From positions 1 through 41,806 of IMG/VR virus record IMGVR_UViG_2851955134_000003: DNA of 41,806 nt; one strand, written 5' to 3'. Both the position numbers and the translations under genes were made by a program. The notes beneath the pieces are model-generated. The model made no database searches. It saw only the letters and a list, made by a program, of their open reading frames with translations, and was not told where the DNA came from. Origin of the DNA: a virus. Lineage: Duplodnaviria; Heunggongvirae; Uroviricota; Caudoviricetes. How positions within the stretch are numbered: position 1 is the stretch's first letter; each line of letters opens with the position of its first letter. This document shows, in pieces, positions 1 through 41,806 of this stretch.

Positions 1-516
1 ATGAAATTTAAAAAATGTCTTCTGCCTGTAGCAATGTTAGCGTCATTCACTCTGGCAGGATGCCAGTCAAATGCTGACGATCATGCCGCCGATGTTTATC
101 AAACCGATCAACTGAATACCAAACAAGAAACTAAAACCGTTAATATTATTTCCATTCTTCCCGCAAAAGTTGCCGTAGACAACTCCCAAAATAAACGGAA
201 CGCACAAGCCTTCGGCGCGCTTATTGGCGCAGTCGCTGGCGGTGTTATCGGCCACAACGTCGGGTCTGGCAGCAATTCCGGAACGACGGCAGGTGCAGTT
301 GGCGGCGGAGCTGTAGGCGCGGCAGCGGGTTCTATGGTGAATGATAAAACCTTAGTGGAAGGTGTTTCTTTAACCTATAAGGAAGGCACCAAAGTGTATA
401 CCTCTACCCAGGTGGGTAAAGAGTGCCAGTTTACGACAGGTTTAGCCGTTGTTATTACCACGACGTATAACGAAACGCGTATTCAGCCAAATACCAAATG
501 TCCTGAAAAGAGCTAA
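1..516 (+). CDS. yfgH: Host outer-membrane lipoprotein with glycine-zipper segment (YfgH-like)
   Basis: Complete 171-aa ORF starting at base 1; signal peptide with lipobox LAGC; Gly/Ala-rich GxxxG zipper stretch; length and gene order (next gene 16 bp downstream) agree with my recollection of E. coli yfgH-yfgI. Confidence 0.6.
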   Translation: MKFKKCLLPVAMLASFTLAGCQSNADDHAADVYQTDQLNTKQETKTVNIISILPAKVAVDNSQNKRNAQAFGALIGAVAGGVIGHNVGSGSNSGTTAGAVGGGAVGAAAGSMVNDKTLVEGVSLTYKEGTKVYTSTQVGKECQFTTGLAVVITTTYNETRIQPNTKCPEKS

Positions 517-531
517 TAATCAGGAGGAGTC

Positions 532-1071
532 ATGAAGAAAGTTTTTCTTTGCGCCATCTTAGCCTCCTTAAGCTATCCGGCTATCGCCTCATCATTGCAG
601 GATCAACTCTCTGCTGTCGCAGAAGCGGAACAGCAAGGTAAAAATGAAGAGCAAAGGCAGCATGACGAATGGGTCGCGGAGCGCAACAGGGAAATCCAGC
701 AAGAGAAGCAACGTCGCGCAAATGCCCAGGCCGCCGCTAACAAAAGAGCGGCAACGGCAGCGGCAAATAAGAAAGCTCGTCAGGATAAACTGGACGCCGA
801 AGCCTCTGCGGACAAAAAACGCGATCAAAGTTATGAAGATGAGCTACGCAGCTTAGAGATTCAGAAACAAAAACTGGCGCTGGCGAAAGAAGAAGCCCGC
901 GTTAAGCGAGAAAACGAATTTATCGATCAGGAACTGAAGCACAAAGCTGCGCAAACCGATGTGGTGCAATCTGAAGCTGACGCCAACAGAAATATGACTG
1001 AAGGCGGTCGCGATCTGATGAAAAGCGTGGGCAAAGCAGAAGAGAACAAATCGGACAGCTGGTTTAATTAA
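532..1071 (+). CDS. yfgI: Host secreted charged/coiled-coil protein (YfgI-like)
   Basis: 179-aa ORF with N-terminal signal peptide, RBS AGGAGG 6 nt upstream, K/E/Q/A-rich body; followed by an intrinsic terminator. Confidence 0.55.
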   Translation: MKKVFLCAILASLSYPAIASSLQDQLSAVAEAEQQGKNEEQRQHDEWVAERNREIQQEKQRRANAQAAANKRAATAAANKKARQDKLDAEASADKKRDQSYEDELRSLEIQKQKLALAKEEARVKRENEFIDQELKHKAAQTDVVQSEADANRNMTEGGRDLMKSVGKAEENKSDSWFN

Positions 1072-1110
1072 TCGATGTTAGTAACTTCAATCCTATAATT
1101 CTTGAAGATA

Positions 1111-1143
1111 AAAAACCCTCTGTAGTAACAGAGGGTTTTGTTC
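1111..1143 (+). terminator. Rho-independent terminator of the host yfgI-like gene
   Basis: Hairpin CCCTCTG-tagtaa-CAGAGGG followed by TTTTGTT. Confidence 0.7.
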
Positions 1144-1265
1144 ATTCATAGTGCAGGGTCAAATCATTCCCACTCAATTATTTACGACAATCATAACCAA
1201 TTGAGTGATAACATTTTTCCAAAACTTCATTTTTCTAGTACCGTTTTATATACCGTCACCGGAAA

Positions 1266-1763
1266 TCAGTGCCACGATTTTTGCTTCTTCAGTGAATCGT
1301 ATTGCTGTTCGCAGGATTCTCCTGCAATCCGATACTTTTCAGCCTCAGCTGCTGTTGCGTTGTAAACTCGATTGCTTTCTTCAAGCATGTCGGCGAGCAC
1401 ACCGATGACCTTGCTGGCTGGCGTGCCAGTGGGGAAAGATCCGGTATAGTGTTCGGCGAGTCGCTTGGTTTTGTCAAGCTCGGCGCGCAGGCTGTCAGCA
1501 GTGGCATTAGCATGCTCAGCATCAACACGCGCCACATCGATACGGGATTGTGCTTCACGTTCAATTTGTGTTTTCTCCTGATCACGTTGTGACCTGGCCT
1601 TATCATCAGCCTGTTTCTGATCTTCCTGTGCCCGCGCATACCCGGCATCGTACTGGCGGCTGCCGTGTATATTCCAGGCAACCACTCCGACGATGAACAG
1701 AGCAGCAAGCATCAACACGATAAGCAGCTGTTTCCAATATGCTTTTACGAATGCCCAGCTCAT
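1266..1763 (-). CDS. Inner-membrane spanin (i-spanin, Rz-like)
   Basis: 165 aa; N-terminal TM helix then charged coiled-coil periplasmic domain; last gene of the lysis cassette; another frame inside it encodes a lipoprotein. Confidence 0.7.
1289..1537 (-). CDS. Outer-membrane spanin (o-spanin, Rz1-like lipoprotein) embedded in the i-spanin gene
   Basis: Alternate frame inside the i-spanin gene encodes [17 protein letters not shown] (lipobox LTAC) followed by a Pro-rich short periplasmic segment; start codon uncertain (1537, 1522 or 1513). Confidence 0.45.
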   Translation of the reverse strand: MWRVLMLSMLMPLLTACAPSLTKPSDSPNTIPDLSPLARQPARSSVCSPTCLKKAIEFTTQQQLRLKSIGLQENPANSNTIH

Positions 1764-2389
1764 ATAGCCAGCACCTTACTTGCAGTGACGTACCGCGCGC
1801 GCCGGTCGTCGATGCCGTTCCGGCCACCATTGATAATCAGAGTTACACGTGCAATATCACCGGTATACTTCATGCAGCCTTTGCTGGAGAAGAACCACGC
1901 CGCGCTACGAGCCGCGTATTCGCCCTGCGTCAACAGCTCAGGATTCTCCAGCAGGTCCACTTTTAGGCCGTTTCCGCAGTCACGATAGTTATTCAACCCG
2001 GTAATCTGGATAAGCCCGCGCCCACGGTAATTCCAGCCATCGCCGGGAGCATTGTTACCCATGCGTTTGCTGTATACCAGATTTGCGATCGCGCGCTGGC
2101 GCTCAAGTGGCAATGGTGGTTCACCAGCACGGCGACCAAGTGCATTAGCCTGCCCCTGAGTGAGACGCCCAGCCCGAACGAAGTTAGCTAGACCGCTGAC
2201 ACTGTAGTTGAAATTCTCCTGCAACCTGGTGAAACCACCAGACTCATGCCCGACCTGAGCAATAAACATTGCCTGATCTTCGGTTTTGCTGATACCAAAC
2301 TCTTTCATCGCAGAAGTTATATGCGAGAACCAGCGTGCGGCCAGCGCCTCGCTAATACCAGCAGCTCGCTGGAATTGTTTAATCTCCAT
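1760..2389 (-). CDS. Endolysin, glycoside hydrolase family 19 (chitinase-like lysozyme)
   Basis: 209 aa with GHESGG and [11 protein letters not shown] motifs typical of GH19 phage endolysins; sits between holin-like genes and spanin. Confidence 0.85.
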
Positions 2390-2687
2390 GTTTAGACCTC
2401 GTTATTTTAAAAATCTGCACGACGTTACCGCGCGTTTTAATAACCGCTGCAAGCATGACAGCGTTGATAATGACCTCAGATAAATCCACAGCCATTGGCG
2501 TACGTAACCAGATTGCATAGACGACACGAACAGGAATACTAGCTGCAGCAACAATCAGGAAATAAGCAAGCCAGCCTCCCAACCTTCGGTGTTGAGAGCC
2601 GTTACGCCGGAATGTGACAACGCGAATTGCTATGCCAGTACAAATAACTGCATTGGTGATAAGCAAAACAAGCTCATTAGTTACCAT
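2379..2687 (-). CDS. Holin/antiholin-like small membrane protein
   Basis: 102 aa with two or three predicted TM helices, immediately upstream of the endolysin and overlapping neighbouring genes. Confidence 0.6.
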
Positions 2688-3078
2688 CGTCTTTTCTCCC
2701 AGGAATTAACTCGCGTGGATTATCGGAATGGTGATAGAGCCAGATGCCAATTCGCACTGCGACTATTGCTGACACAAATGCGCCAGCAGAGAAAACAATC
2801 CCTTTCTCGAAAGAGTCCTGAGTAATGGTAGGAATTAGACTGGCTATGCCTATAAGAATTGATGCAGTTGGTTTGTAAAAGAGAAGACCACAAAGAAAGC
2901 TGAGTATCGACAAGAGTACACGACGACGAACAGGATACTCTACAGCAGAGGTAACAAAAATTACCGCTCCTGACAAAGACCCAAGAGCTACTTCTGGAGG
3001 CACTCCTGCTATCACCGCTGCTAGAGAACCAAGGCTAAGCCATTGATTTATTGACTCTCCTGTTAATTGAAATGACAT
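2677..3078 (-). CDS. Holin-like membrane protein
   Basis: 133 aa, multiple hydrophobic helices, charged C-terminus, first gene of the lysis cassette. Confidence 0.55.
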   Translation of the reverse strand: MSFQLTGESINQWLSLGSLAAVIAGVPPEVALGSLSGAVIFVTSAVEYPVRRRVLLSILSFLCGLLFYKPTASILIGIASLIPTITQDSFEKGIVFSAGAFVSAIVAVRIGIWLYHHSDNPRELIPGRKDDGN

Positions 3079-3493
3079 TAAAACACCTTTTTTATCTCAC
3101 CATAAAAAAACAACAAGAATTGTAACCACGAATTACAATCCATATATGGTTTAATATGTATTTTTTTACATCACAAATCAACATCATGGAATCAAAAAAT
3201 AATAATGTTGATTGACAGGTAAGGATGTTCTTGTGTGACAGTGTAAACAAAAATAACAATCTATATTCAATCGTTAGTGGAGTTGCGCACAACCACTATG
3301 TTAAATAATTGATGCATCAATAATCAAAGTTCTAATAGATGGCAAACTGATTAATATGATCCAGAGCATTTATAATAATACAAAATATTTTCTATAGTTT
3401 TTAATTCTGCAAAGATAAAAGAGGCCACATTATATCGCATGAATAGTTATTAATTTTATAAAATAGTTAAATAGCGCATCCCTGCGCTATATT

Positions 3494-6076
3494 TTAAATA
3501 AACATAAGAATAAATATCAGAAGTTCCTCGTATCTGATACCATACTGATAGCCAGCAGGTTTAATAATAATCTGCCTTCCTGTGTAATATTCCTCGTCGT
3601 ACCACTCTCCTGTTTCATTGTTTTTAACACTCCTAATCAATACTTCTGGAGCATAAATATCATCCCATTCATCATAACACCAGAACGCATAGTTATTAGG
3701 GTCAAGACCGTATTTTCTGAGAATATTACCTACAGTTTGTGCACCAACACCGAAATGAATCCGAGCGCCATCACTCTTGATCTTTACTGCATCTTTAAAT
3801 TTAAACCTCCAGATATTTTCCTTTATTTCAAGCGCAGCAAGACGCTCTGATTCTGTTGTTTTCTCGTCAGCCTCAATACGCAATTTCAGCTCTTCATTCG
3901 ACGTGTTGATACTGCCAGTACCAGCGTATACCTGTGACCATCGAAATGCTGATGTTCCGTTTGAGTTAACATTATCAACAGTTGGTTTTATAAGGCCAGA
4001 AAAATGAGTTTCAGGTGTATTAATATATGTATATGCACCTGCTGTACTGCGAGTCCTTAACTCAAAACTGTCTATATCAACACCAGTCCTACGAATTATA
4101 AGGAAGTTATTTCCTGCGGAACCAGTATCTGTTTGAGTGCTAACAGATAATCCGTTTCGTGTATCAATACGTATATTCTTCCCGTTCTCCAGCGAAGCAG
4201 AATTATGTAGGTACAGCGAGTTGTCAGTGTAGAGATTGTGTTTACCTACATTACTAAATGTATAAGTATTGCTTGTGTCATCACTGTTCCTATGGAATTG
4301 CTGAAGAGTGTAGGCAGAAGATGCTCCGTATCCATCACAATGGAAATTTCTGCACAGCTGCAAATCGAATAACAATACGGTGTCAGCATTAATGCTCACA
4401 TTATTAAAGCATGTTGCAAAGTTGGCACCATACTGTGAATTGGAATCGCCAATCTGTGCGCACACATCAAGCAAACCAAAAGTTACATTGGTAAAGTTAT
4501 TTGCATCACCGGCGTCAAGAACAATCCCTTTCTTAGTCCCTGAATACCCTCTGGCAGTGCCGATCTCAATTCCCTGGAATGAACACACGCGAGCACGACT
4601 AAGCTTAAGACCAACCCATTCCAGACCATGATCGTAACCTTTTGCTGCGCGGTGAATAAACATACCATTCATGATGAGCAGGAATCTGTTATCCAGCCGT
4701 ACTGGTTCAAGTTGGGCATTAATACCAACATTTGTGCATATACATTCACCATAAGCATAACGATTCGTTTCAAATATACGATCATCAGCGTCGTAAATGC
4801 CTCGTAATGCCTTGGCGGCATCAATATTAAGCAATGTAAAATATGTCTTCTGCTTAATTTCAAAAAAATTTGCAACATTATGCGTTGTGATATCACTCAC
4901 ACGCATTGATAAAATCCCCTCTTCTGGAGCGGTGCGAATGAATCCATCAAGGAACTGTTCATTATAACTTTTGGCTATCTGATAACATCCAACAGCATCA
5001 ATGCGTTCGATTGTGAATTGCCAACTATCACCACAGTTAAAAGCCCATCTCCAGCCGTATTTCTGAGCGAATTCATCATATTCAACATTTGCAGGTTCAG
5101 AACAGAAAGATAAAAATATAAATGTTGGTTTTGGTCTGAGATGGTTAAGCCCGACACCTCTTGGAGTATATATAGCATTATCTCCATTCCCACCTTTTGT
5201 TTTAACTGTAAGGTGACTTAAACCAAATTCAATATCATATTTTGTTGGCGCAGCAAAAACAAAGCCGTCTTTTGGTGATGTGGTATTGTCAAACACAATA
5301 ACCGTTTCACCCTGCCCATCACCGCATATATTTATGGGTGGTATATTAACAGGACCAGTCACATTGTATATTCCTTTTGGCACATATAGTTTTCCGCCCT
5401 CTCCGAGAGCATTCGCTGCAGCAATAAATGCTGGCGTATCATCGATAATATTATCCCCTTTCGCCCCAAAATCTTTAACATTATAAACGTCACGCATCTT
5501 ATCCTGGAACGTTCTGTATACTGCCCCAGAACCATACTGAATAAACCAACCAAAACCACCAACAACTCCGGCGATTGCAGCATCGACATAATTACGCATT
5601 GAGCGATTATTTACAGCGTCCTGCTCAAGTGATGGATCTGCAAGGTTAGAAATTCTGTTTTGCTTTGCATCGTAATATTTTGCAAGCAAAGATGGTTTCA
5701 TCAATGCACGTCTGAACCACCCAAAACATTGCTGGATCAGCATCGTCAGGTAGTCAAAGGCATCTTCATGCACTTCGGGAAAAAACTTTCCCTGATTGCG
5801 AAGATCTGTCTCCTGTACTACATCAAGCACACGATCTATCGTAATTCGCCATCCAGTAGCAAGCGGAGACGGAAGAACCACAGAACCGCCACTATAAGTG
5901 CCAGCTCCAGTTACTGTATAACCGGTATCCAGAACCAATTCTGTTACGTTCCCGTTCAGGTCAGACACCTGAACAACCAGGTCGGATTTTTTGAAAATGC
6001 GGAAAGTATACGGAAACGATGTCGTAACTCCGTTACCGGTGTATTCGTTGTGGTCAACTTCGGTTGAGACCGTCAT
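3494..6076 (-). CDS. Tailspike/tail fibre with pectate-lyase-like beta-helix and C-terminal intramolecular chaperone (peptidase S74-like) domain
   Basis: 860 aa; conserved N-terminal anchor (FPYTFRIF); central region with DFGAKGDN and Asn/Gly/Thr-rich repeats typical of beta-helix depolymerases; C-terminal ~140 aa with GVGAQTVGNIL motif of auto-cleaving chaperone domains. Confidence 0.8.
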   Translation of the reverse strand: MTVSTEVDHNEYTGNGVTTSFPYTFRIFKKSDLVVQVSDLNGNVTELVLDTGYTVTGAGTYSGGSVVLPSPLATGWRITIDRVLDVVQETDLRNQGKFFPEVHEDAFDYLTMLIQQCFGWFRRALMKPSLLAKYYDAKQNRISNLADPSLEQDAVNNRSMRNYVDAAIAGVVGGFGWFIQYGSGAVYRTFQDKMRDVYNVKDFGAKGDNIIDDTPAFIAAANALGEGGKLYVPKGIYNVTGPVNIPPINICGDGQGETVIVFDNTTSPKDGFVFAAPTKYDIEFGLSHLTVKTKGGNGDNAIYTPRGVGLNHLRPKPTFIFLSFCSEPANVEYDEFAQKYGWRWAFNCGDSWQFTIERIDAVGCYQIAKSYNEQFLDGFIRTAPEEGILSMRVSDITTHNVANFFEIKQKTYFTLLNIDAAKALRGIYDADDRIFETNRYAYGECICTNVGINAQLEPVRLDNRFLLIMNGMFIHRAAKGYDHGLEWVGLKLSRARVCSFQGIEIGTARGYSGTKKGIVLDAGDANNFTNVTFGLLDVCAQIGDSNSQYGANFATCFNNVSINADTVLLFDLQLCRNFHCDGYGASSAYTLQQFHRNSDDTSNTYTFSNVGKHNLYTDNSLYLHNSASLENGKNIRIDTRNGLSVSTQTDTGSAGNNFLIIRRTGVDIDSFELRTRSTAGAYTYINTPETHFSGLIKPTVDNVNSNGTSAFRWSQVYAGTGSINTSNEELKLRIEADEKTTESERLAALEIKENIWRFKFKDAVKIKSDGARIHFGVGAQTVGNILRKYGLDPNNYAFWCYDEWDDIYAPEVLIRSVKNNETGEWYDEEYYTGRQIIIKPAGYQYGIRYEELLIFILMFI

Positions 6077-6130
6077 GTTAAATCTCCAGATAGTCGCAGC
6101 ACCCGTTGCGCCGCATATCTGGTTATTCTA

Positions 6131-6195
6131 TTACCTGAAAAACCACATATGGATAGAAAGACTGTGAATATGAATAGATATTACCTTTCAGGTAA
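6131..6195. promoter_or_regulatory. Promoter/operator module A: half-site TTACCT, AACCACATAT element, full operator TTACCTTTCAGGTAA (6181-6195)
   Basis: 15-bp inverted repeat with perfect 6-bp arms; same architecture recurs at 26115-26191, 32604-32680 and 35684-35760. Confidence 0.55.
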
Positions 6196-6232
6196 TTTTC
6201 AAAACGTGCTGGATAGCAAACAAATTATTTGA

Positions 6233-6252
6233 TACTGTATAAATATACAGTT
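6233..6252 (+). promoter_or_regulatory. LexA (SOS) box TACTGTATAAATATACAGTT overlapping the promoter of the small antirepressor-like gene
   Basis: CTGT-N8-ACAG with AT-rich centre, 18 of 20 matches to the consensus TACTGTATATATATACAGTA; TTGATA -35-like hexamer at 6229-6234; gene starts 21 bp downstream. Confidence 0.7.
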
Positions 6253-6272
6253 ATTGCATGGAGAAGATTAAG

Positions 6273-6530
6273 ATGCAGCAGTATCACTATCCACTGGAAG
6301 AGGGATTTACCGAAAGGATTCACACGCCGGGAGGCGTCAGGTCACTGGTGGAGGGATCGCACTTGATGAAATTACTCCGGGATCTCGATAAGGATGGATT
6401 TAATGTCGATGGCCCACTTGCCGAACTGACTGCACTGATTAACTACGTCACCAGCTCACAGATGTCTATGCAGGATCTGCAAACACATCTCGACTATTGT
6501 GCCGAACAATTACGAAAACAAACCAGATAA
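6273..6530 (+). CDS. Small (85 aa) antirepressor-like protein, standalone copy of the C-terminal domain shared by the two Ant proteins
   Basis: Start ATG 6273 with RBS GGAGAAG; YHYPLEEGF...IHTPGGV...QTHLDY aligns with the C-terminal ~80 aa of the ORFs at 6844-7536 and 9054-9998; LexA box directly upstream. Confidence 0.6.
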   Translation: MQQYHYPLEEGFTERIHTPGGVRSLVEGSHLMKLLRDLDKDGFNVDGPLAELTALINYVTSSQMSMQDLQTHLDYCAEQLRKQTR

Positions 6531-6561
6531 GGTTTGCAATTACCAAATGGAGTGCTTATAT

Positions 6562-6576
6562 TTACCTTTGCGGTAA
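6562..6576. promoter_or_regulatory. Operator-like site TTACCTTTGCGGTAA inside a larger palindrome (GGAGTGC ... GCACTCC, 6549-6592)
   Basis: Variant of the 15-bp motif, nested between 7-bp inverted arms. Confidence 0.4.
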
Positions 6577-6670
6577 ATTTACATCGCACTCCTCTTGTGC
6601 CATAGTAATCGGGCACTGGCAAAATCCAGTGCCGGGATTGGTCTCCCGGATTACTACAGAGGCACATATG

Positions 6671-6690
6671 CCGCATAAGCGGTTTTTTTA
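6671..6690 (+). terminator. Rho-independent terminator downstream of the small antirepressor-like gene
   Basis: Hairpin CCGC-ataa-GCGG followed by TTTTTTT. Confidence 0.5.
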
Positions 6691-6843
6691 TGTGTAAAGC
6701 GCACCTATTCTATGGTGGGCTGTGTGGGGGCACCGAAAGGTGCGCCGGGTTCCTTTGTAGCCGGTAAGACCAACTCTGCACAGTTCACCACCATCTGATT
6801 GGTCTCAGCGGTGGTGATTAACCTAACTACAAAGGTGATCGCC

Positions 6844-7536
6844 ATGAATACCAAACCTTCCATCTTTTCCTTTGAGTCATCCTGCCAGATCCGTATGTTC
6901 ATGATTGACGGAGAACCTTGGTTTGTCACCAAAGATGTGTGCAATGCTTTGAATATTGATGTTACACAAGCGAGAAAACTTGATAAAAAAGGCTGGAACA
7001 AAAAGGGGCTGTATTCAATACAGACCCCTGGTGGAATACAAGAACTATCCATCGTTTCAGAATCAGGTCTCTACATCCTTATTCTGCGTTGCAAAGAGGC
7101 AATGACTGAGGGAACGAGAGCATTCAGATTTCTTGAATGGGTTACAGGCGAAGTACTTCCTCAGATCCGCCGCACCGGAAGTTACATTAAAAACTCGCTC
7201 CCGCAGGAAGAACGCATAAAGATGGTTGCCGACCAGGTAGCCAACGCCACGGCGTCAGCAGTAATGCAGGCGATGAAGATAGAGAACAAAACCTACAGCG
7301 CCCCGCTGAAGCCCGGCTACCGCAGTCTGATTCATTCGCCGTCTGGTGTTCTCGGCCTGACGGAGAACTCATTGCTGATGAATCTGCTGAATCAGTTGCA
7401 GGACGACGGGCATGATGTATCGGGCGCGGCGGCGGAACTGACCACCATGTTCTGCTACATCGTCGGTGTGAGCAAATGCCTGCGTGATATCCAGACGCAC
7501 GCGGAGTACATCAACGACAAGGCAGGGTTCTTCTGA
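6844..7536 (+). CDS. Antirepressor with Bro-N N-terminal domain and shared Ant C-terminal domain
   Basis: 230 aa from ATG 6844 (RBS AAGGTGA); Bro-N hallmarks IRMFMIDGEPWFVTKDVCNAL ... LPQIRRTGSY; C-terminal ~80 aa near-identical to the Ant at 9054-9998. Confidence 0.8.
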   Translation: MNTKPSIFSFESSCQIRMFMIDGEPWFVTKDVCNALNIDVTQARKLDKKGWNKKGLYSIQTPGGIQELSIVSESGLYILILRCKEAMTEGTRAFRFLEWVTGEVLPQIRRTGSYIKNSLPQEERIKMVADQVANATASAVMQAMKIENKTYSAPLKPGYRSLIHSPSGVLGLTENSLLMNLLNQLQDDGHDVSGAAAELTTMFCYIVGVSKCLRDIQTHAEYINDKAGFF

Positions 7537-7560
7537 CAGAACGGCGGCACAGGGATGTGC
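7303..7560 (+). repeat. Left copy of a ~258-bp inverted repeat (3' end of ant gene plus ~24 bp past the stop)
   Basis: Aligns by eye with the reverse complement of 9030-9287 with about a dozen mismatches. Confidence 0.8.
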
Positions 7561-7609
7561 CTTTAAATAATTCTGTACAGATTGCAGACTGTGGGTGAAT
7601 AGCGTACTA

Positions 7610-7624
7610 TTACCTTAAAGGTAA
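7610..7624. promoter_or_regulatory. Operator-like site TTACCTTAAAGGTAA just upstream of the RBS of the 69-aa/288-aa cassette
   Basis: Perfect 6-bp arms; 26 bp upstream of ATG 7651. Confidence 0.5.
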
Positions 7625-7650
7625 ACCATGTGTTTACATGAGGAGGAGAT

Positions 7651-7860
7651 ATGGGATTTTGGTTCGCTCGTACAAAAACGAGGGATAATGCACCCAGCCC
7701 TCAGGCAAAAAATGCAGAAGTTCCGGCGTCAGCGCAGGTTAACAAGCGTGGTGGTGTGTATATCTCATCACAGCAAATTTCTGAGCTTCCTGAGGTTAAG
7801 GAGATGCGTCGTCTCGCTGCTGCAATCGTTAAACAGGATCTTGCCACTGTAAGGAAATAG
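7651..7860 (+). CDS. Hypothetical small protein (69 aa), first gene of a two-gene cargo cassette
   Basis: Strong RBS GAGGAGG 6 nt upstream; its stop overlaps the GTG start of the next gene (TAGTG), indicating translational coupling. Confidence 0.55.
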   Translation: MGFWFARTKTRDNAPSPQAKNAEVPASAQVNKRGGVYISSQQISELPEVKEMRRLAAAIVKQDLATVRK

Positions 7861-8726
7861 TGTTGTTAGCTCTTCTAATTATCCCCATTCTGGTTAGTGG
7901 TTATATTATGATAACCGCTAACCAGTATCATTATTTCCGTTTATACCGACATGAAGGCCAGCTTCTTTATATGAAAGTAGCTGCATTAGGTACATATTGC
8001 CTTGTTGCTTCGGTAATAATTGCCGCATTTATAAAATATAAATATCCTGATTTTCACCTAGTTCACGATATGGTGGAAACTTTTAATGTAACGTCAAAAC
8101 CAGAAACAGATAGAATTTACATGTGGCTGCTTCTTCTCTCAGCCACATCCATTTGCTTCTCTTTGTGTTATGTGTCTGTTGTGTGGGTGAAAGATTTTCT
8201 TCTTGGTTGTTTTTATAAACGTGATATTTACGAGCAAAAAACAGAGGCAATGAAGGCCAGAGTACTGCGAAAAACTTACTCGCAAGGTTCTTTAGACTTA
8301 CTATTGCTTGATGCTATTGAATCGGATCCTAAACGACCAATGCTGATTACTTTATCATCAAACAAAGTGTATGTTGGAATAATAAATGGTTCTGGTGAAC
8401 CAACGGAAAATCAGGGTCCGCATCAGCACATATCTTTTGTTCCTTTAATGTCAGGATACAGGAACAAAGACAACTTATCTGTCACATTCACTAATGCTTA
8501 TCCAGGAGAAATACAGGTCAAGCGGACTGCAGCAATAAGAGGAATTAGCAGAAAGAAAGTGCCAGGACTTGAGATCATGGTGTCTATTGACGAAATAAGT
8601 TATATATCATGGTTTGATTTTGAAGTATATAAAGCAACAAATAACAAAGTAGAATCCAGGGGGCACGTTATTCGTGTTACCAAAAATGGAAGAAATATAT
8701 ATCAAAGAAATAGCAAAAAAGAATAG
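7860..8726 (+). CDS. Hypothetical membrane protein (288 aa): three N-terminal TM helices plus ~170-aa soluble C-terminal domain; candidate superinfection-exclusion/abortive-infection factor
   Basis: AT-rich ORF coupled to the upstream small gene, followed by an intrinsic terminator; the exclusion/defence role is inferred from position in the immI-like region, not from sequence similarity. Confidence 0.5.
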   Translation: MLLALLIIPILVSGYIMITANQYHYFRLYRHEGQLLYMKVAALGTYCLVASVIIAAFIKYKYPDFHLVHDMVETFNVTSKPETDRIYMWLLLLSATSICFSLCYVSVVWVKDFLLGCFYKRDIYEQKTEAMKARVLRKTYSQGSLDLLLLDAIESDPKRPMLITLSSNKVYVGIINGSGEPTENQGPHQHISFVPLMSGYRNKDNLSVTFTNAYPGEIQVKRTAAIRGISRKKVPGLEIMVSIDEISYISWFDFEVYKATNNKVESRGHVIRVTKNGRNIYQRNSKKE

Positions 8727-8748
8727 CCCGCGCTGCGGGCTTTTTTGT
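8726..8748 (+). terminator. Rho-independent terminator of the 69-aa/288-aa cassette
   Basis: GCCCGC-gct-GCGGGC hairpin followed by TTTTTT. Confidence 0.75.
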
Positions 8749-8818
8749 GGACGAAACAAAAGCCAGTGCTACACTCATTGACGCCACATTGAGGTGGCTT
8801 ATAGATGGAAATTTCACA

Positions 8819-17762: not shown

Positions 17763-18226
17763 TATTTTCTCTCCATGTGAAATCTGTGGAAATTAAGACC
17801 AAGAGCACCATAAGGCGCGGCTTCTTCAAGCCTGAATCCAAGCCAGTGCAGCCATGCTTTGGCAACATGGTTTCGCTCGTCGACATAGTTTTCCAGGCGC
17901 GGATAAACTGCCAGCATCTGCTGCAATACAGGGCGGCAGTGGCGAAGAAATGTCTTCTGATATTTTTCAATACGGCTGGTTCCTACCAGCCAGGGCGTAC
18001 CATTGCCACCAATCATTGACGCCGGAGATACACCAAACATGGTTACCAGTTCTCTGTTCGCGAACCCTGACCAGGCCATAGTCGCAGTGCGCAGACCAAC
18101 ACGCAGCGCATCTTCGGTAGTCATCAGCGATACCGCATACAGTTCGTCAATATCAGCCTGACGAACATCCGGCAAAATCATCTGAAGATGCTCTTCGGTT
18201 GCGGGAATAATTTGAACATCGATCAT
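17762..18226 (-). CDS. Virion-associated protein (154 aa), hypothetical
   Basis: ORF coupled to neighbours in the structural operon. Confidence 0.4.
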   Translation of the reverse strand: MIDVQIIPATEEHLQMILPDVRQADIDELYAVSLMTTEDALRVGLRTATMAWSGFANRELVTMFGVSPASMIGGNGTPWLVGTSRIEKYQKTFLRHCRPVLQQMLAVYPRLENYVDERNHVAKAWLHWLGFRLEEAAPYGALGLNFHRFHMERK

Positions 18227-20697
18227 CAGAATCCCCCAACAGTAAGGCGAGGAATAACGGCAAGAACAGACAGCGGCAACGGGTCAAGCTGACGGATTTT
18301 TACACGTCCGTTTTTGCCCCAGTTACTGTCCAGCTTCACTTCTACTTTTCCGGTAGCATCATCAACAGGATCATCGTAGAACTCGAATTCACGCTGTGGA
18401 TATTCGTACCATTTACCGCCGGGCGTAGTCGCCCAGATGCCGCGACTGGCATTCACAACCAGAGTAACGGACGGGATCACCTGTTTTTTGTCCAGCAGCG
18501 TTTCCTGTCCGTTAATGTTGATATCCAGTGTTTCGAATTCAGCAGTTATTGGCAGGCCGATGTGCACAACAGCTCCCGGTGATTCCAGCGTGACGGCACC
18601 TCCGGAAACTACTTTCTGTGGTTCCACGTTCGCATCAGAGAGAATGTTTACGGTCTGGCCTTCAAGATGAGACAGGCCTCCAAATGTCCGGCGCGCCATC
18701 TGCCAGTTCGTGGTGGCCACATTCCTGAGGGATGGCGGGACGTTCCTGTTAGCACGAACCACTACAGCGGTATTGCTGGTTACAGAAATGATGTCGCAAC
18801 GTAATTCTTTTGACACTTCATCGCCAGTATCAGGATCAGTTCCGGTATAAGGGAACTGTAGTTGAGCACCGACATCACTACTGGAGAAGTACGCACCACC
18901 AGAAACACTGATTGTATATTCCGCGCGGTAATCCCATTCGCCAGAACCACCAGTGATGATCATCGTTCTGTCAGACGTATTTCTTCCATCATAGCTAAGG
19001 CCAGAATCAACAAAGAAAGCATCTTCATCGCTGGTAAATAAACGGCTGGACAGTCTCTCGATGTATCTCACTGTTTGCCCGTTAACGGTCCTGTTAACGA
19101 CGAAATACACCGCATCTTCATTGCCTTCGCTGATACTGCATGTGCTTTCATATTTTCCGGTACTGGATTGTGGTGCCCATGCAAAAACCTGCTGATCACG
19201 CAAATAGGTCATCACCAGTAATTTACCGTCATCACGAATGCAGAAGGCGCTGGAGTAAGGGACAATAGAGAAGCACCAGTCAACAATACTGTGCTTCTGA
19301 AAAAGATGATTGGCAAGGATGGTCAGGTCGTTACCCTGATAGCCGTCAACATCGAATGAGTAGGCCAGATCACGGACAACACTGCCTTTCTCCTGGACGA
19401 ACAGAGCAATATTCGCCACGGCAATTGGTGGGACATTGCTCGAGCCATTTGATCCCTGAGAGCTGAATGCAAATGATGATGGGGTAAGCACTTTGTTCTG
19501 GTCGCCAGTGATGACGTACTCACCTCCGGAAGTCAGCGCCACCAGCGAACCAACATCAATCAGGTGACGGATCTCATTAACCTGACGCCCGGCATAGGTG
19601 TAGATAATTCTGTCGTCATCCTGCGTAGGATTGCTTTTGCCAAAATCCTTATAATCCCCGGTACGGCTGGCCCAGATAGTCTGAGGAAACGCAGTCGATG
19701 CGGCGAAGTAAAGACGTTGTTGATAATAAACAACAGTGCCAGGATAACCATTAACACTGTTCCAGGCATATTTAGCCCATTTATAGCTGGCATTATCCTC
19801 GCCAACTACCTGCGAAGGGATATAGGAAATCACCTCGGCAGTTGCAGTAGTTCCATTTGCAGCAGTGATACGGGCAATGCCAAAACCACTGTGCAGATAT
19901 TCCCACTCAATGCCAGTATCATCATCACCGGATCCGCCCCAGCCATCCCATGATGTGCCTTCTGTATGCGAAGGGCGCAAAGTACCTGTTTTGCCTGCTT
20001 TAACGGCGCGATAGTAGTTACTGTCTGCTCGGCGAATATCGCCAATCGACGTACTCTTACTGGTTTCCCATACCGGCACAGAATCCACTGCAGGCTGTTC
20101 CAGATAGAACAATTTGCCTACCTGCTCCGCGCCAAAAATAGAGGCGCTTGCCGTTAGCGTAATTGTCCCGGTGCTGGCGCTGGCATAAACCGTCACTGAC
20201 TCGTCAATATTGATATCTTCAAATGGCCCGTTCTTCGTTACCACATCAACCAGTTGCCAGTTGTCATGCGCATAGCGGCGCAACTCTTTCGGCGGGTATG
20301 CCGGATGAACCAGCGTAAGCACGTCTGCGCTTTGCGTGAATTTAATTCGGAACAGATCGGTTTCAGTATATGGCGTGGAAATTTCATAAATAACATTGCT
20401 GCTGTTCAGCACCAACGCACCATCTTTGATAACGCGCATGTACTGGTGTCCGAACTCCAGAGCATAAGTCTGAACCGTCGAGAACTGGAACGGGATCAGG
20501 CGGCATTTCCGATTTGGGTATTTGGCGGCACCGACAAAACGCGTACCAGGTCGATTCTCAACTCCGCCATACTGCCGCACGATAAAGTTATCGCACTTGC
20601 GCAATGCCACCTGGTACTTCGCCATGTCGATACGACCGTACAACGACGGTCCAATCTCACCACCGGCAAAGCTGGGCTGGATCCAACTGATAGCCAT
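18226..20697 (-). CDS. Large tail/tail-hub structural protein (823 aa)
   Basis: Long beta-rich ORF between head genes and internal virion proteins. Confidence 0.5.
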   Translation of the reverse strand: MAISWIQPSFAGGEIGPSLYGRIDMAKYQVALRKCDNFIVRQYGGVENRPGTRFVGAAKYPNRKCRLIPFQFSTVQTYALEFGHQYMRVIKDGALVLNSSNVIYEISTPYTETDLFRIKFTQSADVLTLVHPAYPPKELRRYAHDNWQLVDVVTKNGPFEDINIDESVTVYASASTGTITLTASASIFGAEQVGKLFYLEQPAVDSVPVWETSKSTSIGDIRRADSNYYRAVKAGKTGTLRPSHTEGTSWDGWGGSGDDDTGIEWEYLHSGFGIARITAANGTTATAEVISYIPSQVVGEDNASYKWAKYAWNSVNGYPGTVVYYQQRLYFAASTAFPQTIWASRTGDYKDFGKSNPTQDDDRIIYTYAGRQVNEIRHLIDVGSLVALTSGGEYVITGDQNKVLTPSSFAFSSQGSNGSSNVPPIAVANIALFVQEKGSVVRDLAYSFDVDGYQGNDLTILANHLFQKHSIVDWCFSIVPYSSAFCIRDDGKLLVMTYLRDQQVFAWAPQSSTGKYESTCSISEGNEDAVYFVVNRTVNGQTVRYIERLSSRLFTSDEDAFFVDSGLSYDGRNTSDRTMIITGGSGEWDYRAEYTISVSGGAYFSSSDVGAQLQFPYTGTDPDTGDEVSKELRCDIISVTSNTAVVVRANRNVPPSLRNVATTNWQMARRTFGGLSHLEGQTVNILSDANVEPQKVVSGGAVTLESPGAVVHIGLPITAEFETLDININGQETLLDKKQVIPSVTLVVNASRGIWATTPGGKWYEYPQREFEFYDDPVDDATGKVEVKLDSNWGKNGRVKIRQLDPLPLSVLAVIPRLTVGGF

Positions 20698-21302
20698 CAG
20701 GACAACCTCGCAATGGTAAACTCGTCAACCGGTGGCAGTGGTTCCTGTGATTCATTCTGGCTATGCGAGCCAGCACTAAGAATCACGCGATTGTACATAT
20801 TGAGGGCAAACGTACCGAGGTCTGCATTCCCAGTCAGCGCCATGTTAATAGCTGCCGCAAGACGCCAAGCCAACGCCTCCATAAAAATGGCATCAAACAT
20901 GTTCACATCTGTAACGCGAGAGACATACTTGAGCCATGCCTGCGGCTGGTCTGTGTAGATCAATTTTCCTGTTCCGTTGGTGTCTGCACCAACTTCGTAC
21001 TGAACACGCATTGCTGCTGTTGGATTGCGTACACCAGGAAGCATAATTTCAGTAATGCGCAGACAATCGGACGGGTACTGATACGCATATTCCCAGTCAG
21101 GCGGTGGATTGCTCGTATCTGCAAGCGCCACGCGTTTGGTAGCAAAGTTCCAGTCAAAATCAGAAAGCACAGCATCACGGCAGGCCTCAAAGTGCAGCGA
21201 ACATTCCCCCGCTTCCTTGCTGGCTTCCGTCAGGCTGTTAATGCTGCGGCTGTTGCCAATATTGGACAGCGCACGATTGCAGATCTCTACTACAGAGGCC
21301 AT
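20697..21302 (-). CDS. Structural protein (201 aa), possibly head-tail adaptor
   Basis: Position between capsid accessory genes and tail genes; no diagnostic motif. Confidence 0.4.
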   Translation of the reverse strand: MASVVEICNRALSNIGNSRSINSLTEASKEAGECSLHFEACRDAVLSDFDWNFATKRVALADTSNPPPDWEYAYQYPSDCLRITEIMLPGVRNPTAAMRVQYEVGADTNGTGKLIYTDQPQAWLKYVSRVTDVNMFDAIFMEALAWRLAAAINMALTGNADLGTFALNMYNRVILSAGSHSQNESQEPLPPVDEFTIARLS

Positions 21303-21358
21303 AAGTTTCTATACTCCTGCAATAAAGGGGCCGAAGCCCCTTGTCTGATTCGCGAGGC

Positions 21359-21703
21359 TTACACGCCCAGTTCTTTACGCTTATCTGCGATCTTCTCGCG
21401 TAGCGTTTCGGCTTTGGCGTTATGGTGTGGCTTCTCGTTAAAGAGCAATTCGTACTCTTCACGGAGCTTATCCAGTTCACCATCATCTGACACATCGTTG
21501 ATGATTTTGGTGCTGGTTGCTGCCATTGACACCTTTCCTGCAACTTTTGCTTTTGCCTGTCTGGCTGCATCGTTAACAGGTTCCAGTGCGCTACCAGGCT
21601 CACCTTCGTATTCGATTTCTGCCCCCTCCGGCCACAGAGTGTTATGGATATGAGAGAGGCGCAGAACGCGGTATCTTGGTTTCTCACCTGACATCGATAT
21701 CAC
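21359..21703 (-). CDS. Hypothetical structural-module protein (114 aa)
   Basis: ORF in the head gene cluster. Confidence 0.4.
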   Translation of the reverse strand: MISMSGEKPRYRVLRLSHIHNTLWPEGAEIEYEGEPGSALEPVNDAARQAKAKVAGKVSMAATSTKIINDVSDDGELDKLREEYELLFNEKPHHNAKAETLREKIADKRKELGV

Positions 21704-21704
21704 C

Positions 21705-22142
21705 TTAACCAGTTACTTTTGAGCGGATCGGGTACGGCGTATTGGCATCAACATCCAGACTGATACCCGCAGTGAATTTGCCAGCCGTTAGTGGGCCAGT
21801 TGCGACGGAGTAGTTAACACGCAGATATCGCTGAACACCGGCTGGCACCTTTGCAGAAACAACTCGCTTACCTGCTGTCAGGGCGGTCTTTACCAGTGCG
21901 CCACTATCATAAATAGTGGTCCATGAGCTGTTATTCTCACTCGTCTGCAACTGGATGTTTACAGTTGCATCACCGCTTGCCGCGGCGGCTGTGTTAACCA
22001 GCGCCCAAAACTCAAGCGGGTAACCAACGCCGATATCACGACGTTTTCCGTCAATTGGACCGAGATCGATTACGTCAGTAGAAGCCGCGGTATCAGTTAC
22101 CGCCTGTGCTTCGGAGAACATCAACAGTTTGTCGGTGATCAT
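21705..22142 (-). CDS. Capsid decoration/accessory protein (145 aa)
   Basis: Immediately downstream of the major capsid gene; Thr/Ala/Gly-rich beta-type composition. Confidence 0.45.
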   Translation of the reverse strand: MITDKLLMFSEAQAVTDTAASTDVIDLGPIDGKRRDIGVGYPLEFWALVNTAAAASGDATVNIQLQTSENNSSWTTIYDSGALVKTALTAGKRVVSAKVPAGVQRYLRVNYSVATGPLTAGKFTAGISLDVDANTPYPIRSKVTG

Positions 22143-22193
22143 CTTCTTTCTCCATTAGTGGGTCTGTTACGACCCACAGGTTAATAACAGGCG

Positions 22194-23186
22194 TTACACC
22201 ACGCGGGCTTCTGTTTCCAGAAGCGCATCAGTTTCACGGATTGGTACACCACGGAATGAAGTCCACCACTCGCCTTCTGTCTCTTTTACGCTGATAGCCA
22301 GAGATGTTTTCTCCAGAGACTGCAGATCAAGAGCCTGGCCTACAGTGCGGTTCATGTAGAACACCGGGCGGCCCATGCCACGGTTTGGAATGCGATGTAG
22401 TGCTTTAACCATCAACTTCGCAATATTTGCGGCAGAGGATGGTTCTGAAATATTGCTGACATCGATGTTTGCAATGCGAACAACATAACGCCAGTCACGC
22501 AGAGCAAGTCCGTTATCCCATTTGTAATGGGTGCGATAGCCTTCGTACTTGCCGCCATTAGCATCTTCCAGTGTCACCTGGCCTTTATCTTCCATCTGAA
22601 TGCCAGCCTTCTGCCCTTTCGGGAAGATGCCATGCACTGTGTTTTCGCCCCACACCACTAACCAGATTGAGGTGTTATCTGTACCCGTGCCACCAGCATC
22701 AATGATGTTCTGAGCATTACCTGCAGACAGGCTGGAATAGCGGGAGGACAGTCCCATAAACTGCTGAGGGTTAACGCTGGAATCACCATAAAACAGCGTC
22801 TGCGCCATCTGCTGATTCATCGCTTCAATAAATGAGCGGTCTTCAGACAGGCGGAATTCGGCGGTATTGCCGTTCAGATCAGCCAGTGACTTATCGACTT
22901 CAGCATAGGTTTCCAGCATGCCAATGGAATCGGTTACCTGCACTGTGGTTGATTTGCTTGGCTGTACGCCATAGTTCAGCAAACGCCAGGTAGCTGAAGG
23001 TAAACCAGAACGAATGGTGGTTCGGTGTCCGGTAGGAAGGTTCCCTTCGACAAAAGGCATATCCTGAAGGATCGGGTTAGTTTGACCGAGAAGCTCGATA
23101 ATCTTATCGACTTTCCCGTTTGGATCGACGCGCTTACCCCAGTCAGCCAGCGTTAGCGCAGTTAAGCCTTTAACAGCCATTGTCAT
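22194..23186 (-). CDS. Major capsid protein
   Basis: 330-aa ORF following the scaffold gene and preceding the decoration-like gene. Confidence 0.6.
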   Translation of the reverse strand: MTMAVKGLTALTLADWGKRVDPNGKVDKIIELLGQTNPILQDMPFVEGNLPTGHRTTIRSGLPSATWRLLNYGVQPSKSTTVQVTDSIGMLETYAEVDKSLADLNGNTAEFRLSEDRSFIEAMNQQMAQTLFYGDSSVNPQQFMGLSSRYSSLSAGNAQNIIDAGGTGTDNTSIWLVVWGENTVHGIFPKGQKAGIQMEDKGQVTLEDANGGKYEGYRTHYKWDNGLALRDWRYVVRIANIDVSNISEPSSAANIAKLMVKALHRIPNRGMGRPVFYMNRTVGQALDLQSLEKTSLAISVKETEGEWWTSFRGVPIRETDALLETEARVV

Positions 23187-23194
23187 TTCCTCTC

Positions 23195-23896
23195 TTATTT
23201 GCCATAGAGCACTTCGGCCGCACTACGCTGGCCTTCATTACCACCGGTGACCATGCCATCTTCAGACATCGCCTTTCCGATTTTCACGAACGTTTTGACC
23301 AGATCAGGGTGATTACCCAGCCCGGTGGTGTTCAGATATTCTTTGAGTTCAGGTGTCCCGAACTGGTCAAGCGCACGCTGTGCGACGCTAAGGTTAGAAA
23401 TCAACTTGTCGCCACCGATTTCTTTGTCAGCTTTTACATCCGCAGCCCACTGCTCGGTTGTTTTCTGCCAGGCTTCTGCCTGGCGCTGCTGAACACCTGC
23501 CAGAATCTTCGGATAAGCATCAACCAGCTTTTGCGCTTGCTCGTTGGTCAGGTTTAGTTCTCGCGCCACCGGCTCGAATTCCTTCAACGCTTCTGTATCC
23601 AGCTCTACGCCTTCGGCAGCCTGAAACTCGTACTTCTCAGGCGCACCCTCTGGTTTATCGCCGTCCTTTTTTTCATCCTGCTTATCGTTTTCAGGCTTTT
23701 TGTCATCAGCAGGTTTATCGCCATCAGCAACAGGTTGTGGCTTATCACCTTCCGGTTGTGATGGATCACCAACTGGAGCAGGGTTATCACCTGCAGGCGC
23801 TGACGGTTCTGACGCAGCCGGAGCTGCTCCACCATCGACTGGTTGCTCATTGCAAAGACGGCGATACAGCAAACGCTCAAATAAATTCATGATCAC
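23195..23896 (-). CDS. Scaffolding protein
   Basis: 233 aa with a long acidic Pro/Asp/Lys/Glu low-complexity tract and helical C-terminus; between portal and capsid. Confidence 0.55.
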   Translation of the reverse strand: MIMNLFERLLYRRLCNEQPVDGGAAPAASEPSAPAGDNPAPVGDPSQPEGDKPQPVADGDKPADDKKPENDKQDEKKDGDKPEGAPEKYEFQAAEGVELDTEALKEFEPVARELNLTNEQAQKLVDAYPKILAGVQQRQAEAWQKTTEQWAADVKADKEIGGDKLISNLSVAQRALDQFGTPELKEYLNTTGLGNHPDLVKTFVKIGKAMSEDGMVTGGNEGQRSAAEVLYGK

Positions 23897-24189
23897 TCCT
23901 GTTCACTGGCCTCTTTGGCCATCTTCAAATACTGTTCAGGGCAATGCGCCATAACGCGCTGAAACAGTTCCAGCGCCAGATTGCGTTGCCCCTCATTAAA
24001 TGCCATAGCCATAGCGTCCATCGGTGAGATAGCGGAAAACACACGGCCTTTCTCCAGCACCGACCAGACAACGCGACGCCCCTGTTCACTGCTCATGACA
24101 AAGCAAATGTCATCAATTTCACGCTGTGCCATGTCACGTTGCTTACGGGCGTTTTCTTCTTTCAGTTGATCGTCTTCGTAATCTGTCAT
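23893..24189 (-). CDS. Hypothetical head-module protein (98 aa)
   Basis: Small acidic ORF coupled between portal and scaffold genes. Confidence 0.4.
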   Translation of the reverse strand: MTDYEDDQLKEENARKQRDMAQREIDDICFVMSSEQGRRVVWSVLEKGRVFSAISPMDAMAMAFNEGQRNLALELFQRVMAHCPEQYLKMAKEASEQE

Positions 24190-25865
24190 TGTGATTGCCC
24201 ACCCTGACCACTAACTGCATTCGCCATAGCTGACAAAACACTCGGATCCGAAGTTTTAGCTTCGCTTAGCGTCTTGGCACCCTGTGCCGCCGCCATCCCC
24301 ATCGCCATCATTTGTTGCTGCTGTTGTTGCTGTGCCCGTTGCTGGCGAGCCTGCTCAACCTGTTCCTGCGGAACAATGACGGTTGGAGACACTCCGGACA
24401 TATCAGCGAATGCATCGATCGCCTGATCAACGTTGAGTTTGTCGAGAGCTTCTGGTTTCGCTTGCGCAAGTTGACCAATGAAGTTGACCGTAGACGCCAG
24501 ACTGGACAGGCCGATAGACTTCTGCGCCTGAGCCATGACGGAAATGTATTCGACCTTCAGGGGCATACCTTCCATCGCGTCAGGCGGTGGCGGCAGCATG
24601 TTTTTACGCACCATCATCGAGAAAGCGCGGTCAATGAGAGGATTAAGACATTCGTCGTTCAGACGCTCCAGAACCGGCCCCAACATCAGAAGTTTTTCTT
24701 CTTTCATTTCGATCACCGCTTCAACAGGCATCGAGCGGGTATTGATGTTCTGCAACATCATGAACAGATCGACAAAGTAGGCGCTGTTAATGATTTGACG
24801 GGTGTCCTGAATGTCTGCCACCAAATCTGCTGTACTGGGGTTAACCAGATAAGCAGGCCTGAAACCATCCTGACCAGTAATCTGATCGATATACGTGATG
24901 TCGCCAGGAAGAAGGGAGGCACGCTGATTCTTGAGGGAAGTCGGAGCAACCATCGGCGGATTGGTGGCTTTATCAATCAACTGCGACTTGCGCTTCTGGA
25001 GAAGCTGCAATGCCTTAACAGGTCCAAGCGCCAGCATACCCGGGCATGATGATCCATAAACATCTTCGCCGTTAACTTCCCAGCGCGGAGCCATAATTGG
25101 AAACTCATCGAATCCGGACTCACGCAACAACTTGTCGTTATCGCCACCAACCTCGTAATAAACCGATTTGAATGGCTTGTTCTTGCTATCCAGCTTCGAT
25201 GTATCGCGGTCAATGTTCGGGTAAACCGAATGCATCACTTCAATCCACTTCTCGTAGGTTCCGCTTTCCCACATGCTTTTTACGGATTCGCTGACGTTAT
25301 TTAGCCCGAACTCCTGAACAAGCTGACGAACAGTCATAGAGAACTTGCGAAAACAGGTGTCCACACTGCCACGAGGTGAGTTAGCCAGGTAGTAACTGCC
25401 TATCGGGAATGGCATTGTGCGAATGATGTCCTCGTCATCCTCCAGCACTGCCATTGCACCAGTGCTGTATGTGCCGAGGCTTCCGTATAACTGCGGCAGC
25501 GACTGATAGAGATTCGACTTATTGAACATATCGTTCATGCGGTTCTGCACCGCCTCAAGCCACAACTTAACAGGGCCATAATCCATCATTTCAGGATCTG
25601 GCGTAGCCAGGCGAAACCACGGACGCGCGGGGCTTGTGATGCCTGACATCATGCCGCTGGCGAGAGTGCGCGCCGCCATAGTCCCGGTCGAATCAATAAT
25701 GCGTGTATTGCGTCGATCGTTACGGTTAACCTCAGAAGTCAGAAAGCGGGAACCACGCGGGTTGATGTAATCACTCAACTCGCGCCAGTGCGGCTCGAAC
25801 GACTGACGCTCGCTTTCAAGTTGTGCGAACTGTTTGTTCAATCGCTCTTTAGTTGTTTCCGCCAT
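24186..25865 (-). CDS. Portal protein
   Basis: 559-aa ORF downstream of the terminase genes with Gln-rich C-terminal tail. Confidence 0.6.
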   Translation of the reverse strand: MAETTKERLNKQFAQLESERQSFEPHWRELSDYINPRGSRFLTSEVNRNDRRNTRIIDSTGTMAARTLASGMMSGITSPARPWFRLATPDPEMMDYGPVKLWLEAVQNRMNDMFNKSNLYQSLPQLYGSLGTYSTGAMAVLEDDEDIIRTMPFPIGSYYLANSPRGSVDTCFRKFSMTVRQLVQEFGLNNVSESVKSMWESGTYEKWIEVMHSVYPNIDRDTSKLDSKNKPFKSVYYEVGGDNDKLLRESGFDEFPIMAPRWEVNGEDVYGSSCPGMLALGPVKALQLLQKRKSQLIDKATNPPMVAPTSLKNQRASLLPGDITYIDQITGQDGFRPAYLVNPSTADLVADIQDTRQIINSAYFVDLFMMLQNINTRSMPVEAVIEMKEEKLLMLGPVLERLNDECLNPLIDRAFSMMVRKNMLPPPPDAMEGMPLKVEYISVMAQAQKSIGLSSLASTVNFIGQLAQAKPEALDKLNVDQAIDAFADMSGVSPTVIVPQEQVEQARQQRAQQQQQQQMMAMGMAAAQGAKTLSEAKTSDPSVLSAMANAVSGQGGQSQ

Positions 25866-25879
25866 TTCAATGACTCCGG

Positions 25880-26086
25880 TTACTGACCAAGCAGCGTTTT
25901 ACCGCTGGTATTAGCAGTTGATGTGTCGCCCTGAGAACCGGTAAGCAGCGTAGAACTACGACCAGCAGCAGCGCGACGGCGACGAGTTTCTTCGTCGCGG
26001 GCATCAACAACGGCGGCATCCTGCTCCTGTGGTGCTGCCTGAACTTCTGGTGTTGCAGGCACTGATGGTGAGCTACCCATGCACAT
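25880..26086 (-). CDS. Possible small virion-module protein (68 aa)
   Basis: ORF just upstream of the portal with Ala/Gln/Ser/Thr-rich composition; a different frame (25867-26106) is also open, so uncertain. Confidence 0.25.
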   Translation of the reverse strand: MCMGSSPSVPATPEVQAAPQEQDAAVVDARDEETRRRRAAAGRSSTLLTGSQGDTSTANTSGKTLLGQ

Positions 26087-26114
26087 ATCAATGACTCCGT
26101 ACGCAATTAAATTA

Positions 26115-26191
26115 TTACCAATTTAACCACATATGATTTATTTATCGTAGACAGTTGACATTTAACGTGCGAATTATTACCTTTCAGGTAA
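26115..26191. promoter_or_regulatory. Promoter/operator module B: TTACCA half-site, AACCACATAT, TTGACA -35-like hexamer, operator TTACCTTTCAGGTAA (26177-26191)
   Basis: Operator 15-mer identical to the one at 6181-6195; same module architecture. Confidence 0.55.
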
Positions 26192-26513
26192 CCAAAGAGT
26201 TCATTCCGGTTACTAACCTGACTGGCTTGTCGTTAAATTGAACAGGTGGAGTGAGCTTTTATTTTGAGCAGTACGGCGTATGGCACATGCGCCGATAGCG
26301 GTCTGGATGCGTTTAAGGGGCACCCTCCCTGGCTGTGGCAAACGAACCAGGTAGCCGGAATGTGCAAGTCGAGCGGTTTTATTCCGCGCACGGGGATTCA
26401 CCATCCCGGCGATTCGGTGTGACGCCTCGGAAGAGACGAGGGTACAACGATGAGAGCATTTATGGAGCCGCGACAAAGTGTGGCGCCTTAACAGGCTAAG
26501 TGCTCTCAGCGTT

Positions 26514-26590
26514 GTGGCATTAGCTCAGTTGGACAGAGCAACCGCCTTCTAAGCGGTTGGTCGCAGGTTCGAATCCTGCATGCCACGCCA
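26514..26590 (+). tRNA. Phage-encoded tRNA-Arg (anticodon UCU)
   Basis: 77-nt cloverleaf folded by hand: acceptor GTGGCAT/ATGCCAC, D-arm GCTC/GAGC, anticodon stem ACCGC/GCGGT with loop CTTCTAA, T-arm GCAGG-TTCGAAT-CCTGC, discriminator G and encoded CCA; differs from host argU in the stems. Confidence 0.9.
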
Positions 26591-26633
26591 GAATCACGCC
26601 TAAGGACCGTGATGCCAGAAGTTCCAGGGGCTT

Positions 26634-26676
26634 GGCGGTGATGGTTTCCCTTGAAGGACTATCACCGCCCTTTTTA
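26634..26676 (+). terminator. Candidate terminator downstream of the tRNA
   Basis: GGCGGTGAT ... ATCACCGCC stem followed by CTTTTT. Confidence 0.5.
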
Positions 26677-26788
26677 CAGCAGGACGCCATTGCGATGACT
26701 TCATGCTGTAAACCAGTACAGCCACGGAAGGCATAACTCATTGCTTCCAGTTCGCCCGGTTCGCCGGGCATTTTTTTAAGGTGAGATC

Positions 26789-27211
26789 ATGAAAACAGCC
26801 GACATGCTAGCTAAATATCTAAATGAATGGCCGTGCAAATATGTACGCATTGTTCAGGGTGATGACTCAATTTTTTATGGTGTTTTTGCAGGAAATGAAA
26901 TGCTTTGTGAAGCAATTCCAGGTGAGCGACTTGCCGGGTTAACGCTTAGCGATGACCATGGAATAGGAGTTACTTGCCATGACTGGATTTCAGCGCAGAA
27001 AACTGAAATGGAAAAAGGCAATGTGTTTGATATTTCTCGCGCTGTATACGCCAAAGAAAAAAGTGATGATGATTACATGCGCGAAAACTTATACAACATG
27101 AAGTTACAATGCCTGGCTGAAGTGCTTAGTAAAAGATCTTTACTTGATGTGGTTGGTGCTGAGCAGGACGCCAAGGCAATCAACGCCGCATTCGATAAAA
27201 TAACCTTCTAA
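26789..27211 (+). CDS. Hypothetical cargo protein (140 aa) encoded opposite to the flanking late genes
   Basis: RBS AAGGTGAG; plus-strand gene between minus-strand terminase and portal genes; no recognisable domain. Confidence 0.6.
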   Translation: MKTADMLAKYLNEWPCKYVRIVQGDDSIFYGVFAGNEMLCEAIPGERLAGLTLSDDHGIGVTCHDWISAQKTEMEKGNVFDISRAVYAKEKSDDDYMRENLYNMKLQCLAEVLSKRSLLDVVGAEQDAKAINAAFDKITF

Positions 27212-27215
27212 CGCC

Positions 27216-27227
27216 GTGACATGTCAC
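27216..27227. repeat. Palindrome GTGACATGTCAC, copy 2 of 3
   Basis: Five bp after the stop of the cargo ORF and directly before a terminator hairpin. Confidence 0.6.
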
Positions 27228-27232
27228 AATCA

Positions 27233-27256
27233 GCCCGCCGATTCGCGGGCTTTTTT
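27233..27256 (+). terminator. Rho-independent terminator of the plus-strand cargo ORF
   Basis: GCCCGC-cgattc-GCGGGC followed by TTTTTT. Confidence 0.75.
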
Positions 27257-28730
27257 ATGCAAAAGGATCATAGTCTGTGATGGCTTTGCCTTGCTGGTTC
27301 TGCTGCCCAGGAATTCGCAGACGCTTCGACACAGGGAAAGCAAACGTCAGCAGTAGCGCATCGCCTTTACCCGGCGAACGCCCAAGCCGCTCCTTGATAT
27401 CTTCCTTCGGTTCGATAACGATTTTACCGTCCACACGAACTTTGTACTCTGCTGCCGACAGGTCGTCCGCTGTTTCCTGGTCATCCAGCATGCCGCCGAG
27501 CCTCAGCCATGTCTTGCATGAGTTGAACATCTCCCCACGCTTGTTGAGCATCTGCGGGTCAGTAGACGCGCCACCGAACGGAACAAGTTGCCATGTACGA
27601 CCCCAGCCGTCACCGATTGACTTCAGACCAGTTCCGTAACCGAAGTCGATGAACACTGCGTCAGCCTGGTACTGGTCTTCAAAGTCAGCGATACGCTTCG
27701 CCATAATCAGATCGTCAGTGGTCTTGTTGCCAGTCCACAGCACCTTACTGTGCAGCCCCTGCCGCAGGTATATCACAGCGTCATCAACGCCTGAGTATGC
27801 CGGGTCAACGCCGATTATCACCGGAGCATGTGCAACCTGCGCAGCGGTTACCACCCGTTTCATTGCCTCGTCAGTAAGACCGGTAGGGATAAACTGCAAT
27901 TCAGATGCATCAGGGAATATGCCGCGCACACGGATTTTAACGAAGTCGCTATCTTCCCCGTAGTCATCAACCCATTTCTGCAACTGCTGTTTGTTAGTGC
28001 CTTCCACCGTCCGGCTGTCAATCTGCGCAGTTTTCCAGCGGTGTTTATATTTGCGGAAACATTCGCGGAAACGCCCGGTGTTACGTGTAGGGTTTCCGAA
28101 CGCTACCCAGATAATCTCAGTGTCTTCGTCCGTAAGCGCACCCTCAGCAACTTCCCACACCAGATCCGCAATGTTCGACGCTTCATCGAATACCACGATG
28201 ATGCGTTTGCGCTCGTTGTGTAGTCCGGCGAACGCCTCAGTGTTGTGCTCAGACCAGGGGATTGCGTCAGCTCGCCACCGCTTGTCGTGCCCAGGGTCAT
28301 TGCTGTACATCGCGGTAGCGGTACAGGTAAACCAGTCTTTCGTGATAGCAAGGTTCGACCACTTGATAATTTCCGGCCAGGTCTTCGTTCGTAGCTGGTT
28401 GTCGGTGTTGGCGGTCACCACAACCTTACAATCCTCGCAAGTGGACATGCCCCAGTTGATCAGCATTGAGATGAATGCGGATTTACCAATACCGTGACCC
28501 GAAGCGCGTGCCAGCATAAGCGGCTGATAGCGCGTCTCTGGATTCTGCAGGTGATCACGTATCTCTCGGAACGCATCAGCCTGCCACTGACGTGGACCGG
28601 TGGCATGTGCCAGTTCAGTCCCATCTTCCCCCCACGGGAACGCATAGAGGGCATAGCCAAGCGGATCGTGAGTGAACCCTGCAATATCCTCGATTAACTG
28701 CTCTTCAGGAGATAACGCTGTATCTGTCAC
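27255..28730 (-). CDS. Terminase large subunit
   Basis: 491 aa with Walker A-like ASGHGIGKS, ATPase and nuclease-type acidic motifs; overlaps the small-subunit gene. Confidence 0.85.
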   Translation of the reverse strand: MTDTALSPEEQLIEDIAGFTHDPLGYALYAFPWGEDGTELAHATGPRQWQADAFREIRDHLQNPETRYQPLMLARASGHGIGKSAFISMLINWGMSTCEDCKVVVTANTDNQLRTKTWPEIIKWSNLAITKDWFTCTATAMYSNDPGHDKRWRADAIPWSEHNTEAFAGLHNERKRIIVVFDEASNIADLVWEVAEGALTDEDTEIIWVAFGNPTRNTGRFRECFRKYKHRWKTAQIDSRTVEGTNKQQLQKWVDDYGEDSDFVKIRVRGIFPDASELQFIPTGLTDEAMKRVVTAAQVAHAPVIIGVDPAYSGVDDAVIYLRQGLHSKVLWTGNKTTDDLIMAKRIADFEDQYQADAVFIDFGYGTGLKSIGDGWGRTWQLVPFGGASTDPQMLNKRGEMFNSCKTWLRLGGMLDDQETADDLSAAEYKVRVDGKIVIEPKEDIKERLGRSPGKGDALLLTFAFPVSKRLRIPGQQNQQGKAITDYDPFA

Positions 28731-29323
28731 TGATTACCATCCTGACGTTCTTTGAGTCGCTTCCTGGCTGCTGCTATGCGATCAGCAATTGTCACATTCA
28801 CATTAACATCCAGACGTTCTTTGAATGCGTTGACATCAACATGCTTACCAATCAGCTCAAGGTTCTTCACCTTGTCAGGCCATTTAATTTTTTTGAGGAT
28901 TGTCTCTATTGAATCCTCGTTCATGTTCATGATGGTCGATGACAGATCAAAGCCACTAAGCGTAGTGCGCCAGATTTTCGGCCACTCACGGATTGGTTTA
29001 AGGCTCCCATCGTCGTTGAGGATGTCGATCACGTCCATCTGGTCGATCTCCACCAGGCGCATGAGAACGTAATCAGCACTGACACGCATTCGTTTGTTGC
29101 GCTCCTCCATCAACTCGGCAATCCGTTTCTGAATGCGTTCATCGCGCATCATGACACTGGCTTTAACTGCCGCTGTATTTGGGGAGAATCCTGCGTTAAT
29201 CGCAGCCTGAGTCTGGTTTTCAGGCGTTTTGATGTATGACTGGCAATAAGCCTCCTGCATTGCTGTGAGCGGCTTAAATTGCGTTGATTTGCGTTTATAG
29301 GTTTTAGGTTCAGCAGGCATCAT
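28727..29323 (-). CDS. Terminase small subunit
   Basis: Directly upstream of the large subunit; helix-turn-helix-like N-terminal region; probable start at the tandem ATGs 29323/29320 (the ORF-track start at 29401 is TTG). Confidence 0.65.
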   Translation of the reverse strand: MMPAEPKTYKRKSTQFKPLTAMQEAYCQSYIKTPENQTQAAINAGFSPNTAAVKASVMMRDERIQKRIAELMEERNKRMRVSADYVLMRLVEIDQMDVIDILNDDGSLKPIREWPKIWRTTLSGFDLSSTIMNMNEDSIETILKKIKWPDKVKNLELIGKHVDVNAFKERLDVNVNVTIADRIAAARKRLKERQDGNQ

Positions 29324-29433
29324 AACCACCGTGGTAATTGTTACCGTTGTGGTAATAATACCATGCAAAATAAAGCCGCCATAGTTGGCGGCAGTATTCA
29401 AAATCCATCAAATTCATCATGCATAATCTACTC

Positions 29434-29445
29434 GTGACATGTCAC
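29434..29445. repeat. Palindrome GTGACATGTCAC, copy 3 of 3
   Basis: Overlaps the stop codon of the Cys-rich ORF just upstream of the terminase genes. Confidence 0.6.
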
Positions 29446-29783
29446 ACTATTAATTTCGTTTCATGCCAGCCTTTAGTCACCCAGCATTGTGAGTCACCAT
29501 TACACGGGCATGAATTAACTGGAACTCTCTCGCCGCACTTACCGCAACGTTTTCTGCTGATCGATTTTATACGCCCGCGCACACGTGCATCATCCTGGCG
29601 GATCAGCAGCGCGATGTACTCGGCCATTTCATAGGGATCGCGACCAGGGCGCCGGGCGGCGCAGTTCCGCGCCAGCATTTCAATTTCCTGAGCATCAAGC
29701 ACAATCTCCAGCTTACGCACACCAGATGCAGCTTGTCTGGCTCTCTGAGCGGCTTTGCGCTCTGCTGCTGATTTAGCCATCAA
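29442..29783 (-). CDS. Hypothetical protein with C-terminal Cys-rich (zinc-ribbon-like) motif
   Basis: 113 aa; CGKCGERVPVNSCPCNGDSQC; last gene before the terminase. Confidence 0.45.
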   Translation of the reverse strand: MMAKSAAERKAAQRARQAASGVRKLEIVLDAQEIEMLARNCAARRPGRDPYEMAEYIALLIRQDDARVRGRIKSISRKRCGKCGERVPVNSCPCNGDSQCWVTKGWHETKLIV

Positions 29784-30075
29784 TATTTACCTTTATCGCG
29801 TATACCTTTACCGGTTTATCGCCGAAGTGGGGATGTGTGATTGTCTTGATTTCATATCCGTCATACGGGACGTCAATTCTACGACTGGAGTCGTCGCGCT
29901 TCGGATATCCCTTTGTGATAATCAGTCGGTCATAATCCCTGAACATAATTCGCTTATTCCAGTAGTCATTACACAGGCGATACTCTTCCGTTTTCTCTCC
30001 GCGAATGATGGCATCGAAGTATTCACCTTTAACGGCAAGTTGCAGGTTAGCCATTACCGCACCTCCAGTCTCCAT
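29773..30075 (-). CDS. ASCH-like (PUA-fold) domain protein
   Basis: 100 aa with GEKTEEYR resembling the ASCH GxKxxExR signature. Confidence 0.45.
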   Translation of the reverse strand: METGGAVMANLQLAVKGEYFDAIIRGEKTEEYRLCNDYWNKRIMFRDYDRLIITKGYPKRDDSSRRIDVPYDGYEIKTITHPHFGDKPVKVYAIKVNIDG

Positions 30076-30314
30076 ACCGCCTGACCAATCCGGCTGGCAT
30101 GGGTATCTTTGGATACTGTTCCGTCTTTAGCCAGCTCCATAAGAATTTTGCGCAAATCTGCCGAACGCCATTCTTCATCATGAAATTCCTTCTCCATTGC
30201 CAACCGCAAATTCCAGGTTGCCATCCTGAATGGATATTCCCCGCCGAGAGCTTTATCTTGCAGGGCAGCCCGGGAACGCATCACCTGCAAAACCTTCTCT
30301 TTTACATCCATCAT
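30054..30314 (-). CDS. Hypothetical protein (86 aa)
   Basis: Start ATG 30314 overlaps the stop of the upstream gene (ATGA); the longer ORF-track version overlaps its neighbour and is unlikely. Confidence 0.4.
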   Translation of the reverse strand: MMDVKEKVLQVMRSRAALQDKALGGEYPFRMATWNLRLAMEKEFHDEEWRSADLRKILMELAKDGTVSKDTHASRIGQAVWRLEVR

Positions 30315-31000
30315 TTCGCCTCCTGCGGCGGTTCTGGCAGCGGCATCCAGTACAAGGCGTTCCCTAACCACGATAAAGTGCCGTCGCTCAACTCCACGTA
30401 TTCCCCTTGTACCTGTCCTGCCATATACTCGCCGTGCTTTGAATAAATTAAAATCCAATCATCTTGAGCGGGCATTCGCTCACTACAGCTTATCCAACCA
30501 TCCGGAGTTACCGGAGAGTTGCCATTCACAAGGTCAGCTCGAACATATAGTGTGTCATCATGGTGCTGATTGTGGCTGCACCACGTTAATTCGCTTAACT
30601 CGCCATCTTCTGGCCATACTCCAGCTGTTTGCAGCCAGATATGGGCTGGCGCATCTTTGCAAGGTGTATTAACTGGCAACTTGTAAGTTTGGCTTACAGG
30701 TTGGCTACCCTGAGGCATGGCGGCGCGGTGACACCAGATAATCCAGCCAAGCGCCATATCCCATGCCATGTATTCGCTATCGCCATTTTTTGCCCTGCGA
30801 CGATCTACAGATTCCCCGAAACGCTTCTCCATAAATAATTCATAGGCTGCCCGTTCATCCGATACTGCTTCCAGCGATGCCAGCGCAATCCGTGCCAGCT
30901 CTTCCGCTTCTTCTGCTGGCAGTACAACGTTGCTACCAGGTCCGTATGTTTCGCGCCACTCCTTGATTGTCAGCAGTCGCTCTTTGGTAATAGTGGTCAT
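30311..31000 (-). CDS. Hypothetical phage protein with DUF551-like C-terminal domain
   Basis: 229 aa; C-terminal segment (WISCSERMP ... WMPLPEPP) resembles the DUF551 family common in enterobacterial prophage early regions. Confidence 0.5.
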   Translation of the reverse strand: MTTITKERLLTIKEWRETYGPGSNVVLPAEEAEELARIALASLEAVSDERAAYELFMEKRFGESVDRRRAKNGDSEYMAWDMALGWIIWCHRAAMPQGSQPVSQTYKLPVNTPCKDAPAHIWLQTAGVWPEDGELSELTWCSHNQHHDDTLYVRADLVNGNSPVTPDGWISCSERMPAQDDWILIYSKHGEYMAGQVQGEYVELSDGTLSWLGNALYWMPLPEPPQEAK

Positions 31001-31003
31001 GTG

Positions 31004-31153
31004 TTAGTCCTCTGTAGCAGGTGATACGCCGTAGTTGCATTCTTCATAGAATATGTCTCTGCCTATTTCTTCGGCATCCTCTGGCGTGTCTGCTTCAAAC
31101 TCAACAACCTTGCAATCATTAAATCCTTCGATAGTCACGATGTACTTAGCCAT
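31004..31153 (-). CDS. Small acidic hypothetical protein (49 aa)
   Basis: ATG 31153 with RBS GGAG; the longer ORF-track version overlaps the upstream gene. Confidence 0.35.
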   Translation of the reverse strand: MAKYIVTIEGFNDCKVVEFEADTPEDAEEIGRDIFYEECNYGVSPATED

Positions 31154-31154
31154 A

Positions 31155-31664
31155 TCACTCTCCTTTGATGCGAATGCCTGCGGCGCGTGGCACATTAACT
31201 TCCACGATGCGCACAGTTGGTTTGTACATCTCAATCGCTGTCAGCCAGTCAGCGCCGGTCATATGCTTTTCTGCATCGCCATTAGTCCATTGAACCGGTA
31301 CACCAATAGCCTTCATCGCGATTTCTATTTCCCCGGCAATGGCGCTTTTCCCGCAACCAGTAAAACCAGATACAACGACAAGAACTTCGCCTTTGGCTGG
31401 TTTTATTTCCCGCGCTTCCAGTTCTGCTATGCGCTTCTCTGCGGCTTCCAGCTCAACACGCAGCTTCCCTACCGTTAGCGCAATATCCTCGTTCTCCTGG
31501 TCGCGTGATTTGATGTATTGCTGGTTTCTTTCCCGTTCATCCAGCAGTGCCAGCACAACCTGAGGTGTGACCTTCATACGAAATGCCAGCAATTTTTGTG
31601 GTGTGGCTGCTATTTTTATTGCTTCTGCCGCCTCACGCAGAGCCTGATAGTTAATCTCGCTCAC
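31155..31664 (-). CDS. Ead/Ea22-like protein
   Basis: 169 aa; N-terminal MSEINYQALREAAE resembles my recollection of the Ead/Ea22-like family in lambdoid early regions. Confidence 0.45.
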   Translation of the reverse strand: MSEINYQALREAAEAIKIAATPQKLLAFRMKVTPQVVLALLDERERNQQYIKSRDQENEDIALTVGKLRVELEAAEKRIAELEAREIKPAKGEVLVVVSGFTGCGKSAIAGEIEIAMKAIGVPVQWTNGDAEKHMTGADWLTAIEMYKPTVRIVEVNVPRAAGIRIKGE

Positions 31665-32194
31665 TGGTTGCCTCCTTTACGAAGCTGGGCGGCGAACTCG
31701 TTAAGTGATATGTAGCAATCTCCAAATGTTAACGAACCGCTCGACTGCATATGCTCCATAGCCATCTCCACGCCCTGCGCCCGTACTTCAGCCAGGAAAG
31801 CATCGGTGGCTGGCATATTTCCTGTTGCCTTCATGGCCTCCAAAATAACAAGAACGCCATCTCGCCCAACCACCTCAGCGATAACCTCGGTGTTGTCGCC
31901 AACAACATCGCAGAATGCCTGAACTGCCTTACGAGCCAGCTCATTCTCCGCCGCAAGCGCCGAAAACTTCTCGTGTGCCAACTTAACAGCCGAATCAGCC
32001 TGCTTAATTGACTCAATCGCTTTCTGTTGGTCTTCGGCCAGCGCATTAGCACGCACCAGTTGCACTTCCAGTTGCGTTGCCAAATCGCTGATCAGCTTTG
32101 CCACACTGCGCATATCAACGGCACCACATTCTGCTTTCAGTTCCGAAGCCATCTCATGCCCGGCGGCAACTAACCCTTTGATATTACTTTCCAT
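31661..32194 (-). CDS. Hypothetical early protein (177 aa)
   Basis: Coupled ORF (ATGA overlap) in the early operon. Confidence 0.4.
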   Translation of the reverse strand: MESNIKGLVAAGHEMASELKAECGAVDMRSVAKLISDLATQLEVQLVRANALAEDQQKAIESIKQADSAVKLAHEKFSALAAENELARKAVQAFCDVVGDNTEVIAEVVGRDGVLVILEAMKATGNMPATDAFLAEVRAQGVEMAMEHMQSSGSLTFGDCYISLNEFAAQLRKGGNQ

Positions 32195-32255
32195 CTTTAC
32201 CCTCGCTTATCCACATAACTTATTGATTACACTGATAACTAAAAAGATCGTCGAT

Positions 32256-32600
32256 TCAGAACTCTTCGATTTTCCAGCCACCACCTGCTTTCTTTGGCTT
32301 AACAGTTACCCCGATGATTCGGAACGGATATTGATCTGCGGCGACTTTGGTTTTCACCCTGGCGTCGTCGGTCCAGAAACCTTTCACTTCGTGCAGTTCC
32401 ATCTCGCCGGTGGCGAGCATCACAGCGAAATCGGGCGTATAGAACGTGTTGTCAGCTAACCGCAGCTTGATACCCTCGAATCGATACCAGGCGATTTCCC
32501 CTGCACGTTTACGCAGCTCAAGGTGCTGGCAATACGCAGATTCTGTTTTGTTCATCTGGCCTGTTTTGAGTCGACCAAGAGCCTGTATCTGTTTTCTCAT
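32256..32600 (-). CDS. Small PD-(D/E)xK-type nuclease-like protein (possible resolvase/recombination nuclease)
   Basis: 114 aa; segment YTPDFAV ... ELHEVKG fits the D ... E-x-K catalytic pattern. Confidence 0.4.
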   Translation of the reverse strand: MRKQIQALGRLKTGQMNKTESAYCQHLELRKRAGEIAWYRFEGIKLRLADNTFYTPDFAVMLATGEMELHEVKGFWTDDARVKTKVAADQYPFRIIGVTVKPKKAGGGWKIEEF

Positions 32601-32603
32601 GAT

Positions 32604-32680
32604 TTACCTCTGAGGTAATTAAAAACCACATAAGACACGAAATCAATAGATGTTAGAACATTTTATTACCTAACAGGTAA
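32604..32680. promoter_or_regulatory. Promoter/operator module C: TTACCTCTGAGGTAA (32604-32618), AACCACATAA, TTACCTAACAGGTAA (32666-32680)
   Basis: Two perfect-arm 15-bp sites 62 bp apart centre to centre, directly upstream of the nuclease-like gene start. Confidence 0.55.
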
Positions 32681-32717
32681 TTATCGAGACATAAAAAAAT
32701 GCGCTATCGCGCTGGTA

Positions 32718-33518
32718 TTACTTGATAAATCCTGACGCCTTTCCCCGCCTGTATTCCTCCATCAGCCACTGCGCCGGTGTTATTCCCCCCAGGGTGGCGG
32801 CGTTAGGCATGCACCCGAAACTTCGCCCTGGTGGATGGTAAACGTCTCTCCCTGTGTCCGGAGGTGTACTCATGGGCTCTGGCTTTGCCTGTATGCTGAT
32901 CACCGGATCGGGTATCTGCTGTCCGGAAGCCACCTTTTTCGCCCAATCATCGAGCAGCCTGCGCGCGTGTTTCTCAACCTCAATCTCGCTAAGCTGGCGC
33001 TGATACATTGCACGGCGTGTATCACATACGACCCAGTACATAACCGGATGCCGCCACGGGAATCTTTCGGGACCACCAGGATATAAACTTTTTTCCTTGC
33101 TGTACCGGTGAAACTCCGCCATCACATCGTCAATGGTGACGCCAAGAACCATCTTGCTGTCTTTACACCACTTGATGAATTGCCCTGGCGACGGCCAGAA
33201 CGGAGATTCACTGGCGCGGGCGTGGCGCATACCAGCAGAAACCTGTTCACGGGTACGTATTCCCCCTTCGGCAAACGCAGCAATCCACTGCTGTTTTGCA
33301 GCAACTTCCTGCTCTGGCGTCTTCAGGTTGGTTACCACTGCCGCCGGAAACAGTTGTTTCAGCTGTTTGAAAAGGGCATCAACAAGCCTCTCTGCTGACA
33401 TGTTCACCACATTGTCATTGTTGACGTACTGATGCTCATAACCTGACATGCGAGAAAGGGCTTCTCCGTCACGGTTTTGTATCGCGGTAAAAACGTTGTT
33501 CACAAGAAATCCTCCCAC
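32718..33518 (-). CDS. Replication protein P-like helicase loader
   Basis: AAKQQWIAAFAEGGIRTREQVSAGMRHARASESPFWPSPGQFIKWCKD aligns with lambda P (RRQWVLAFRENGITTMEQVNAGMRVARRQNRPFLPSPGQFVAWCRE, from memory); follows the O-like gene; true start may be an internal ATG. Confidence 0.75.
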   Translation of the reverse strand: MGGFLVNNVFTAIQNRDGEALSRMSGYEHQYVNNDNVVNMSAERLVDALFKQLKQLFPAAVVTNLKTPEQEVAAKQQWIAAFAEGGIRTREQVSAGMRHARASESPFWPSPGQFIKWCKDSKMVLGVTIDDVMAEFHRYSKEKSLYPGGPERFPWRHPVMYWVVCDTRRAMYQRQLSEIEVEKHARRLLDDWAKKVASGQQIPDPVISIQAKPEPMSTPPDTGRDVYHPPGRSFGCMPNAATLGGITPAQWLMEEYRRGKASGFIK

Positions 33519-34291
33519 GCTTCAGGGCTGTTCCAGTGCGGAACGTTGTTATCAGGTAATGTTGATTGCTTCTGTCTGCTAATCTGCAGCCGCCTTGCCA
33601 GCTTCTGCTCCCACTGTGCCTGATGGTATGCCTTACCCTCAGCCATCCAGTAAATTCTGAACTCTGCAAGTTCCTGTGCCGTTGGCAGACTGTCCAGGTA
33701 GATCCCCTGCAAGGAGCTTTTCCGAAGAAAGTCATCTGATGGCTGCCATTGTTCATGCATGACAAATTTGCCTAATTGCCCTGGCCCACCAGGAGGAACA
33801 AAGTTATTCATCACGGCGTTGTTTGCGCCGGGGTCATGAGGCACAGAATCCCCGCTTTTTGTCCTGCTCTCCCTCTCTTGGTTAAATGACTGGTTATATG
33901 ACTGGTTCTGGATCCCGTTTTTGGGATCATTCAACATCCCGTTTTTGGGTATATTCCCGTTTTCGGTAACATTACCGTTTTCGGGTTCATTGCCCCCTTC
34001 CCGGTTGCCTTTAATGTTCCCGTTTTTGGTTATATTAAGAGAGAAAACCCGCACTCTTTTCGTCGCTCCCTTTCTCTCTCCGGTATCTGAAATAAGCCCC
34101 ATTTTCATGAGAGATATAAGCCCGGCCTGTACGGTTTTTTTATTCAGGCAGGTGTCTTTAACGAGGCGTTCTATGCTGGGGTAGCAGAGGTTATATTCAT
34201 CGGCTCTGTCAGCCATCGAGAGCAGTATGAGCTTTAATGACGAGCTACCTGGATCTGTCTCCCAGGCCCAATCTGTTGCATGTCTGCTCAT
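33500..34291 (-). CDS. Replication initiator O-like protein containing the origin iterons
   Basis: 263 aa; N-terminal HTH-like domain; central Asn/Gly repeat peptide (NGNIKGN ... ENGNVTENGNIPKNG) encoded by the iteron DNA; C-terminal helical domain. Confidence 0.65.
   Translation of the reverse strand: MSRHATDWAWETDPGSSSLKLILLSMADRADEYNLCYPSIERLVKDTCLNKKTVQAGLISLMKMGLISDTGERKGATKRVRVFSLNITKNGNIKGNREGGNEPENGNVTENGNIPKNGMLNDPKNGIQNQSYNQSFNQERESRTKSGDSVPHDPGANNAVMNNFVPPGGPGQLGKFVMHEQWQPSDDFLRKSSLQGIYLDSLPTAQELAEFRIYWMAEGKAYHQAQWEQKLARRLQISRQKQSTLPDNNVPHWNSPEAWEDFL
33911..34033. repeat. Origin of replication iterons (five copies of ATCCCGTTTTTGGGAT-like 16-18-bp repeats)
   Basis: Direct repeats at about 33911, 33935, 33953, 33971 and 34016, followed by an AT-rich stretch, inside the O-like gene as in lambda ori. 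Confidence 0.7.
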
Positions 34292-34306
34292 GATTAATCT
34301 CCGCTA

Positions 34307-34507
34307 TCAGCTTGAATGTTGTGGGGAGGAATTAATCATGATCTGCTTAATCTCTGCCCTGATGCGACGGTTTGATTCCATGGTGCACTCAACACAGTGT
34401 CCGTTGTAAACCCAGCGTTCACTGTCATGTCCGTGCTTACATGGTTTTCCGGTGTAGTAGCGTTTAAGTCCGCGCTTTGCGGCATCAATACGTGTAATGA
34501 TTTCCAT
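34307..34507 (-). CDS. Small Cys-rich (zinc-finger-like) protein in the cII position
   Basis: 66 aa from ATG 34507; CKHGH ... CVEC motif; between cro-like and O-like genes. Confidence 0.4.
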   Translation of the reverse strand: MEIITRIDAAKRGLKRYYTGKPCKHGHDSERWVYNGHCVECTMESNRRIRAEIKQIMINSSPQHSS

Positions 34508-34657
34508 GGTAAGCCCTGTTATTAGTATTGGGATTACGGTTATTTTGTGCTGACACAAAAAAAAGATCAACCAGATTTGGTTTTTTATTACCTTTGAGGT
34601 GCGAATAGATATGAAAAGACCGCCGGATGGCGGTCTACAGAGGGTTGTGGCTGGATA

Positions 34658-34888
34658 TCATGAGTAGAAGAAGTATGCCAGTTCTGCTTTTGAGCGCAAC
34701 CATTGTCTTGATTTACAGGCTTTAAAAAGCCCATTCATCAATACTTTACCTGGCATTTTGCGCTTACCTGTTAAGTGAGTCTGGATATAGTGACTCGTCG
34801 TTCCGGCTTCCTGTGCGAAGGCTTCACGCTCATCCGGAGTAAGTGCAAGCCAGTGCTTTTTGAAATCGAAATGTCCGTTATCGCTCAT
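34658..34888 (-). CDS. Cro-like helix-turn-helix regulator
   Basis: 76 aa, HTH-like FAQEAGTTSHYIQTHLTG; transcribed divergently from the cI-like gene toward the replication genes. Confidence 0.5.
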   Translation of the reverse strand: MSDNGHFDFKKHWLALTPDEREAFAQEAGTTSHYIQTHLTGKRKMPGKVLMNGLFKACKSRQWLRSKAELAYFFYS

Positions 34889-34933
34889 AGCTATTGCCTG
34901 ATATTTATTTCAGATAATAAATATTCACCCATA

Positions 34934-34987
34934 AGGTAACAAAAATCAAGGATAGTTACCTATGGGGTGCATTTACCTGTTGGGTAA
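34934..34987. promoter_or_regulatory. Immunity-region operators between cro-like and cI-like genes
   Basis: Divergent half-sites AGGTAAC (34934-34940) and GTTACCT (34955-34961) plus 15-mer TTACCTGTTGGGTAA (34973-34987). Confidence 0.5.
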
Positions 34988-35042
34988 TATTGCTTTAAAT
35001 TGAATCATCTACTGATTCATATATGAGGCGATTTTCCAGAAA

Positions 35043-35627
35043 ATGAAAAGTATCCAGGACGTCCGCAGGCAAAATCTCAACGACTTGATCGACCGTGAAT
35101 TCAATGGTGTTCAGACGCGGATGGCAGAAAAACTTGGAACTCAGGCAAATCTGGTAAACCGCTGGGCTCTTGGCAAGAAGGTTATCGGCGACCAGGTTGC
35201 GCGAAAAATTGAAGCTGCCGCCAATAAACCACGTAACTGGCTTGATATCGATCGCTCGCTTTCTCAGGAAGGTTTTCAGCCTGTCGGCCCAAGCGACATT
35301 GGTCAGCTGGCGGCTCACAACCTGGAACGCTGGATGAGCGAAAGCCGCGACCTTTCAACGCAGGGAAAACTACACCGCGCATCCGGCGTCGCCCAGGTGA
35401 CAATCAGCCGCCTGTTAAACAATGAGGTCAGCGTTTCCATTTCCACCCTGGAGAATGTTGCATCCGCATTCGGGCGTCACGGCTATGAATTACTGATTCA
35501 CCCGCACGACCCTGCGACCATCAACTATGATCGCTCGCGCTACGCATTGTTACCCGAAACCGAGAAAGCAAAGATCGAAAGTTACATTGAATTTGTCATC
35601 AACCAGAACGAAAAAAACAAACAATAA
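35043..35627 (+). CDS. CI-like prophage repressor with two HTH regions and no S24 peptidase domain
   Basis: 194 aa; N-terminal HTH (RMAEKLGTQANLVNRWALG) and second HTH-like segment (ASGVAQVTISRLLNNE); no Ser-Lys autocleavage domain; divergent from cro-like gene. Confidence 0.7.
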   Translation: MKSIQDVRRQNLNDLIDREFNGVQTRMAEKLGTQANLVNRWALGKKVIGDQVARKIEAAANKPRNWLDIDRSLSQEGFQPVGPSDIGQLAAHNLERWMSESRDLSTQGKLHRASGVAQVTISRLLNNEVSVSISTLENVASAFGRHGYELLIHPHDPATINYDRSRYALLPETEKAKIESYIEFVINQNEKNKQ

Positions 35628-35648
35628 AACCATATTTTCAGTAAGTAA

Positions 35649-35672
35649 GCCGCCTTATGGCGGCTTTTTTAT
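35649..35672 (+). terminator. Rho-independent terminator of the cI-like gene
   Basis: GCCGCC-ttat-GGCGGC followed by TTTTTT. Confidence 0.75.
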
Positions 35673-35683
35673 TGCCTATTCGA

Positions 35684-35760
35684 TTACCTAACGGGTAATT
35701 TTTTTAACTCATACCTATTGACATCAAACCATATACGCATAATTATTACCTCAACGGTAA
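35684..35760 (+). promoter_or_regulatory. Early-left promoter/operator module D: TTACCTAACGGGTAA, -35 TTGACA, AACCATATAC, TTACCTCAACGGTAA
   Basis: Two operator-like sites 62 bp apart flanking a TTGACA -35 hexamer (35718-35723); drives the plus-strand recombination operon. Confidence 0.55.
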
Positions 35761-35779
35761 CAGACCGAGGTAACAAGTT

Positions 35780-35929
35780 ATGCAGTGGAAAATCATCAAC
35801 GGTTGGTACTGCGTTACTGCATGCGGATTCATGAGCTGGAAGTTCCGCACCTTACAGGAAGGCATTAAGTGGGCTTTCGTCAGCAAAGAAGCTCGCGATG
35901 TGGCCAACGATAACGAGATATGGGAGTAG
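35780..35929 (+). CDS. Small hypothetical protein (49 aa), first ORF of the early-left operon (absent from the 60-aa ORF track)
   Basis: ATG 35780 with RBS GAGGT; translated by hand: MQWKIINGWYCVTACGFMSWKFRTLQEGIKWAFVSKEARDVANDNEIWE. Confidence 0.35.
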   Translation: MQWKIINGWYCVTACGFMSWKFRTLQEGIKWAFVSKEARDVANDNEIWE

Positions 35930-35937
35930 GTTAGCAA

Positions 35938-36972
35938 ATGAGTGAATTGTCAATCATCGAAATCACACCAGACATGGCACCAAGAATTTACGTTGAAAAA
36001 GGGCTGGAAAAGTTTCTCGAGCAGATCCGTGAAGGTGTTAATGAAGTGCCTGACATTAGCACAGACAAAGGCAGAAAGCGCATTGCATCTCTGGCTGCGA
36101 AGGTTTCAAGAAGTAAAACAGCGGTAGAAAAACCAGGACGTGATTATCTGAAACGCCTGAAAGAACAGCCGAAAGTAGTTGAAGCAGAGTTACGACGCTT
36201 CGTAACCGAATGCGATCGTCTTCGTGATGAAGTACGCCGCCCACTCACCGAGTGGGAAAATGCTGAGAAATTACGCACTGAAGCACTGCAACAACGCCTG
36301 ACAAATTTGCGAGCACTAGCTGACGTGATCGATCTCTCCGGAAACTACTTGCCATCATCTGATATTCAGGAACGAATTCAAGAGGCTAAATCAGTAGCAC
36401 TTGATGAAAGTTGGCAGGAGTACGCAGCAGAAGCTGGAGTAGCCAAGGATTCAACCATCCAGAAACTGGAAGAATCACTCGCAGTAGCTCAAAAACGCGA
36501 GCATGAAGCCGCTGAGCTGGAGCGACTTCGCAAAGAAGCGGAGGAAAAAGCGCGCATTGAGCGAGAAGAGAATATCCGCCGGGAAGCTGCTGAACAGGCC
36601 AGGCTCGAAGCTGAACAAAAAGCGAAAGCTGAAATTGAGGCTGCGGCACGCCTGGCGGCGGAAGAAAAAGCACGTGCTGAAGTAGCAGAACGTCAGCGAA
36701 TTGAAGCAGAGCAGCGTGCACGACGCGAAAAAGAAGAAGCAGTTGCCGAGGAACGCCGACGCCAAGAGGCGGCAGAAAAAGCCCGCCTTGACGAACAGAA
36801 GCGTATCGCCGACGAAGAAGCGCGCCGAGCTGCAGATAAAGAGCATCGCCGTACCGTTAACCGCAGAGTAATCGCAGATCTGATAGCCCAAGGCATTCCC
36901 GAAGAATTCGCGCAGAAAGCAATGTTGGCTATCGCTGGCGGCAAAGTGCAGGACGCGTATATCAAATATTGA
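35938..36972 (+). CDS. Hypothetical coiled-coil protein (344 aa) with E/A/R/K-rich repeat region
   Basis: First large gene of the recombination operon; long charged helical low-complexity segment. Confidence 0.55.
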   Translation: MSELSIIEITPDMAPRIYVEKGLEKFLEQIREGVNEVPDISTDKGRKRIASLAAKVSRSKTAVEKPGRDYLKRLKEQPKVVEAELRRFVTECDRLRDEVRRPLTEWENAEKLRTEALQQRLTNLRALADVIDLSGNYLPSSDIQERIQEAKSVALDESWQEYAAEAGVAKDSTIQKLEESLAVAQKREHEAAELERLRKEAEEKARIEREENIRREAAEQARLEAEQKAKAEIEAAARLAAEEKARAEVAERQRIEAEQRARREKEEAVAEERRRQEAAEKARLDEQKRIADEEARRAADKEHRRTVNRRVIADLIAQGIPEEFAQKAMLAIAGGKVQDAYIKY

Positions 36973-36979
36973 GGTGGGT

Positions 36980-37279
36980 ATGAACGTTAATCAGCAGAAA
37001 AATCTTCAAAAAATCATGCTGGCATTCGACAAGGACTACCGCCTGTCAGAACAGCTATATGACCGACAAGTTGAACTGATTGAGGGCATCCGACTTCATC
37101 AACTGTCCTCAACTTTCGACGTTGTAACAGGCAAAGGCGTTCGTCAGGAAGTGCTGGAGGCTGCTAAAGACAGCCCTGAGTTCGAAGAACTGATGGATTC
37201 CTACCGGCGCGAGGCAATGGCAATTATAGCGCGCTGGGATCTGGCGGATCAGCTTGATGGGCAGAGGGAAGCGGCATGA
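36980..37279 (+). CDS. Hypothetical protein (99 aa)
   Basis: ATG 36980 with RBS GAGGTGGG; overlaps the exonuclease start. Confidence 0.5.
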   Translation: MNVNQQKNLQKIMLAFDKDYRLSEQLYDRQVELIEGIRLHQLSSTFDVVTGKGVRQEVLEAAKDSPEFEELMDSYRREAMAIIARWDLADQLDGQREAA

Positions 37280-38097
37280 AACCGGGAATTTATTTCGACA
37301 TCAGCAACGAAGACTACCACGCCGGTGACGGCGTGAGTAAGTCGCAACTGGACATGGTTGCCAAGAATCCGGCGCTTCTTAAATGGGTTCAGGCAGCACC
37401 AGAAGACGAAGAGAAAAAGTCTGCACTGGATATGGGAACCGCATTGCACTGTCTGCTTCTGGAGCCTGGAGAATTCGACAAACGCTTCATTGTTTCACCG
37501 AAGTTCGATCGTCGGACGAAACAAGGTAAAGCTGACGAAGAAGCATTTCTTCGTGATGTAGCGGATATGGGGATTACGGTACTTGATGCCGAGCAGTGGC
37601 GGAAACTGGAGCTGATGCGTGATAGCGCAATGGCTCACCCGGCGGCACGCTGGATGCTGGAAGCACCTGGTTACTGCGAAGCATCAATGTACTGGAACGA
37701 TGAAGAGACGGGTGAGTTGTGCCGAATTCGTCCAGACAAATGGCTGAACGAGCACAACGTGATCGTCGACGTGAAAAAGGTTGCAGATATGGACCGTTTT
37801 GCACGTCACATCGAGGAATTCCGCTACCACGTGCAGGACGCAATGTACCGCGAAGGCGCAATGAGGATTACTGGTCAGCCGCATGGTTTTTTCTTTCTTG
37901 CCGTGAGCGAAAGCATTGATTGTGGTCGGTATCCGGTACGCGTGTTCGGGCTGGATGCGCCGGATGTCGATGCCGGGCACGCTCTGTTCCGCCGGGATCT
38001 GAATACCTATCACGAATGCCGCATCAGCGATGAATGGGGCGGCGTGGAAATTATTAAACGCCCTGAGTGGGCACGCAAACAGGATATGTACGTATGA
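37276..38097 (+). CDS. Recombination exonuclease, PD-(D/E)xK family (RecE/YqaJ-like partner of RecT)
   Basis: 273 aa with D ... E-x-K-type acidic motifs (IRPDKW, VDVKKV); stop overlaps the RecT start (ATGA). Confidence 0.65.
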   Translation: MKPGIYFDISNEDYHAGDGVSKSQLDMVAKNPALLKWVQAAPEDEEKKSALDMGTALHCLLLEPGEFDKRFIVSPKFDRRTKQGKADEEAFLRDVADMGITVLDAEQWRKLELMRDSAMAHPAARWMLEAPGYCEASMYWNDEETGELCRIRPDKWLNEHNVIVDVKKVADMDRFARHIEEFRYHVQDAMYREGAMRITGQPHGFFFLAVSESIDCGRYPVRVFGLDAPDVDAGHALFRRDLNTYHECRISDEWGGVEIIKRPEWARKQDMYV

Positions 38098-39011
38098 GCA
38101 ACGAAATTGCAATCACCAATGATGTGTTGGCTATTCGGGGAATCGATGAAGTTACATGGAGCGCTCTGAAAAACAGTATTTACCCTGGGGCAAAAGATGA
38201 ATCGGTAATGATGGCAGTCGATTACTGCCGGGCGCGTCAACTCGATCCTCTTCTTAAGCCGGTACACCTGGTACCAATGAGTGTTAAAGACTCGAAGAGT
38301 GGAAAGAATGAATGGCGCGACGTGGTCATGCCTGGCATTGGACTTTATCGCATTCAGGCCTACCGTTCCGGCGATTACGCAGGCGCTAATGAACCTGAGT
38401 TCGGTCCAGATGTAACACAAACGCTTTCAGGCGTGGAGGTTACCTTCCCTCAGTGGTGTAAGTACACCGTCAGCAAGCGAATGGCAAGCGGGGAAATCGT
38501 AGAGTTTAGCGCCAAAGAATACTGGATTGAGAACTATGCAACTGGGGGGCGTGACACATCGGCACCAAATGCCATGTGGAAAAAGCGCCCTTATGCGCAG
38601 TTGGCAAAATGCGCAGAGGCACAGGCATTACGTAAAGCATGGCCGGAGATTGGTCAACAAGCCACAGCTGAGGAAATGGAAGGTAAATATATCGACTCAC
38701 CTGACATTATTGAACGTGACGTAACTCCAAGAAGTCAGGCAAAGCACGGCACAGCATCCAGCATGAACAGTCTGATCAACGCTAAAACAGTGAAAAAGCC
38801 TGATGAGCAAACGCGTAAAGCGGATAGCCGTGATCCAGAAGAAATGCTGATGGCCTTTACCAGCGCAGCGATGAATTACAGCACTGTCTCCGAACTGGAT
38901 AAGGCTTACAAATACATTGCACAAAAACTTTCAGATGATGACGAACTGCTGGCAAAAGCCACCGACGTTTACAGCGTTCGTCGGGAAGAATTAAACGAAA
39001 CATCTATGTAA
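38094..39011 (+). CDS. recT: RecT-family single-strand annealing recombinase
   Basis: Start ATG 38094; sequence features typical of RecT (AQLAKCAEAQALRKAW); adjacent to the exonuclease. Confidence 0.75.
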   Translation: MSNEIAITNDVLAIRGIDEVTWSALKNSIYPGAKDESVMMAVDYCRARQLDPLLKPVHLVPMSVKDSKSGKNEWRDVVMPGIGLYRIQAYRSGDYAGANEPEFGPDVTQTLSGVEVTFPQWCKYTVSKRMASGEIVEFSAKEYWIENYATGGRDTSAPNAMWKKRPYAQLAKCAEAQALRKAWPEIGQQATAEEMEGKYIDSPDIIERDVTPRSQAKHGTASSMNSLINAKTVKKPDEQTRKADSRDPEEMLMAFTSAAMNYSTVSELDKAYKYIAQKLSDDDELLAKATDVYSVRREELNETSM

Positions 39012-39060
39012 CCACCACCGCGGCGCCACGCGCGCCGCACTGCAACCAAGAGAGGTATTT

Positions 39061-39309
39061 ATGAAAGGTGCATTAGGTAAGAAGGAACTCCTGGCGGTGG
39101 TGCCACTGTCATGGAGCACTATCGACCGTATGGAGCGCGCAGGGGAATTTCCTAAACGCTGGTATATCACCGATAAACGCTGCGCATGGAACCGTGATGA
39201 AGTTGAGCGTTGGCTTGATGAACGTCAGGCAGCAAGCCCGGCAGAGTTCCAGGGTAAAAAACCTCCTGTTCAGCAACGTGTATATCGTCCCGTGAGCAAC
39301 GCTGCATGA
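39061..39309 (+). CDS. AlpA-like excisionase/transcriptional regulator (Xis)
   Basis: 82 aa, HTH region LAVVPLSWSTIDRMERAGEFPKR typical of AlpA-type excisionases paired with P4-like integrases. Confidence 0.65.
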   Translation: MKGALGKKELLAVVPLSWSTIDRMERAGEFPKRWYITDKRCAWNRDEVERWLDERQAASPAEFQGKKPPVQQRVYRPVSNAA

Positions 39310-39418
39310 GTGCGCTGCTAAGGCACTGGAGCAAATGGTCAGGATGGTACTTATTCCTGGCCTCTGTTTCAGCATGGCTTTATCTGCTGGCATTAATTTT
39401 CAGAGAGGGTTGGATTAA

Positions 39419-39718
39419 TTGAGAAAGTTAAGCAGACTTGAAAAATATCACATGAACAAGGTTTCAATGCGCAGCCCTTCAAAGGTTGTTGCCGTTACTC
39501 CTGCGGCGATAGAGATCGAAAAACGCGCGATTGAAAGAGAGAAAAAAGGGCAGTTCCGCATTGCCGCCCACCTTTGGCTTCAGTGTATGGATGTTGCTTC
39601 TGGTGATGTTGAGCGTGCAAGGATCGCGGTTCGCAGGGACCAATGTATCACAAAAGGTAACGGCCTTCGCCGTGGCGACTATAGCGGCATAGGATGTTGT
39701 GGGGTGGTTTATGACTAA
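39419..39718 (+). CDS. Hypothetical small regulator-like protein (possible ANR/PerC-like)
   Basis: W/A-rich helical segment RIAAHLWLQCMDVASGDVERARIAV; start codon ambiguous (TTG 39419, ATG 39452 or 39467). Confidence 0.3.
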   Translation: MRKLSRLEKYHMNKVSMRSPSKVVAVTPAAIEIEKRAIEREKKGQFRIAAHLWLQCMDVASGDVERARIAVRRDQCITKGNGLRRGDYSGIGCCGVVYD

Positions 39719-40361
39719 GAAATACACACTAATCTATGCAGATCCACCCTGGGTATACCGGGACAAAGCCGCAGATGGTAATCGCGGTGCCGGTTTTAAA
39801 TATCCGGTTATGAGTGTGCTGGATATCTGCCGCCTTCCTGTGTGGGATTTGGCCGATGAAAACTGTCTGTTGGCCATGTGGTGGGTGCCAACACAACCAC
39901 TCGAAGCGCTAAAAGTTGTTGAAGCCTGGGGATTTCGTCTTATGACCATGAAGGGCTTCACGTGGATAAAATGTGGTAGTCGACAACCAGATAAACTGGT
40001 TATGGGTATGGGTCACATGACTCGCGCCAATAGTGAAGATTGCCTGTTTGCGGTAAAGGGAAAACTACCTCCGCGCATTAATGCAGGGATCGTTCAGTCA
40101 TTTACCGCACCGCGACTTGAGCATTCAAGAAAACCAGATGTCGTTCGTGAAAAACTTGTGCAATTGTTAGGCGATGTTTCTCGCATTGAACTGTTCGCCC
40201 GCCAGACGTCTCATGGCTTCGATGTTTGGGGTAATCAGTGCGAAGACCCGGCAGTGCAACTACACCCTGGATACGCGTTGGATATTGGCAGATTAACAAA
40301 TGCATTCGGCAATGCTCCGCTGTCACCAACAGACAACCAGGGGCGGGAGCGTGCAGCATGA
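39711..40361 (+). CDS. DNA N6-adenine methyltransferase, MT-A70 family (orphan)
   Basis: DPPW catalytic motif near the N-terminus (LIYADPPWVY); no adjacent restriction endonuclease gene. Confidence 0.8.
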   Translation: MTKKYTLIYADPPWVYRDKAADGNRGAGFKYPVMSVLDICRLPVWDLADENCLLAMWWVPTQPLEALKVVEAWGFRLMTMKGFTWIKCGSRQPDKLVMGMGHMTRANSEDCLFAVKGKLPPRINAGIVQSFTAPRLEHSRKPDVVREKLVQLLGDVSRIELFARQTSHGFDVWGNQCEDPAVQLHPGYALDIGRLTNAFGNAPLSPTDNQGRERAA

Positions 40362-40552
40362 ACAGGGCATCACCAGCAGATTTAAGGAAATGCCTTGAAA
40401 CTGCAAACATGCTTGCACACAGCGGGATCAGGTTTGTTCCAATTCCCGCTGTCACTGATGCTGAATTTGCAACACTGTCAGCAATATTCGCAGATAAAAT
40501 TGAATCACTGGCAGCAGAAGCCGAGATGGAAGAAAATCAGCAGAATAATTAA
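40358..40552 (+). CDS. Hypothetical small protein (64 aa)
   Basis: ATG overlaps the methyltransferase stop (ATGA); acidic C-terminus. Confidence 0.4.
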   Translation: MNRASPADLRKCLETANMLAHSGIRFVPIPAVTDAEFATLSAIFADKIESLAAEAEMEENQQNN

Positions 40553-40555
40553 ACG

Positions 40556-41806
40556 TTATTCCCCCGCCATCCACTTCTCAAACTTCGACGGGGAGAACGG
40601 AATCAGATCCGTATGCTCCCCATTAATCCAGGAATCAATCATATCGGCCCACTGCTGCAACATGTAGGCGCGCTGTCTGGCGTATTCCGCTTTGTTATAT
40701 ACGGCGCGCACACCTTTCTGCTCATGTGCCAGAGCCTTTTCAATCCAGTCTGAAGGATAACCAGCCTCATGCAACAACGTACTGGCTGTACGGCGCATAT
40801 CATGTACGGTGAAGTCCTGAATATGCTCACCATCTTCATTTATTATTTTCACCGTTCTGTCGATCAGAGAGTTCAGAGCGGCATTAGATAATGGCTTCCG
40901 GAAGTTGTAACGACCAGGAACCAGATATTCACTTCCACCAGCGCACATCTGCAACCCGACCAATATATCCTGTGCCTGTTTAGGCAGGTAAATAACGTGC
41001 GCCCGGCTTCCCTTCATGCGGTCTGAAGGAATTGTCCATGTCCATTTTTTAAAATCTATTTCGTCCCACGTTGCATTGGTGAATTCGCCTTTACGAACCA
41101 TAGTGATAAGCACCAGCTTTAAAGCCATTTTCATAGTGCCCATAGCACCAATGGCATCCAGCGTACGGAAGAACAGGCCAATTTCTTCTGGTGTCAGTGT
41201 TCGCTCTCGTGGTTTAAATATGGCGATAGACGAAGGTTTAATGTCAGCCGCAGGATTAAACAAACCATGACCACGGTCATTGGCGTGACGGTATACGCTG
41301 CTGATGATCTCCCTGGCCTGCACTGCTGTTGCCCGACCACCGCGTTCGACAATCCGGTCACACAAATCACGAACCATCGATGTGGTAATTTCAGCCATCA
41401 TTTTGTTGCCAAGAACAGGAAGTATGTCACGGTCGATCACTGCCTGCTTCATTGCGCGGGTACTGTCAGCCAGGATGACGTGTTTCATATAACTGTCGGT
41501 ATGTACCGCAAACGTCTCGGCACCACGAATCTTTTTGATACCGTCACGTTTAGCCGCAGCCGGCGACTGGCCTGCTTTAAGCAGCTTCTTTGCAGCAATC
41601 AGTTCTTCTCGCGCTTCTGCCAGGCTGATACCGTCACGCCCATACTGCCCGATTACCAGTGTTTCGCGGCGACCGTTGATACGGTAGTCATAGCGAAACG
41701 AGACCGTGCCTGACGTAAGCACAGCTACATACAGCCCGTCACGATCGGAGACCTTGTACAGTTTGTCCTGCGGCTTGAGGTTTTTTAATTTTGTATCGGT
41801 AAGCAC
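40556..41806 (-). CDS. int: Tyrosine integrase (P4/CP4-57-like), N-terminus truncated by the window edge
   Basis: N-terminal arm-binding pattern LTDTKLKNLKP; C-terminal catalytic region with HDMRRT and final tyrosine (RAVYNKAEY); ORF runs to the last base of the window. Confidence 0.9.
   Translation of the reverse strand: MLTDTKLKNLKPQDKLYKVSDRDGLYVAVLTSGTVSFRYDYRINGRRETLVIGQYGRDGISLAEAREELIAAKKLLKAGQSPAAAKRDGIKKIRGAETFAVHTDSYMKHVILADSTRAMKQAVIDRDILPVLGNKMMAEITTSMVRDLCDRIVERGGRATAVQAREIISSVYRHANDRGHGLFNPAADIKPSSIAIFKPRERTLTPEEIGLFFRTLDAIGAMGTMKMALKLVLITMVRKGEFTNATWDEIDFKKWTWTIPSDRMKGSRAHVIYLPKQAQDILVGLQMCAGGSEYLVPGRYNFRKPLSNAALNSLIDRTVKIINEDGEHIQDFTVHDMRRTASTLLHEAGYPSDWIEKALAHEQKGVRAVYNKAEYARQRAYMLQQWADMIDSWINGEHTDLIPFSPSKFEKWMAGE

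Follow-up and report, generated by a model that had tools for sequence, protein, structure and literature searches.

Dispersed operators, very probably bound by the immunity repressor, in a phiV10/epsilon15-type prophage of Escherichia coli

An inverted repeat recurs at distant loci of the window (the whole 41,806-nucleotide stretch analysed, a Uetakevirus prophage from E. coli), and sequence comparison indicates that the set very probably represents the binding sites of the immunity repressor, Rep, of a phiV10/epsilon15-type prophage. The explanation in which we place considerable confidence is that Rep, on (A)TTACC-N5-GGTAA(T), would directly shut many promoters and that LexA-controlled Ant would relieve them. 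Since the dispersed-operator layout is already annotated in phage epsilon15, the finding is well confirmed but largely ordinary.

Core, distribution and conservation of the repeat

The repeat had been described from the sequence alone as TTACCT-N3-AGGTAA. Its recurrence and every coordinate then listed were borne out, and so was its inverted symmetry, whereas the constrained core proved to be 5-N5-5 rather than 6-N3-6, namely TTACC-N5-GGTAA, with ten perfect and two one-mismatch copies in the window against 0.78 expected. Flanking A/T extends the core to ATTACC-N5-GGTAAT, and the middle five positions, though rich in A/T, are unconstrained (314 distinct sites). Five copies match the longer 6-N3-6 form perfectly (6181, 7610, 26177, 32604 and 32666), whereas 100 shuffles gave none; those at 6562, 34973, 35684 and 35746 deviate from it at one position and the copy at 34588 at two. 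The original list was incomplete by four core sites, two at terS (29341-29355, perfect; 29323-29337, one mismatch) and two between cro and rep (34925-34939 and 34956-34970). Intergenic DNA, which makes up 8.1% of the window, holds all 12 core sites with at most one mismatch as well as the syntenic two-mismatch sites at 34588 and 34956; the remaining two-mismatch matches (27 of 27) lie within coding DNA.

The motif search over the prophage and its relatives found the same core at the same loci in Uetakevirus genomes, eight in all from four host genera, with phiV10, ZX5, TL-2011b, Tyrion, BUCT711, epsilon15 and SPC32H among them. It also stands beside Rep homologues of 54-59% identity in Serratia and in another E. 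coli prophage. Across the relatives both half-sites are fixed while the surrounding sequence and the five bases between them vary. The epsilon15 GenBank record (NC_004775) carries seven features labelled 'protein_bind, repressor, lysogeny'; the core is present in all seven, six of which are syntenic with window sites 29341, 26177, 6181, 35746, 35684 and 32666. We counted 12 perfect core copies in epsilon15 against the seven sites of its record, and at least 14 sites in the window. The proposal that one repressor acts at many separate transcription units, accessory genes included, is thus supported and agrees with the epsilon15 annotation.

Operator loci and predicted promoters

In the lysogen, 14 sites or more, spread over nine intergenic loci, would be occupied by Rep; the loci are as follows.

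6130-6195: module A, in the gap that separates ant (plus strand) from the tail-fibre gene (minus strand); full operator 6181-6195, half-site ATTACC 6130-6135
6534-6576, plus strand: predicted promoter TTGCAA-17-TATATT, with operator 6562-6576 from the final -10 base
7582-7624, plus strand: predicted promoter TTGCAG-17-TACTAT, with operator 7610-7624 from the final -10 base, at the joint with a variable cargo cassette
26115-26191: module B, full operator 26177-26191, half-site ATTACC 26114-26119
29323-29355: two terS operators, 18 bp from each other, immediately ahead of the ATG at 29320 (minus strand) that is the likely terS start
32604-32687, minus strand: module C, flanked by the replication genes and the DUF1064-to-gp49 operon
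34588-34602: degenerate operator just past the cro terminator, upstream of the replication genes
34925-34987: OR region, three sites kept in seven lineages (34925-34939, one mismatch; 34956-34970, two mismatches; 34973-34987, perfect for the core)
35684-35760, plus strand: module D, early-left promoter, operators 35684-35698 and 35746-35760

The promoters are inferred as consensus predictions, from scans and direct reading of the sequence, and in the scans promoter-like sites were overall no commoner than in shuffled sequence. The operator begins at the final base of the predicted -10 at 35746, 6562 and 7610 and, on the minus strand, at 32618 and 29355; at 26177 it overlaps the predicted -10, and at 32666-32680 and 34925-34939 it falls in the predicted spacer. 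Bound Rep would therefore mostly cover the -10 end and transcription start, or fill the -35/-10 spacer, so that RNA polymerase would be excluded. The early units shut in this way would be cro with the early-right genes and the early-left recombination/excision operon, alongside the DUF1064-to-gp49-like regulator operon, the packaging genes and the promoter reading into tRNA-Arg. Among accessory units, the isrK/C4/Bro-N antirepressor operon and a swappable cargo cassette would be silenced likewise, and the tail-fibre and head promoters would be flanked by a full site and a half-site.

Module D runs operator, TTGACA (35718-35723), 17-bp spacer, AATTAT (35741-35746), operator, the downstream operator spanning the -10 end and start site. 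Module C sits after the replication-operon terminator and offers two predicted promoters, TCGATA-16-TAAAAT with operator 32666-32680 inside its spacer, and TTGATT-17-TTTAAT (32646-32618) with operator 32604-32618 at its -10 end; this last operator also includes the GAGG that serves as ribosome-binding site for the gene beginning at 32600. The terS operators, preceded by a terminator (29392-29375) and an extended -10, TGGTATTAT (29363-29355), are syntenic with the annotated epsilon15 repressor site 12-27. In module B, syntenic with epsilon15 site 2931-2947, a conserved plus-strand promoter, TTGACA (26155-26160)-17-TACCTT, has its -10 overlapped by the full operator and is aimed at tRNA-Arg(UCU) (26514-26590, plus strand) across a structured leader of ~330 nt; SPC32H has a tRNA-Arg at the equivalent place. 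The module B half-site adjoins the conserved minus-strand promoter block of the head operon. Within OR, the predicted cro promoter TTGTTA-17-TATTAT has site 34925-34939 in its -35 and spacer. The degenerate operator at 34588-34602 has one-mismatch counterparts at the syntenic position in phiV10, ZX5 and Tyrion, and next to it in the window lies a perfect palindrome, AACCAGATTTGGTT, at 34569-34582.

The spacings first noted held, being 62 bp centre to centre in modules B (26115 to 26177), C (32604 to 32666) and D (35684 to 35746) and 50 bp in module A (6131 to 6181). At the early-left and DUF1064 promoters a second operator, with its centre near -60, precedes the first by exactly 62 bp, or about six turns of the helix. 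When spacings of 47-77 bp were allowed at 120 IMG/VR loci, 117 adjacent operator pairs were 62 bp apart and 19 were 63 bp apart; they derive from 57 and 54 distinct module sequences, and the 62-bp spacing is kept in more than 100 distinct relatives. Most likely the two DNA-binding units of one Rep tetramer bind such a pair cooperatively and form a small loop round the promoter, though a fixed promoter geometry could in part account for the spacing.

The element AACCA(C/T)ATA is, as had been observed, present in all four modules, but it did not hold up as part of the operator; from its sequence it reads as half of a separate conserved near-palindrome, AACCA-N4-TGGTT, in late promoters. It is kept across relatives in modules A, B and C, and module D differs between lineages.

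Sites had further been placed at 'cargo' cassettes. One truly variable cassette does lie beside a site, but the units concerned are mostly extra antirepressor modules, namely isrK/C4 RNA with a Bro-N antirepressor and a P22-type ant/arc/sar module. The elements between 6613 and 8726, all on the plus strand, are listed below.

6613-6689: isrK-like RNA (Rfam isrK, 74.7 bits)
6670-6683: terminator
6708-6795: C4 antisense-like RNA (Rfam C4, 78.6 bits)
~6856-7536: Bro-N antirepressor (Pfam Bro-N, E 2e-13)
7651-8726: cargo cassette whose two genes encode 69 aa and 288 aa, PHROG 3630, unknown function

The promoter at 6534-6576 is predicted to head the two RNAs and the Bro-N gene, placing an operator on the promoter of an operon in which the C4 match is directly upstream of the antirepressor. 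The promoter and operator at 7582-7624 are common to TL-2011b and, in diverged form, ZX5, and the sequences part right after the operator. The two cargo genes gave no match in Pfam or PADLOC.

Rep, Ant and the competing explanations

The regulatory genes that bear on the choice of binder are the following.

35043-35627, plus strand: rep, immunity repressor by homology, 194 aa, with an N-terminal HTH DNA-binding domain and a C-terminal HTH-like domain for tetramerisation and Ant binding
34658-34888, minus strand: cro-like gene divergent from rep, 76 aa (PHROG 35 'transcriptional repressor', E 9e-13)
6233-6252, plus strand: LexA (SOS) box TACTGTATAAATATACAGTT, overlapping the predicted ant promoter TGGATA (6210-6215)-17-TACTGT
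6273-6530, plus strand: ant, small antirepressor of Rep (PDB 5D50 chain E, SPC32H anti-repressor, E 2e-47)

Rep is 100% identical to phiV10 p40 and ZX5 ORF21 and matches SPC32H Rep (PDB 5D50 chain A, E 4e-42). Its identity to the epsilon15/SPC32H protein is only 42%, but the recognition helix is kept; the helix motif NLVNRW is invariant in five lineages, in parallel with the invariant half-site, and among the relatives compared none combined an altered helix with an altered motif. Pfam assigned HTH_3 alone to Rep, with no S24 peptidase/autocleavage domain. Ant is near-identical to 5D50 chain E across 83 residues. The LexA box, the sole match in the window, has one mismatch over 16 specified bases, and its CTGTAT...ACA is kept in eight of eight genomes.

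By analogy with the work of others on relatives, Rep would be a tetrameric immunity repressor inactivated by LexA-controlled Ant. SPC32H Rep is described as a tetramer on palindromic sites, with DNA-binding pairs from different dimers, and Ant as breaking that tetramer (PMC9638917); the fold of the Rep C-terminal domain is one associated with DNA looping (PMC9986798). Transcripts for endolysin and holin fell by over 99.9% when the identical ZX5 repressor was overexpressed (PMC9782041). The repeat, 15-17 bp in length, would be the operator of an epsilon15/SPC32H-type HTH protein that has two domains, is not cleaved and would act as a tetramer with two DNA-binding dimer units. On DNA damage LexA would leave the box on the ant promoter, Ant would be made and Rep would be stripped from the DNA, giving derepression without RecA-mediated cleavage.

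The site claimed upstream of ant is present, but Rep control of ant is doubtful, since operator 6181-6195 is centred ~57 bp upstream of the likely start, where simple occlusion fits poorly, and the gene's own promoter is overlapped by a LexA box. Module A, syntenic with epsilon15 site 19895-19911, has its half-site abutting the predicted tail-fibre -10 TAGAAT (6130-6125, minus strand). Its 50-bp spacing is a non-integral number of helical turns.

The competitor to be weighed most seriously is the cro-like protein, which may mainly or also bind the sites in a lambda-like sharing, so that they would serve lytic-phase down-regulation rather than lysogenic repression. We consider this possible but doubtful. 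The protein matches a 'transcriptional repressor' family, three sites lie between its gene and rep, and it is more conserved than Rep (83% mean column identity across five lineages), its segment AGTTSHYIQTHLT being invariant like the half-sites. The epsilon15 record nevertheless gives the sites to the repressor, Rep is the protein for which tetrameric binding to palindromic DNA has been shown in a relative (PMC9638917), and paired sites fit a protein with two DNA-binding units. Occupancy of the predicted operators by Rep, by the cro-like protein or by both would be compatible with the sequence, and operators common to the two accord with the main explanation rather than oppose it. Another binder, either the gp49-like regulator (29442-29783) or a host protein, is very unlikely. 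Gp49-like proteins are highly conserved PHROG 536 transcriptional regulators and some sites are upstream of late operons; yet site density is highest round rep/cro and the early promoters, the motif tracks the phage through four host genera, and AACCA-N4-TGGTT is a better candidate site for a late regulator. We know of no host regulator with the consensus ATTACC-N5-GGTAAT, which also counts against a host protein.

That the repeats are merely pieces of duplicated promoter modules or mosaic recombination boundaries, with no common regulator, appears extremely unlikely. Modules C and D are clearly paralogous (operator, ~20 nt, CTATTGA, 17 nt, -10, operator), and different phages diverge immediately past the 7610 operator as at a mosaic joint. 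However, half-sites stay fixed inside modules whose flanks and central bases drift, single sites stand in otherwise unrelated contexts (terS, the tRNA promoter, after ant), a promoter or joint needs no perfect dyad symmetry, and the motif accompanies each Rep homologue found, also in a Serratia prophage whose organisation differs. We give hardly any credence to a function as RNA, in hairpins, terminators or processing sites: every repeat can form a short hairpin, but these are weak (-3.5 to -5.5 kcal/mol) and not consistently accompanied by a T-run, the true terminators nearby are separate G+C-rich stems, several repeats lie in promoter spacers that would go untranscribed, and the symmetry is identical on both strands with a free loop sequence.

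Relation to known immunity systems

The closest counterpart is epsilon15/SPC32H, whose Rep-Ant immunity system was reportedly described by Kropinski et al. (2007) and Kim and Ryu (2013), with SPC32H Rep-Ant structures (PDB 5D50, 5D4Z) said to come from Kim et al. (2016). It shares with the window homologous Rep and Ant proteins, an ant promoter with a LexA box, an identical operator core at syntenic loci, the 62-bp pairs and the genome organisation. It lacks the isrK/C4/Bro-N operon and the cargo cassette, for both of which the window adds operator-controlled promoters, whereas epsilon15 has a third early-left site (32479) and a site upstream of the lysis genes that the window lacks.

Lambda CI/Cro resembles this system in that its repressor and cro genes diverge from a region holding three operators, and in operators that overlap early promoters and are spaced onto the same helix face. 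Here, in contrast, the repressor is without the S24 autocleavage domain, operators are also found at packaging, tRNA, antirepressor and cargo promoters, and paired sites lie 62 bp apart round a single promoter, while lambda operator groups are 2.4 kb apart. Induction through an antirepressor under SOS control, not repressor cleavage, is shared with the LexA-controlled antirepressors of Gifsy/Fels-2, 186 Tum and N15 AntC, but Ant here is a member of the SPC32H family, reportedly distinct in structure from those proteins (Kim and Ryu 2013). The isrK-like RNA ahead of a Bro-type antirepressor recalls IsrK-AnrP of Gifsy-1. In P1, too, one primary repressor, C1, serves many scattered operators of separate operons, and the immI operon (c4 RNA-icd-ant) is likewise an antirepressor operon with a C4-type antisense RNA under operator control. 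The P1 operators are asymmetric 17-mers bound by monomeric C1; the system described here differs in its perfect dyad site, its unrelated HTH_3 repressor and its induction via a small LexA-controlled Ant.

Probable dispersed operators of the immunity repressor

By BLAST against phage records, the window is a phiV10/epsilon15-like podovirus prophage of the genus Uetakevirus, whose nearest relatives are phiv142-3, PAS61, phiV10, ZX5 and TL-2011b (93–98% identity in the regions tested) and whose orientation is the reverse of that in the phiV10 record. The attachment core aatcattcccactcaat, published as the attP/attB core of ZX5, phiV10 and epsilon15 (PMC9782041), lies at 1163–1179 and the integrase gene (40556–41806, minus strand) reaches the window end; the stretch is therefore about 1.16 kb of host flank followed by an almost entire prophage. 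The host flank (1–1179) carries two genes, of 171 and 179 aa, that recur at the end of the TL-2011b record under the names DNA methyltransferase and DUF5384.

The sequence-only reading had described a recurring inverted repeat, TTACCT-N3-AGGTAA, and the coordinates of its copies all proved correct. Five perfect copies occur in the window and none in 100 shuffles, and 14 are found with up to two mismatches against 0.9 expected. The repeat and its recurrence were thus upheld but its 6-N3-6 form was not, the constrained part being TTACC-N5-GGTAA, with A/T preferred in the flanks and a centre that is A/T-rich yet free (314 distinct sites pooled from the window and its relatives). This core is present in the window as 10 perfect and 2 one-mismatch sites, against 0.78 expected. 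The earlier list of sites was incomplete: the pair upstream of terS (29323 and 29341) was absent from it, and of the three cro–rep sites it had only one, lacking 34925 and 34956. When the genes were mapped by their homology to those of annotated relatives, the 12 good sites all proved intergenic, as did the two weaker, syntenic ones (34588 and 34956), intergenic DNA making up 8.1% of the window, and the remaining two-mismatch matches (27/27) are in coding DNA. The motif is not equally common in shuffled or coding sequence, an outcome that would have told against operators. The sites are spread over nine intergenic loci, among which are those of terS, the tRNA promoter, the antirepressor operon and the cargo. 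A chance origin is ruled out by the shuffles and the intergenic-only distribution, and a reading as RNA hairpins or terminators by the weakness of the hairpins (−3.5 to −5.5 kcal/mol), which are without T-runs.

The RefSeq record of epsilon15 carries seven features labelled "protein_bind; repressor; lysogeny", each of which matches TTACC-N5-GGTAA, and 6/7 have a syntenic counterpart in the window:

29341: upstream of terS
26177: upstream of the head operon
6181: between ant and the tail-fibre gene
35746 and 35684: early-left pair
32666: between the replication genes and the next operon

No repressor-binding features are present in the phiV10 record, no operators are defined in the paper on ZX5, whose repressor is identical, and a search with a degenerate operator consensus returned no matches. 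Scanning of phiV10, epsilon15, ZX5, TL-2011b, SPC32H, Enterobacter phage Tyrion and Klebsiella phage BUCT711 located the core at the same loci in all seven phages. In front of terS there are one or two sites and in front of the head operon one; a further site separates ant from the tail-fibre gene, and another follows ant where the next gene is a Bro-N antirepressor. The early-left operon is preceded by a pair, the rep–cro interval holds two or three sites, cro is followed by a weak site and the replication genes by a pair, and the lysis genes and int each have a one-mismatch site before them. Because the last base of the window is that of the integrase start codon, the Rep-like site upstream of int falls outside it. 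In alignments of the relatives the half-sites are fixed and the central bases and flanks drift. The association between this Rep family and the motif is broad, because a Serratia and another E. coli prophage with 54–59% identical Rep keep the same core. Rep homologues with a changed recognition helix (NLISRW in Serratia, NLVSRW in E. coli) both still have TTACC-N5-GGTAA, and among such homologues, in the two genomes fetched, no specificity change suited to protein–DNA covariation was found.

Rep (194 aa; 35043–35627) is 100% identical to the repressor of phiV10, ZX5 and phiv142-3 and 42% identical to those of epsilon15 and SPC32H, and it aligns end to end, over both domains, with SPC32H Rep (PDB 5D50_A; E 4e-42, residues 1–190). 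Its recognition-helix motif NLVNRW is invariant in five main lineages. Pfam assigned HTH families alone (HTH_3), and no Peptidase_S24 autocleavage domain was found by it in Rep. The product of 6273–6530 is closely homologous to SPC32H Ant (5D50 chain E, E 2e-47), and its gene occupies the same position beside the tail-fibre gene as the SPC32H ant. The window has a single near-consensus LexA box, TACTGTATAAATATACAGTT at 6233–6252; it overlaps the −10 assigned as likely to the ant promoter, and its conservation extends to eight genomes. SPC32H Rep is reportedly uncleaved in the SOS response and is said to be inactivated by Ant, whose gene is repressed by LexA. The cro-like protein may be a second user of the sites, because it is also very conserved.

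The non-random sites, the epsilon15 annotation, the Rep homology and the conservation in relatives bear out in substance the earlier proposal of operators for one repressor, and the repeat, which is genuine and strongly non-random, very probably constitutes the operator set of the immunity repressor. Systems of this kind were known before: the epsilon15 annotation has dispersed repressor sites, and the repressor/antirepressor pair of SPC32H has been crystallised. The likeness to the epsilon15/SPC32H Rep–Ant system extends to both domains of Rep, Ant beside the tail-fibre gene, the LexA box, the syntenic operators and the lack of an autocleavage domain. As in lambda CI/Cro, a divergent repressor/cro pair has a tripartite operator (three conserved sites, 34925–34987), whereas Rep here is without a LexA-like S24 autocleavage domain and its operators lie at nine intergenic loci, those of lambda being confined to two early promoter regions. 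P1 immunity likewise has many dispersed operators at separate operons, and P1 immI resembles the C4 RNA and antirepressor operon seen here, with the predicted operator of the primary repressor (6562–6576) on the upstream promoter; P1 operators are asymmetric and 17-bp, unlike the perfect dyad of the present site. The stoperators of mycobacteriophage L5 are asymmetric, in a single orientation and inside transcribed regions, where they act on elongation, whereas the sites here are symmetric, intergenic and at promoters. Current understanding is not overturned by these operators; what is added is a fuller phiV10-type site list, the recurrent junction of −10 and operator, the 62-bp pairing seen across the genus, the cargo slot guarded by an operator and the separate late-promoter palindrome. 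For the phiV10 immunity type, which is common in E. coli and includes O157 typing phages and reporter phages, this makes up a complete operator map that is open to test.

Operators at predicted promoters and their pairing

From consensus matches and direct reading, a recurring layout can be recognized in which the first T of TTACC is the last base of a −10-like hexamer:

35718–35746, plus strand: predicted promoter TTGACA-17-AATTAT, early-left operon
6534–6562, plus strand: predicted promoter TTGCAA-17-TATATT, isrK/C4/Bro-N operon
7582–7610, plus strand: predicted promoter TTGCAG-17-TACTAT, cargo cassette
32646–32618, minus strand: predicted promoter TTGATT-17-TTTAAT, DUF1064 operon
29363–29355, minus strand: predicted extended −10 TGGTATTAT, terS

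Operator 26177 overlaps the −10 of a conserved predicted promoter, TTGACA-17-TACCTT, directed to tRNA-Arg and away from the head genes. In a second layout the operator fills the spacer, as in TCGATA-16-TAAAAT (32687–32660) and the predicted cro promoter TTGTTA-17-TATTAT (34942–34914). Promoter scans gave no excess of promoter-like sites overall. The predicted positions of promoters and operators would fit repression by occlusion, and the operator set indicates a wiring in which late, tRNA, antirepressor and accessory genes would be connected straight to the immunity repressor and not via a cascade alone.

In the tRNA-Arg(UCU) unit (26185–26590, plus strand) the tRNA follows a leader of some 330 nt, whose folding is better than that of shuffled sequence (z = −2.8), and is seemingly driven by the predicted operator-overlapped promoter directed away from the head genes. 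The phiV10 gene p04, annotated as a protein gene antisense to the matching stretch, corresponds to window ORF 26520–26771 (minus strand) and may be a spurious call. The terS start annotated in phiV10 (224 aa; window 28727–29401, minus strand; 41–715 in the phiV10 record) takes in both operators and the extended −10; a start at the ATG at 29320, giving the 197 aa annotated in ZX5, TL-2011b and epsilon15, is more likely. Downstream of the gp49-like gene, 29355–29451 (minus strand) has a lambda PR'-like layout, in which a predicted promoter, GTGACA-18-CATGAT (29445–29416, minus strand), is overlapped by the perfect 12-bp palindrome GTGACATGTCAC and followed by a strong terminator (29392–29375), the extended −10, two predicted Rep operators and then terS. 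Such an order points to a short transcript that is terminated, perhaps with antitermination or re-initiation serving the late genes.

The spacings claimed for the operator modules were confirmed at 62 bp in modules B (26115–26191, head/tRNA-Arg), C (32604–32687, DUF1064 operon) and D (35684–35760, early-left) and 50 bp in module A (6130–6195, tail-fibre/ant). Modules C and D are paralogous, reading operator, about 20 nt, CTATTGA (−35), 17 nt, −10, operator. An IMG/VR scan for two cores 47–77 bp apart returned 120 loci, in which 117 adjacent pairs lie at exactly 62 bp and 19 at 63 bp, other distances being rare; these pairs derive from 57 + 54 distinct sequences and are not independent events, because many contigs are related. 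Indels have nevertheless clearly been kept out of the pair spacing while substitutions built up.

The reading we prefer is that both paired sites would be bound cooperatively by two DNA-binding units of one Rep tetramer. In PMC9638917, SPC32H Rep on palindromic DNA is described as a tetramer whose DNA-binding pairs are drawn from different dimers, and Ant as disrupting that tetramer; PMC9986798 assigns the SPC32H Rep C-terminal domain a fold linked with DNA looping. The 62-bp distance would equally be constrained if the promoter geometry were fixed or if an UP element were interfered with, and the upstream operator of a pair is centred near −60, beside a T-tract. With spacings of 50 bp in module A and of 16–18 and 30–32 bp at OR and terS, no single phasing rule fits. 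As regards cooperative binding by a tetramer, the strict 62-bp pairs represent a natural test bed for the model from the SPC32H structures.

A second palindrome and a gp49-like regulator

An AACCA(C/T)ATA element had been taken in the sequence-only reading as part of the shared operator module. As part of a Rep operator it was ruled out, since AACCAYATA reads CATATGTGGTT on the other strand and is the right-hand part of a separate 14-bp near-palindrome, AACCA-N4-TGGTT (consensus AWCCATATRTGGTT). An IHF site was likewise ruled out, the IHF features of the epsilon15 record lying elsewhere; that record holds no annotation for AACCA-N4-TGGTT. With at most one mismatch, AACCA-N4-TGGTT is found nine times in the window against 1.4 expected, and five copies are regulatory:

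3138–3151: lysis promoter
6141–6154: tail-fibre promoter
6521–6534: just upstream of the isrK/C4 promoter
26125–26138: head promoter
34569–34582: perfect copy, after the cro terminator
32624 and 35727: degenerate copies, additional to the five

Between the tail-fibre gene and the lysis cassette, 3079–3493 is a 415-bp A/T-rich segment without the O-antigen acetylase gene, as compared with phiV10, SPC32H and Tyrion; it is also without the Rep site seen before the lysis genes in relatives, the CCATATATGG element alone being left.

The head-promoter block ATATGTGGTTAAATTGGTAATAATTTAA is identical in 8/8 genomes. At the head and tail-fibre promoters a Rep left half-site would lie exactly at the position taken by TGGTT, so that the sequence there is TGGTT-N5-GGTAAT, and this explains the single ATTACC arms (6130–6135 and 26114–26119) that had been listed as half-sites. 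The element of module D differs from one lineage to another, and its presence there may be coincidental.

A gp49-like "transcriptional regulator" is encoded close to terS:

29442–29783, minus strand: gp49-like protein gene, PHROG 536

The protein shows 77–97% identity in the best 120 of 708 relatives and has a basic N-terminus; within its C-terminal third, five cysteines are invariant (C80, C83, C92, C94 and C100). Its sequence had no match in Pfam, NCBIfam or PDB, and Foldseek on its AlphaFold model, a poor one (mean pLDDT 66), returned nothing with E below 1. Our reading is that it would combine an N-terminal ribbon-helix-helix with a C-terminal Cys cluster.

A wider scheme can be put forward as a tentative and rather doubtful possibility, in which a Rep tetramer at about +1 and about −60 would clamp each early promoter in a 62-bp micro-loop and Rep would directly gate the packaging, head, tail-fibre and tRNA units and the cargo slot, jointly with a second regulator of AACCA-N4-TGGTT, TGGTT-N5-GGTAAT serving as a hybrid operator in the head and tail-fibre promoters. 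If true, Uetakeviruses would take their lysis/lysogeny and early/late decisions by a combinatorial code of two factors.

Antirepressor modules and the cargo promoter

Rfam identified four RNAs in the window (isrK-like, C4 antisense-like, sar-like and a tRNA), three of which lie among the antirepressor genes:

6613–6689, plus strand: isrK-like RNA (isrK being an Hfq-binding RNA), Rfam
6670–6683: terminator between the isrK-like and C4-like RNAs
6708–6795, plus strand: C4 antisense-like RNA (Rfam, 78.6 bits), directly upstream of the Bro-N gene
about 6856–7536, plus strand: Bro-N antirepressor gene, Pfam
9054–9998, minus strand: P22-type ant gene
10000–10067, plus strand: sar-like antisense RNA (Rfam, 45.2 bits, barely over the gathering score), opposite the P22-type ant
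10071–10274, minus strand: small ORF of the P22 immI-like module
10329–10790, plus strand: Arc-like gene, beside the P22-type ant

The isrK/C4 tandem before a Bro-N gene is like P1 immI or Gifsy-1 IsrK-AnrP, here inside a podovirus prophage. By these assignments the prophage holds three antirepressor systems, namely the LexA-controlled Ant, a P1-immI/Gifsy-1-like system with operator 6562 on its promoter, and a P22-immI-like system, in whose module (9054–10790) no Rep operator was found.

The region had earlier been regarded as cargo with operator copies upstream; the operator copies stood, but by Rfam and Pfam the genes are mostly antirepressor modules, and only 7651–8726 is cargo, with no function assigned. 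For the cargo genes, PADLOC gave no defence-system match save a faint TIR-like one for 10833–11444. TL-2011b shares the cargo promoter and its operator (7582–7624), as does ZX5 in a diverged version; each phage has different genes behind them, and divergence begins directly after the operator. The arrangement looks like a slot under repressor control, with promoter and operator forming a "socket" behind which one cargo cassette can be exchanged for another, and genes placed there would be silent in the lysogen and should switch on at induction.

After the first small gene of the early-left operon, a 344-aa gene with no assigned function (35938–36972, plus strand) is present that is absent from phiV10. 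Proteins near this size are encoded at the same early-left position in the Serratia and E. coli prophages with 54–59% identical Rep (L128 and L130).

Follow-up and report, generated by a model that had tools for sequence, protein, structure and literature searches.

LexA-controlled antirepression of the SPC32H type as the probable lysis-lysogeny switch of a phiV10-like temperate phage

The lysis-lysogeny switch of the phage analysed here is very probably an antirepression system of the Rep/Ant type known from phage SPC32H. In the window, by which we mean the whole 41,806-nt stretch of DNA that was analysed, a near-consensus LexA (SOS) box lies in front of a small gene, ant, whose product is an ortholog of the crystallised SPC32H antirepressor. 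The prophage repressor, encoded by rep, is related over its full length to the crystallised partner of that antirepressor and lacks an autocleavage domain, and the trio of box, small gene and repressor is conserved in related phages. The elements of the proposed switch are:

6181–6195: palindrome TTACCTTTCAGGTAA of the Rep operator type, some 15 bp ahead of the proposed −35 element of ant
6210–6238, plus strand: proposed ant promoter, with −35 TGGATA (6210–6215), a 17-nt spacer and an extended −10 TGaTACTGT (6230–6238)
6233–6252: LexA box TACTGTATAAATATACAGTT, agreeing with 18 of 20 consensus positions
6260–6263, plus strand: Shine-Dalgarno sequence GGAG of ant, 9 nt before ATG 6273, invariant in the alignment of eight phages described below
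6273–6530, plus strand: ant, 85-aa antirepressor, ortholog of SPC32H Ant (PDB 5D50_E, PHROG 450, synteny)
35043–35627, plus strand: rep, 194-aa prophage repressor without an autocleavage domain, homolog of SPC32H Rep (5D50_A, Pfam)

The window represents a phiV10/epsilon15-like temperate podophage (Uetakevirus), and the region around ant is 92–98% identical to phiV10-group Escherichia phages, which are relatives of Salmonella phage epsilon15. The gene order is that of phiV10, in which the tailspike gene is followed by a divergent small gene (PhiV10p24, annotated as 'hypothetical protein') and then by a gene for a Bro-N protein; the succession of tailspike, divergent ant and structural genes is common to the window, phiV10, SPC32H and epsilon15. 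Further landmarks of the genome are:

1–516 and 532–1071, plus strand: genes of a glycine-zipper, TraT-like lipoprotein and of a DUF5384 protein, adjoining the attP core
1162–1178: attP core ATTGAGTGGGAATGATT, the core reported for phiV10, epsilon15 and ZX5
3494–6076, minus strand: tailspike gene
40556–41806, minus strand: tyrosine integrase gene

Since a lysis cassette is present in the window as well as the integrase gene and the attP core, and since the single attP core is internal and the integrase gene lies at the far end, these data suggest a complete, circularly permuted phage genome. The TraT-like lipoprotein and the DUF5384 protein are probably lysogenic-conversion cargo. The phage also carries a tRNA-Arg gene (anticodon TCT; 26514–26590, plus strand), with a Rep-type operator (26177–26191) about 320 bp upstream of it. 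A PADLOC search with Ant and its neighbours returned nothing except one weak TIR-like match, to ThsB (E 0.006), in a 203-aa protein of PHROG 8033 (10833–11444, plus strand), which could be an accessory defence gene; a neighbour of this protein is a 288-aa member of PHROG 3630 (7860–8726).

The ant open reading frame spans 6258–6530. We take ATG 6273 as its likely start, giving a product of 85 aa, because the GGAG preceding it is invariant in an alignment of eight Uetakeviruses from four host genera (Escherichia, Salmonella, Enterobacter and Klebsiella), because the Klebsiella relatives lack the ATG found further upstream, at 6258, and because the annotated and crystallised SPC32H Ant begins at the codon equivalent to ATG 6273. 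A TTG-initiated frame at 6229–6366, inside the range assigned to the locus by an earlier note made from the sequence alone, was rejected as a chance ORF spanning the promoter. One solved structure was matched by Ant, chain E of PDB 5D50 ('Anti-repressor protein'), with an E-value of 1.6e-47 over residues 2–84 of 85, and the protein was assigned to PHROG 450 (E 1e-47). Translation of the SPC32H ant CDS, a gene named ant in its GenBank record, yields exactly the 5D50_E sequence; Ant of the window has the same length and is about 88–89% identical to it (89% by tblastn to the ant locus). Pfam and NCBIfam returned no significant family for the Ant domain, and neither P22_AR_N nor P22_AR_C was detected by Pfam in the 85-aa protein. 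Since Ant matches 5D50_E and the cI-like protein encoded by rep matches 5D50_A, the locus is orthologous to the Rep/Ant switch of SPC32H, here in an E. coli phage. What distinguishes an Ant of this type, namely whole-length homology, a cognate Rep in the same genome and a LexA box at the ant promoter, was found at the level of sequence.

The box TACTGTATAAATATACAGTT differs from the SOS consensus TACTGTATATATATACAGTA at two positions. It is the sole site with three or fewer mismatches in the 41.8-kb window, and none of 100 shuffled sequences contained any such site, which bears out the near-consensus SOS box described in the earlier note. The pattern CTGT-N8-ACAG occurs three times in the window, and the spacer is AT-rich only in the copy at 6233–6252. 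The box has the same position relative to ant as in SPC32H and is found at the small gene only; the best match upstream of either of the two long genes with an Ant domain, described below, has at least eight mismatches. A generic promoter scan (threshold 9 of 12) called no promoter over the box, and the elements of the proposed promoter were read by eye; in the eight-phage alignment, CTGGA and TG-N-TA are invariant or nearly so. With these elements, the LexA box would cover the −10 element and the start site of the ant promoter. An alternative −35 element TTGATA (6229–6234) with a −10 element TATTGC was rejected because TATTGC is not conserved in the same alignment.

The Rep protein aligned to 5D50_A ('Repressor') over its full length, residues 1–190, with an E-value of 4e-42. 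Its Pfam matches are confined to HTH_3 and other HTH families, no Peptidase_S24 match was obtained at E ≤ 0.01, and the HTH-type domain of 5D4Z is matched by its C-terminal half; the repressor to which Rep aligns over its entire length has two domains that are both of the HTH type. Unlike the LexA-type autocleavable repressors lambda CI and P22 C2, Rep contains no S24 domain with the Ser-Lys dyad. The earlier note had described this cI-like repressor as lacking an S24 peptidase domain and had suggested induction by an SOS-controlled antirepressor instead of repressor cleavage; the Pfam results agree with the former, and the latter is supported by the homology of the two proteins to 5D50_E and 5D50_A, the LexA box and the missing S24 domain.

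Rep is 100% identical to the repressors of phiV10 and ZX5 and only 42–43% identical to SPC32H Rep, so that binding of Ant to Rep in the window phage is extrapolated. The N-terminal domain is the best conserved part, which would fit an unchanged operator specificity. Between the window phage and SPC32H, Rep has diverged (~43% identity), Ant is about 89% identical and the operator motif is the same; the divergence of Rep appears to have changed neither its DNA target nor, apparently, its antirepressor. The name rep is that given to the repressor gene in the SPC32H record, and the RefSeq record of epsilon15 cites 5D50_A for its repressor.

We counted 12 copies of the palindrome TTACC-N5-GGTAA in the window (0.78 expected), starting at 6181, 6562, 7610, 26177, 29323, 29341, 32604, 32666, 34925, 34973, 35684 and 35746. 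These 12 sites probably make up the complete Rep regulon of the phage. Operators 48–62 bp apart flank rep in pairs, the sites at 32604/32666 form a further pair, and unpaired sites occur in the accessory region and close to the tRNA gene. The pairs flanking rep are:

34925–34939 and 34973–34987: Rep-type operator pair between a divergent cro-like gene and rep
35684–35698 and 35746–35760: Rep-type operator pair bracketing a TTGACA promoter downstream of rep

The same motif is present six times around rep in the immunity region of SPC32H, and the epsilon15 record annotates 'repressor binding sites' near rep and upstream of the ant homolog. At ant itself, the operator at 6181–6195 lies about 52 nt upstream of the LexA box, and 16 of the 17 loci compared have a Rep-type operator whose distance from ant varies little (−86 to −98). 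Since a conserved Rep-type operator stands just upstream of the ant promoter, this promoter is probably not controlled by LexA alone. Through this operator, Pant could be repressed or activated, with a Rep/Ant toggle as the result, or the operator could instead serve the divergent tailspike promoter.

The switch proposed from these elements would operate as follows. In the lysogen, Rep bound to the TTACC-N5-GGTAA operators would keep the early promoters off, and host LexA bound at 6233–6252 would keep ant silent. Upon DNA damage, activation of RecA would lead to self-cleavage of LexA and to synthesis of the 85-aa Ant; an Ant oligomer (a tetramer in SPC32H) would then bind Rep dimers and break the Rep tetramer, resulting in derepression of the lytic genes. 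LexA control and the mode of Rep inactivation are carried over here from the literature on the SPC32H ortholog, and we infer both the binding of the window Ant to the window Rep and the exact position of the ant promoter. The SPC32H switch was described by Kim & Ryu (2013, J Virol) and by Kim et al. (2016, PNAS; PDB 5D50 and 5D4Z), the latter reportedly finding that Ant contacts the C-terminal domains of Rep and captures its N-terminal DNA-binding domains, and that it does not compete at the DNA-binding surface of Rep. Two further publications describe the SPC32H mechanism: the repressor is inhibited through protein-protein contact with Ant, which is made once LexA has cleaved itself (PMC7380047), and the Rep tetramer that binds DNA is broken when an Ant tetramer binds two Rep dimers (PMC9638917).

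Across 17 loci from several enterobacterial genera, the LexA box is conserved together with its spacing from ant and with the Rep partner. Within the eight Uetakeviruses of the alignment, the half-sites of the LexA box are conserved and its 8-nt spacer varies; the half-sites read CTGT/ACAG in six phages and ATGT/ACAG in the two Klebsiella phages, so in some relatives the left half-site is ATGT instead of CTGT. At nine further loci, comprising seven species representatives and two more distant loci, a LexA-like box starts 37–46 nt before codon 2 of ant. The representatives, from two Citrobacter species, 'Candidatus Erwinia dacicola', Superficieibacter, Pseudocitrobacter, Scandinavium and Klebsiella, are the seven loci obtained in a contig scan, a number that suits a check of conservation and is too small for statistics.

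A survey of 50,697 phage records detected the Ant domain in 35 and Rep in 36, plus one weak partial match in a Pseudomonas phage, and the records carrying the Ant domain and those carrying Rep are essentially one set. The Ant family is small, with 62 representatives at 50% identity among 1.84 billion proteins. A match to the ant locus was found in 530 of 5426 complete E. coli genomes, and most of the locus is present in 522 of them (about one in ten); the Bro-N module was found in 117 and the P22_AR_N module in 34 of the same genomes. Among the matches listed, ant is labelled 'hypothetical protein' in the E. coli records. Prophages of the phiV10 species reportedly respond to a DNA-damaging microcin with a 21- to 47-fold induction (bioRxiv 10.64898/2026.05.26.727859), which is consistent with SOS control.

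The Ant fold is present two more times in the window, as the C-terminal ~75 aa of two longer proteins, both of which match residues 3–79 of 5D50_E:

6844–7536, plus strand: 230-aa antirepressor with Bro-N (Pfam E 2e-13) and a C-terminal Ant domain (5D50_E, E 1.6e-13)
9054–9998, minus strand: 314-aa antirepressor with P22_AR_N (Pfam E 3.6e-44) and a C-terminal Ant domain (5D50_E, E 7.9e-14)

The alignment of the three copies proposed in the earlier note was borne out: Ant is 42% identical to residues 149–222 of the Bro-N protein (E 1e-15) and 44% identical to residues 235–306 of the P22_AR_N protein (E 4e-16), and the two long proteins share about 95% identity in their C-termini. The likeness of the small gene product to the C-terminal ~80 aa of both long proteins thus stands, and the further suggestion that the shared domain is the repressor-binding module is supported by two lines of evidence. 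In the SPC32H structure, the whole 86-aa Ant is the Rep-binding unit (PDB 5D50). In ZX5, overexpression of the Bro-N 'anti-repressor' (ORF4) reduced lysogens from 10^9 to 10^6 and lowered repressor transcription by 75% (PMC9782041); the Bro-N protein of the window is 80% identical to ORF4 overall and about 99% identical in the Ant domain, and Rep is identical in both phages. The authors of that study, the sole experimental work on an E. coli phage of this group known to us, gave the antirepressor activity to the Bro-N protein and mentioned neither LexA, SPC32H nor the small gene (PMC9782041); ZX5 carries the small ant with an identical LexA box. In the 314-aa protein, P22_AR_C is absent according to Pfam, the C-terminus having the SPC32H Ant fold instead. 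Elsewhere, the same domain was found behind AntA, Phage_pRha and ORF6N N-terminal domains, and a Rha fusion and an ORF6N fusion occupy the same slot, next to a small ant and a gene of tailspike size. The record of phiV10 annotates the Bro-N/Ant-domain gene as two CDS (PhiV10p23/p22; 4743–5422 of the phiV10 locus), the Ant domain is matched in two pieces, and the type phage appears to have a disrupted long antirepressor.

Each of the three Ant-domain genes is predicted to have a control of its own: LexA for the small gene, isrK/C4 antisense RNA for the Bro-N fusion, and a circuit resembling arc/sar/mnt of P22 immI for the P22_AR_N fusion. Upstream of the Bro-N/Ant-domain gene, the following features were identified:

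6562–6576: Rep-type operator, abutting the −35 element of the promoter-like site before isrK
6578–6606: promoter-like site TTTACA-17-CATAGT, preceding isrK
6613–6689, plus strand: isrK-like Hfq-binding RNA with terminator at 6670–6683 (RF01394, 74.7 bits; gathering score 50)
6708–6795, plus strand: C4-type antisense RNA (RF01695, 78.6 bits; gathering score 45)
6827–6835, plus strand: C4 loop target CTACAAAGG, overlapping the ribosome-binding site of the Bro-N/Ant-domain gene

The loop CCUUUGUAG of the C4 RNA (6752–6760) is perfectly complementary over 9 nt to CTACAAAGG. The isrK region also has C4 a1/b1-like targets (RF03163 at 6600–6652, 39.9 bits, below the gathering score), and a second near-match to the C4 target, CTACAGAGG (6654–6662), lies inside isrK. 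A CDS of ZX5 annotated as 'ash family protein' (2944–3057 of the ZX5 locus) overlaps the region aligned with the C4 RNA of the window and may represent an RNA gene miscalled as protein-coding. The placement of isrK and C4 directly upstream of a Bro-N antirepressor gene is like that in immI of P1 and P7 (c4-icd-ant) and in isrK-anrP of Gifsy-1 (PMC4825925), and the complementarity of the C4 loop to the ribosome-binding site of the antirepressor gene resembles the logic of P1 immI; no icd-like ORF was identified at the isrK/C4/Bro-N locus of the window. Unlike in these systems, the antirepressor of the window carries an SPC32H Ant domain and a Rep-type operator abuts the promoter.

The surroundings of the P22_AR_N/Ant-domain gene are as follows:

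10000–10067, plus strand: sar-type antisense RNA, opposite the leader of the P22_AR_N/Ant gene (RF00262, 45.2 bits; gathering score 43)
10071–10235, minus strand: small ORF of 54 aa that separates the antirepressor gene from the Pant-like promoter, called arc-like from a comparison with P22 Arc by eye
10302–10274, minus strand: promoter-like site TTGACA-17-GACAAT (Pant-like)
10359–10790, plus strand: divergent 143-aa Arc-domain (ribbon-helix-helix) protein in the position of P22 mnt (Pfam Arc, E 1.2e-14)

The 54-aa ORF had no Pfam match. The start of the Arc-domain protein was placed at ATG 10359 because its match to PHROG 1388 begins at residue 11. A palindrome, GCCCCAC-C-GTGGGGC (~10253–10267), lies between the Pant-like promoter and the arc-like ORF. 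Region 9054–10790 resembles P22 immI (mnt-Pant-arc-ant, sar) in having a P22_AR_N antirepressor, a sar RNA, an arc-like ORF and a divergent Arc-domain protein and, as in P22, it is located near the tailspike gene. However, the 314-aa protein differs from P22 Ant in that an SPC32H-type Ant domain replaces P22_AR_C, and its presumed target is Rep, whereas that of P22 Ant is the lambda-type C2.

This arrangement raises the question of whether SOS induction could proceed mainly via the long Bro-N/Ant protein, by read-through from the LexA-controlled promoter, with the 85-aa Ant being accessory. Our scan found no terminator-like site between the ant stop (6530) and the isrK terminator, and therefore LexA-controlled transcripts may reach isrK and possibly go beyond it; in addition, the Bro-N homolog of ZX5 has experimental antirepressor-like activity. 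Nevertheless, we consider this explanation improbable. Two obstacles, the terminator of isrK and the masking of the ribosome-binding site by C4, separate the long gene from the promoter; SPC32H, epsilon15 and further relatives, with one matching place per record, carry the small ant alone and no long form; and in phiV10 the Bro-N gene is in two pieces annotated as separate CDS. Still less likely, in our opinion, is a role of the 85-aa protein as a modulator of the long antirepressors that co-oligomerises with their C-terminal domains and titrates or alters them. Mixed oligomers are conceivable, given that SPC32H Ant is oligomeric and that the domain is common to all three proteins at 42–44% identity, but direct binding to Rep has been shown for SPC32H Ant, with which the window Ant shares about 88% identity, and the small form with its LexA box is found in many genomes without a long form. 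Inactivation of Rep by RecA-stimulated or other proteolysis, with the gene behind the LexA box unrelated to induction, is hardly credible, since we found no point supporting it and it is opposed by the lack of an S24 match in Rep (Pfam), by the full-length alignment to a repressor with two HTH-type domains and by the tight co-occurrence of the Rep and Ant genes.

The preferred reading, direct antirepression of Rep by the LexA-controlled small Ant, can be compared with other SOS-responsive prophages. The earlier note likened the system to Tum of coliphage 186 and to the Gifsy prophages, and this comparison holds as a functional analogy and not as homology: Pfam and NCBIfam returned no family for Ant, and the protein families differ. 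Tum, a LexA-repressed small antirepressor, inactivates the non-cleavable 186 CI by binding to it; it is a protein of 146 aa with a DinI-like C-terminal half. Profile scans revealed no relationship between Ant and Tum (no DinI match in Pfam, none in NCBIfam), and the repressor families differ. Tum is cited alongside SPC32H in PMC7380047. In Gifsy-1 and Gifsy-3, LexA-controlled antirepressors relay the SOS signal instead of repressor cleavage (Lemire et al. 2011, PMC3121763), as proposed here, through protein families that are different; cross-talk between prophages has been documented for the Gifsy phages (PMC3121763). The closest system is Rep/Ant of SPC32H, with an orthologous Ant, a Rep homologous over its full length, and the same gene order, LexA box position and TTACC-N5-GGTAA motif. 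The window differs from SPC32H by the addition of two larger Ant-fold proteins, each with its own RNA or protein regulators, of which SPC32H has none.

Since the mechanism is that of the published SPC32H Rep/Ant system and the locus is a close ortholog, the finding as such is already known, and its value lies mostly in the annotation of the ant locus. The right label would explain how phiV10-type prophages respond to DNA damage despite a repressor that does not cleave itself. The 2022 paper on the near-identical phage ZX5 discussed the switch without noticing the small gene or the LexA box (PMC9782041).

Two features of the window go beyond this. The Ant domain has been found behind five unrelated N-terminal modules (Bro-N, P22_AR_N, AntA, Rha and ORF6N), and in the window it occurs in three genes with different regulatory surroundings. 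To our knowledge, neither the use of the Ant fold three times, each time in a different regulatory circuit, nor a conserved Rep-type operator just upstream of a LexA-controlled ant promoter has been described previously. One could tentatively hypothesise, as a reading that is somewhat less likely to be right than wrong, that the phage has a three-input hub in which one Rep-binding domain is deployed three times, combined with a LexA-gated Rep/Ant toggle and with selection of the repressor by the C-terminal domain. If so, the Ant domain alone would answer to LexA, the Bro-N fusion would be under a Rep-operated promoter and a C4 RNA masking its ribosome-binding site, and the P22_AR_N fusion would be under the P22 immI-like arc/sar/mnt circuit. 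Through the operator at 6181–6195, Rep would block ant and Ant would block Rep, giving a mutual-inhibition toggle gated by LexA. In the 'phage antirepressor' superfamily, it would then be the variable C-terminal domain, and not the N-terminal domain after which the families are named, that picks the repressor. The three-copy arrangement makes it possible to test, in a natural setting, whether it is the N- or the C-terminal half of a modular phage antirepressor that recognises the repressor, and how several signals converge on one repressor.

Follow-up and report, generated by a model that had tools for sequence, protein, structure and literature searches.

A covarying RNA core shared by epsilon15-like, lambdoid and P1-like phages lies in a repressor-linked plus-strand unit of a Uetakevirus

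Layout of the plus-strand unit

The window, the whole stretch of 41,806 nucleotides that was analysed, comes from a Uetakevirus (epsilon15/phiV10-like) phage whose nearest records are the Uetakeviruses PAS61, HEMP4 and phiV10. Positions 26155-27257 form a unit on the plus strand, set between terminase and portal genes as the original prediction described, and the flanking genes lie on the minus strand (Table 1). Its parts are a promoter bearing an operator, ~330 nt lacking any credible ORF, the tRNA-Arg(UCU), terminators and an ORF of 140 aa. Taken singly, tRNA, operator and cargo ORF are nothing unusual. The transcribed region of ~490 nt, tRNA included, runs from a leader through a 173-nt core, the hairpin P7, the tRNA and a small hairpin to a strong intrinsic terminator. 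The unit had been described as an insertion, but it is not peculiar to the window phage: the module fills this slot across Uetakeviruses of E. coli, Salmonella, Klebsiella, Citrobacter, Enterobacter and Erwinia. In epsilon15, a deletion derivative, the first hairpin is all that is left of it (32.5 bits with the covariance model R1), and the 'RNase III' site annotated on its late strand falls within an epsilon15-specific insertion. A genuine C4 RNA copy is located elsewhere in the window, at 6708-6795 (Rfam).

Table 1 Features of the plus-strand unit and its flanks, in window coordinates
Feature	Position	Strand	Description
Portal	24186-25865	-	
gp3-like ORF	25880-26086	-	flanks the unit
Sigma-70-type promoter	26155-26183	+	-35 TTGACA 26155-26160, 17-nt spacer, -10 TACCTT 26178-26183; read from sequence
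Repressor operator	26176-26192	.	palindrome ATTACCTTTCAGGTAAC; overlaps the -10 and the predicted start site
5' leader	26190-26272	+	degenerate copy of a long-hairpin module whose intact form is found in Klebsiella and Erwinia relatives
Conserved RNA core	26273-26445	+	173 nt; five covarying helices, one a pseudoknot; invariant junction sequences
Core helix H1	26274-26294	+	
Core helix P3	26302-26306 with 26347-26351	+	
Invariant core segment	26350-26368	+	GGUAGCCGGAAUGUGCAAG
Core hairpin P4	between the invariant segment and P5	+	variable
Core helix P5	26393-26396 with 26404-26407	+	
Core pseudoknot	26399-26402 with 26416-26419	+	CACC with GGUG
Core hairpin P6	26425-26441	+	loop GAAGAGA
Long hairpin P7	26445-26514	+	CAACGAUGAGAGCA ... 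UGCUCUCAGCGUUG, variable tip; 3' strand runs straight into tRNA position +1
tRNA-Arg	26514-26590	+	anticodon UCU (reads AGA); ARAGORN; Rfam RF00005, 73.3 bits vs gathering score 29
Small hairpin	26593-26613	+	AUCACG-CCUAAGGAC-CGUGAU, 3' of the tRNA; also in L145, L141/L146, L154 and L230
Intrinsic terminator T1	26634-26675 (scan 26634-26669)	+	14-pair stem and U-run; 3' end of the conserved cassette
LexA-like box	26706-26721	.	CTGTAAACCAGTACAG; fits CTGT-N8-ACAG
Intrinsic terminator T2	26754-26777 (scan 26754-26769)	+	~11 nt 5' of the ORF start codon, directly before the RBS
140-aa cargo ORF	26789-27211	+	PHROG 4846, E 7.7e-87 over residues 1-140 of 140
Perfect palindrome	27216-27227	.	GTGACATGTCAC, 12 bp, between ORF stop codon and T3; read from sequence
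Terminator T3	27232-27257 (scan 27232-27251)	.	tail-to-tail, shared with TerL; rho-independent terminator in the phiV10 annotation
TerL	27255-28730	-	flanks the unit

The operator-bearing promoter proposed at the outset is recovered as TTGACA-17-TACCTT with the palindrome ATTACCTTTCAGGTAAC lying across its -10 box. Both boxes and the distance between them are kept in epsilon15, Tyrion and phiV10, and the predicted transcription start falls at ~26190; the promoter scan tool's own choice is an overlapping TAGACA-18-AATTAT. The operator pattern ATTACCnnnnnGGTAAT occurs 13 times in the window, where 1.17 occurrences are expected, among them sites flanking the repressor ORF at 35043-35627 (the immunity region), and the homologous site in the epsilon15 record is annotated as a repressor binding site. 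Because the operator recurs at the immunity region, repression of the unit is expected in lysogens and early expression once they are induced; on this reading it would be silent in the lysogen and transcribed immediately on derepression. The leader is read from comparison with the leaders of the related loci L145 and L147 (ACAACAUGAAAGCGCAC...GUGCGCUUCCAGGUGUG) together with an alignment to epsilon15 and Tyrion.

The terminator scan finds three terminators in the unit. T1 is homologous to the hairpin and U-run that follow the lambdoid copies of the element (cdtI/mEp460), with compensatory changes in the stem (GAUGG/CUAUC vs ACCAG/CUGGU). T2 is kept in epsilon15, again with a compensatory stem change, and the terminator-RBS-ORF layout is also present in L146, L141 and L145. 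The palindrome that follows the ORF, originally given as 14 bp, is 12 bp long. The LexA-like pattern is indeed present upstream of the ORF but is poorly conserved: it is kept in L232, its 3' ACAG half is lost in L230 (Enterobacter) and in epsilon15, and the flank is deleted in PAS61. The box is probably not functional.

The 140-aa ORF is present as predicted and matches PHROG 4846, a family without known function, over its full length. Its 111 homologues are all labelled 'hypothetical' and come essentially all from Enterobacterales (one Hafnia), and the ORF occupies the same slot in six of six places examined. It has a PF13876 neighbour. The protein has no Pfam match, no PDB sequence match and no PADLOC-DB family at E<=1. 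Its AlphaFold (AF2) model is of low confidence (pLDDT 66.6, pTM 0.38) and returns nothing from the PDB by Foldseek at E<=0.001, so no function can be assigned to it. The suggested defence or anti-defence role thus finds no support in PADLOC, Pfam, PDB sequence or fold searches, and the predicted shut-off in lysogens, with expression after induction, argues against a defence cargo expressed in the lysogen. The ORF would be an interchangeable cargo, expressed only through read-through of T1 and T2.

An RNA family outside Rfam in three phage groups

The stretch 26200-26513 had been described as rich in short hairpins, with a lack of covariation named as grounds for giving up a structured reading. 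Covariation is found, and the structure is firmer than had been claimed. The covariance model R1 scores the core at 149 bits (E 3e-43), the sole strong match in the window. RNAalifold predicts 49 pairs, 19 of them with compensatory changes, P7 pairs included. In the hand-built core model of 27 pairs, 94.4% of cells are paired and 12 pairs show double changes, whereas slid controls reach at most 52% paired; none of 500 shuffles attained the observed values, except for the count of further pair types, which 4 of 500 attained. At the pseudoknot pair, 25 sequences have C-G and 5 have A-U, and pairing is kept in every one. Three unrelated phage groups share invariant segments as long as 19 nt, and the peripheral helices (P3 interior and P4) are variable. 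The thermodynamic z-score is modest and does not discriminate the strands (-2.2 plus, -2.7 minus). The strand is set by the G-U pairs: many core pairs are G-U on the plus strand, which identifies the RNA as the plus strand, and a minus-strand RNA was rejected for the core.

Downstream of the core, RNAalifold pairs positions 230-249 with 337-355 in P7, with compensatory changes in 14 of the 18 pairs, and the P7 tip is exchanged cassette-wise in L025, L146, L009 and L088. The tRNA-Arg(UCU) is genuine by both ARAGORN and Rfam, in line with its original identification, and AGA accounts for 7.5 per 1000 codons in the phage ORFs. Relatives carry a cloverleaf-like domain in place of the tRNA, built from a T-arm-like hairpin stacked on an acceptor-like stem, and the canonical GGUUCGAnUCC is present in the replacement domains of L145 and L137. 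The non-coding stretch had been offered as either a tRNA leader or a small RNA. Its character as a structured RNA stands, but that of a mere tRNA leader does not: the core exists without a tRNA in lambdoids and 3' of trnI in P1.

The core belongs to an RNA family outside Rfam that is common to epsilon15-like, lambdoid and P1-like temperate phages of Enterobacteriaceae. Rfam 15 (4227 models) gives no gathering-level match to 26190-26513, and at E<=10 only opposite-strand noise appears (ceN46 14.1 bits, ZEB2_AS1_2 13.4 bits); in this unit these searches matched the tRNA alone. A resemblance to the RfaH ops/JUMPStart element (GGCGGTAGnnTG, non-template strand) was rejected: the JUMPstart Rfam motif does not match the stretch, and the invariant GGTAGCC segment agrees with ops at only 8 of 12 positions, its 5' bases varying between CCAG and GCGG. 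ARAGORN finds no tmRNA, permuted forms included, in the window or in 30 related loci. At the positions of the element, E. coli genome annotations list 'none', as does the P1 record with its 535 features. A literature search covering put-like RNAs, P1 trnI/ban, tRNA-adjacent prophage RNAs and the invariant sequences found no description, and the Pas sRNA preprint is unrelated to the element.

A protein-coding reading of 26200-26513 was rejected, as both strands hold only Arg-rich artefact ORFs. Hypothetical CDSs are annotated over the element in relatives (mEp460_037, mEp390_036, Tyrion gp54), on differing strands and in differing frames. A 13-codon mini-ORF (AUG AGA ..., 26450-26491; 8 nt 3' of GAGG) was considered as an Arg-codon leader peptide and dismissed because its start codon or frame is lost in L090, L132 and L078.

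BLAST matches to the element occur in 1839 of 5426 complete E. coli genomes (about one third), and the element is found in P1, P7, D6, SJ46, SopranoGao, mEp390, cdtI, mEp460 and Stx2a/2c phages. The GTDB matches comprise 22 Enterobacterales species genomes and two MAG records, one of the MAGs being a false match. The covariance model returns one high-scoring match per locus in 34 + 35 loci (123-160 bits), and two further copies are cut off at a locus end. This comparison with related phages, proposed in the original prediction, places the same core in epsilon15-like, lambdoid and P1 contexts. In P1 the element sits between trnI and ban (core 71009-71294), its core starting 14 nt 3' of trnI. 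P1 proper keeps the core alone, without hairpin P7, tRNA-like domain or terminator, as a 5' UTR ~90 nt before ban and inside the C1-controlled ban operon, which holds a dicF-like region, tRNAs and the element together. In lambdoids the element is the first thing transcribed after cI, in the order repressor gene, its terminator, PL-like promoter with palindrome, element. Lambda carries N (nutL/N) at the corresponding position after cI. The lambdoid cores stand without any tRNA and are followed by a terminator-like hairpin before the early-left genes; the position is PL-proximal in all lambdoid copies, and the model finds no second copy at any locus. A promoter lies immediately 5' of the element in SopranoGao, L139 and L142, and a strong terminator follows P7 in a Stenotrophomonas phage. 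The cassette, terminator included, is conserved between the epsilon15-like and lambdoid groups; the downstream genes are unrelated across contexts, and no partner protein is conserved beside the element. The CPS-53 prophage of E. coli K-12 has no copy despite yfdP-R genes like those of the lambdoid hosts of the element, consistent with the element's absence from the K-12 annotation.

Candidate functions of the RNA

The arrangement suggests that 26155-26675 could be a self-contained early RNA gene under the prophage repressor, its structured RNA freed by tRNA processing, a reading whose chance is a little short of even. When the repressor falls, the sigma-70 promoter would transcribe the unit at once. 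RNase P would then cut the 5' end of the tRNA or tRNA-like domain, and this cleavage would free a discrete structured RNA of ~250-320 nt (leader, core and P7), while the tRNA-Arg would provide AGA decoding for AGA-rich phage genes. In the most speculative step, the freed RNA may use its invariant junctions and pseudoknot to act in trans on some conserved factor of the host in the early lytic phase. We infer the promoter activity, the processing and the discrete RNA species from the arrangement of the sequence. The adjacent promoter and a terminator co-conserved with the cassette speak for a self-contained gene; P7 abutting tRNA position +1, the cloverleaf-like replacements and the closeness of the P1 core to trnI speak for tRNA-type processing. 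A 5' leader paired up to -1 is an unusual RNase P substrate, which counts against such release, and the lack of a conserved partner protein beside the element counts against the trans-acting step. In the P1/P7 C4 RNA, the P4 CI RNA and the eukaryotic MALAT1-mascRNA, a tRNA-like structure within a longer transcript is a processing signal that sets the end of a functional non-coding RNA, and a signal of this kind would explain the tRNA or tRNA-like domain of the element. C4 and CI are short antisense immunity RNAs, and RNase P processing of the element is a proposal. Any function is accessory, since epsilon15 is a viable phage without the core and P1 can do without its ban operon in the laboratory (PMC10695390).

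The close rival, possible though less probable, is an antiterminator RNA, processive and acting in cis, of the kind known from HK022 put, Bacillus EAR and Tn916 canT, in which the nascent core would bind the elongating RNA polymerase and carry it through T1 and T2 to the cargo ORF, into the early-left operon in lambdoids and into ban in P1. RNAs of the HK022 put type drive terminator read-through in cis by binding the zinc-binding domain of the RNA polymerase beta' subunit. The element resembles put in being a structured RNA just 3' of a repressor-controlled early promoter, at the place of lambda nutL/N, with no dedicated protein partner and with terminators downstream. It is always upstream of, and co-oriented with, the downstream genes; every lambdoid copy is the first off a PL-like promoter, where lambda has nutL/N and HK022 putL, with no N-like ORF between the promoter and the next terminator. 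The epsilon15-like phages conserve the terminator-RBS-ORF layout, and T2 before the cargo RBS, like the terminator-like hairpin of lambdoids, is what a cis-acting antiterminator would need. The lack of a conserved phage protein partner is expected of an RNA acting on the host RNA polymerase, the invariant junctions suit binding to a highly conserved host machine, and the layout of the P1 core as a 5' UTR before ban fits a cis-regulatory role better, EAR too lying within its operon. However, put is ~70 nt with two stem-loops and comes as a PL and PR pair, whereas the element has a pseudoknotted core of 160+ nt, a long hairpin and a tRNA or tRNA-like domain in a single copy per phage, none of them after cro, where cdtI leaves only ~30 nt to the next ORF. 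Model R1, run with filters off over HK022 nun-PL-cI-PR, peaks at 6.3 bits in an unrelated place and reaches 3.5 bits within the PL leader; membership of the put family was rejected on this search. The terminator travels with the cassette, which suggests the end of an RNA gene and not a target, read-through past T3 in the window would run antisense into TerL and TerS, epsilon15 retains T2 and the ORF without the core, and antitermination leaves the tRNA or tRNA-like domain unexplained.

The remaining readings are less probable. A ligand- or tRNA-sensing riboswitch-like leader, tuning early transcription or downstream expression to host physiology, is unlikely. The architecture is aptamer-like (invariant junctions, a pseudoknot, and variable periphery in the P3 interior and P4), GUUGUGG could alternatively pair with CAAC at the base of P7 or with the CCACAAC that ends the tRNA-like domain, and loop L5 ends in ACCA, which pairs with UGGU and resembles a tRNA 3' end/T-box bulge contact; but the terminator lies 130-230 nt past the core with an independent domain between, leaving no compact expression platform, the unrelated downstream genes point to no common regulated pathway that would suggest a ligand, and no riboswitch family in Rfam matches. 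Slightly less likely again is a self-cleaving or catalytic RNA that processes the early transcript, for instance by setting where the adjacent tRNA or tRNA-like domain begins and ends, or by trimming off a 5' triphosphate leader. Small ribozyme classes are enriched in phage DNA, the core is conserved and pseudoknotted with invariant single-stranded segments, and it adjoins phage tRNAs, lying 3' of trnI in P1 and 5' of tRNA-Arg in the window. Against catalysis, its 160+ nt exceed the known small ribozymes, no Rfam ribozyme family matches, no conserved candidate cleavage site was identified, and host RNase P and RNase E already account for tRNA maturation. That the stretch has no function of its own, and is a DNA-level site, the remains of a protein gene or simply a long leader of the tRNA, is very improbable and already disfavoured: the hypothetical CDSs annotated across it in several records and the mini-ORF after GAGG would fit, but those CDSs disagree in strand and frame and the mini-ORF is broken in three loci, while compensatory changes, covariation in the pseudoknot and G-U pairing are all plus-strand signals at the RNA level, the invariant segments persist in three unrelated phage groups and the lambdoid core needs no tRNA beside it.

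Relation to known phage RNAs and significance

Several known systems share single traits with the element. Like ROOL and GOLLD, it is a large, highly structured (pro)phage non-coding RNA of unknown function, such RNAs often lying beside tRNA genes. ROOL and GOLLD measure 580-800 nt and come mainly from Firmicutes and from lake and rumen samples, whereas the element spans ~250-400 nt in phages of Enterobacteriaceae and one of its helices runs on physically into the tRNA or tRNA-like domain; the ROOL and GOLLD Rfam models give no match to it. DicF and its like are also non-coding RNAs from a repressor-controlled early operon, that of lambdoid prophages or the P1 ban operon. DicF, however, is a 53-nt Hfq-dependent base-pairing sRNA, and the complex, conserved tertiary-type core of the element argues for another mode of action. 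Hairpin P6, with a 5-bp GC-rich stem and a purine loop (GAAGAGA or GAAAGA), recalls lambda nut boxB, and extra P6-type hairpins occur near the element in some phages. BoxB has a GNRA-like pentaloop, whereas the P6 loops are of 6-7 nt and P6 is embedded in a much larger conserved fold. A boxB/nut system was rejected: there is no adjacent boxA (by eye), and no N-like ORF is annotated before the next genes in cdtI, mEp460 and Stx2a_1447.

In conclusion, the element may represent a new class of phage regulatory RNA, a proposal that stands evenly balanced: either a tRNA-fused, RNase P-released RNA of ~160 nt or a new, much larger RNA-only processive antiterminator, switched on at the fall of the repressor in P1, lambdoids and epsilon15-like phages and acting on a conserved host machine (RNA polymerase, the translation/tRNA apparatus or tRNA-directed defence). 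A pseudoknotted core with 19 invariant junction nucleotides is a signature of specific binding, which makes a new host target or an RNA-based transcription mechanism realistic. In practical terms, spurious CDS annotations in several phage records can be corrected, and a covariance model is available for annotating prophages. If the RNA is real, E. coli and the best-studied phages, Shiga-toxin- and cdt-converting lambdoids among them, carry a large and complex RNA that nobody had annotated. Its place at the very start of early transcription raises the question of how N-less lambdoids control the early-left operon, and its tRNA that of why phage tRNAs are so often embedded in structured non-coding RNA.

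A covarying RNA at the centre of the unit

The window is a phage or prophage of the Uetakevirus (epsilon15/phiV10-like) type, and over 25800-27400 it shares 97.9% identity with Escherichia phage PAS61 and, across 71% of the length, about 98% with phiV10. The plus-strand unit is bordered by minus-strand genes, with TerL on one flank and the gp3-like ORF and portal gene on the other. Its tRNA, operator, terminators and cargo ORF are ordinary for a phage accessory-gene slot.

The non-coding stretch, for which the original prediction offered a tRNA leader or a small RNA, is a structured RNA upheld by covariation. About 40 distinct versions were aligned, drawn from 120 viral contigs, 24 genome records (22 Enterobacterales species) and single phage records. 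Over 27 pairs in 30 sequences, 94.4% of the cells hold standard pairs, and compensatory changes occur in 12 of the pairs. None of 500 shuffles reached the observed values, with the exception of further pair types (4 of 500), and sliding the partners lowers pairing to 29-52%. One P3 pair alternates between U-A and C-G (14 versus 16 sequences). The pseudoknot reads AACC/GGUU in other lineages, and exactly this double change sets apart two otherwise near-identical Kosakonia copies. Since G-U pairs are frequent, the minus strand is excluded for the RNA. A covariance model of the core yields a single strong match in the window at 26273-26445 (149 bits, E 3e-43) and one match per locus in 69 other loci (123-160 bits), along with two copies truncated by the locus end.

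Some phages carry extra P6-like hairpins (GC stem, GAAAGA loop), with up to four same-strand repeats around the element, often with UGACA ahead of them and CACAAC plus a P7-like hairpin behind. They have the look of a repeated module that is nut-like or binds protein.

Features of the unit and its surroundings; L handles denote collected homologous loci in their own coordinates
Feature	Position	Strand	Remark
Portal gene	24186-25865	minus	same flank as gp3-like ORF
gp3-like ORF	25880-26086	minus	flank of unit
Promoter	-35 26155-26160; -10 26178-26183	plus	TTGACA, 17-nt spacer, TACCTT; read from sequence
Operator palindrome ATTACCTTTCAGGTAAC	26176-26192		overlaps -10
H1	26274-26294	plus	9-bp hairpin
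P3	26302-26306 with 26347-26351	plus	closes variable subdomain
Invariant 19-mer GGUAGCCGGAAUGUGCAAG	26350-26368	plus	
P4		plus	variable hairpin
P5		plus	GGGA/UCCC, loop UUCACCA
H-type pseudoknot	26399-26402 with 26416-26419	plus	loop CACC with GGUG
Near-invariant segment GGCGAUUCGGUGUGAC		plus	listed between pseudoknot and P6
P6	26425-26441	plus	CCUCG-GAAGAGA-CGAGG
P7	26445-26514	plus	long hairpin, covarying stem
tRNA-Arg(tct)	26514-26590	plus	
Intrinsic terminators	26634-26669; 26754-26769; 27232-27251	plus	
Cargo ORF	26789-27211	plus	140 aa
Perfect palindrome GTGACATGTCAC	27216-27227		12 bp; between cargo stop codon and terminator common to TerL
TerL	27255-28730	minus	other flank of unit
TerS ORF	28727-29401	minus	
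Overlapping CDS phiV10p04	L001 2221-2472		
Overlapping CDS mEp460_037	L004 2943-3311		
Overlapping CDS mEp390_036	L134 3011-3253		
Overlapping CDS Tyrion gp54	L135 3101-3262		
Extra P6-like hairpins	L133 2876-3446; L137 1413-1879; L134 3288-3303; L147 6849-6864; L136 3168-3181		

Distribution and genomic contexts

A sensitive BLAST search with 26087-26600 matches 26273-26517, at about 81% identity, to lambdoid phage DNA that has never been annotated; the phages include cdtI, mEp460, Stx2c and Stx2a phages, 2H10 and Ayreon. With the core alone, 83 phage records match, among them P1, P7, D6, SJ46, RCS47, SopranoGao, mEp390 and a Stenotrophomonas phage. Among complete E. coli genomes, 1839 of 5426 match the core, 1471 of them over at least 80% of the query; 554 of the matching places are on plasmids, some of which are P1-like and about 90-100 kb in size. 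E. coli K-12 lacks the core. The features annotated beneath the matches are "none" or a tRNA alone. Some public records place hypothetical CDSs over the structured RNA or antisense to the tRNA; these share neither strand nor frame, and the four tabulated are probably spurious. Rfam 15 gives no match to the non-coding stretch even at E<=10, and a literature search retrieved neither the core's invariant sequences nor a description of the RNA. Sequence and structure tests for membership of known families all leave the RNA outside them.

In epsilon15-like phages, whose hosts include E. coli, Salmonella, Klebsiella, Citrobacter, Enterobacter and Erwinia, the operator promoter recurs, pointing away from gp3/portal; downstream of it come the RNA and then variable cargo ORFs of PHROG 4846, the PF13876 gp49/66 family or others, with a terminator directly before the RBS of every first cargo ORF. 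Epsilon15 itself (L002 2746-3232) keeps the operator promoter, H1 and the start of P3; everything from that point inside the core through the first terminator (remaining core, P7, tRNA and the terminator itself) is deleted. Its leader also has an insertion of some 140 nt, not in the window, which overlaps a 100-bp stretch annotated as an RNase III site. Lambdoid carriers span at least five immunity types and share one layout: a repressor gene of S24 or HTH type with its terminator, then a strong, palindrome-bearing PL-like promoter (TTGACA-16-CATAAT in cdtI), then the element, beyond which lie early-left genes (yfdP, yfdQ, yfdR and others); no N-like ORF is present at these loci. In P1-like phages the element sits within the C1-controlled ban operon, starting 14 nt past trnI and upstream of ban; two additional tRNAs and a dicF-like region belong to this operon too. 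In SopranoGao and two Kosakonia prophages a promoter directly adjoins H1. The element always has the orientation of the early operon.

The predicted 140-aa ORF is real as an ORF and belongs to PHROG 4846, a family of no known function. It has no Pfam or PADLOC match; its 111 homologues, all named "hypothetical", are essentially all from Enterobacterales (one Hafnia), and the gene occupies the same slot in six of six places examined. AlphaFold yields a low-confidence model (pLDDT 66.6), and neither a PDB sequence search nor Foldseek with this model returned a match. Placed after the RNA gene, the ORF is an interchangeable cargo gene; the suggested defence or anti-defence role is possible but gained no support. 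The Enterobacter relatives L230/L231 carry three ORFs here (3417-3809), namely a PHROG 4846 homologue, a PF13876 (N4 gp49 / Sf6 gp66) protein and an 82-aa ORF, so the slot behaves as an accessory-gene hot spot.

Operator control, tRNA-like domain and terminators

The predicted operator-bearing promoter is borne out by its hexamers, by 13 occurrences of ATTACCnnnnnGGTAAT in the window versus 1.17 expected, and by the homologous site in the epsilon15 GenBank record, annotated as a repressor binding site. The promoter is conserved in epsilon15, Tyrion and phiV10. Further operators lie on both sides of the repressor ORF (34972, 35683, 35745), upstream of TerS (29322, 29340) and in the antirepressor region (6180, 6561, 7609). 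The TerS pair (29322-29356, adjacent sites, one mismatch each) lies within and just upstream of the TerS 5' end, so direct repressor control of the packaging and late genes, in place of a late-activator cascade, is possible. The LexA-like box within the unit conforms to CTGT-N8-ACAG, yet relatives do not conserve its 3' half. A near-consensus LexA box, CTGTATAAATATACAG (6235-6250), lies about 40 bp past a perfect operator (6180-6196) and just upstream of ORF 6258-6530; as a candidate SOS box it is much better, and it suggests a LexA-controlled antirepressor-type gene. The operators at 6180 and 6561 accompany an isrK-like RNA (6613-6689, Rfam 74.7 bits) and, immediately after it, a C4 antisense RNA (6708-6795, 78.6 bits); the two RNAs make up a putative immI module of P1/P7 type (antirepressor control) within an epsilon15-like phage. 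Rfam also reports a P22 sar antisense RNA at 10000-10067, just above threshold (45.2 bits, gathering score 43).

The tRNA-Arg, correctly predicted, is the single tRNA found by ARAGORN in the window (Rfam 73.3 bits), and no gap separates the P7 3' strand from its position +1. In lambdoid, P1-like and many epsilon15-like relatives, it is replaced by a 70-135-nt domain closed by GUUGUGG...CCACAAC, with a cloverleaf-like fold that has a D-arm-like hairpin and, stacked on the closing stem, a T-arm-like one; two versions retain the canonical GGUUCGAnUCC T-loop. In Superficieibacter electus (L140 ~4357-4500, locus minus strand) a complete type-A tRNA-like domain, GUGAAUGCGCAGGCUGAUGCGC...GCCGGAGAUCAGCGCCGGCCACCACAAC, lies upstream of the core and ends 4 nt before H1, so such domains can stand in tandem, with the core between them. 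The P7 tip is swapped as a cassette among otherwise near-identical copies. P7 also contains a 13-codon mini-ORF (26450-26491; AUG AGA GCA UUU AUG GAG ... UAA) with GAGG 8 nt upstream, whose second codon is the rare Arg codon decoded by the neighbouring tRNA; it begins AUG AGG in lambdoid copies and AUG AGA in the Stenotrophomonas phage. As a coding sequence it was rejected, the start codon or frame being lost in four homologous loci (L090, L132, L137, L078), and it is probably a by-product of the P7 helix sequence.

The terminator scan gives three plus-strand intrinsic terminators, and the palindrome after the ORF measures 12 bp instead of 14. After the tRNA or tRNA-like domain comes a short spacer and then a terminator that is homologous between the window and cdtI/mEp460; its stem shows compensatory changes (GGCGGUGAUGG...CUAUCACCGCC versus GGCGGUACCAG...CUGGUACCGC, both followed by CUUUUUACA). 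The conserved unit thus runs from the core through the terminator, the extent that a self-contained RNA gene should have.

Possible action of the RNA

The unit joins a conserved pseudoknotted plus-strand RNA, an operator-overlapped promoter and a conserved terminator to a genuine tRNA or tRNA-like domain continuous with P7. Because the operator overlaps the promoter, the lysogen would keep the unit silent and derepression would switch it on, with transcription immediate after induction. A structured RNA some 250-320 nt long would be set free by RNase P cutting at the tRNA or tRNA-like domain; this resembles the tRNA-type RNase P processing of P1 C4 RNA, P4 CI RNA and eukaryotic MALAT1/mascRNA. 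The tRNA-Arg(UCU) may compensate for AGA, which reaches 7.5 per 1000 codons in the phage ORFs, several-fold above the E. coli average. Most speculatively, the released RNA would act in trans upon a conserved host factor, a tentative reading that we regard as possible rather than probable.

A close but somewhat less likely rival is a cis-acting, put-like processive antiterminator. It would account for the location next to PL, the lack of N and the terminators ahead of downstream genes, but fits poorly with one copy only per phage, a terminator that travels with the cassette, the convergent TerL gene in the window and a core without any similarity to HK022 put. A riboswitch-like element is improbable, and a ribozyme equally so. 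A functionless leader or decayed gene is effectively excluded because of the covariation. Within the unit it is the RNA itself that is unusual, and we rate it as a new class, structurally elaborate and very widespread, including in phage P1.
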